Source: Octopus sinensis
Taxonomy: Eukaryota
Length of the DNA stretch: 42,502 bases
Reading direction: 5' to 3'
Assembly (NCBI RefSeq): GCF_006345805.1
Contig: NW_021835344.1
Location: forward strand, 1-42,502
Shown piece by piece: positions 1 through 42,502 of the stretch (within the stretch, counting starts at the first letter, position 1; each line of letters begins with the position of its first letter). A model generated the notes under the pieces. The model ran no database searches. It saw only the letters and a program-made list of their open reading frames with translations, and was not told the origin of the DNA. The position numbers and the translations under genes were made by a program.

Positions 1-197
1 CGTGACCAGCAGATTTGGGTTGTAGGGGTTAAGTTGATTACATTGACCCAGAGCTCAACTTGCGCTTATTTTATCGACACAGAAATTATGAAAAGCAAAG
101 TCAATCTTGGCGGAATTTGAACTCAGAACGTAAAGACAGACGAAGTACTGCAAAGCATTTCTCCCGCTCTGCTAACGATTCTGCCAGCTTACCGCCT
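1..197 (+). mobile_element. SINE 3' portion (octopus-type)
   Basis: gattacattgaccca...cttattttatcgac...aaagtcaatcttggcggaatttgaactcagaacgtaaagac...ctgccagcttaccgcc; homologous to copies at ~1800, 2010, 21415 and 26700. Confidence 0.75.
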
Positions 198-859
198 AAT
201 TTAAGGATTAATAGTGATAAGTTTTCATAATGGTCTAATGAGAAATTGAAATCATCACATCACTAAATGCATATGAAAATCTATTCAATTTGACAGTGCC
301 ATAATAACATTTGAGAGAAGTAAATTGCTTATATTCTATGACAAACAGATATGTAGGGTATGTCATTGAATATTGAAGATTCTACAACCACCGCTCCAAC
401 GTAATGTAATGCAAAGAGGTATGTACCAGTAATATCCCTGTTGTTTTTCTGCTTCTCTCTCTACTCAGCCTGTCTGCAGAATGTTTACGAAAACGTGCTT
501 TTAACGATATTACAATAATGAACTCAACTCTCCAAAGTAATAAATTCTTTCAAAACGTTTCCATAAATGAGTCAAATGATTTGCCGTTGAACGAGATGGA
601 CACATTCCTGGAGGACTCAAACGGGAGAATAGGTTGCATTACCTTTGAAAAATCATTGTAATTACAAACACACACACACACACAGGACAGTCATAATGGA
701 ACAGACATAGAAAGACATACACATACACACTCACCCCACCCCCACCCCCACCAGAGTGGTCGTATTTAAACAGACAGAAAGTCACTCACAAAAATTACTT
801 TTCTCATCCTGCTACTTCTACTACTGTAAAAGTCATTTAAAAATAATTTGCTCGCTCAC

Positions 860-1000
860 CATCATCAATGCCTTTGCTCTGTTCTGCATTGTAACATTGA
901 GACATGTCTGGTTCTTGCCAGATACCAGTAAACGGTGAACACTTTGTGATAACAGGTTTTGACTTGATGCATTTCTGGATGCCCCATCGTTCTGGAAGAA
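860..1000 (-). CDS. Exon: C-terminal half of HRM domain ([10 protein letters not shown]...[frameshift]...[27 protein letters not shown])
   Basis: Acceptor ttattttttcag and candidate donor gtgagc. GxWxxPDxSxC is the classic HRM ending. The length is 141 nt, but phase 2 to phase 1 needs 3n+2, so the phase-2 entry frame is one base off the CSPF frame. Confidence 0.75.
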
Positions 1001-4000
1001 CTGAAAAAATAAATGTTAAATATTGTCAGTCGAGTTTATTCATTCTGAGGAGAATTTCATCAGTCTCAGAGGAATATAAGAAACCTTCGAACTGGTCGTG
1101 ATTTGAACTCATAATTTAGTGACAGAAGGATAAATGGTGTCTTGCATTTGGGGGAGAAATCTATTATTTACTCCTGACCCCTATCCTCAAAACTAATGTC
1201 AAATATTTTCTAACTAGAGTTCAGATATAAAAACAATATTCCTGCATCTGTTTTTAATTACAATAATTTCTTGTTTTTATGATTATTCAATACAAGATTA
1301 GTTGGAACGGTGTAGGTGATGCAGAATTAAGGAGCCAAGTTGTTAGTTCAAGTTGAATGGGGGAATTAGTGCTAATATTCGCCACCATAGACATCAGTAG
1401 CAACAGCGGCAGCAATGGATTTATGTATATTTTCCTACATATGCACAGATTTGAGTGATTCCACCAGTTGGTCTTGTCTTAAAACTAATAAAGCTCAGCC
1501 TCTGGGAGGAACAATTTAGATGCTTAACCTGTGGAATGACGTGGTAGAAATGAGAGAAGAGAGACCGTGTTACATAGTCTGTGATGAGTGAAATCCCAGG
1601 ATGACCATCATGTACTAGCAAGATATATAGCTCTACAGTAATCATAAAATTGAATAAATAGTATTAGCCTGAAACCAACAGAATCACTGATAGATTCTAT
1701 TGGCTGTATCTAGGTATGTGCTTTCTTTGCTACAATTATTTTGTGAAATTCTGGAACTTACAAGAATCTTTAAATCTTTGAATAATGCAGATTTCAAATT
1801 TTGGCTGCTATTTTGGGCGGGGGTAGTTCGATTACATAGACCCCAGTGGTACTTATTTTATCGATCCCGTAAGGGTAAAAGACAAAGTCGACCCTGGTGG
1901 CATTTGATCTCAGAATGTAAAGTCAGAAGAAATGCTGCTAAGCATTTTGTCCGGCATGGTAACGGTTCCGCTAGCTCTCTACCATAAAGCCTTGTCTAAT
2001 ATTGGTTTCAAATTTTGGCACAAGGCCAGCAATTTCAGGGGAAGGGATAAGTCGTTTACACCAACCCCAGTGCTCAATTGGTATTTATTTCATCGAACCG
2101 AAAAAATTAAAGGCAAAGTCGACCTTGGCGGAATTTGAACTCAGAACATAAAAACGAATGAAATGAAAGCTTTGTATAATATTGGCGACAAAGCAAACCT
2201 AGATAGTTAGGACAAGGCTAAATTATATCAAATAATGTATAAAATGTAAAAATGCTGGGACAAGAGATTGCAACCGATGGACGTTTAATTCTATCTTGTT
2301 AATCTATAAAGCTGTTATCTGCTCTACCAAGTAACATTCTCTCACAATAGGATGACGCTGAAAGCTTCAAATTTTGAGTAGAAATAAATCAATACAAACG
2401 AACCAATGCCTGGTGGCTACATTTCCATGACACGGGATCTCCGCAGTAGTTCCTATTTTTGTCATTGGCCAAGAGAAAGGTCGATTGTTAGTTGATGTTG
2501 TGCTTTCATCACAAACCACTGAAAAAGAAGCAAAATATGGACATGAAAGAAGTCAGTAGTAGTAGTAGTAGTAGTGGTAGTAGCAGCAGCAGCAGTTAAT
2601 GTTGGAAATAAATTGTTTGGACCACCTGCTGGCTGATTTGTGGACAATGATACATGAAGTGTTGCAAACATATACGGAGAGCATATATATTTATTCAAAA
2701 TAGACAGATTTCTAGTTTTTCATTTAGTAGTTTGTAAAGAGATAAATGATTTAGAAATGAATTACAATCCCTTACAACACAAGGACCCCCACCCCAACCA
2801 GGCTCCATGCAATTCTTGGAAGTGTAGTCTATTCTTAACTAAAATGGCGACAATATGATTTTCTCCATATTCTTGCTCTGTTCAAATATTTGAGAAAAAT
2901 TACATTAAAGTGTCCTACTTATTAAAATTCTAATTCATTATTTATGCAGCTGAAGATGGCATTGCATTTAAATTGATGTAATTTTTGTATTGTTCAATTA
3001 AATTTAGCCGATTGAAACTGCATAACTACTTGATATTCTGTAGATTATATATATATATATATTCTTATATATATATTTTCTTATATATTCTTAAAAAACA
3101 ATAAATAAAATAGAAATAGAGGTGTGTGCATATGTATATATATATATATATTTTATATTTTCTCGAGCAATATATAACTGGTTACGGGATATGACTACTC
3201 AGAATGCTAGTCTGTTTCGCGGCCTCTAGTGTTGAATTTCGTCAATATATTGATCACTCTTTAGACATACTGACCGGAAGCGCAAAACCTAATGTACGCT
3301 AGAAATGGGTAGATGTTATATTGATTTGGCGATGGTAAAATGAAATGAATGGAAACGAAGTGAAAATATATCCTTTTCCGGCAATGGGATATGATTTGTT
3401 CCTCTCTTATATCCCTTAGACACTGTTTAAATCGTATGAGCTGTGTGTGTATCTATCGATCCTAATGTAAAATTAACTTGATCACTTCGTACGAAATGAA
3501 TTTTCGCTGAGGAAAATTATTTGCAGCACTAAATAGTTTTCCTGTTTGAATTAAAGCAATTACTGGAATTGTTTGAATTTTTCTGCCCATTAGAGTCTGC
3601 ATCTTCTACTTCTATACAAAATTAGAAGAAAACATTTTTGCCCTCGGTTAATTGGTATAATTAAAAAGAAACTGAGCAAAGACAAACAGTTCCGTAGGGA
3701 CAAGAAACGGAAAAGCGCAAAATAAAATGCTTTTTTTTAAAATTATCCAAGCGTTGAGAAAATGTAAATAAATAGCTGTGTGTGAGAGAGAGAGAGGGGG
3801 AGAGAGTCTGTGTGCTTTGTATCATCTACTGTGGTTGATGACGACAACGACGAAGAGGTTGGTGATTGATGAAGCTAATTATGACGGTAATGATGATAAA
3901 ATTAATAAGAAACACGATACTTACTTTCATCAAGAAATTTCATGTGGCTTTTCTTAACTCCTAAGTTAAGAAATGCCTGGGATTTGTTCAAAGTTTCGGA

Positions 4001-4163
4001 GATATTGTGCCGCAGTTGACTTTCAGTCATTTCGCTAAATACTGTACAGTAAATAGCAAATATTTTATTTCTGTTTGAGCTGAAATAAAAAATAAATACA
4101 TACATGTATGTCGGTATGTATGTATGTATGTAGCTAGCTAGCTAGCTAGAAATATACATACAT

Positions 4164-4202
<39 letters not shown>

Positions 4203-7200
4203 CAACAATTGAGGGCAAAATTAATTAATTATTAATCAATTTCACCAAGTGTTCAGTATGCAAAGGGACCATTCAAGGCGAATTCAAATTATTACATTAT
4301 ATAAAAGGGCTTAGTAAAATAAATTACTTTGCCGCATACTGAACTCATTAGAAATAGCAGCTAAAAAACTTTTTTAAAGCTATTTCTAATACTTAAAGAA
4401 AATCTCTCTCATATATAGTGTTTGCTTAATTCAACTCACAAAAGTTTGGGGGTAAGGACATCGAAAAATCAAATGCTAAGGTTATTTGAGAACGTACGTT
4501 TCAAGATTAGTCAAAAACAACACTTCTATCATCAGCTCAGAAATTCCTTGGTTTGGATTTGGAAACACTGAAAATAAGAACATACCCTTTCGAAGATCTG
4601 CTCGTAACTAACAGTATCAACAAATGCAAATAAGCAAGCGAAGAATCTCTGTTCTCCCCTTTCCACCAGCGTGGGTTAAAAACATCAAACACTATGCTTA
4701 TTTCGGTAAAATCCGAAGCATTAATCAGAGGGAGATTAATTATAATTTCAACAATTGAGGGCAAAATTAATTAATTATTAATCAATTTCACCAAGTGTTC
4801 AGTATGCAAAGGGACCATTCAAGGCGAATTCAAATTATTACATTATATAAAAGGGCTTAGTAAAATAAATTACTTTGCCGCATACTGAACTCATTAGAAA
4901 TAGCAGCTAAAAAACTTTTTTAAAGCTATTTCTAATACTTAAAGAAAATCTCTCTCATATATAGTGTTTGCTTAATTCAACTCACAAAAGTTTGGGGGTA
5001 AGGACATCGAAAAATCAAATGCTAAGGTTATTTGAGAACGTACGTTTCAAGATTAGTCAAAAACAACACTTCTATCATCAGCTCAGAAATTCCTTGGTTT
5101 GGATTTGGAAACACTGAAAATAAGAACATACCCTTTCGAAGATCTGCTCGTAACTAACAGTATCAACAAATTCAAATAAGCAAGCGAAGAATCTCTGTTC
5201 TCCCCCCTTTCCACCAGCGTGGGTTAAAAACATCAACACTATGCTTATTTCGGTAAAATCCGAAGCATTAATCAGAGGGAGATTAATTATAATTTCAACA
5301 ATTGAGGGCAAAATTAATTAATTATTAATCAATTTCACCAAGTGTTCAGTATGCAAAGGGACCATTCAAGGCGAATTCAAATTATTACATTATATAAAAG
5401 GGCTTAGTAAAATAAATTACTTTGCCGCATACTGAACTCATTAGAAATAGCAGCTAAAAAACTTATTTAAAGCTATTTCTAATACTTAAAGAAAATCTCT
5501 CTCATATATAGTGTTTGCTTAATTCAACTCACAAAAGTTTGGGGGTAAGGACATCGAAAAATCAAATGCTAAGGTTATTTGAGAACGTACGTTTCAAGAT
5601 TAGTCAAAAACAACACTTCTATCATCAGCTCAGAAATTCCTTGGTTTGGATTTGGAAACACTGAAAATAAGAACATACCCTTTCGAAGATCTGCTCGTAA
5701 CTAACAGTATCAACAATTCAAATAAGCAAGCGAAGAATCTCTGTTCTCCCCTTTCCACCAGCGTGGGTTAAAAACATCAAACACTATGCTTATTTCGGTA
5801 AAATCCGAAGCATTAATCAGAGGGAGATTAATTATAATTTCAACAATTGAGGGCAAAATTAATTAATTATTATCAATTTCACCAAGTGTTCAGTATGCAA
5901 AGGGACCATTCAAGGCGAATTCAAATTATTACATTATATAAAAGGGCTGAGTAAAATAAATTACTTTGCCGCATACTGAACTCATTAGAAATAGCAGCTA
6001 AAAAACTTTTTTAAAGCTATTTCTAATACTTAAGAAAATCTCTCTCATATATAGTGTTTGCTTAATTCAACTCACAAAAGTTTGGGGGTAAGGACATCGA
6101 AAAATCAAATGCTAAGGTTATTTGAGAACGTACGTTTCAAGATTAGTCAAAAACAACACTTCTATCATCAGCTCAGAAATTCCTTGGTTTGGATTTGGAA
6201 ACACTGAAAATAAGAACATACCCTTTCGAAGATCTGCTCGTAACTAACAGTATCAACAAATGCAAATAAGCAAGCGAAGAATCTCTGTTCTCCCCTTTCC
6301 ACCAGCGTGGGTTAAAAACATCAAACACTATGCTTATTTCGGTAAAATCCGAAGCATTAATCAGAGGGAGATTAATTATAATTTCAACAATTGAGGGCAA
6401 AATTAATTAATTATTAATCAATTTCACCAAGTGTTCAGTATGCAAAGGGACCATTCAAGGCGAATTCAAATTATTACATTATATAAAAGGGCTTAGTAAA
6501 ATAAATTACTTTGCCGCATACTGAACTCATTAGAAATAGCAGCTAAAAAACTTTTTTAAAGCTATTCTAATACTTAAAGAAAATCTCTCTCATATATAGT
6601 GTTTGCTTAATTCAACTCACAAAAGTTTGGGGGTAAGGACATCGAAAAATCAAATGCTAAGGTTATTTGAGAACGTACGTTTCAAGATTAGTCAAAAACA
6701 ACACTTCTATCATCAGCTCAGAAATTCCTTGGTTTGGATTTGGAAACACTGAAAATAAGAACATACCCTTTCGAAGATCTGCTCGTAACTAACAGTATCA
6801 ACAAATTCAAATAAGCAAGCGAAGAATCTCTGTTCTCCCCTTTCCACCAGCGTGGGTTAAAAACATCAAACACTATGCTTATTTCGGTAAAATCCGAAGC
6901 ATTAATCAGAGGGAGATTAATTATAATTTCAACAATTGAGGGCAAAATTAATTAATCAAGAACAGAGATTCTTCGCTTGCTTATTTGAATTTGTTGATAC
7001 TGTTAGTTACGAGCAGATCTTCGAAAGGGTATGTTCTTATTTTCAGTGTTTCCAAATCCAAACCAAGGAATTTCTGAGCTGATGATAGAAGTGTTGTTTT
7101 TGACTAATCTTGAAACGTACGTTCTCAAATAACCTTAGCATTTGATTTTTCGATGTCCTTACCCCCAAACTTTTGTGAGTTGAATTAAGCAAACACTATA

Positions 7201-8968
7201 TATGAGAGAGATTTTCTTTAAGTATTAGAAATAGCTTTAAAAAAGTTTTTTAGCTGCTATTTCTAATGAGTTCAGTATGCGGCAAAGTAATTTATTTTAC
7301 TAAGCCCTTTTATATAATGTAATAATTTGAATTCGCCTTGAATGGTCCCTTTGCATACTGAACACTTGGTGAAATTGATTAATAATTAATTAATTTTGCC
7401 CTCAATTGTTGAAATTATAATTAATCTCCCTCTGATTAATGCTTCGGATTTTACCGAAATAAGCATAGTGTTTGATGTTTTTAACCCACGCTGGTGGAAA
7501 GGGGAGAACAGAGATTCTTCGCTTGCTTATTTGCATTTGTTGATACTGTTAGTTACGAGCAGATCTTCGAAAGGGTATGTTCTTATTTTCAGTGTTTCCA
7601 AATCCAAACCAAGGAATTTCTGAGCTGATGATAGAAGTGTTGTTTTTGACTAATCTTGAAACGTACGTTCTCAAATAACCTTAGCATTTGATTTTTCGAT
7701 GTCCTTACCCCCAAACTTTTGTGAGTTGAATTAAGCAAACACTATATATGAGAGAGATTTTCTTTAAGTATTAGAAATAGCTTTAAAAAAGTTTTTTAGC
7801 TGCTATTTCTAATGAGTTCAGTATGCGGCAAAGTAATTTATTTTACTCAGCCCTTTTATATAATGTAATAATTTGAATTCGCCTTGAATGGTCCCTTTGC
7901 ATACTGAACACTTGGTGAAATTGATTAATAATTAATTAATTTTGCCCTCAATTGTTGAAATTATAATTAATCTCCCTCTGATTAATGCTTCGGATTTTAC
8001 CGAAATAAGCATAGTGTTTGATGTTTTTAACCCACGCTGGTGGAAAGGGGAGAACAGAGATTCTTCGCTTGCTTATTTGAATTTGTTGATACTGTTAGTT
8101 ACGAGCAGATCTTCGAAAGGGTATGTTCTTATTTTCAGTGTTTCCAATCCAAACCAAGGAATTTCTGAGCTGATGATAGAAGTGTTGTTTTTGACTAATC
8201 TTGAAACGTACGTTCTCAAATAACCTTAGCATTTGATTTTTCGATGTCCTTACCCCCAAACTTTTGTGAGTTGAATTAAGCAAACACTATATATGAGAGA
8301 GATTTTCTTTAAGTATTAGAAATAGCTTTAAAAAAGTTTTTTAGCTGCTATTTCTAATGAGTTCAGTATGCGGCAAAGTAATTTATTTTACTAAGCCCTT
8401 TTATATAATGTAATAATTTGAATTCGCCTTGAATGGTCCCTTTGCATACTGAACACTTGGTGAAATTGATTAATAATTAATTAATTTTGCCCTCAATTGT
8501 TGTTGAAATTATAATTAATCTCCCTCTGATTAATGCTTCGGATTTTACCGAAATAAGCATAGTGTTTGATGTTTTTAACCCACGCTGGTGGAAAGGGGAG
8601 AACAGAGATTCTTCGCTTGCTTATTTGAATTTGTTGATACTGTTAGTTACGAGCAGATCTTCGAAAGGGTATGTTCTTATTTTCAGTGTTTCCAAATCCA
8701 AACCAAGGAATTTCTGAGCTGATGATAGAAGTGTTGTTTTTGACTAATCTTGAAACGTACGTTCTCAAATACCTTAGCATTTGATTTTTCGATGTCCTTA
8801 CCCCCAAACTTTTGTGAGTTGAATTAAGCAAACACTATATATGAGAGAGATTTTCTTTAAGTATTAGAAATAGCTTTAAAAAAGTTTTTTAGCTGCTATT
8901 TCTAATGAGTTCAGTATGCGGCAAAGTAATTTATTTTACTAAGCCCTTTTATATAATGTAATTATATA

Positions 8969-9014
<46 letters not shown>

Positions 9015-10207
9015 CATTCGTTTAAAAGCTGCCCTGTTAATCCTTGGGTCCAACAATGACACCATGCATTGAGTACATATTAAGTTTCATGAAACATGAA
9101 TATTTCTCAAGCAATGAACAATTTTCATCAAAGCAATGATATAATTTGTCGACTCGGAACTTATTGCAAAGCTTCATGATAAACAACAGTACCACCACCA
9201 TCGCCACCATATCTGCAATACACACGCCATCCAGACTTCTGACGCCATCACCATCAATACTTTTCATCACGTTCACCTCCACCACCATCACCACTGTCTT
9301 TCACATCGCTTTCTATCAGTATATTCAAACATAGCTTAGGATTGGATCATCATAGCTAAAATAACCGCATTCAGTATGGTTGAGAACAGAATTAGTTAAG
9401 AAGGCTCGAACTACAAGCGGGTGACTAAAAGTTGGTCTTAAGAATATATTCGTCCAATGCACATGAAGGTCTTCGCTCCCTGCATAAATCTTTAAATACA
9501 CTTCATATATATATATATATATATAATTACCTGGTTGGTTTTAAAATGTGTGTTAGCTACCTTCAATATTTTATAATCTTCACATTGCCATTTTGTGAAA
9601 TCAGTCCCTAATTCCTATGGCATTCTCAATGATACTGAGTGAGCATTGCTGATGAGTATTAACTTCCTATAAGAGATTACCATGCTAATCTAATCCATCT
9701 GGCTTACCGTGGGGAATGTTCTCCCCACTGTCAATGCAAACAGACCATATGTCTTTTTGTGGCTCAGGAGTCTATGACTAATATTTCTAATAATGCTGGT
9801 GCTCACTGCACTCTTTTCACACTTAGTGACTGTGAATTATTTCCTTGTTGGTTTCAAATTGCCGATAGCCACCACAAATTATATATACACACCCATATAT
9901 ATGTGTGTATATATATGTGTGTATATATATATGTGTGATGTATATGTATGTATATATATATACATATATATACAGCAATTTAATAAATAAAACATATGCA
10001 TACATACATACATATATGTACATACCTACATCTATACGTATATATACATATATATATGAGTACAGGATACCACAAATAAACGTAGAACACAACGAGAAAC
10101 GAAAACAAAATCAAACAAGGAAACGGACTTTTTCCAACAACGAAAAACAGGACAAACAATACAAGGAAAATTCCCTTCTTCAGCTGGCCCTGTTTCGACT
10201 CAATGCG

Positions 10208-10286
<79 letters not shown>

Positions 10287-11124
10287 TTCTCTCTGTATCT
10301 TTATATGGGTTTGTTTGTCCTTTGTATAATAAAACATGGATAAAACACTTAAACATTTCATTGAATGTATGAATTAATATATTCTGGGTCACAAGTACAA
10401 CACTGTTGATTATTGTGACGTATAATACATGCGATAAAATCGAATGTTTGGAACAAAAGCAAATAAATTTGAATAAATGTGTTAGAAGCATTTGCTTACC
10501 CACAGTCTTCAACTCTAAATGTTCCCGTCACGGTTGAAAGGTCATGCTCAATCTGAAAAAGCCGGATGTGTATATATATATATATATATATACATTAAAT
10601 TCAAGAAACAAAGCTTGATTTAAAAGCGTTGAGATGTATTGAAAAATAAAGAAATAATTTTATTCTGAAACGCAGGATAATGCTAATGATATAACGTGAA
10701 CCGCATGAAATATCCATAATTTGCAGATAAATCTGTCGTCAGCCAGCTATGTGACTACACCTCACACCCCTGTGATTACGCTTCAAGTGCTTTACCATTA
10801 AGCTAAACTGCGCGAACGACAAATACTTCTGCAAAGTTAGGCTATATACATCTAGCTTTATAAGACGCGTAATCTGGCCGCCGACAGAGTTTTCGGCAAC
10901 AGGTGAATACTTTATCCTGTTCATGCTATACTATTAGCATTATCCTGCGTTTGAGAATATAATTATGTATAAATATATTAGCTTGACACTCGGTAAAGTG
11001 GGGGAAATGAGAGGGTTTTTAATGTTCCGAGCATATCTCTTTTTCAGAAAGGAAAACGAAAATGTTGAGAAGAAAAATATTACCAAAAGGAAGTGTGTGA
11101 TTACATATGTTCTTATGTGTGTGT

Positions 11125-11156
<32 letters not shown>

Positions 11157-12879
11157 TTGTGTGTGTCTGTGTCTGTGTGTGTGTAAACACAAGATTAGTG
11201 AATATTTGAGTAGGATTTTATTTACTGTCAGAATCGGAAATTATAAGACGGAATATATAAAGACAAAATAGTGGATAGAACAGTCTTTTTATTGACCAGC
11301 AAAAATTCAGTAAGTTAAAAAAGAAAGTTTTATGTAATAGTTTACTATCAGTAAATGGAGTTGAATGTCTGAATTTCATGAAACCTCACTATTTAGTTGA
11401 CGTTTCACATTTCTTCTATAAAATATGCATGTGTGTGTGTGTGTGTGCGTGAGAGTGTGTATGTGTATGCAGGAGTGCGCATGTTCAGTGCATATGTGTG
11501 CGCGCACGCGCGTCTGTGTACGGAGAAAGAGAGAGAGAGGGCAGATATCTACTCACGGCTCTTGATATGTTCTCAGCGGGGATTTTATATTCGTTGAACT
11601 TTTTAAAAATCAAACGAAATACGAAGGATTTGGTCCAGCCTATGGATTGATATAGAAAATAATCGCTGCGTTTATAAATGAGACACACGTCATAGATGCA
11701 CATAAAACCCACATACATAGATAAAAATATACATTCATAATCACATATACACTTAAAATACTATATATATATATATATTATTCTTATCTACCTATTATAT
11801 ACGTTTTTATTATTATTATTATTTGCAATTTACTTAAGCATTGACATTTAATTGTTATTTAATTTTTATATTTCTATTATATGTAATTTTCTAGATGGTG
11901 TAATTTAATTGTTCATTTTGAATTGATAAAAAGTGTTTTTTTTATTTTTATTTTTTATATATATCTTATAATGTGTGAAATTTGATTTAGTATTTCTAAA
12001 TTTAATTTTTCCCTTGTAAGTTTGGATTTTATTCACTCAAATAATAATTATTATATATATATATATTCACTCTCCTACAGAAACACTTCCCCACCCAACA
12101 TAAGTACTACACTATCCTAAATAAGAACACTATTAGACTCTCCTACTCTACCACGCCCAATCTAGCCAGGAACCTAGCCAACAACAATGTGAAAAAACTT
12201 AACATACCTACTTTTTCCGAGGCCCATCCAACGTCCGATAGCAATTGCAACTGCCCTGATAAAACTACCTGCCCCCTCAACAACAAATGCCTACAGAGGG
12301 ACCTAGTATATACATGCGAGGTAAGATCAGGCCCTGACGATAAAAGAAAATCCTACATAGGAATGACGTCAAACAGCTTTAAGACCCTTGGTACGCACAC
12401 ACACACTCGTTCCGGCGACAGGATAAATCCAACCAAACTACCCTCGACGCCCACATCTGGTACCTTAAAAGGAATTTCATCCCTTCAAGACCAAGTGGAA
12501 ACTACTACAGAAGGCGCGCTCGTACACAGGAGGCCATACCTGCTGTGACCTCTGCATATCGGAGAGCCTAGAGATCTTGTTCGCCAAGGCCCTCTCCTTA
12601 ACAAAATCTCAGAACACTCCCCAAATTGTATGCATAAGAAGTATGCGAACTACAAGAACTATAGACCTACCCGGCAACCAGATTGATGACACCCCACCCA
12701 CAAACCCCCCCAATCCACCGTTCCCCTAGCACCCCCGATTACCTTTTCCTAAGACCTTTCACATATTGTATGTGCACGCTTGTAGATGTGTATCGTATAT
12801 ATGTATAGAAATGTATGGGTATAGTAGGATTATACGCATGTATTATGTGTGTGTGTGCGTGTATGTATGTAAAAAAATA

Positions 12880-12936
<57 letters not shown>

Positions 12937-13439
12937 GCGTGTGTGTGTGTGTGTGTGTGTAATATGTATAGATGTATGTATGTATATATGTATATTTGTG
13001 TGTATGCATTTGTATGTGTATATGTATGTGTGTATGTATATATATGTGTGTAAGTGTGTGTATATATGTAAATGTAAGTGTGTGTGCTTGTATGAGAATG
13101 TATGTATGTTTGCACATGTTATATATGTGTGTGTATGTGTGTGTGTATGTATATATGGTGTATATAATATATTATATGTATACATATATATATAATATAT
13201 ATGTGTATATATATGTGTATGTATATATATGTGTATGTGAGTGGGTGTGTATACATGTGTGTATGTGTATGTATGTATGTATATATATGCGTGTGCATGG
13301 GTATATGTATATGTACATATGCGCGTACGCTCGTGTGTTTATGTATGTGTAGGTACGTAGAGTTATCTATGTGTGTATTTATATGTACATGTGTAAGTAT
13401 GTGTAATATTGTATGTATGTGTATGTATATGTATGTGTA

Positions 13440-13504
<65 letters not shown>

Positions 13505-13572
13505 GTGTATGTGTATATGTAGGTGTATGTGTGTATGTATATATTTATATATATGTGTGTGTTATATGTATG

Positions 13573-13606
<34 letters not shown>

Positions 13607-13961
13607 CTATATATCTATGTGTGTAAGTTTATTATATGTATGTATCCGTCTATATAATAGGTAACTGCACGTACATATACTTAATATTTATTTTTGAGTA
13701 TGCATGTATGAATAACTGCGCGTATATATATTTACTATTTACTTATTTTTTGAGTATGCATGTTAGTATGAATATATATATGTATATATATATATATAGA
13801 TATAATATATATATATATATAATTATATGTATGTATATGTGTACATGTATGTATTGTATGTAGGTGTACATGTATGTATGTGTGTGTATTTATTTATGGG
13901 TGTATATGTATAGACTAGCCTTCTAAGAGTGTAGACATGAATCTGTAGGTACGCGTATATA

Positions 13962-13992
<31 letters not shown>

Positions 13993-15271
13993 GTACATGT
14001 ATGTATTTGTATGTAGGTGTACATGTATGTGTGTGTATTTATATTTATTGGTGTATATGTATAGACTAGCCTTCTAAGAGTGTAGACATGAATTTGTAGG
14101 TACGCGTACGTATGTGTATATACGTGAATGTATGTAGATGTATGTATGTATGAATATAACGCGTGCGTGCGTGTATGCGTATGAGTGTACGAATGAGTGA
14201 GTGTACGTGCTAAAGAGTGTGCGTGAGTGAATGAGTAATTGTTTTCAGTAGACGGATAAATGGTCTGGCTGTCATAGCCAAGATGTTTGTGACCAAGCGG
14301 CCAAAGATAACAAAAGTAATAAACGAAGATAATAAAATTAAAATTAGGGAATGGGTCTGTATTTGTATATGTATATATATATGTGTGTATGTGTAGGTAT
14401 GCATGGGTACACATATGTATATATATGTGTATATATATATATATGTGTATGTATATATATGTGTATATGTATGTGTATGTATGTATATATATATGTGTGT
14501 GTATGTGTGGGTGTATATATATGTGTATGTGTATATATGTGTATATAGGGACTTGTGTGCTGTGTGTGCATGTGTGTGTATGGATTTGTGTGTGTATGCG
14601 TGTATGTGAGTATGTGTGTGTATGTGTATATATATATTTTTCTGTGTGTATATGTATGTGTGGTCGTGTGTGTATATATACATGTGTGTATACGTGTATG
14701 CAAGTGAGTGTGTGTATGTATACATATATATGTGTATGTGTAGATATGTATATGTATGTGTGAGTGTATATATGTGTGTATGTGTAGAGGTATAAGTGAG
14801 AATCTCCTTATTACCTAAAACTCTATTCCCCCCTTTATATATATATATATATATATATAGATATATATATATATATGATATTTTTTTTATTTTTTATTTT
14901 TATTATTTTTTATTTTTTATTTTTTTATATTTTTTTTATTTTCTATTTTTTATTTTTATTTTTTATTTTTTTTTAGTTTTTATTTTTTATTTATTCTCCT
15001 ATCTAATTTTACACTGACTCCTTGACCACTCCCCCAAGTATGATTTTTTGCGCTATGCCTACCCCCAAAAAAGTCCCCCACCAACACCCCTTTAAACCTG
15101 CCTAAATGTATAAATGCCAATACAATTCTTGTTAACTAGCTTCCTGAAGATTTCTCTTGAATGAAACAGTTCTAGTCCTGTAGAAGCTCCTTCTATATAA
15201 TAAATTAATTTTACTCTGCTATGTATTGAGTACCTTATTTACTGTGGTTAACCCCGAATCAACCCGGGACC

Positions 15272-15308
<37 letters not shown>

Positions 15309-18300
15309 TTATCATTCCCTTTCTTCCTGTCGCTCTCTTCGTGTATCGGCTATCAATGCCTGCACATGGATGATTGGTTCCATACATCGTTAGGACCTTT
15401 CTTGACTTCCTGTCCAACTCCTTTAGCTTCTCCTCTGTCCACTTCAGTTTTCCAGCGTCATTCCGAACTACTGCGACTGCGTGCGAGTTTATCGCCGAAA
15501 TTATGTTCCAGGCATTCAGCTTTCAAACCAATATTTTGATCACTCGCCAAAAGTGCTCTCTTTTATTCTTTTCCTTCATGTCGTGGTGTTTGATTCCATC
15601 TGTGATCTGTGAGTGTGTGTGTGTGTTAGAGAGAGAGAGAGCGGGGGAGAGGGAGAGAGGGAGAGAGAGCATTGCAAATAGTATACACACATCAAAATAT
15701 TTTCCCGTATATTAATTACTATAAAATGTTCTTATTAACTATCAATTTGTAATAAACTTGTTAGTGTTATATTAGACAATAAATAACACTTACCAATGAA
15801 ATCATTCTTGTTACATAAGTGTCCGACGCAACAACCAGTACAAGACGTGCCATTCGTCCGTTTATTGCATGTAAGGGTATTGTTTCTCATAGCTTCAACA
15901 CATTTTCTGTATGTGCTGCAGGACCTTTCAGTCTTCAGTTTAGCACCGTTCATTGATATTGCGAATCGGCATACAGGCTGTAATAATAGATATGAAAATT
16001 ATACACTACAACAACAATATTTATTAGGACGATTACTGCTAATTACAGCAACAACAACAGAAACAACACCACTGGGGATGTTTACCATGCAAGTAAGTTT
16101 AATCATTGCTTTAAAATACCAAAAGCAATAAATGAAACCGTAAAAGAGTTGCCGAATTGTTGAAAGTTAACAGCATAAGTAAAATTCCGTAAAAGTTATT
16201 GCTATTTAGTTTAAAAATCATGTTTTAATGCTTACAGTGTCCAAACTCTCGGATCACAAGGAGATATGGCCATCGATCACGGTCTTTAGCAAAACCGCAT
16301 CGCACTGTCACCCGTCACCAAACTTAAAATAGGTCAAATTATCCCAATAAAGATGTATCAGTTCTCTAAAATTTCTTCTTACTGGAGGAATGCTCAAGAG
16401 GAATTTTTCATATAAAATTTACGGAAAATCATGCGTACAAAACTCACCAACAAGAGTAACTAATATGCCTATACCCAAAGATGAAAATGAAATATAATTG
16501 TCAGATTGAACTCCTCAGTCCAAGCAAATAAAACAGAAAATACATAAAACGAACACAAGAGAAACTTCGTTTTATTTTGCAAGTATATTTTATATGAAAA
16601 CACGGTATATTAGTATAAAATTTGGAGAGAAAACAACCAAGGTCTTGTTAACTTAATAAGGGACATTCTGAAAGCGAAAAATATCAGAAATGAAGAATAT
16701 TTAAAGAAAAGAATCCATCACGAAAACGCAATTAATAATCGCAAACACCTAACAATAATAAAAGCAATGAAAATGTAGACATTGAAGTTAGAAATAAGAT
16801 TTGCATTGCCTTAGTTTGAAATTGAAACTCGTTTCTTCCAATGTTGGAAAAGTTTTAGAAAGAAAATTGGATCTCCCAAACTGAGTGAGGATGTCATGAA
16901 AAAATAACCAATGATAGTGTCCGAAGGCTGGCGTCTTCAAAAGAGCCAATGGAGTCTGTGATTGCAAATGAATGAATCATTACATAAGCTAACTCAGCTT
17001 CAAGAAAACAGAAAGGTCTGAGATCAGAACAGACAATGAAACAGGCAACAGATTGCAGCCATGCTCTTATGTCACGCTCTATTCTCCTATATTCTCGTAG
17101 ATCAGTTAATGTGAAGCATTGATCTGTGTCATTACCGGTGTCTTTTATTGTTTCTCTTGTGTTTCTTTCACCAATGTACAACTGTGTATTCAGAGATATG
17201 CCTGGCAATTTTAATTTGTGTTTTAGCTGCGTTTAATCGTATAGCTTTCACCTATTCCTGTTGAAATAATATGACCCCCATCCGTTATGTTCTGTGAAGC
17301 TTATTGTACTTCTTGATGTGAGGGCAGATTTAATCTGTTTCGAACATTTTATAATCTTGTCTATCAAACAACCACTTTTGCTATGGCCAACAGACGAAGG
17401 AGACGGTCATTTACTTCTTAACTTTTTCCTTAATCCGCTCCCTTTAATCTCTGCAAGATGGTAGGGCCACATCCAACATGCAGTTATCCCCTCTAAGGTT
17501 AGTGGCCCGAGGTCATTCGACAAGGAATCTTAATCCCAAGTTGACTTCTGGCCACATACATTCATACATCCTACTCTAAGGACAGCCATGTTTGTCGGAG
17601 AAAGTCACTCTAAGTTCGTGTGTTCGTTCTTGAATAGGGATTCCTGGACAGGGTAGAACGTTGCGTCCTTGAACAAGGCACTTCATTTCACTTTGTCCCA
17701 GTCTAATCAAGTGAAATGTGTCCCAACCTAGTGATGTTCATCTATTTCTCTCTTCAATCGTCACATCCTTCTCGTCCCATTGAGTCATGAATAAGAAGAT
17801 CGACAGGGTGTATGTATGTCTACGCAGGCGCATAAAAAAACTAGCGAAAGCATAGTACAATCTATGTGGACTTAATGGCTTTCGAGTGACGGTTGTGGAT
17901 ATATTTTAACGAAAAGGAAGAAAGTAATATTCCAGTTTACCTCTGTTCCTGGACAGCTTGTCACTTCATTGCATATGATTCCTGAACTTGTTTGACACTG
18001 TAAATTCCGTTGAAATAACGAGTAATCTACAGAATACAAGTAAATATCTGTATTTATGAACCAAATAATGCAATGCATAGCAATAACAAGAAATATTTTC
18101 TTCAGATGTAAAAACAAATGTATGCGTGTTAGTATTGAAATCAATACATGTTAGACATATAAAGCAAATTATTAACAAAGACTATAAACCTATTTTCATG
18201 TTCATTCGGAAACGTTTCAATAATGTCACAAATTCAACTGAGAGAAGCATGAAAGCCACTTGTTGTCCTTTTAGTATTCTGATGTAACAAACACGTGAAA

Positions 18301-18646
18301 ATCGTTGAACAAGTCAAATAAAGGGATTAAATTTGTAAGTTGCAACCATTGATGCAGTGGAAACTCCCTAATGAAACCTGAGAATCTCATTTAAGTTATG
18401 CTGCAATGTCATATAGTATGTGAAGAAGGCCATAATATGTGAAGTGAGCAAAACAATATTTGGATAAACAATAAAAATTATGATCACTAATATTGTGCTT
18501 TTTCCAATATACACACATGTATGTATGTATGTATGTATGTATGTATGTATGTATGTGTGTATGTAAGTATGTATGTATGCATGTATGTATGTATGCATGT
18601 ATGAATGTATGTATGTATGTAGGTAAGTATTATGTATGTATGTATG

Positions 18647-18678
<32 letters not shown>

Positions 18679-21600
18679 GGTTTTAGTTGCCAATCCTGTA
18701 AAATACATTGTAGATATTTAGCTGGGCTAAAAAGTCACATTCGATCACAGCACCAGTAACAGTTAAGCTTCGTGCAATGGCCATACTCGGTAACAAGGGG
18801 GCAGCCATAATAATACATGTATGTATTATGTATGTATGTATGTCATTATTCACTGTTATTTCAAGATTTGTTGGCAATAGAGAAGGAGAGAGTTTCTATC
18901 CTACACCTACGGCTCCTTCATTGGAATTTCAACAACATCAATATTGCCATCATCTCGGAACTTTCTACCAACATATCCATGCATAGTCTTCTGTTCATAG
19001 ATACTCATCCGTTCATCTAATGATACGTTGCGGTAGAGTCGTGCGACATCTTTGAGCATGTATTCTGTTATCAGATAAGGAATGTTGCTCAAGGAGCTGC
19101 CTTCCAAGTCATATGAATTATGCAAACTTGGTCAAAGGATGCACTTTGACATTTGTGGTTATAAGATGTTACCGAAAGGATATGATACGACATTCAAAGA
19201 CATTTTGCATCGATGTTAAGCCCCTGCCACCTTGTTTTCGTTTTAAGGAGAGGGGGTCTACTTCACCGTTTATGTGGAAATTATGTGTACTTGTCAGTAT
19301 TTTCCGGGATTTCACATAAACAGCTCGGATCTCATCAAGTGTCCAATAAAACAACCCAAATGTCATCAAGTGTCCAATAAAACAGCCCAAATGTCAGCAA
19401 ACACGTTGTGGGCCAATGTTTTATTGAATGCATAGATTTCTGAGGTCGAAATTTTATTTATTCAGCTGTAATGTTCTTTGTTTATACTTTAATGACACCT
19501 GTAAGTTAATGGTACCTGTAAAAAAGCACTTGTTTTGTTACAGGTGCTGTTATGAGATATATTTTCATCCACCCCTAGATATCTGTAACATTCCTCTTCA
19601 GATATAGGGGAAACTGTCAGGTCATTGATGGTGATGTTGCGAGTCTGGTTTACATTTTTCGCCCTTTTCACAACCATATAACATTTATCCTGAACAAACG
19701 CCAACCCCACATTTTTTGAGAATGTTGTAACTTGGTCAAAGCTCTTTTTCATCTCATCCATATTCTTTGCATAAAGTTTTTAAGTCATCCACAAAGAAAC
19801 AGCGTTCAATTTTGTAATTTCTGTTTCCTTTTGAACCAATGAGATATCCTTAACATGAATGACATGAGGTTTACAGAAAGTATAAACAACATCATAACGA
19901 GGTTGTCCCCTTGGAATATGCCTTTGCGATATTGTATTCTGTCAGTGATAATAGTCACTCTTTGTGTTTAATTTCATGATGGTGGCCCACAATGGAATCA
20001 GGTCAGCTATGGCTTTGATTATGGCTCACTGAAAATTTAGAAAGCTGAAGGGCTTCTAGCATCCATGAGTATGTATGTATGTACGTACGTACGTACGTAC
20101 GTATGTATGTATGTATTATGTATGTATGTATGTACGTATGCATGTATATATGTATGTATGTATGTATGTACGTATGTATGTATGTATGTATGTATGTATG
20201 TATGTATGTATGTATGTATGTGCGTATGTACATACATATACATACTGACTCATATATTTTCTCGAGTGATGTGCTTAATCGGACTCCATTTTAAGTCTGT
20301 CATTTGGAACCTTCGCTGTTTATGCCGGATTCTTCTCTGTTGTAAACAATCAAGGCAGGTCTTTGGTTTCAGGATATCTTCCTACTTTCCCCCAACCAAT
20401 CACAGCAGCCTTCTGAATGATCATGAGCATTGACTGTCTTCCTGGCTAAGCGCTAAATATATACTTTACCTCTCTACTTCGTTTTCTTCCTCTCTCTCCT
20501 CCGCAGCATCACTCTTACCAACCCACATCCTCACATTATTTGTCCCTCCGCCCACATTTACACTTTATACACACTTCACACGCTAGACCACAGTTTCTAC
20601 CTACACATCTCACTTCGGTAGCACAGTTACTCTCTGCACACTTTATTACACACAAAGACAAACACACACACACACACACACACACATACACACAACTTTG
20701 TCCCATTGGATATTCTACATTTGACACACACATACAGATGCATACACACTCGTACATAGGACTCAGACATATTCCCGCACACTCACTCTTCAAACACATA
20801 CACACACTCATACACACATACCCATACTCACAAGTGCTGCCCTCATACATTCACTTTTGCACCCAATGTTTTGCTTTGTATCTCTAAACCACTCACTTCT
20901 CTCCCCCTCCTCCTCCTCCCTTTTCCTCCCGCTACTGCTTGGCTCCTACTAACTGCAACAGTTTACCTCCCCTATACGCACACATACCGCACCCTTCTTC
21001 TCTCACTTTCCATTCGTGTTCACTCTTCTTCGCATAAAACCACTTTTCTTCTTTTCTCCTTTCGTCAGCCATTTTCTGTCTCTCACTTAACCCTTGTGTA
21101 CCAACCCTTTGCTTGTACCGTCTACATTATTTGACCTTCATGAAGTGTGCCATCTTTTTCAGACAATTTACATTACTGAATGTTTTGCCTGCATTTTGCC
21201 CTTTCTTGTCTTGGTATTTGGTCTTCTGAAGCAGCTTTTCTCTCTTATTCGATTTTTATCCTATAGATTCTACTGCAACTGTCCATGTCACGTCTTGCTG
21301 ACTTTACAGTGTTCCCAGAGCATTGAACAGCAGTGATGGTGTCTGAATTGTGGTAACCGTCATGAATTATCATGAATACAGGTTTCTCTCTTCCAATATT
21401 TAGATGGCTTTCAAGGCGGCAAGCTGGCAGAAACGTTAACACACCGGGCGCAAAGCTTAGCAGTATTTCGTCTGTTTTTTCACGTTCTGTGTTCAAATTC
21501 CACAGAGGTCGACTTTGCTTTTATCCTTTCGGGGTAGCAGTTGCGTACTGGGGTCGATCCAATCGACTGGCCCTCTCCCCACCAAATTTCATGCCTTGTG

Positions 21601-22665
21601 CCTAGAGTAGCAAAGAATATTTAGATGGCTTCCAGTCCGCCATATCAGCTTTTTTCTCAGCTACAACTTTATGCTCTCTAACGCCTTTGCTTACCAATAC
21701 ACTACGTTTTCCTTAATATAATGGGACATAAAATCGTTATATTTAATACCGACACTCTGTATATCCATCCATCTACCATCTTCAACGCTCATTATTCCTG
21801 GGAGGGTCATGAGGACATCCGGTGCCTCAGGTACCTCCTGCATAGGGTACTATCAGAGGCAACTGCCAATACGCATACTGATTGAATTCTCAAGCATGAC
21901 CAAATGAGGCTATGGATATTTTCTAGCCATCTCTTTTTGGTCTACCTCTACATTCCCTGCTTTTTTGCATCATTTTAAAGAATCGATCTTGCGATTTTGT
22001 CATGTGACATCCTAATCGCATGTCCGCATTACCGGAAATGTAGTGGCACAATACGGAAAAGTACCGACCTGATCTGGAGAGACTCCCTCATCTCCAAGGT
22101 ACACACTGTGTCGAGTAAAGCTACTCCAGTCTTTTCGGAGGAATCCCATTTCGGCCGCTTCTGTTTGAGATCAGACTCTTTCAGTCGTTAGCCAATATTC
22201 ATGACAACAGATGAGAATGGGCACGAAACCCAAACTGAAGATAGTGTGTTTGGCTTTGTAACCAAGTTGTCCTCTTCTGGGGATCGAATACTGGAACATT
22301 TCTTTTTATCTCGGGAGGGTCATTAAGCCAATAAAAAACACACGTACTGGTTTTATTTCACTTCATTATTCGTCACTTTGTTAACAATTTGTTAACGAAT
22401 TAACTAAATGAATGTTTGATTAACCGTTTGGTTAACCTATCAACCAGTTATGGTTGTTAGCGACATTTTGTTGTCAATCGTGACCGCTTCGATGACTTGT
22501 TTTTGTTCTATACTTATGTAGTTATGAGAGAGAGTGTACGTGAGAGAGAGGGTTAGAGAGTATGTCTGTGTGCATATGTGTGTGTACATGTGAGCGTACA
22601 TTCATGTGTGCGCTGTTGTGAATGTTTGCGTATGTATGTTTGTGTATGTCTGTGTGCGCGCGCGC

Positions 22666-22710
<45 letters not shown>

Positions 22711-23679
22711 TGATGGTTTGTGTGATACAGTTGAATCTATAAGTTCGTTGGAGAGAAGATGTGAATGTAAAGCGTGCGAATGGTAAAACGTTTATTCCTC
22801 ATATCTTTATCTATAGTTTCCCTTTCATAAGACATGATATCGCAAGCTTCAGAGAATAACCCGGATTTTATTAGTATTAATAATAAAAGAAAAAACGAAA
22901 CGAGAATTTTACTTACTTTGACATTGCGAATAATCCAGTATAGGTATTCGTTTCCCTGAGCCTTCCTGACACGTGCCAAAAACAGCAACAGTTCTGTTAT
23001 AGACTTCTTTAATATACTTAACGAAGGCTGGCAAGTGACATCCACACCTCTTAAGGTTATTGTTTCGAGGTTACTGTAATAATAAAGAGAACTCTGAATG
23101 CGTTTCAGATCAACAGAGAAATTCCTATGTGATTTGACAAGAAACAAAGATTATAAAATTTGAGCAGGTTTATAAACGCTATGACATTCATTTTTCTAAG
23201 TGTTGTTAATAACATCAATATTGCGAAATGGTTTCTAGTAGAAAGTGGAAGCACTAAGGTTCTATTCTCTTTTAGCTTAGATATTGAATAATAAGGTACC
23301 TTTAAATAAGATTACTAGCCACTTGAAACGATTCTATTTTATTGTAGTTTAGGGACATTTTAGTGTCGGGAATTTGGTGGTAGGGATCTTGCGCCGCTCT
23401 GTCTGAGAAAACTCGTTTAGATGGGCGGTTTTGGCGCTAAGAAGGACATGTTTATTCTATGTAGCAACTGGTTTTAAAACTAGAGACAGATTTCAGTGTT
23501 GTACAATTTATTGCTTGAGCGGCACAGACATGTATAGTAATACTCCTAATTAAGAAAGGGGAAATTAATATTCATTTTTGGTATATCAATTTGAATATTT
23601 TCAGTGTTTTTCAAAAAAGAGCAACAGCAAGAACAATAGCAACAACAACACAAATACAACAACAACAACAATAATGATG

Positions 23680-23771
<92 letters not shown>

Positions 23772-26528
23772 TAAACAACCATGACTATTTGAAGTGAGAA
23801 ATAGAAGGTTGTTGACAATGAAGAGAGTAGAGGTGATACCAGTAGTAATTGGTACATTTGGAAGTATTAGCACTCAACTACCAGCATGACTGAAAACAAT
23901 TGGTACAAGTGTGAAGGTAGAACACCTAAAAGAAATCAGTATTGCTTGGAACGCAAGAATTCTTCGTAGGGTTCTTGAAGTATAAACAGTAAACAAGTAA
24001 CACTTTCCATCAAACCCAGAAAAGTAAGCTGTGAGTTTTCATATGATGATAATGATGATGATGATGATGATGATTATGATGATGATGATGATGATGATGG
24101 TGATGATAATGATGATGATGATGATTATGATGGTGATGATTATGATGATGATGGTGATGATGATGATGATGGTGATGATAATGATGATGATGATGATTAT
24201 GATGGTGATGATTATGATGATGGTGATGATTATGATGGTGATGATTATGATGATGATGGTGGTGATGATGATGATGGTGATGATGATGATGATGGTGATG
24301 ATAATGATGATGATGATGATTATGATGGTGATGATTATGATGATGATGATTATGATGATGATGATGGTGATGATAATGATGATGATGATGATTATGGTGA
24401 TGATTATGATGATGGTGATGATAATGATGATGATGATGATGATGATGATGATTATGATGATGATGATGATGATTATGATGGTGATGATAATGATGATGAT
24501 GATTATGATGGTGATGATTATGATGATGATGATGATGATGATGATTATGATGATGATGGTGATGATGATGATGATGGTGATGATAATGATGATGATGATG
24601 ATTATGATGGTGATGATTATGATGATGGTGATGATTATGATGATGATGGTGGTGATGATGATGATGGTGATGATAATGATGATGATGATGATGATGATGG
24701 TGATGATTATGATGATGGTGATGATAATGATGATGATGATGATGATGATGGTGGATGATGGTGATGAGGAGGAGGAGGAGGGGGAGGAGGCGGAAGAGTA
24801 GGATTATCCAAAGTGCTTAGGAGAAGAGAAAAGAATACATTCTTTAAATGAGAATGCATGGACAGTTTGAAAGGAATAAATAGGACGTTAAGGATAATAC
24901 AGCATCGTGGGCATGGCTTGAGCGAGGTGATTTGAAGCGTACCACTGAAAGCCTGATCATTGTTGCATAAGACCAGGCTCTCCCGGCCTCATTGGTCTGT
25001 CTTATTCGCTGTGTATTGACCAAAACAAAATAATCCATTGATGAGGAGGTCATCCGATAATCCCTAAAGCCAAAAACCTCTCAGTTCAATTGTCTTATGT
25101 CTGATTAGAAATTAGAGGGAAAATAAATAAAAGAAGGTTTAACCTTCTCATTTGACCCTTCACATGCAATCATAGACATCTTCATACACATTCAAGCATG
25201 AATATGGTAGTAGAAAGTAAAGTTAGAGTTACAGAGAGAGAGAGAGAGAGAGAGATGGGGGTATGAATGTAAGCCATTGCCACCACTCTGTACTACATAC
25301 TGCAGTAGATTTATTAGAGAGGAGAAATGAGAAAATGATAATTGAAAATAACAGATACCAAATAAAATTAGGTAGGATGTGGTTAGAGAATCTTTAAATG
25401 ATATTCTAGATATAGTTTTGAATCATAAGACAAAAATGATATAATAAAATGTATTGGGCAAACAGATTATATACAGCTGTCAGAGGAGAAAGAGATGACA
25501 TACAATATATAAATGGCATACTAGATTTAGAGGATATACTAGCTATAGATGATATACTAGATATAGATTATATACTAGATATAGATGATATTCTATGATA
25601 GATTTTGATGATATGTTTGAAGAGATGACATACAAGATATGGATAAATCTACTAAATGTAGCTAACCTGCAATATAGAGAGGATATACACTATATAAATG
25701 GCATACTAGATTTAGAGGATATACTAGATATATATTATATACTAGATATAGATGATATGCTATGATATATTTAGATGATATGTTTGAAGAGATGACATAC
25801 AAGATATGGATAAATCTACTAAATGTAGCTAACCTGCAATATAGAGAGGATATACACTATATAAATGGCATACTAGATTTAGAGGATATACTAGATATAT
25901 ATTATATACTAGATATAGATGATATGCTATGATATATTTAGATGATATGTTTGAAGAGATGACATACAAGATATGGATAAATCTACTATATGTAGCTAAC
26001 CTGCAATATAGAGATTACCAGCTACAAGATATAAGTGACATACGAGCTATTGTTGTCAAACGGTATTGTCATATAAGTGTTGTGGCGAAAGTTGATAGGT
26101 TTTGCGAAGCTGCGAAATATTGCTGAGTAAAATACCAGTTATATTTGACATGAGAGATTTAGCTTTATAAGCATTCTAAATATAACTGGAAATTATAGCA
26201 GATATATCTAAAATTGTAGGTATTGGAAATATTTTCTCCTCGGCACTTCCTTTATTGAATATGATTTTCAGAAGAGAATATTCTGAACCTTTTAGGAATT
26301 TTGCTACATCGTAATGCAATTCTATAATGTTCTGATAAATACAATTTTGAAATAGATCTGCTTGTTTACCTCCCAACCTCTAATACTGCGCAAACGTTGT
26401 TAGTTTTACTACTATTTATCTCCCTTAAAAGGTTCTCCATTCCAAGCAGTGTGGTTAAGCTTTAATAGGGATAGGATTGTGTTAAATTTCCCTCTCTTTC
26501 TTTACCTCTCCACACACACGTGTATATA

Positions 26529-26582
<54 letters not shown>

Positions 26583-28006
26583 TGTGTGTGTAAATATATA
26601 TATATATATATATATATAACACAGAAGAATGGAGATATCATACATATTGAACCATCCCGTTTCTGTCAGATTGGCAAATCACAAAATCTTGCGATATAGT
26701 AATACTGCGTATTAATCGACCCAACAGTTACAGGGTGTTCTCTTTTCATGTTCTGAGTTCAAAATTTCGAGGACGATTTTACCTTTCATGTTTTTGGGGT
26801 CGATGAATTAAGTACCAGCCGAGCACTACGGTGGATGTAATCGACAAACCCCCAGCCACAAAATTGCAGGCATTGTGCTTATCGTAGAAAGAATATTTTA
26901 GCCCCTTGATTACCAAATTACCAAATGGCTTCGTGGTAGAAATACAGAGGCAATTACAGCAATCATCAGAAATATTTGAATGGAATTTTTGTGGATCTTC
27001 TTCCCTCTGATAACTCCGTTGTCATAAGGATATAATAAGTAATAACAATATATATATGTGTGTGTGTGTATGCTTATATATGCACATACGCATACACACA
27101 CAGGAAAATTTATATATGTGTGAAAGAAGGTTTGTATGTAGGCCACTCTCTCGACTCCAGTTAATTATGTGTATTTATAAACATGGGGTAAACTAGATCA
27201 AATCAACCTTCTGATATTTGAACATAAACTTTTCGATAATAAAACACAGTGCTCGGAAATCATGTTGATCCACTGAAATTTAAATCAAATCATTGTTGTT
27301 TATTACCAACAACATTTAACGAGGAATTGAGAATTTTATGACCTCATTTTATTATTTTTATTTTCTTATAACCAAAAAGAACTTGTTTGCTTACATTGTA
27401 GCTATGCTGGGAAGGAATAAGAAAGCGCCATCTTCATATTTTTCTATTGGGTTGTTATGCAAATATCTGAAAAAGAGACAAATATTACACACTTTAAAAT
27501 AAGTAAAAGTAAATAAATATGTTTTTCCTGTTCAGTACTAAATTGCGTTTCAGTCAACATTAACAGGGTAAATGCTGATATTACACACTATATTGTTTAT
27601 TTCTCTTTATAGTTCTCTGGGAAGTGTTGTTTGAACAAGAATAGGTTCCTTCAATCTAACTTAATTATCCTAAGTGAAAACCTGATAACAAAACAGCAAA
27701 AGATGGAAGGGAATAAAATACAAAAATAAAAACAATAATAAGGAGACTTTCTTATGTGCACAATATGGGTTTTAGTCAATATTCTCATCTATAGTAGAAA
27801 TATCATTCTCTATACATGCAAGGTTCTGTGGCAGGAAAGTTACTTCTCACATCAATGGATTCTTTAGTCCAACTGTGTGGCACCTTGGACAAATAACATT
27901 TACTATAACCTTGGGTCAACTAAGCGTTGTGAGTAAATTTGCTGCAGGAAACTGTGTGGATTCCCTTCGTATATATATAAATATATATATATACATATAT
28001 ATATAC

Positions 28007-28080
<74 letters not shown>

Positions 28081-31000
28081 GTGTGTGCTTGATAACCAAT
28101 ATTGGTTTGTTTACGTCCCCCGTAACTTAGTGATTCCTCAAAAGGTATCCGACTGATTAAGTGCCAGATTTTAAAAATTCAGTACTAAGGATGATTTGTT
28201 CGAGTAAACGCTTGAAGGTAGTACTCCGCATGGCCGCAATCTGATAACTGAAACAAGGAATAGTAAAAGTAATATACTCCAGTAGCAGTGTAATGATAAA
28301 AAAAGGTTTTCAAGACAATAAAATAATAATTATTGCAATAACATTAACCATCATCATCAGGCTATACACATAACTTTCAGATCCTATTCAAAGTACATAA
28401 AACAATGGTCACCTTTTGGTAGAAGATATATACTGGGTACCTATAAATTGACTTTAGAATTTGAACACTTCAGAAGACAATGAAGAACAAGGAGCTCATC
28501 AAATTTATTGGAAATCATTGGCAAACAAATATCAGAAGCATTAGAACACTTCGACGTAGATTTAATTGTTACCAATTCTACGTCGCTAAAAGCCACACTG
28601 CTTTTTTCTTGGTTGATTTTTATAACGGGATTTTTACTAAATAGTCTTCCCATGAAGACGTTCTTTTAAATTTGATTAATCTACACATTTCCTTTGGAAA
28701 TAACTGAGATATTTTGATTCAAAGTCACTTTTTTGCCTTACGCTGCCATTTTTTACCTCGAAAACTTTGAAATATATATTTTAAAGAATCAATTTACAAT
28801 TATTTTAGCTCGAAATGTAGCTTACATCTCGATCATCATTGCCAAAACGATGCAATTAATTCGGTTGAGAGCTGAATTACTAATTAAATCATGTAATAGG
28901 AGTGGAAGAGCTGCACTCTGTTGTTCACAGTCTCTAAGTGAAGTTCAGTAACAAGGACGGGGAGTCAAATGTTGGGGTGCCGGGTGGGATAATCTGTAGT
29001 CACCTTGATACTTGGGTGGATGGAGTTGGCTACTTGCTGGATGCTCTCCATTATGTTCCTCTCTGTTTCCACATTACCGTTACTAGAGCTGGTCTTAACT
29101 GTGATATTAATGCCATATATATACCTACAGTAAATTAGAAGAGTTGTGGACTGTTTTGCCAAGGATTGCTTAGGTTTTCTGATCCACCAGGTCATGAAGA
29201 GGCCGGCAATATCTCCAGATACACCGACACAAATGGCTGCACCTTGAACTTACATGTATAGTTTCAAGCATTTGTCTTATGAAGGAAGGCCGAAGACGCT
29301 CGACATTTGTTTCTCTCGAAAACACGACGCCGTGGTGATCTCATTCTTGCTCACTACATCATAAGCGGAAAGTGTAACTATCGAAAGAGCTGTTCTTCAC
29401 ACCCTGCTCCAGAGCGTCGGCTGCAGGGTCACTCCGAAAAGCTCTATCTACGACGATTTCATCTCAATCGAAGGAGAGGGGCTTTCTCCGTCCGGGTTGC
29501 GGATCCGTGGAATAAGCTGCCGGACGAGATAGTGAAGATGCCGACGACCGCACGGTTCAAAGTCTCTCTTGACCAGAAATAGCCTGAACTCTTTGTATGA
29601 CGACCCTCCCTGTACATAACGCCCTGTCCCCCTACATGGCCTTGCTTTTGCTTTTTGAGACAAAAAATTAAACTAAACTAAACTAGTGATACTTTAGTCT
29701 GTGGTTCTTCAAGGTGGTTCTTACGCTAGCTCCTACTGCCTGTGCAATCATTCCTTTCTCCTAATTGTTGTTCTCAGGGAGTTGGGTGGGCAGGGTCAAG
29801 CCACACCAGCGCTCATTGGTGCATTTATTTACTGCTGAAGTGATGGTGGGTGGTCTAAGAATCTGTGAGCTGGCGGGGTAGAATATATAGTCTAAGAATG
29901 AGACACGGATCACGCGTGTTGACCTCACTTCACATTTCACAGACAATCTCATTACATTATACTCCAGCAAAATCGATGTCAATAGATGGGTAGAGGGAAT
30001 CGGGTCCTTAGTGTCCACTACACAACATGTGAAGAACTTGTAGTGACTAAAAATACTCATTTTATTGAGGATGTCCTCAGTGCTAACATAGAAGAAGAAG
30101 GAGAATAAGGAGGAGAAGAAGAAGAAGAAGAAGAAGAAGAAGAAGAAGAAGCATAAGGAGAAGGAGAAGAAGGAGAAGGAGAAGAAGAAGAAGAAGAAGA
30201 AGAAGAAGGAGAAGAAGAAGAAAAAGAAGAAGAAGAAGAAAAAGAAGAAGAAGAAGAAGAAGGAGAAGAAGAAGAAGAAGAAAAAAAAGAAGAAGAAGAA
30301 GGAGAAGAAAAAGAAAAAGAAGTAGAAGAAGGAGAAGAAGAAGAAATTAATCTAACGACAATGCAGATAAATAACTGCCAGTCGTTGTCATGTCCAGACA
30401 CATCCAAAGAGATATATCATGAATAGAGTCCAGTAGTTGATTCGTCGATATATTAAGGAAATGCGAAAAAATGTCATCGTTCAGAAGATATATGAAGCAG
30501 CAAGAAACGTTGCTTATTTTTCACATCGTATGTAATTGCGACGAAATATTGAATAATGTTCATTATGTGAAGAAAGAATTTATATGGTAGTATAACGAAT
30601 AAGGGAAGAAGAAGAAGGAGGAGAAGAAGAAGAACAACAAGAAAGAGAAGATGAAAAGAAGAAGAAGAAGAAGAAATACAAGGGGAAGAACAAGAAGGAA
30701 AGACGAAGAGGAAGTAGAGGGGAAGAAGAAGAAGAAGAAGGAGAAGGAGCAGAAAAAGAAAAAGAAGAAAAAGAAGAAGTAGAAGAAAAGAAGAGGAAAA
30801 AAGAAGAAGAAGAACAACAACAACAACAAAGACTACAGCAACAATAGCAAAACATTTATTTCGGTGGAAGTCTGGATACATAACCACACGGCACCACAGA
30901 ATCAACAGAACAATGTGTAAGAAAATAGTAGCTAAAACTTATATTAATAGTGCAGATACATACATACATATGAACATACACATATATATTTTCAGGAATA

Positions 31001-34000
31001 ACATTTTTATGCAGACAATTATCAACTGACAGTCATTGACATGTTCAGACTCAATCAAATAAATATAACACGAATATGAGAACTGAATATGATTTACAGT
31101 AATAGAGAGTGAGGAAACATGGAAATAAGGGGATATTAAATTTAAAGACATAGTATATTCCTCATGTATAAACGACAACATTGAAAGAACTTACAATTTC
31201 TCTAAGTTGTGAAGGCCTTGAAACATCTCTTTTTCAATCCTTGAAATTTTATTGTTGTAAAGAGATCTGAAGCAGGAAACAATATTGGTTAGATTGACAT
31301 AGTGTGAATTCCGATAACATATTCAATATTGTTCTTTATGAAGAGGGACAAAATTATAGGAAAATAATACGAGAAGAAGAAGAAAAGGAGAAGACGAAGA
31401 AGAAGAAGAAGAAGGGGAAGAGAGGAAGGGGAAAGAAGAGTCATGGAGGAAGAGAAGGGGGAGAGAAGTAGAAGAAGGAGGAGTTGGAGGAGGAGGAGGA
31501 GGGGAGGTGAAGAAGAATCAGGACAGGGAAGGACAAGGATATGTAGGGGGGAGGAAAATAGGAGAAGGTGCAGAGGGTAAAGTATAAGAGGATATAGAAG
31601 ATTAAAATCTGGAGGAGAAAAAGAAGAAGTAGAAGGGGGAGGATGGGGAGGAGAAGAAGAAGAAGAAAAAGAAGAAGAAGAAGAAGAAGAAGGAGAAGAA
31701 GAAGAAGAAGCGGGAAAAAAGAAGGAGAAAAAGAAAAAGAAAGAGAAGAAGAAAGAAGAGGAATATAGGTGGAGGCGGAGGGGGAAGGAGGAGAAGAAGA
31801 AGAAGAAGAAGACAAAGGAGGAGGAGGAGGAAGGGGAAGTAGAAAAAAAGGAGGAGAAGGAGGAGGAGGAGAAGTAGGAAGAGAAGAAGAAGAAGAAGAA
31901 GAAGAAGAAGAAGAAGAAGAAGAAGAAGATGACACTTTGAAAATCATGGTGTTCAAGACGAAACTGAAATTGTTCTCAAGATATCAGGAAATAATTCAAG
32001 GATAGAGCGATAAATTTTGGGCAAGAAGACATGGCTGAAAAATCAGGGAATATACGGAATCAGAAATCAACATATTCAAACGCACTCATTCGCATTCTTA
32101 CATTCAAAGTTTCAACGACGGAATGCGGTATGCACACTCACATGACACATATTCCCACTCACCCTTGTGGAAATATGGTGAGAGAGATTATTTATTTCAT
32201 ATCGCTTCATCGTCACAAGAATATTAGAAAACACACGCTTACAAGAAATATATCAGCAGTTTAATTGTATCAGGCCAAATATTCCAGCTTACAAGTACAG
32301 TAAGTATTTCAGGTTTACAGATAGAATGTATGTGACTATATTATTCGAATATATATTTTCCGCTTCCACTTCAGTTGCTCTGTTACATAAATAACGTAAA
32401 GTGAATGACAAAATTCGAAGTTGAATGATAATATCGAAACACGAAGGAGAATATTGGAATAAGAAATGGAGGAGGATGCAAAATATAAAATAAAGGAATA
32501 ATATAGTCACATTTCACACAGAACTACATTTATATATGAACATACACATATACTTCAGCTAAAAATATTTGATGCAAACATGTAAACTCACAAACGTTAC
32601 CATTTCTAATACAAATTCATATCAAAATCATTGAAATTTGGGGAACAAAAATGAGTTATTGAGATGCGAATTGAAACAAAGCAACTACAATAAAGGAACA
32701 TTATATTTTTCCTATTATTTCACTTTCTCTCTAAAATGCTCTCTCTTTCATTTACATTGTCTCGCTCTCTCCTATTCTCTTTGTATCTTCCTAAATCTTG
32801 TTCATTCTACAAATTCGAATTGGTTTTGTTTGGTGGAGTCTGAAATATTATACATTTGTGAGCTTATATATCAGCATCAATTATTACTTTCGGAAAATAG
32901 TATCAAGAAATTAAACGAACTTACAGTTCTTTGAAATTTGAAATCCCCGTGAATGTACCTTCTTTGATGGTTGCAATGCTGTTCCCTCCAAGATCTCTAT
33001 AGCAGTAAAGAAAGAGTAAAATAGATTATATGTAAAATATTTGTGATACGACATCAAACACTTTGACTTCAGAATGAAAGAAAGAAAAAGAAGAAAGATA
33101 ACGAAGAAGAAGAAGAACTAGAAAGGAGAAGGAGAAGGAGAAGTAGAAGAAGAAGAAGAAGAAGGAAAATAGACGAGGAGGTGGAGGAGGTGGAGGAGGA
33201 GGTGGAGAGGCGGGGTTTTAGGAGGACGACAAAGGAAGGGATGACTGAGCAGGGGGCCGCTGGGGTAGCATCAGAAGGAGCAGGAAGAGCTGGAGACTGA
33301 GAATAAGAGGAAGAATTGGAAGAGAATGGAAAAGAGGGAGACCAGTGACAAAGCAGAAAGTACAGAGAAGAAAAAGAAGAAAAAGAATAAGAAGAAGAAG
33401 AAGAAGAAGCAGAAGAAGAAGAAGAAGAAGACAAAGAAAAGGAAGAAGTAGAAGAAGAGGAACATGAAGAAGATGAAGAAGGAAAGAAGAAAAAGACGAA
33501 GAAGATGAAGAAGAAGAAGAATAGTAGAGAACGAAGAAATTGAAGAAAAAGGAGGATGAGTAGGACGAAGAGGGGAGGTTGAAGAGGAGAATTGCAATAA
33601 GAAGAAGAAGAAGAAAAGTAGGAGAAGAGGTTGAGGAGAGAGGGGAATAGGAGATTGCAAAAGAAGAAGAACAAACAACAACAACAACAATAGCAAAAAA
33701 TTTATTTTGGGTGGAAGTATGGATAAATACCACACACGGCAGCACAGAATCAAGAGAACAATGTGTAAGAAAATAGTAGCTAAACTTATATTAATAGTGC
33801 AGATACATACATACATATGAACTACACATATATATTTTCAGAATATAATTTTTATGCAGACAAGTATCAACTGACAGTCATTGACATGTTCAGACTCAAT
33901 CAAATAAATATGACACGAATAGAGAACTGAATATGATTTACAGTAATAGAGAGTGATAAAACATGGAAATAAGGGGGATATTAAATTTAAAGACATAGTA

Positions 34001-37000
34001 TATTCCTCAGTATAAACGACAACATTGAAAGAACTTACAATTTCTCTAATTTGTGAAGGCCTTGAAACATCTCTTTTTCAATCCTTAAAATTTTATTTCT
34101 GTAAAGAGATCTGAAGCAGGAAACAATATTGGTTAGATTGACATAGTGTGAATTGCGATAACATATTCAATATTGCTCCTTATTTAAAGGGACACAATTA
34201 TAGGAAAATAATACGAAATGAAGAAGAAAAGGAGGAGACGGGAAAGAAGAAGAAGCAGAAGAAGAAGAAGAAGAAGGAGAAAAAGAAGAAGGAGAAGATG
34301 ATGAAGGAGGAAGAGGAGGAGGAGAATAACAAAAAGGAGAAAATAGGAAGAAGAAGAAGGAGGATGAGGAGGAGTAGAAGAAGTAGAAAGTGGAAGAAGA
34401 AGAAGAAGAAGGAATAGAAGAAGAAGAAGAAGGGGAAGAAGACGAAAAAGAAGGAGAAGAAAAAGGAGAAGCATGAGGATGGGGGAGGGAGAATTACAAG
34501 AAGAAGAAGAAGAAGGAGAAGAAGAAGAAGACAAAAGGAGGTGGGGGAGTGGGAGAGGTAGAATTACAAGAAGAAGAAGAAGGAGAATGAGGAATTGGAT
34601 GCAGAAGTAAAAGGAGGAGAATGAAGGGGAGGAGAAGAAGTAGAAGAAGGAAAAAAGAAGTAGAAGAAAGAGATGAAGAAGAAAACGAATAAGAAGAAGG
34701 AAGACGAGGAGGAAAAAGTAGAAGAAGAACATAAAAAGAAGCAGGATCGGTGACGGGTAGGGGTGGAAGAGAATTACAAGATGAAGAAGGAGGAGGAGCG
34801 GGAGGGAGTGGAGGAGGAAGAGAATTACAAGAAGAAAATGAAGAAGGAGCAGAAGGAAAAAGTAGAAGAAGGAGGAGGAGGACGAGGGGAAGAAGAACAA
34901 AAGAAGAAGAAGAAGAAGAAGAAGAAGAAGGAGAGAAGAAAAAAGGGAGCAGGAGTGAGGAGTAGGAAGAAGAGAAGGTGAAGAAAAAAAAGAAGAAGAT
35001 GAAGGAGAAGGAGGAGGAGGAATAGCAGGAGAGAAGAAGAAAGAAGAATAAGAAGAAGAAGAGAAAGAAGATACATTGAAAATCATGGTCTTCAAGACGA
35101 AACTGAAAATGTTCTCAAAATATCAGGAAATAATTCAAGGATAGAGCGATAAATTTTGGGCGAGAAGACATGGCTGAAAAATCAGGGAATATACGGAATC
35201 AGAAATCAACATATTCAATTGCACTCATACGCATTCTTATATTCATAGTATCAACGACGGAATGCGCTATGCACACTCACATCACACATATTCCCACTCA
35301 CCCTTGTGGAAATATGTGAGAAGATTATTATTTCATATCGCTTCATTGTCACAAGAATATTAGAAAACACAGGCTTACAAGAAACATATCAGCAGTTTCA
35401 TTGTATCAGGCCAAATATTCCAGCTTACAAGTACAGTAAGTATTTCAGGTTTACAGATAGAATGTATGTGACTATATTATACGAATATATATTTTCCGCT
35501 TCCACTTCAGTTGCTCTATTACATAAATAACGGGAAGTAAATGACAAAATTCGAAGTTGAATGATAATATCGAAACACGAAGGAGAATATTGAAATAAGA
35601 AATGGAGGAGGATGCAAAATATAAAATAAAGGAATAATATAGTCACATATCACACAGAACTACACTTATATATGAACATACACATATACTTCAGCTAAAA
35701 ATATTTGATGCAAACATGTAAACTCACAAACGTTACCATTTCTAATTACAATTCATATCAAAATCATTGAAATTTGTGGAACAAAAATGAGTTATTGAGA
35801 TGCGAATTGAAACAAAGCAACTACAATAAAGGAACATTATATTTTTCCTATTATTTCACTTTCTACCTCAATTTCTCTCTCTCTTCTCTCTTTGTGTCTC
35901 GCTTACTTACTCCCTCTTGTATATCTTCCTAAATCGTGTTCATTCTACAAATTCTAATTCATTTTTTTTGATGGAGTCTGAAATTTTATACAATTGTGAG
36001 CTTATATATCAGCATCAATTATTACTTTCGGAAAATAGTATCAAGAAACTGAACGAACTTACAAGTAGTTTAAATTTGAAAGCCCCGTGAATGCTCCTTC
36101 TTTGATGGTTGCTATGTTGTTGTAACGAAGATATCTATAGCAGTAAAGAAAGAGTAAAATAGATTATTTGGAAAATATTTGTGATACGACATCAAACACT
36201 GTGACTTCAGAATGAAAGGAATAAAAAGAAGAAATATAACGAAGAAGAAAAAGAAGAAGAAGAAGAAGAAGGAAGAGGAAGAGAAGAAGAAGAAAAAGAA
36301 GAATAAGGAGGAGGAAGAGGAGAAGAAGAAGAAGAAGAAGTAGAAGAAAGAGATGAAGAAGAAAACGAATAAGAAGAAGGAAGACGAGGAGGAAAAAGTA
36401 GAAGAAGAACATAAAAAGAAGCAGGATCGGTGACGGGTAGGGGTGGAAGAGAATTACAAGATGAAGAAGGAGGAGGAGCGGGAGGGAGTGGAGGAGGAAG
36501 AGAATTACAAGAAGAAAATGAAGAAGGAGCAGAAAGAAAAAGTAGAAGAAGAAGGAGGAGGAGGAGGAGGAGAAGAAGAACAAAAGAAGAAGAAGAAGAA
36601 GAAGAAGAAGAAGGAGAGAAGAAAAAGGAGGAGCAGGAGTGGAGGAGTAGGAAGAAGAGAAGGTGAGAAAAAAGAAGAAGATTAAGGAGAAGGAGGAGGA
36701 GAATAGCAGGAGAGGAGAAGAGAAGAAGAAAAGAAGAAGAAGAAAAGAGATACATTGAAAATCATGTCTTCAAGACGAAACTGAAAATGTTCTCAAAATA
36801 TCAGGAAATAATTCAAGGATAGAGCGATAAATTTTGGGCGAGAAGACATGGCTGAAAAATCAGGGAATATACGGAATCAGAAATCAACATATTCAATTGC
36901 ACTCATACGCATTCTTATATTCATAGTATCAACGACGGAATGCGCTATGCACACTCACATTCACACATATTCCCACTCACCCTTGTGGAAATATGGTGAG

Positions 37001-40000
37001 AGATTATTTATTTCATATCGCTTCATTGTCACAAGAATATTAGAAAACACAGGCTTACAAGAAACATATCAGCAGTTTCATTGTATCAGGCCAAATATTC
37101 CAGCTTACAAGTACAGTAAGTATTTCAGGTTTACAGATAGAATGTATGTGACTATATTATACGAATATATATTTTCCGCTTCCACTTCAGTTGCTCTATT
37201 ACATAAATAACGGGAAGTAAATGACAAAATTCGAAGTTGAATGATAATATCGAAACCGAAGGAGAATATTGAAATAGAAATGGGGAGGATGCAAATATAA
37301 AATAAAGGAATAATATAGTCACATATCACACAGAACTACACTTATGATATGAACATACACATAACTTCAGCTAAAAATATTTGATGCAAACATGTAAACT
37401 CACAAACGTTACCATTTCTAATACAAATTCATATCAAAATCATTGAAATTTGTGGAACAAAAATGAGTTATTGAGATGCGAATTGAAACAAAGCAACTAC
37501 AATAAAGGAACATTATATTTTTCCTATTATTTCACTTTCTACCTCAATTTCTCTCTCTTTCTCTCTTTGTGTCTCGCTTACTTACTCCCTCTTTGTATCT
37601 TCCTAAATCGTGTTCATTCTACAAATTCGAATTCATTTTGTTTGATGGAGTCTGAAATTTTATACAATTGTGAGCTTATATATCAGCATCAATTATTACT
37701 TTCGGAAAATAGTATCAAGAAACTGAACGAACTTACAAGTAGTTTAAATTTGAAAGCCCCGTGAATGCTCCTTCTTTGATGGTTGCTATGTTGTTGTAAC
37801 GAATATCTATAGCAGTAAGAAAGAGTAAATTAGATTATTTGGAAAATATTTGTGATACGACATCAAACACTGTGACTTCAGAATGAAAGGAATAAAAAGA
37901 AGAAATATAACGAAGAAGAAAAAGAAGAAGAAGAAGAAGAAGAAGAAGAAGAAGGAAGAGGAAGAGAAGAAGAAGAAAAAGAAGAATAAGGAGGAGGAAG
38001 AGGAGAAGAAGAAGAAGAAGTAGAAGAAAACGTAGAAGAAGAAAGGAGAAGATAAAGGAGTAGAAGACCTAGAAGAAGAAAAAGAAGAAGAGGAGGCGGA
38101 GGAGGCGGAGAAGCGGAGCAGGAGGAGAGGTGGGGATGTTAGGAGGAGGACAAAGGAATGGATGATTGAGGAGGGGCAGCTGGGGATAGCAGCAGAAGGA
38201 GCAGGAAGAGCAGGAGGATGAGAATAAGAGGAAGAATTGGCAGAGAATGGAAAAGAGGGAGACCATTGAAGAAGCAGAAAGTACAGAGAAGAAAAAGAAG
38301 AAGAGGAAAAGAAGAAGTAGAACACGAAGAAGAAGAAGATGAAGTAGAAGAAGAAGAAGAGGAAGAAGAAGAAGACGACGAAGAAGAAGAGGAACATGCA
38401 GGAGATGAAGAAGGAAAGAAGAAGACGAAGAAGATGAAGAAGAAGAAAAAAAGAATGCAAAGAAGAAGACAAAGAAGAAGTAGAACATGAAGAAAAGTAA
38501 CAAGAAGAAGAAGAAGACGAAGTAGAAGAAGAATAACAGGAAGAAGAAGCAGAAGCAGAAGAAAGAGATGAAGAAGCAGAAGAAGAAAAGAAGAAGAAGA
38601 AGAAAAGAAAAAGAAGGAGGAGAAGGAGCAGAAGGAGGAGGGGAGGTTGGAAGAAGAAGAAGAAAAAGAAGGAGAAGAAGAAGAAGAAGAAGATGAAAAG
38701 AAGAAGAAGAAGAAGAAGAAGAAGAAGAAGAGAAGAATACATTGAAAATCATGTTGTTAAAGACGAAACTGAAAATGTTCTCAGAATATCAGGAAATAAT
38801 TCAAGGATAGATCGATAAATTTTGGGCGAGAAGACATGGCTGAAAAATCAGGGAATATACGGAATCAGAAATCAACATATTCAAACGCACTCATACACAT
38901 TCTTATATTCATAGTATCAACGACGGAATGCGGTATGCACACTCACATCACACATATTCCCACTCACCCTTGTGGAAATATGGTGAGAGAGATTATTTAT
39001 TTCATATCGCTTCATTGTCACAAGAATATTAGAAAACACACGCTTACAAGAAATATATCAGCAGTTTCATTGTATCAGGCCAAATATCCCAGCTTACAAG
39101 TACAGTAAGTATTTCAGGTTTACAGATAGAATGTATGTGACTATATTATTCGAATATATATTTTCCGCTTCCACTTCAGTTGCTCTATTACATAAATAAC
39201 GTGAAGTGAATGACAAAATACGACGTTGAATGATAATATCGAAACACGAAGGAGAATATTGAAATAAGAAATGGAGGAGGATGTAAAATACAAAATAAAG
39301 GAATGATATAGTCACATTTCACACAGAACTACACTTATATATGAACATACACATATACTTCAGGTAAAAATATTTGATGCAAACATATAAACTCACAAAC
39401 GTTACCATTTCTAATACAAATTCATATCAAATTCATTGAAATTTGGGGAACAAAACTGAGTTATTGAGATGCGAATTGAAACAAAGCAACTACAATAAAG
39501 GAACATTATATTTCTCCTATTACTTCACTTTCTCCCCAAAATTCTCTCGCTTTCTTTCACATTGTCTCAATCTCTCATATTCTCTTTGTATCTTCCTAAA
39601 TCGTGTTCGATCCTCAAATTTGAATTAATTTTGTTTAGTTCAGTCTCAAATTTTATACATTTGTGAGCTTAGATATCAACATCAATTATTACTTTCGGAT
39701 AATAGTATCAAGAAACTGAACGAACTTACAAGTAGTTTAAATTTGAAAGCCCCGTGAATGCTCCTTCTTTGATGGTTGCTATGTTGTTGGAACCAAGATA
39801 TCTATAGCAGTAAAGAAAGATTAAAATAGATTATATGGAAAATATTTGTGATACGATATCAAACACTGTGACATCTGAATGAAAGGAAGAAAAAGAAGAA
39901 AGATAACGAAGAAGAAGAAGAAGAAGAAGAAGAAGGAAGAGGAAGAGAAGAAGAAGAATAAAAAGAAGAATAAAGAGGAGGAAGAGGAGAAGAAGAAGAA

Positions 40001-42414
40001 AAAGTAGAAGAGGAGGCGGAGGAGGCGGAGCAGGAGGAGAGGTGGGGATGTTAGGAGGAGGACAAAGGAATGGATGACTGAGGAGGGGCAGCTGGGGATA
40101 GCAGCAGAAGGAGCAGGAAGAGTAGGGGGATGAAAAATAAGAGGGAAGTATTGGAAGAGAATGGAAAAGAGGGAGACCATTGAAGAAGCAGAAAGTACAG
40201 AGAAGAAAAAGAAGAAGAAGAAAAGAAGGCAAAGAAGAAGACAAAGAAGAAGTAGAACACGAAGAAAAGTAACACGAAGAAGAGAAGATAGAGTAGAAGA
40301 AGAATAAGAGGAAGAAGAAGAAGAAAAAGAAGTAGAAGAAGCAGAAGCAGAAGAAGGAGTAGAAGAAGAAGAAGAAGAAGAAGAAGGAAGAGGAGGAAAA
40401 AGGAGGAGGAGGAGAATGATGGGGAAGAATAAGTAGGAGAAGATGAAAAAGAAGATGAAGGAGGAGGAGGATGAGAATAACAAAAAGAAGAATATAAGAA
40501 GAAGAAAGAGGAGTAGGAGGAGAAGTAAATGTTGAAGTAGAAAGTAGTAGAAGAAGAAGAAGAAGAAGGAGAAGAAGTATAAGAAGAAAAAAAGAGTAGA
40601 AAAATGAGAAGAAGAAAAGAAAAAGGAGAAGGAGGAAACGAAGAAGAAGACGAATTAGAAGAAGACGCAGAATAAGAAGAAAAAGATGCGGGAGAGGAGG
40701 GGGAGGAGGAGAATTACAAGAAAAAAAGAGGAGGAGGGGCGGAGAGGATTGGGAAGAAAGAAAGAAGACGAAAAAAGAAGTAGAAGAGGAAGTGGAAAAA
40801 GGAGGAGGAAGCAATGAAGTGGAAAAGTAGGAGTAGAAGAAAAAGAAGAAGAATAAGAAGAAGGAGGAGGAGGAGGAGGCGTAGTTGAAAAAGTTGAAAG
40901 TAGAAGAGGATGTAGGAGAAGAAGACGAAGAAATAAGTAGAAGCGATAGAAGAAGAAAAGAATAAGGAGAATGAGAAGAAGAAGAAGAAGAAGAAGAAGA
41001 AGACTACGAAGAATGAAAAGAGTAGAAGAAGCAGAAGCAGAAGAGGAGTAGAAAGAAGAAGAATACAAGAAGAAAAAGAAGAAGAAGAAAGAAAATTAGA
41101 AGAGGAAGAGGAGGAGGATCAGGGGGAGGAGGAGAAGAAGTAGAAAAAAGAAAAGAAGAAAAAGAAGAGAAGAGAAGAAGAAGCAGAATAAGAGATGAAG
41201 AAGAAGAGAAGAAGAAGAGAAGAAAAAAGAAGGAGGAAAGAGGCATCAGAGATGGTGAGGTTGGAAGAAGAAGAAGAAAAAGAAGAAGATAAGAAGAAGA
41301 AGAAAAGAAGAAGAAGAAAAGAGAAGAAGAAGAAGAAGAAAAAAGAAGAAGAAAGAAAGAAGATACATTGAAAATCATGTTGTTAAAGACAAACTGAAAT
41401 GTTCTCAGAATATCAGAAAATAATTCAAGGAGAAGAACGATAATTTGGGCGAGAAGACATGGCTGAAAAATCAGGGAATCACGGAATCAGAAATCACATA
41501 TTCAAATGCACTCATACGCATTCTTATATCATAGTATCAACGACGAATGCGCTATGCACACTCACATCACCATATTCCCACTCACCCTTATGGAAATATG
41601 GTGAGAGATTATTATTTCATATCGCTTCATTGTCACAAGAATATTAGAAAACACACGCTTACAAGAAATATATCAGCAGTTTCAATGTATCAGGCGAAAT
41701 ATTCCAGCTTACAAGTACAGTAAGTATTTCAGGTTTACAGATAGAATGTATGTGACTATATTATTCGATTATATATTTTCCGCTTCCACTTCAGTTGCTC
41801 TCTTACATAAATAACGTGAAGTGAATGACAAAATTCGAAGTTGAATGATAATATCGAAACACGAAGGAGAATATTGAAATAAGAAATGGAGGAGGATGTA
41901 AAATATAAAATAAAGGAATAATATAGTCACATTTCACACAGAACTACACTTATATATGAACATACACATATACTTCAGCTAAAAATATTTGATGCAAACA
42001 TGTAAACTCACAAACGTTACAATTTCTAATACAATTCATATCAAAATCATTGAAAATTTGGGAACAAAAATGATTTATTTAGATGCGAATTGAATCAAAG
42101 CAACTACAATAAAGGAACATTATATTCTTCCTATTATTTCAATTTCTCTCTCAAATTCTCTCTCTTTCTTTCACATTGTCTCGCTCTCTCCTATTCTCTT
42201 TGTATCTTCCTAAATCTTGTTCATTCTACAAATTTGAATTGATTTTGTTCGGGGCAGTCTGAAATGTTATACATTTGTGAGCTTATATTTCAGCATCAAT
42301 TATTACTTTCGGATAATAGTATCAAGAAACTGAAGAACTTACAAGTATTTTAAATTTGAAAGCCCCGTGAATGCTCCTTCTTTGATGGTTGAAATGTTGT
42401 TGGCACCAAGATTT
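860..42414 (-). CDS. Partial multi-exon gene: adhesion-GPCR-like ectodomain (LRR x8 + LRR-CT + LU/Ly6-like + SEA-like + HRM); 5' end and GAIN/7TM not identified in window
   Basis: Exons in transcript order: 42414-42343, 39801-39730, 37806-37737, 36134-36063, 34110-34039, 32996-32925, 31266-31195, 27466-27395, 23073-22917, 18026-17941, 15977-15794, 11639-11557, 10552-10500, 4079-3925, 2518-2404, 1000-860. All have AG acceptors and GT donors. Phases chain consistently (LRR exons 2-2, then 2-1, 1-0, 0-1, 1-0, 0-2, 2-1, 1-2, 2-1). The joined translation gives recognisable LRR, CxC-type LRR-CT, CCxxxxCN and HRM motifs. Three exons need small indel corrections. Confidence 0.85.
1795..1985 (+). mobile_element. 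SINE copy, same family as 1-197
   Basis: gattacatagacccc...cttattttatcgatcccg...aaagtcgacc...tttgatctcagaatgtaaag. Confidence 0.75.
2005..2165 (+). mobile_element. SINE copy, same family, tandem with the previous copy
   Basis: ggataagtcg...ccccagtgctcaattggtatttatttcatcgaaccg...ggcaaagtcgaccttggcggaatttgaactcagaac. Confidence 0.75.
2404..2518 (-). CDS. Exon: N-terminal half of HRM domain (M)[37 protein letters not shown](C)
   Basis: Acceptor cttctttttcag and donor gttcgt; 115 nt, phase 1 to 2. Matches the C..W.xT.xG.....PC....A.R.C HRM pattern. Confidence 0.88.
3925..4079 (-). CDS. Exon: SEA-like domain part 3 [51 protein letters not shown]
   Basis: Acceptor tattttttatttcag and donor gtaagt; 155 nt, phase 2 to 1. 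Fits both neighbouring exons. Confidence 0.85.
4487..4539 (-). ncRNA. Minimal type-I hammerhead ribozyme motif, minus strand (also at 5033-5085, 5580-5632, 6123-6175, 6668-6720)
   Basis: Exact reverse complement of the + strand motif (tgagaacgtacgtttc...tcatcagctca). These copies are sense to the host pre-mRNA. Confidence 0.8.
7075..7127 (+). ncRNA. Minimal type-I hammerhead ribozyme motif (also at 7621-7673, 8166-8218, 8715-8767)
   Basis: Sequence reads tgag-CTGATGA-t aga agt...act aa tct t-GAAA-c gtac g-T T-ctca. The catalytic core is intact. Stem I is UGAG/CUCA, extendable to AAGG/CCUU; stem II is AGA-AGU/ACU-UCU; stem III is 2 bp with a palindromic ACGUACGU segment. Predicted cleavage is after GUU at 7123. 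Confidence 0.8.
10500..10552 (-). CDS. Exon: SEA-like domain part 2 [17 protein letters not shown](G)
   Basis: Acceptor ggctttttcag and donor gtaagc; 53 nt, phase 0 to 2. Bridges the 11557 and 4079 exons exactly. Confidence 0.82.
10663..10957. mobile_element. MITE (~295 bp) with ~38-bp imperfect terminal inverted repeats and TA flanks
   Basis: Left end ta|ttctgaaacgcaggataatgctaatgatataacgtgaac. The reverse complement of the right end reads ta|ttctcaaacgcaggataatgctaatagtatagcatgaac. No coding capacity. Confidence 0.75.
11557..11639 (-). CDS. Exon: SEA-like domain part 1 (G)[27 protein letters not shown]
   Basis: Acceptor caatccatag and donor gtgagt; 83 nt, phase 1 to 0. Confidence 0.82.
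12066..12686 (+). mobile_element. 5'-truncated Penelope-like element: RT-linker and GIY-YIG endonuclease, frameshifted
   Basis: [31 protein letters not shown]...[22 protein letters not shown]...[20 protein letters not shown]...TLDAHIW...KWKLL..A..Y..G...CDLC..E..EIL...LLNK.SE...C.H; three 1-nt frameshifts; 5' end directly after (TA)n. Confidence 0.9.
12760..14790. repeat. Compound (TA)n/(TG)n/(TATG)n microsatellite field with two ~100-bp duplicated islands (~13855-13957 and ~14005-14108)
   Basis: Direct inspection; agactagccttctaagagtgtagacatgaa occurs twice. Confidence 0.9.
15310..15607 (-). mobile_element. R4/Dong-clade non-LTR retrotransposon fragment (post-RT region), degenerate
   Basis: [66 protein letters not shown]....D..Y.KR..G.KGMISV; flanked by microsatellites. 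Confidence 0.85.
15794..15977 (-). CDS. Exon: LU/Ly6-uPAR-like domain C-terminal part [61 protein letters not shown]
   Basis: Acceptor ctattattacag and donor gtaagt; 184 nt, phase 0 to 1. Ends in CxxCCxxxxCN, the three-finger/LU signature. Confidence 0.92.
17585..17850 (+). mobile_element. Degenerate CORE-like SINE
   Basis: gcgtccttgaacaaggcacttcatttcactttgtcccagtc resembles the SINE CORE segment. Confidence 0.4.
17941..18026 (-). CDS. Exon: LU-like domain N-terminal part (N)[28 protein letters not shown]
   Basis: Acceptor ttgtattctgtag and donor gtaaac; 86 nt, phase 1 to 0. Joins in frame to the LRR-CT exon and to the 15977 exon. Confidence 0.85.
18674..18815 (+). mobile_element. 3' end of an RTE-like LINE: terminal C2H2-type finger, short 3' UTR and (TATG)n tail
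   Basis: [27 protein letters not shown] matches the CxxCxxxCxSxxGLxSHxRxH ending of RTE-type ORFs. Confidence 0.65.
18850..20069 (-). mobile_element. R4/Dong-clade LINE, 5'-truncated degenerate RT region
   Basis: HSWMLEAL...[15 protein letters not shown]...FFVDDLK.YAK...[12 protein letters not shown]...[10 protein letters not shown]...WTLDEIR....KSRKILT...FH....[13 protein letters not shown]....FECRII...KTMHGY; (TACA)n on both sides. Confidence 0.9.
20255..20445 (-). mobile_element. 3' end of an R4/Dong-like LINE followed by (TACA)n
   Basis: [17 protein letters not shown] resembles the ...IQKxALLGT..ILRK C-terminus of restriction-like-endonuclease LINEs. Confidence 0.5.
21415..21620 (-). 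mobile_element. SINE copy, same family as 1-197
   Basis: Reverse complement contains gtcgattggatcgaccccagt...cgaaaggataaaagcaaagtcgacctctgtggaatttgaacacagaacgtg...ctgccagcttgccgcc. Confidence 0.8.
22917..23073 (-). CDS. Exon: LRR C-terminal cap NLE[+1 indel][49 protein letters not shown]
   Basis: Acceptor ttctctttattattacag and donor gtaagt. N-x-C-x-C...C...C is the LRR-CT pattern. The exon is 157 nt and needs 158 for phase 2 to 1; for example, one missing A in gaaac. Confidence 0.8.
23672..23771. repeat. (AAT)n microsatellite
   Basis: About 33 near-perfect AAT units. Confidence 0.95.
23772..24040 (+). mobile_element. Short 3'-terminal fragment of an R4/Dong LINE inserted at (TAA)n
   Basis: [28 protein letters not shown]...VEHL/(K)[16 protein letters not shown] is the conserved C-terminus of R4/Dong ORFs. 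Confidence 0.85.
24041..24760. repeat. Compound (GAT)n microsatellite with GGT/TAT/AAT variants
   Basis: Direct inspection; this is the source of the spurious poly-Met ORF. Confidence 0.95.
25490..26045. repeat. 167-bp tandem minisatellite (~3 units plus a shorter lead unit)
   Basis: agagatgaca at 25491, 25621, 25788 and 25955 (spacings 130, 167, 167). Confidence 0.9.
26700..26900 (-). mobile_element. Degenerate SINE copy, same family as 1-197
   Basis: Reverse complement contains gtcgattacatcc...ctggtacttaattcatcgacccc...tttgaactcagaacatg. Confidence 0.65.
27395..27466 (-). CDS. 72-nt LRR exon [24 protein letters not shown] (last LRR before the cap)
   Basis: Acceptor tttgtctctttttcag and donor gtaagc; phase 2 to 2; LxxNxIxxxxxxAF pattern. 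Confidence 0.9.
27820..28270 (+). mobile_element. CORE-type SINE with internal (TA)n(TG)n tract
   Basis: Degenerate tRNA-like head, then gtggcaccttggacaaa...actataaccttggg, a microsatellite, and the tail tttacgtcccccgtaacttag...gcatggccgca...actgaaacaag. Confidence 0.7.
28930..30040 (-). mobile_element. Penelope-like reverse transcriptase fragment, interrupted by a CR1-type insertion
   Basis: 30040-29686: [11 protein letters not shown]...[14 protein letters not shown]...[15 protein letters not shown]. 29236-28930: [19 protein letters not shown]...YCRYI(YG)INI...[29 protein letters not shown]. Confidence 0.8.
29237..29685 (+). mobile_element. 3' end of a CR1/L2-group LINE with (AAACT)n tail
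   Basis: LSYEGR.KTL.../TRRRGDLI...LQGHSEKL...F.LN.RR.AFSVRV..PWNKLP.EIV.......FK..LD; tail aaactaaactaaact. Confidence 0.9.
30085..30345. repeat. (GAA)n microsatellite
   Basis: Direct inspection. Confidence 0.95.
31195..31266 (-). CDS. 72-nt LRR exon, type A: [24 protein letters not shown]
   Basis: Acceptor tttcctgcttcag and donor gtaagt; phase 2 to 2; typical 24-aa extracellular LRR. Confidence 0.92.
32925..32996 (-). CDS. 72-nt LRR exon, type B: [24 protein letters not shown]
   Basis: Acceptor ctttactgctatag and donor gtaagt; phase 2 to 2. Confidence 0.9.
34039..34110 (-). CDS. 72-nt LRR exon, type A: [24 protein letters not shown]
   Basis: Same splice context as 31195-31266; 4 substitutions relative to it. 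Confidence 0.92.
36063..36134 (-). CDS. 72-nt LRR exon, type B: [24 protein letters not shown]
   Basis: Acceptor ctttactgctatag and donor gtaagt; phase 2 to 2. Confidence 0.92.
37737..37806 (-). CDS. 70-nt copy of a type B LRR exon (2-nt deletion relative to 36063-36134; frameshifting if real)
   Basis: Identical to 36063-36134 except gtaacgaatatct versus gtaacgaagatatct on the + strand; splice sites intact. Confidence 0.6.
39730..39801 (-). CDS. 72-nt LRR exon, type B: [24 protein letters not shown]
   Basis: AG/GT intact; phase 2 to 2. Confidence 0.92.
42343..42414 (-). CDS. 72-nt LRR exon, type B: [24 protein letters not shown]
   Basis: AG/GT intact; phase 2 to 2. Confidence 0.92.
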
Positions 42415-42502
42415 CTATAGCAGTAAAGAAAGAGTAAAATAGATTATATGGAAAATATTTGTGACACGACATCAAACACTGTGACTTTAGAATGAAAGGA
42501 AG

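Follow-up and report, generated by a model that had tools for sequence, protein, structure and literature searches.

A mollusc-wide, adhesion-GPCR-related gene family with LRR, LU, SEA-like and HRM domains and its decaying and 7TM-less paralogue, both probable, in Octopus sinensis

The window, by which we mean the whole stretch of 42,502 nucleotides of Octopus sinensis DNA analysed here, is AT-rich, eukaryotic and laden with repeats, and it carries on its minus strand sixteen exons that run from 42414 to 860. These were located by tblastn with nine Octopus relatives and their limits were set on canonical AG/GT, and each of the sixteen has both a canonical AG/GT site and a tblastn match to annotated Octopus proteins. 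The exon set and span are identical to those of the initial annotation, from the start of the first exon at 42414 to the end of the last at 860. The exons encode, in this order, eight LRRs, an LRRCT, an LU domain, an alpha/beta (SEA-like) domain and an HRM, and the same order, also proposed from the start, recurs in the annotated relatives P0056-P0062 and P0083. That the window carries a genuine gene with many exons, from a family related to adhesion GPCRs, is supported, and its signal-peptide/LRRNT exon is situated past the window end, above LRR exon 1. The features are as follows.

42343..42414, minus strand: LRR exon 1, 72 nt, phase 2/2
39730..39801, minus strand: LRR exon 2, 72 nt, in a type A unit
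37737..37806, minus strand: LRR exon 3, 70 nt, with a 2-nt deletion
36063..36134, minus strand: LRR exon 4, 72 nt, type A
34039..34110, minus strand: LRR exon 5, 72 nt, type B
32925..32996, minus strand: LRR exon 6, 72 nt, type A
31195..31266, minus strand: LRR exon 7, 72 nt, type B
27395..27466, minus strand: LRR exon 8, the last repeat
22917..23073, minus strand: LRRCT-like cap exon (CxC...C...C), 157 nt, with a 1-nt deletion
17941..18026, minus strand: LU (three-finger) exon 1, with a Cys-to-Ser codon at 17988-17986
15794..15977, minus strand: LU exon 2, C-terminal CCVGHLCN, intact, its protein 100% identical to L002
11557..11639, minus strand: SEA-like (alpha/beta) exon 1
10500..10552, minus strand: SEA-like exon 2
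3925..4079, minus strand: SEA-like exon 3
2404..2518, minus strand: HRM exon 1
860..1000, minus strand: HRM exon 2, with two 1-nt deletions
30090-30345, 31652-31929, 34220-35071, 36241-36748, 37912-38737 and 40201-41363: (AGA/GAA)n tracts

LRR exons 1-7 are carried, one per unit, by a tandem duplication with units of 1.7-2.8 kb, the type A units being 91-98% identical, intron included, and the type B units 86%; all seven are 72 nt long and in phase 2 on both sides, with the exception of LRR3 and its 70 nt. On the conceptual protein of the window, the LRR block is matched by Pfam LRR_8 at E 1.9e-81, and LRR families are the sole Pfam matches there. The cap exon is called LRRCT-like from its CxC...C...C pattern, which is kept in 23 distinct relatives, and Pfam LRRCT gave no match on it. 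LRR exons number at least eight in the window and four in L002, the collinear O. vulgaris locus (array at 35524-47112), while P0083 has 12 LRRs, and NCBI lists many isoforms for the family, such as "X13". Copy-number change of the LRR cassette, and possibly alternative splicing, is suggested among these near-identical paralogues. The repeat units each contain a long degenerate (AGA/GAA)n tract (30090-41363 in the window), and these tracts cause a strong purine skew and spurious long Ser/Leu/Phe-rich open frames. The location of LRR exons inside tandem units rich in (AGA)n might be read as a sign that there is no gene at all, merely chance open frames in repeat-rich DNA, but we give this reading practically no credence in view of tblastn E-values down to 1e-49 against annotated proteins and of exon limits and phases kept across paralogues and species.

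In homology searches with the window, the family matches were all proteins of O. vulgaris, O. sinensis or O. bimaculoides, and the protein encoded by the window was absent from the collection of 5.8 billion proteins; the window copy is unannotated in that collection, since none of its proteins occurs there. The public model P0005 ("E3 ubiquitin-protein ligase MIB2-like") takes an intronic open frame at 28995-29123 (minus strand) for an exon and fuses LRR exons of the family to ankyrin repeats, and P0015 is a similar fusion; both have the appearance of chimeras that span the array. The window locus shows why the Octopus array is poorly modelled, its public models being fragmented or chimeric and named "slit-like", "MIB2-like" or "ADGRG6-like".

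Outside the coding unit, a 545-bp satellite (4195-8962, unstranded) occupies the intron that separates SEA-like exon 2 from exon 3. Its units are 99-100% identical to each other, about five in one direction and then about 3.5 in the opposite one, with a head-to-head flip near 6957; the satellite could stem from a genuine fold-back expansion or from faulty assembly. This intron is long because of the satellite, and measures 2.1 kb in L002. Open frames resembling decayed pieces of retroelements, with RT-like and GIY-YIG-like motifs recognised by eye, are found at 19492-19967 (minus strand), 29307-29582 (plus strand) and 12189-12548 (plus strand), and Pfam returned nothing at E 0.01 on these intronic frames. 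There are also an ATG/ATA-rich microsatellite that gives rise to a 256-aa Met/Ile open frame and a tandem repeat of about 167 bp in three copies (24031-24801, 25595-26126).

The LU domain proposed initially is supported at the level of the family, where a 19-sequence family profile searched against the PDB found six matches, with LYPD1 the best at E 0.016 and ACVR1, LYPD6 and SLURP1 also present, and all six are three-finger proteins. Pfam matches on this domain were all weak (Activin_recp in 5 of 19 sequences, UPAR_LY6_2 in one of 19), and AF2 modelled it with low confidence (pLDDT about 30). As in the Ly6/uPAR proteins (LYPD1, LYPD6, SLURP1 and the activin-receptor ectodomain), there is an LxCxxC motif at the N-terminus and a CCxxxxCN motif at the C-terminus. 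Unlike these proteins, the domain is embedded in a multidomain protein, contains 12 cysteines instead of 8-10 and is matched by Pfam only marginally, and in the window copy the second cysteine has been lost to a serine.

As regards the alpha/beta domain, a first AF2 run on LU, SEA and HRM together, with 20 Octopus-only sequences, reached a pLDDT of 44.5 and was confident in the alpha/beta domain only, the LU and HRM parts being unusable, and Foldseek found generic ferredoxin-like folds at E of about 1e-2. With mollusc homologues added, the model of the alpha/beta and HRM domains (residues 275-458 of P0056, a protein whose SEA-like domain matches that of the window at 93% identity) had a mean pLDDT of 79.6. 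Its alpha/beta part, at pLDDT 88-95, has the ferredoxin-like SEA fold, in the order beta-alpha-beta-beta-alpha-beta, with strands at 3-12, 39-46, 51-60 and 92-95 and helices at 22-33 and 65-77. Foldseek aligned this model with 6V55_A, the ectodomain of zebrafish Gpr126/ADGRG6, at E 1.1e-5 over 187 columns, which was the sole match at E 1e-3 or better, the next one lying at E 2e-2. The SEA-like call of the initial annotation is thereby upheld. At the sequence level, Pfam SEA matches 4 of 27 relatives, and in the Haliotis homologue P0102 it covers residues 342-434 at E 5.5e-5, with 23.7 bits against a gathering score of 26.4; the alpha/beta profile found only chance ribosomal-protein matches among PDB sequences. 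Read directly, the sequence between SEA strands 2 and 3 lacks the hydrophobic SVVV context of the G/SVVV autoproteolysis motif. This motif is also missing from many SEA domains, that of Gpr126 included.

The SEA-like domain is followed directly by the HormR/HRM domain, which is the arrangement of an ADGRG6-like ectodomain. The HRM had at first been called a textbook case; the call itself stands, with Pfam HRM (PF02793) matching 19 of the 27 relatives recurrently at profile positions 6/7-64 (best E 3.7e-6), but the adjective does not, as every member tested scores below the gathering score of 26.2 bits (22.2 for the P0056 segment, 23.4 for P0107 of Biomphalaria and 20.4 for P0083). The family profile of this domain found nothing among PDB sequences even at E 10, so that the sequence by itself is no proof of an HRM, and the HRM of the window copy is itself frameshifted.

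An exhaustive HMMER search with the LU-SEA-HRM profile gave 66 matches among 1.84 billion representative proteins. Full-length LRR-LU-SEA-HRM-GAIN-GPS-7tm_2 receptors, mostly named "ADGRG6-like", were found in O. bimaculoides, Haliotis, Saccostrea, Biomphalaria, Nucella and Plakobranchus, the O. bimaculoides members being P0086, which has a Death domain, P0088, and P0089/P0133, which go under the name ADGRA3. A further receptor, P0090, of 1155 aa, is encoded on contigs that were built from public sequencing runs and measure about 4.2 kb, short enough that they may represent a spliced transcript. In the more distant paralogues and the mollusc homologues the 7TM is matched at E 1e-23 to 6e-52, and that of P0076 is nearest, among solved structures, to ADGRG2, ADGRG6 and ADGRG4; the GPS is matched at E 1e-13 in paralogues P0026, P0028 and P0042 (motif CxCDHLTSFA), and the HL/T site is conserved in the GAIN-bearing receptor paralogues. 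The Death domain of P0086, a protein of 1283 aa, is cytoplasmic and occupies residues 1203-1277 (Pfam E 3.3e-6), which is unusual in adhesion GPCRs.

An octopus-specific, co-localised and fast-evolving expansion of adhesion GPCRs was already described by Ritschard et al. 2019 (PMC6408891), who reported LRRs in 5 of 22 members, a Death domain in one, and expression within axial nerve cord, suckers and skin; P0086 agrees with that one Death-bearing member. The idea that the architecture was cephalopod-specific and unannotated has therefore to be abandoned, with the same architecture annotated in abalone, oyster and snails and the octopus expansion published in 2019. The gene of the window is a new member, in all likelihood a pseudogene, of a family already known and annotated.

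Two loci collinear with the window bear on whether it holds the first half of a receptor. The first one, L002 of O. vulgaris (CATOCA020000001.1:3728851-3817595), is collinear with positions 1-30343 of the window at 94-98% DNA identity, has all its exons intact and encodes P0059 ("slit homolog 1 protein-like isoform X13"). Its gene comprises a signal peptide/LRRNT, four LRRs, LRRCT, LU, SEA and HRM, continues with second-SEA exons at 70594, 71021 and 77223, and ends at 78745, 13 kb after HRM exon 2. Full-length receptor queries found no GAIN, GPS or 7TM exon anywhere in the 88.7 kb of this locus. The second one, L001 of O. sinensis (CM016887.1), is 95-97% identical to the window over positions 1-4086 and shows the same second-SEA continuation, which closes with a stop in the terminal exon. 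In both intact loci, what follows the HRM is thus a degenerate second SEA-like module, with about 18 residues missing, then the short tail SSSTGNGTEDRTAETNF and a stop, as in P0014, P0056, P0057 and P0059; P0083, a complete model of 844 aa that has a signal peptide but lacks a TM, likewise ends in the tail and a stop.

The window copy belongs with these 7TM-less proteins. Its HRM is 94-98% identical to those of P0014, P0056, P0057 and P0059, versus 79% or less to the GAIN-bearing members, and it has the 9-aa deletion after the HRM that is common only to proteins continuing into the second SEA-like module. P0056 is 94% identical across the full LRRCT-HRM query, the other nearest proteins being P0057, P0058, P0059 and P0061, all of Octopus vulgaris. 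By analogy with the collinear loci, the gene would continue past window position 1 into the second SEA-like module and the tail.

The initial annotation had instead seen a hidden adhesion GPCR, the window being the 5' half of a true receptor whose GAIN/GPS/7TM exons lie past position 1. Full-length receptors with the same ectodomain do exist (P0086, P0088, P0089, P0090 and the mollusc homologues), P0060 joins LRR-LU-SEA-HRM to the start of a GAIN, and paralogues with and without a 7TM share the phase-1 boundary (…IDxG|) that closes the HRM exon. Nevertheless, L002 and L001 both run into the second SEA-like module and stop, the DNA downstream of HRM exon 2 has no GAIN or 7TM over 23 kb in L002 and about 28 kb in L001, and the deletion and HRM identities of the window copy are those of the 7TM-less subgroup. 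With no secretin/adhesion-type 7tm_2 exon and no GAIN with a GPS (HL/T) in the window, in L002 or in L001, we regard a receptor here as very improbable.

In L001, the LRR array and SEA-like exon 3 abut head-on in opposed directions, with a 100-N gap (9845-9944) between them. An apparent inversion of the LRR array relative to the HRM part of this O. sinensis locus was considered and rejected as a scaffolding artefact, the gap being exactly at the junction. An internal Met directly behind the gap serves as the start of the O. sinensis model LOC115226217 (P0014), which is probably a truncated annotation.

The window copy departs from its relatives above all in its reading frame. Its exons had been thought to chain in phase, which fails at four frame-breaking indels (one in LRR3, one in LRRCT and two in HRM exon 2) when the junctions of the relatives are used. 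In LRR3, compared with a neighbour unit of 97.8% identity, a 2-nt deletion turns ATATCTTCG into ATATTCG at 37806-37800. In the LRRCT exon, a 1-nt deletion in an A run changes GAAAAC into GAAAC at 23066-23062, where the relatives have E-N (LENNNL). In HRM exon 2, ATGGCA has become ATGCA at 972-968 and CAAAAG has become CAAAG at 946-942. The strict splice product is therefore correct through LRR1-2, loses its frame at LRR3 (70 instead of 72 nt), regains it only via the LRRCT lesion, inside that exon, breaks next in HRM exon 2 and ends there at TGA 867-865. The LRRCT deletion and both HRM exon 2 deletions are not present in the collinear L002, and the latter two are not present in L001 of O. sinensis either. 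Moreover, codon 17988-17986 of LU is AGT (Ser), where 27 of 27 relatives have the second LU cysteine (CQTCSG). An in-phase path is possible only by skipping LRR3, by using an internal LRRCT AG that has no pyrimidine tract, or by shifting the HRM exon 1 donor to the GT at 2395, 8 nt past the conserved donor, and none of these three workarounds is used in any relative.

The exons of the window copy also diverge at least as much as the rest of the locus, namely 2.5% vs. 2.05% overall in the comparison with L002 and 2.9% vs. 1.8% in introns in the comparison with L001, and pN/pS is 1.27, with 10 nonsynonymous and 2 synonymous changes. Between the window and L002, 1-nt indels are about symmetric (52 vs. 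41), and all three of the exonic ones are in the window. Given this exon divergence, the pN/pS, the exonic indels confined to the window and the lost LU cysteine, real decay is favoured. Most likely, the window copy is a decaying, pseudogenised paralogue of the soluble form and not a hidden receptor, and its lesions are, on balance, more probably real than errors of assembly.

Several points count against decay. Three of the four indels (GG to G, and AAAA to AAA twice) are 1-nt contractions of short homopolymers, which are typical errors of long-read assemblies. LRR3 could be skipped without loss of frame, since all LRR exons are 72-nt and phase-symmetric, and a pN/pS near 1 would be equally expected under the diversifying selection reported for the octopus expansion (PMC6408891). 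A second reading of the locus, to which we assign a minor but appreciable probability, is consequently that of an intact, functional gene for a secreted LRR-LU-SEA-HRM-SEA' protein, in which the four indels arose as errors of assembly, with a Cys-to-Ser change that is either tolerated or an error too. The three homopolymer contractions speak for it, as do splice sites that are all canonical, 12 of 16 exons that are clean, and alpha/beta exons and an LU exon 2 whose protein is 96-100% identical to that of the intact gene in L002. Against it, the near symmetry of indels with L002 means that the window sequence is not visibly poorer, the exonic indels are in the window alone, the LRR3 lesion is a 2-nt deletion outside any homopolymer, the Cys-to-Ser change is a transversion in a column invariant in 27 relatives, and the exons are not more conserved than the introns. 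The asymmetry of homopolymer indels (7 vs. 2 with L001 and 26 vs. 17 with L002) is too weak to separate error from decay.

Turning from the decaying copy to the family, we propose that the window covers the greater part of one paralogue in a tandem array of Octopus, and that this array derives from a mollusc-wide adhesion-GPCR family, the architecture of which is LRRNT-LRR(n)-LRRCT-LU-SEA-HRM-GAIN/GPS-7TM. In a young sub-branch, represented in O. vulgaris and O. sinensis, the GAIN-7TM half would have been replaced by the truncated second SEA-like module, the short acidic tail and a stop, and the intact relatives of the window copy are accordingly predicted to be secreted, ectodomain-only proteins. 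In these relatives the capped LRR solenoid may bind a protein partner, whereas in the receptor paralogues LU, SEA and HRM may form a stalk coupling it to the tethered agonist of the GAIN domain; the soluble forms might then act as decoys or competitors for the partners of the receptor paralogues, or as soluble ligands.

A bolder version of this scheme holds that octopuses, at least O. vulgaris and O. sinensis, evolved a clustered family of secreted, 7TM-less LRR-LU-SEA-HRM-SEA' ectodomains by partial duplication of an ADGRG6-like adhesion-GPCR gene, that the interchangeable, phase-symmetric 72-nt LRR cassettes diversify binding and that the window copy is functional, with lesions that are assembly errors; as a whole we consider it unlikely. 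If it were true, duplication of LRR cassettes (at least eight in the window, four in L002 and 12 in P0083) together with alternative splicing would diversify binding specificity. In the literature covered, we found neither a molluscan ADGRG6-like lineage in which LRR-LRRCT-LU replaces CUB-PTX before the SEA-HormR-GAIN-7TM core, nor its Octopus branch with 7TM-less derivatives that are presumably secreted. Both points are independent of the window copy, itself probably non-functional.

Among known systems, the nearest one is L002, with which the window shares exon order, junctions and phases, a 2-aa LU deletion (IICNEVTSC) and a 12-residue variant; P0083, P0057 and P0061 are 7TM-less models akin to its P0059. 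Unlike L002, the window has at least eight LRR exons instead of four and a 4.8-kb satellite of its own; the exons of L002 are all intact and its gene end is seen, while the second SEA-like module and tail of the window copy lie out of reach. The family comprises the same proteins as "group 3" of Ritschard et al. 2019 (PMC6408891), for example, the O. bimaculoides GPR126-like protein with LRR, GPS and 7TM. That study selected its members by their 7TM, of which the window copy gives no evidence, and reports only LRR, GPS and Death domains, LU, SEA, HRM and the 7TM-less derivatives not being described in it.

Vertebrate ADGRA2/3 (GPR124/125), to which the gene was first compared, also have LRR and LRRCT upstream of HRM-GAIN-7TM; moreover, the GAIN of paralogues carries a precomputed PF26588 match, with the UniRef name "ADGRA2/3 GAIN domain", and one O. 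bimaculoides member is called ADGRA3 by NCBI. In ADGRA an Ig domain separates LRRCT from HRM; the family has LU and SEA in that position, and no Ig family appeared in any Pfam scan. The ADGRA analogy is retained as a secondary comparison. ADGRG6 is the nearer analogue, since the Gpr126/ADGRG6 ectodomain was the sole significant Foldseek match. It differs in its CUB-PTX start, which is LRRNT-LRR-LRRCT-LU in the family (Pfam shows LRR families only, and no CUB or pentraxin, N-terminal of LU), in a sequence identity of only about 14%, and in the GAIN/7TM that the sub-branch of the window lacks. What vertebrate ADGRG6/GPR126 and the molluscan family share is the SEA-HormR tandem placed directly N-terminal to GAIN, the same tandem that is contained in the Gpr126/ADGRG6 ectodomain structure 6V55 (Leon et al. 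2020, PMC6954182).

What the first reader, a model, noticed from the sequence alone, without database searches (positions are those of the whole stretch)
30830..42502. LRR ectodomain built from duplicating one-exon cassettes: a possible combinatorial receptor
Seen in sequence: the apparent macrosatellite is a series of intron+exon modules in transcript order B-B-B-B-A-B-A, each carrying one 72-nt phase-2/phase-2 LRR exon (one copy reads 70 nt). Established: symmetric exons of length 3n can be skipped, duplicated or lost without a frameshift. Inference: LRR number and order can vary between alleles through unequal crossover and between transcripts through exon skipping. That would diversify a receptor surface in a way analogous to lamprey VLR LRR modules or Dscam exon arrays, with a possible immune, self-recognition or chemosensory role.
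Basis: partly seen in the sequence, partly recalled or inferred. Interest (0 to 1): 0.88.

Follow-up and report, generated by a model that had tools for sequence, protein, structure and literature searches.

The report
Octopus LRR gene with duplicated exons
This is the leucine-rich-repeat part of an octopus gene from a large octopus-specific family related to adhesion GPCRs. Each 24-residue repeat is its own 72-base exon, duplicated together with its intron; that design is already known for LRR genes, and the proposed combinatorial splicing is unproven.

Summary
On the minus strand there are seven cassette exons in the order B-B-B-B-A-B-A. Each is AG|72 nt|GTAAGT in phase 2 and encodes one 24-residue LRR; copy B3 is 70 nt.

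The gene runs on through the whole window. After the array come a terminal LRR exon, an LRRCT cap, a Cys-rich domain, a ferredoxin-like (SEA-like) module and a weakly matching HRM. Both ends of the gene lie outside the window.

Relatives are confined to Octopus sinensis and O. vulgaris. Full-length relatives carry LRR + GPS + 7tm_2, which matches the octopus-specific adhesion-GPCR expansion of Ritschard et al. 2019.

The repeat units are real diverged copies (about 93% identical; B3/B4 98.4%), not an assembly over-expansion. Codons for the concave beta-strand face differ 4-5 times more than the flanking introns. LRR number in annotated relatives ranges from about 3 to about 20. So germline diversification by cassette duplication, decay and selection is supported.

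Exon skipping is only predicted. Annotated isoforms of paralogues differ in steps of 24 aa, but several carry chimeric cassettes that suggest cross-mapping between paralogues. Nothing points to VLR-like assembly or Dscam-like exclusive choice. The same 72-nt phase-2 architecture is known from gonadotropin receptors and brown-algal ROCO genes.

This copy also has three single-base frameshifts, which may be assembly errors or recent decay.

The parts
42343..42414 (-). LRR cassette exon B1 (72 nt, phase 2): [23 protein letters not shown](L)
39730..39801 (-). LRR cassette exon B2 (72 nt, phase 2): [23 protein letters not shown](L)
37737..37806 (-). LRR cassette exon B3. It is 70 nt (2-nt deletion relative to B4), so including it shifts the frame and gives a stop in A1. 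Either a pseudo-exon or a consensus error.
36063..36134 (-). LRR cassette exon B4 (72 nt): [23 protein letters not shown](L). Its unit is 98.4% identical to the B3 unit.
34039..34110 (-). LRR cassette exon A1 (72 nt): [23 protein letters not shown](L)
32925..32996 (-). LRR cassette exon B5 (72 nt): [23 protein letters not shown](L)
31195..31266 (-). LRR cassette exon A2 (72 nt): [23 protein letters not shown](L)
30079..41377 (-). Span that holds all the cassette introns. Each intron is a unique segment followed by a long pyrimidine (UUC)n-rich tract of 0.25-1.5 kb that ends 72-90 nt upstream of the next acceptor. Tracts on the + strand: 30079-30355, 30584-30833, 31355-31943, 33068-33671, 34200-35083, 36208-36764, 37879-38751, 39873-41377. 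Such tracts occur nowhere else in the window.
30430..30495 (-). Decayed A-type cassette. The upstream intron is still homologous to A1/A2, the acceptor cttcAG has become cttcAT, and the exon is internally deleted. Coordinates are approximate.
27395..27466 (-). Terminal LRR exon (72 nt, phase 2): [23 protein letters not shown]
22917..23073 (-). LRRCT cap exon (..[48 protein letters not shown]). One base is missing from an A-run at about 23062-23064, which shifts the frame. An alternative in-frame acceptor lies 51 nt upstream at 23124.
17941..18026 (-). First exon of the Cys-rich domain (Ly6/uPAR-like by its cysteine pattern). It reads CQTSSG where relatives have CQTCSG.
   Evidence: no Pfam hit
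15794..15977 (-). Second exon of the Cys-rich domain (PVCRF...[16 protein letters not shown]), 98% identical to O. sinensis P0087.
11557..11639 (-). First exon of the ferredoxin-like (SEA-like) module ([27 protein letters not shown]).
   Evidence: fold
10500..10552 (-). Second exon of the SEA-like module ([18 protein letters not shown]).
3925..4079 (-). Third exon of the SEA-like module ([51 protein letters not shown]).
2404..2518 (-). First exon of the hormone-receptor-motif (HRM) region ([37 protein letters not shown]).
   Evidence: the HRM match is weak and seen only in relatives
860..1000 (-). Second exon of the HRM region. It has two single-base deletions (GG to G, AAAA to AAA) that shift the frame. 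The gene continues beyond position 1.

Best explanation
Region 30830-42502 is the LRR-coding stretch of one long gene (over 42 kb) on the minus strand. The gene belongs to an octopus-specific multigene family. Family members have the layout signal peptide - LRRNT - variable number of 24-residue LRRs - LRRCT - Cys-rich domain - SEA-like module - HRM, and full-length relatives continue into GAIN/GPS and a family-B 7TM domain, i.e. an adhesion GPCR.

Each LRR is a separate 72-nt phase-2 exon. The array grew by tandem duplication of whole intron+exon units. Unit boundaries lie in the long (GAA/TTC)n tracts; unequal crossing-over in those tracts is my inference. The array loses units by decay: one dead A cassette is present, and the 70-nt B3 may be another.

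After duplication the scaffold codons stay nearly identical, while the five codons on the concave beta-strand face (x2, x3, x5, x7, x8 of LxxLxLxxN) diverge far faster than the introns. The binding surface is therefore diversified in the germline, between cassettes and between paralogues. Because all cassettes are symmetric, skipping them keeps the frame and is plausible, but it has not been demonstrated.

Whether this particular copy is expressed and intact is open.
For: Shown:
- Exon anatomy and phases. With three one-base placeholders and B3 left out, a 15-exon chain reads open for 493 codons.
- The spliced product hits LRR_8 at E = 6e-50.
- The best relatives are only O. sinensis and O. 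vulgaris proteins, which share the signal peptide MFHHVVSYRR.. and A/B-type cassettes in varying order.
- Relatives P0092, P0097, P0101 and P0104 carry LRR_8 + GPS + 7tm_2, and P0092 also a Death domain. This matches 'group 3' of Ritschard et al. 2019: an octopus-specific adhesion-GPCR expansion, with LRR in 5 of 22 members and one Death domain (PMC6408891).
- B units are 92.6-94% identical, each with 25-32 private substitutions. B3/B4 are 98.4% identical with 18 substitutions.
- Purine tracts flank every unit.
- A dead A cassette is present.
- Entropy over 63 distinct cassettes peaks at cassette positions 1, 3, 4, 22 and 23.
- In eight B exons with their flanks (four from the window, four from O. 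sinensis loci), diversity at those codons is 0.45, against 0.098 in adjacent intron (0 of 100000 permutations reach it) and 0.079 in scaffold codons. Codon differences are 106 nonsynonymous to 8 synonymous there, against 68 to 49 in the scaffold.
- An AlphaFold model of relative P0058 has pLDDT 88-97 in the LRR part, with one beta-strand per 24 residues at cassette positions 23, 24 | 1.
- The closest folds are Nogo receptor, NGL-3, LINGO-1, hagfish VLR and LGR4.
- LRR counts in annotated family members range from about 3 to about 20.
Against: - This copy has four frame-breaking lesions: B3 lacks 2 nt, the LRRCT exon lacks 1 nt, and the second HRM exon lacks 1 nt at each of two sites. It also has a Cys-to-Ser change in the Cys-rich domain. 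It may therefore be a dying copy.
- No transcript evidence exists for this locus.
- Introns may be homogenised by gene conversion, which would lower the 'neutral' baseline used in the selection test.
- The eight exons come from paralogues of unknown relationship, and the sample is small.
- The closest complete models (P0089, P0077, P0042) end in ..TEDRTAETNF with no transmembrane segment, and no GAIN or 7TM exon lies within 10 kb downstream in the O. sinensis counterpart. This subgroup may thus encode a secreted ectodomain-only protein rather than a receptor.
- Recombination within the GAA tracts is inferred from unit boundaries only.
Confidence: 0.75

Rival explanations
1. One reading: regulated, combinatorial inclusion or skipping of individual LRR cassette exons gives many receptor isoforms from one gene, forming a repertoire for recognition (immune, self-recognition or chemosensory).
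For: - All intact cassettes are 72 nt and phase 2/2.
- RefSeq lists isoforms X1-X13 of one O. sinensis paralogue at 409, 385, 361 and 337 aa, and X2-X5 of another paralogue that each lack one cassette.
- The O. vulgaris annotation used Iso-Seq and PASA (PMC10700109). It has isoform pairs that differ by 6 cassettes (P0077/P0079) and by 9 cassettes (P0089/P0090).
- Each cassette is preceded by a UCUU-rich tract of 0.25-1.5 kb. Such tracts could bind PTB-type splicing repressors; this is my inference from general knowledge.
- In brown-algal ROCO genes the same architecture is reported with alternative splicing (PMC11378527).
Against: - At least four RefSeq isoform cassettes are chimeras of two genomic exons: [13 protein letters not shown] joined to A-, V- or T-FTGLS.., and [13 protein letters not shown] joined to [11 protein letters not shown]. 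These need splice junctions in mid-exon, as expected when transcripts of other paralogues or alleles are forced onto this locus.
- Removal of a block of repeated exons is also the typical product of reverse-transcriptase template switching and of ambiguous spliced alignment.
- The 3' cassettes are present in all models.
- There is no transcript evidence for the window's own gene.
Confidence: 0.3
2. This copy is a recently inactivated pseudogene. The array is a decaying relic, not a working receptor gene.
For: - Four frame-breaking deletions, a lost conserved cysteine and a dead A cassette.
- No annotated protein in the databases matches the window at 100%.
Against: - Every lesion is a deletion, and all three single-base ones lie in homopolymer runs.
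- There are no in-frame stop codons in 493 codons, and all 16 splice-site pairs are canonical.
- Private 1-nt deletions cluster in units B1 (11) and B3 (7), while B2, B4 and B5 have none. This looks like patchy polishing.
- If the window comes from the O. vulgaris assembly, that assembly is ONT R9.4.1 polished with short reads (PMC10700109), which leaves this kind of error in repeats. The source of the window is not known.
Confidence: 0.25
3. The array is an assembly over-expansion: one or two real units copied by the assembler.
For: - B3 and B4 differ by only 1.6% plus small indels, within the range of haplotype divergence.
- O. sinensis contigs and scaffolds break inside such arrays.
Against: - All other unit pairs differ by 6-7%, with 25-32 private substitutions each and different hypervariable codons.
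- The (GAA)n tracts differ in length and sequence.
- The A and B units are unrelated in most of their intron.
Confidence: 0.05
4. VLR-like somatic assembly: the cassettes are donor modules copied into an incomplete germline gene.
For: - The LRR fold resembles hagfish VLR (TM 0.75 normalised to the target, rmsd 1.6 A).
- The concave positions are hypervariable.
Against: - Every cassette has its own canonical acceptor and donor and lies in transcript order inside one gene.
- Annotated mRNAs of relatives are explained by ordinary splicing.
- Nothing seen here requires a somatic mechanism.
Confidence: 0.02

Closest known systems
Octopus-specific adhesion-GPCR expansion ('group 3' of Ritschard et al. 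2019, PMC6408891)
   Same: Relatives of the window's product found here carry LRR_8 + GPS + 7tm_2, and one also a Death domain. Those are the domains the paper reports for group 3. The family is restricted to octopus, clustered in the genome, and reported as under positive selection and expressed in axial nerve cord, suckers and skin.
   Different: The paper works at the level of the 7TM domain. The passages I retrieved do not mention the one-exon LRR cassettes, their intron units or the hypervariable concave codons. The window contains no 7TM, and its closest complete models end without one.
Brown-algal LRR-ROCO genes (Zambounis et al. 2012; Teng et al. 2024, PMC11378527)
   Same: Each LRR is one 72-bp exon in phase 2. 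There is intense tandem exon duplication and shuffling, positive selection at a few LRR positions, and annotated splice variants with different LRR combinations. These genes were proposed as a diversified receptor repertoire.
   Different: They are cytoplasmic LRR-ROC-COR GTPases in a stramenopile, not an extracellular LRRNT/LRRCT-capped ectodomain in an animal. The resemblance is convergent or simply generic to LRR genes.
Glycoprotein-hormone receptor / LGR genes; also Slit genes (Slit from my own knowledge)
   Same: One LRR per exon of about 72 nt, with all introns in phase 2. This has long been explained by duplication of a prototype exon (Koo 1991 and Kobe & Deisenhofer 1994, as cited in PMC11378527). 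LGR4 is among the close structural matches.
   Different: Those arrays are old, fixed in number and conserved between species. Here the intron units are still 93-98% identical, and cassette number differs among close paralogues.
ADGRA2/3 (GPR124/125) and ADGRG6 (GPR126) adhesion GPCRs
   Same: N-terminal LRRs with a cap, a weak HRM match, GAIN/GPS and 7tm_2 in relatives. Pfam PF26588 is on record for relatives, and UniRef names one of them 'ADGRA2/3 GAIN domain-containing protein'. RefSeq names several members 'adhesion GPCR G6-like'. The module before the HRM folds as beta-alpha-beta-beta-alpha, and its top fold match, though not significant, is the Adgrg6 ectodomain.
   Different: No Ig domain was found. 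A Cys-rich Ly6/uPAR-like domain and SEA-like modules take its place. LRR number is variable instead of about four. The comparison of domain orders rests on my own knowledge.
Lamprey/hagfish variable lymphocyte receptors
   Same: 24-residue LRR solenoid with LRRNT/LRRCT caps, and variability concentrated on concave-face positions.
   Different: VLR diversity is made somatically by copying donor cassettes without splice sites into an incomplete gene. Here the cassettes are ordinary exons and the diversity seen is germline.
Arthropod Dscam1 exon clusters
   Same: Tandem arrays of duplicated symmetric exons that could diversify an extracellular surface.
   Different: Dscam picks exactly one exon per cluster, using docking and selector RNA pairing. 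Here many cassettes are included in series, and no such complementarity was found in the array.

Membership tests
LRR genes built from one-LRR 72-nt phase-2 exons (gonadotropin receptor/LGR, brown-algal ROCO type) | Each LRR is encoded by its own exon of about 72 nt. | tested here: met
   Seven exons of exactly 72 nt plus one of 70 nt, each encoding one 24-residue LRR.
LRR genes built from one-LRR 72-nt phase-2 exons (gonadotropin receptor/LGR, brown-algal ROCO type) | All flanking introns are in the same phase (phase 2), so the exons are symmetric. | tested here: met
   Each junction codon is TT/CT + A = Leu. The chain reads open across all junctions.
LRR genes built from one-LRR 72-nt phase-2 exons (gonadotropin receptor/LGR, brown-algal ROCO type) | There is evidence of tandem exon duplication. 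| tested here: met
   The intron+exon units are 93-98% identical.
Adhesion GPCR (family B2) | GAIN domain with a GPS autoproteolysis motif. | not testable with these tools
   The window ends inside the gene after the HRM exons. Relatives P0092, P0097, P0100, P0101, P0104 and P0054 have GPS. The closest models, P0089, P0077 and P0042, have none.
Adhesion GPCR (family B2) | 7tm_2 transmembrane domain. | not testable with these tools
   It is not in the window. It is present in relatives P0092, P0097, P0101 and P0104. It is absent from the 10 kb downstream of the O. sinensis counterpart L003.
Adhesion GPCR (family B2) | Hormone-receptor motif (HRM) upstream of GAIN. | tested here: inconclusive
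   Pfam HRM gives E = 0.0007-0.005 in relatives, below the gathering score. The window's product gives no hit, because its frameshifts are marked with X.
ADGRA2/3 subfamily | LRR + LRRCT followed by an Ig domain. | tested here: not met
   No Ig family appears in any Pfam scan of the window's product or of relatives. A Cys-rich domain and a SEA-like module follow the LRRCT instead.
Octopus 'group 3' adhesion-GPCR expansion (Ritschard 2019) | Restricted to octopus; the domain set includes GPS/7TM, with LRR in some members and Death in one. | tested here: met
   All close hits are O. sinensis or O. vulgaris. The domain sets match. Membership of the window's own copy rests on homology across the LRRCT-to-HRM part, not on a 7TM.
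Lamprey-type VLR system | Donor cassettes lack splice signals and are copied somatically into an incomplete gene. | tested here: not met
   All cassettes have canonical AG/GT sites and lie in transcript order within one gene. Somatic change itself cannot be tested here.
Dscam-type mutually exclusive exon cluster | Exactly one exon of the cluster is included per mRNA. | tested here: not met
   Annotated products of relatives include 3 to about 20 cassettes in series.
Dscam-type mutually exclusive exon cluster | Docking and selector complementary sequences. | tested here: not met
   Only low-complexity or 71-73% inverted matches occur in 27000-42502. The upstream constitutive intron lies outside the window, so the test is partial.
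Ly6/uPAR (three-finger) domain | About ten cysteines ending in CCxxxxCN; match to a Pfam or fold model. | tested here: inconclusive
   The cysteine pattern, including [11 protein letters not shown], is visible in the sequence. There is no Pfam hit at E <= 10, and the AlphaFold pLDDT for this stretch is below 45.

The most novel reading that the evidence does not exclude
Octopuses may use cassette-exon choice within these tandem LRR arrays, multiplied over dozens of clustered paralogues (adhesion GPCRs and secreted ectodomain-only forms), to give cells of the suckers, skin or axial nerve cord a combinatorial set of hypervariable LRR surfaces. That would be an LRR-based counterpart of Dscam or clustered-protocadherin identity codes, or a germline-plus-splicing recognition repertoire for contact chemosensation or self/non-self discrimination.
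Probability: 0.12. Interest if true: 0.85.

Novelty: new member of a known kind. Interest (0 to 1): 0.45.

Why it matters
The gene family is already on record as one of the few octopus-specific receptor expansions. It is reported as expressed in arm nerve cord, suckers and skin.

What this window adds is the exon-level picture. The ligand-binding part is a young, still-turning-over array of single-LRR exons, and its concave-face codons evolve several times faster than the introns around them. That makes the family a concrete candidate for a rapidly diversifying surface-recognition system in a cephalopod.

It also gives a direct test. The hypervariable codons can serve as barcodes to assign long cDNA reads to cassettes and to count real isoforms.

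There is a practical warning as well. These arrays break or corrupt current octopus assemblies, so annotated 'LRRC4-like', 'slit-like' and 'LINGO-like' fragments and their many 'isoforms' should not be taken at face value.

Tried and rejected
- Regex scans for further LRR exons were too noisy or missed the exons. I replaced them with an HMM search of the six-frame translation.
- Looking up P0001 by exact sequence found no contig. The P0038 gene model spans 105 kb, so no DNA was returned.
- A second homology search with the signal peptide + LRRNT returned only three proteins, a limit of the word index.
- The AlphaFold model of P0041 (LRRCT to second module) was poor: mean pLDDT 46, with only residues 180-270 usable. 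Its fold search gave no match at E <= 0.001. The best was the Adgrg6 ectodomain at E = 0.002, so 'SEA-like' remains a lead.
- Pfam found no Ly6/uPAR or SEA family.
- I compared indels in the window and in O. sinensis L003 to decide between assembly error and real frameshifts. Both sequences carry many 1-nt indels, so the comparison was indecisive.
- The apparent inversion of the LRR array in O. sinensis turned out to sit at a 100-N scaffold gap, so it says nothing about biology.
- The octopus skin-mucus proteome contains a multi-isoform 'LINGO1-B-like' LRR protein (LOC115230596), but its signal peptide differs, so it is not this family as far as can be told.
- Three TE-like ORFs and one further ORF gave no Pfam hit.
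- Literature searches found no description of these cassette arrays in cephalopods. The library is incomplete, so this is weak evidence of novelty.

Full report
**1. What is in the sequence**

The window is AT-rich, microsatellite-rich eukaryotic DNA. Between 30.8 kb and the right end, direct-repeat analysis finds five copies of a unit of about 1.1 kb and two copies of a shorter unit. These are separated by long (GAA)n-rich stretches.

Read on the minus strand, each unit holds one short exon: AG | 72 nt | GTAAGTTC. Exact coordinates, from a splice-aware scan and direct extraction:
- B1 42343-42414
- B2 39730-39801
- B3 37737-37806
- B4 36063-36134
- A1 34039-34110
- B5 32925-32996
- A2 31195-31266

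Six exons are 72 nt. B3 is 70 nt and lacks 'CT' relative to its near-twin B4.

Every exon starts with one base and ends with two (phase 2/2). The junction codon is always TT/CT + A = Leu. Each exon encodes xLxxNxIxxIxxxxFxxLxxLxxL.

An HMM built from six of the peptides finds exactly these seven sites in the six-frame translation (E about 1e-16 to 1e-18) and nothing else above noise. The spliced product matches Pfam LRR_8 at E = 6e-50.

**2. The array is part of a much longer gene**

Protein searches with the spliced LRRs hit almost only Octopus sinensis proteins. These share an identical signal peptide and LRRNT (MFHHVVSYRRSLVLILCTILFLETQADSDIC...), followed by A- and B-type LRRs in different orders.

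A longer O. vulgaris relative allowed the rest of the window to be mapped by tblastn. All of the following lie on the minus strand:
- a terminal LRR exon, 27395-27466
- an LRRCT cap exon, 22917-23073
- two exons of a Cys-rich domain, 17941-18026 and 15794-15977; it looks Ly6/uPAR-like by its cysteine pattern, including [11 protein letters not shown]
- three exons of a module that AlphaFold models as beta-alpha-beta-beta-alpha, at 11557-11639, 10500-10552 and 3925-4079
- two exons of a region that matches the Pfam hormone-receptor motif weakly in relatives, at 2404-2518 and 860-1000

All splice sites are canonical. The signal-peptide/LRRNT exon lies beyond 42502 and the 3' end lies beyond position 1. 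The window stops 82 nt upstream of B1, so the array probably continues.

**3. What family it belongs to**

An exhaustive HMMER search with a bridging relative (P0046) finds about 35 cluster representatives at E <= 1e-30. The long ones carry LRR_8 + GPS + 7tm_2, and one also carries a Death domain.

That is the domain set Ritschard et al. 2019 (PMC6408891) reported for their octopus-specific 'group 3' adhesion-GPCR expansion. They describe LRR in 5 of 22 members, one Death domain, genomic co-localisation, signs of positive selection, and expression in axial nerve cord, suckers and skin.

The window's closest complete models (P0089, P0077, P0042) end after a second SEA-like module in ..TEDRTAETNF, without a transmembrane segment. 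No GAIN or 7TM exon lies within 10 kb downstream in the O. sinensis counterpart. Another close relative, P0100, does run into GAIN-GPS-7TM.

So the family contains true adhesion GPCRs and, if the models are right, ectodomain-only forms. Which of the two the window's gene is cannot be told from the window.

**4. The copies are real**

The B units differ pairwise by 6-7%, each with 25-32 private substitutions. B3/B4 differ by 1.6% (18 substitutions). This excludes a simple assembly over-expansion, except perhaps for the B3/B4 pair.

Window units are as similar to a B unit at a paralogous O. sinensis locus (92-93%) as they are to each other.

Unit homology begins and ends exactly at the purine tracts. 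Such tracts (0.25-1.5 kb, pyrimidine-rich in the transcript, ending 72-90 nt before each acceptor) occur only in the array. That unequal exchange happens within these tracts is my inference.

Cassette death is visible. At about 30430-30495 an A-type unit keeps its intron homology but has lost the acceptor AG and most of the exon.

A 94-97% identical O. sinensis region has a different cassette series next to the terminal LRR exon: B, B and no A. Orthology is not established, and that scaffold has a gap at the junction.

**5. Diversification of the binding face**

Across 63 distinct cassettes from the window and the retrieved relatives (a few unrelated LRR hits also passed the filter), entropy is near zero at the scaffold positions and highest at cassette positions 1, 3, 4, 22 and 23.

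In the LRR consensus LxxLxLxxN these are x5, x7, x8, x2 and x3, the solvent-exposed residues of the concave beta-sheet. This is established LRR structural knowledge.

An AlphaFold model of relative P0058 has pLDDT 88-97 in the LRR part. It puts one strand per repeat at positions 23, 24 | 1, so each strand straddles an exon junction. The closest solved folds are Nogo receptor, NGL-3, LINGO-1, hagfish VLR and LGR4.

At the DNA level I compared eight B exons with their flanks. Diversity at the five concave codons is 0.45. It is 0.098 in adjacent intron (0 of 100000 random intron samples reach 0.45) and 0.079 in scaffold codons. Differing codon pairs are 106 nonsynonymous to 8 synonymous at the concave codons, against 68 to 49 in the scaffold.

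This is the pattern expected of diversifying selection on the ligand-binding face.

Caveats: the sample is small, the paralogues are of unknown relationship, and gene conversion may have homogenised the introns.

**6. Exon skipping**

The claim is plausible by design but not shown.

RefSeq lists isoforms X1-X13 of one O. sinensis paralogue at 409, 385, 361 and 337 aa, and X2-X5 of another paralogue that each lack one cassette. The O. vulgaris annotation used Iso-Seq and PASA (PMC10700109). It has isoform pairs that differ by blocks of 6 and 9 cassettes.

Decoding these isoforms shows that all differences are in whole cassettes. But four RefSeq cassettes are chimeras of two genomic exons joined in the invariant ..IKEG|.F.. 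stretch. Such junctions are what one expects when transcripts of unassembled paralogues or alleles are aligned to the wrong locus.

Block deletions between repeats are also a classic reverse-transcription artefact.

Annotated products include many cassettes in series, and no docking/selector-type complementarity is seen. A Dscam-like mechanism is therefore not supported. The cassettes are ordinary exons, so a VLR-like mechanism is not indicated either.

**7. State of this copy**

Besides the 70-nt B3, three single-base deletions break the frame. One is in an A-run of the LRRCT exon. Two are in the second HRM exon (GG to G, AAAA to AAA). With placeholders at those three sites and B3 left out, the 15-exon chain reads open for 493 codons with no stop.

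Private 1-nt deletions in the intron units cluster in B1 (11) and B3 (7) and are absent from B2, B4 and B5.

This pattern, deletions only, mostly in homopolymers and patchy, fits residual long-read consensus errors in a repeat that short reads cannot polish. The O. vulgaris reference was made that way (ONT R9.4.1 + Hypo). However, the source of the window is unknown, and a comparison with O. sinensis was indecisive. A recently inactivated gene cannot be excluded.

**8. Comparison with what is known, and verdict**

One LRR per 72-nt phase-2 exon, grown by exon duplication, is a long-known design in gonadotropin receptors. It is described, together with exon shuffling, positive selection and splice variants, for brown-algal ROCO genes (PMC11378527). 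From my own knowledge, LGR and Slit genes are built the same way. The gene family itself is already described (PMC6408891).

What appears undescribed in the literature I could search is the following: in this octopus family the LRR part is a young, turning-over array of intron+exon cassettes with hypervariable concave codons.

I rate it a new member of a known kind and moderately interesting. The combinatorial-receptor reading is a testable but minority possibility.

Noticed in passing
window 4142-8965: A 546-bp satellite has about 5 copies on the + strand (4142-6956), followed directly by about 3.6 inverted copies (6959-8965). Together they form a near-perfect palindrome centred at about 6957, with arms up to 1007 nt that are 100% complementary. 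It lies in the intron between exons 10500-10552 and 3925-4079. It could be a real foldback or a long-read foldback artefact.
   Followed up: partly
window ~30430-30495 (-): A decayed A-type LRR cassette. The upstream intron is homologous to A1/A2, the acceptor AG is mutated to AT, and the exon is internally deleted.
   Followed up: yes
window 17941-18026 (-): The first exon of the Cys-rich domain reads CQTSSG where all retrieved relatives read CQTCSG, so a conserved cysteine is lost.
   Followed up: partly
window 23074-23124 (-): An in-frame alternative acceptor lies 51 nt upstream of the LRRCT exon. It adds [17 protein letters not shown]. Several O. vulgaris models use it (P0077, P0038, P0100), but O. 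sinensis models such as P0041 and P0058 do not.
   Followed up: partly
L003 9845-9944 (O. sinensis CM016887.1): A 100-N scaffold gap sits exactly between the LRR array and the 3' exons of the counterpart gene, and the array is in the opposite orientation there. L001 and L002 gene models also end at contig ends inside such arrays. These arrays break assemblies.
   Followed up: yes
window 24043-24767; 25536-26014; 12860-13645: Long simple repeats lie in the introns: (ATG)n of 725 nt, a 167-bp tandem repeat with 2.9 copies, and about 0.8 kb of (TGTA)n-rich sequence.
   Followed up: no
window 19489-19761 (-), 29307-29582 (+), 12189-12548 (+): These ORFs look like fragments of transposable-element proteins by eye (the first like a reverse-transcriptase C-terminal part). 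None gives a Pfam hit at E <= 0.1.
   Followed up: partly
relatives P0089, P0040, P0042, P0077 (not in the window): Several models in both octopus species end with a second SEA-like module and the same tail, ..LDESSSTGNGTEDR(A/T)AETNF, without a transmembrane segment. This suggests secreted ectodomain-only paralogues of the adhesion GPCRs, or a shared alternative terminal exon.
   Followed up: partly
PMC10138644 supplementary tables: The O. vulgaris skin-mucus proteome lists a multi-isoform 'LINGO1-B-like' LRR protein (LOC115230596, A0A7E6EKW4). It has a similar signal-peptide/LRRNT design but a different sequence, so it is possibly a sister family.
   Followed up: partly
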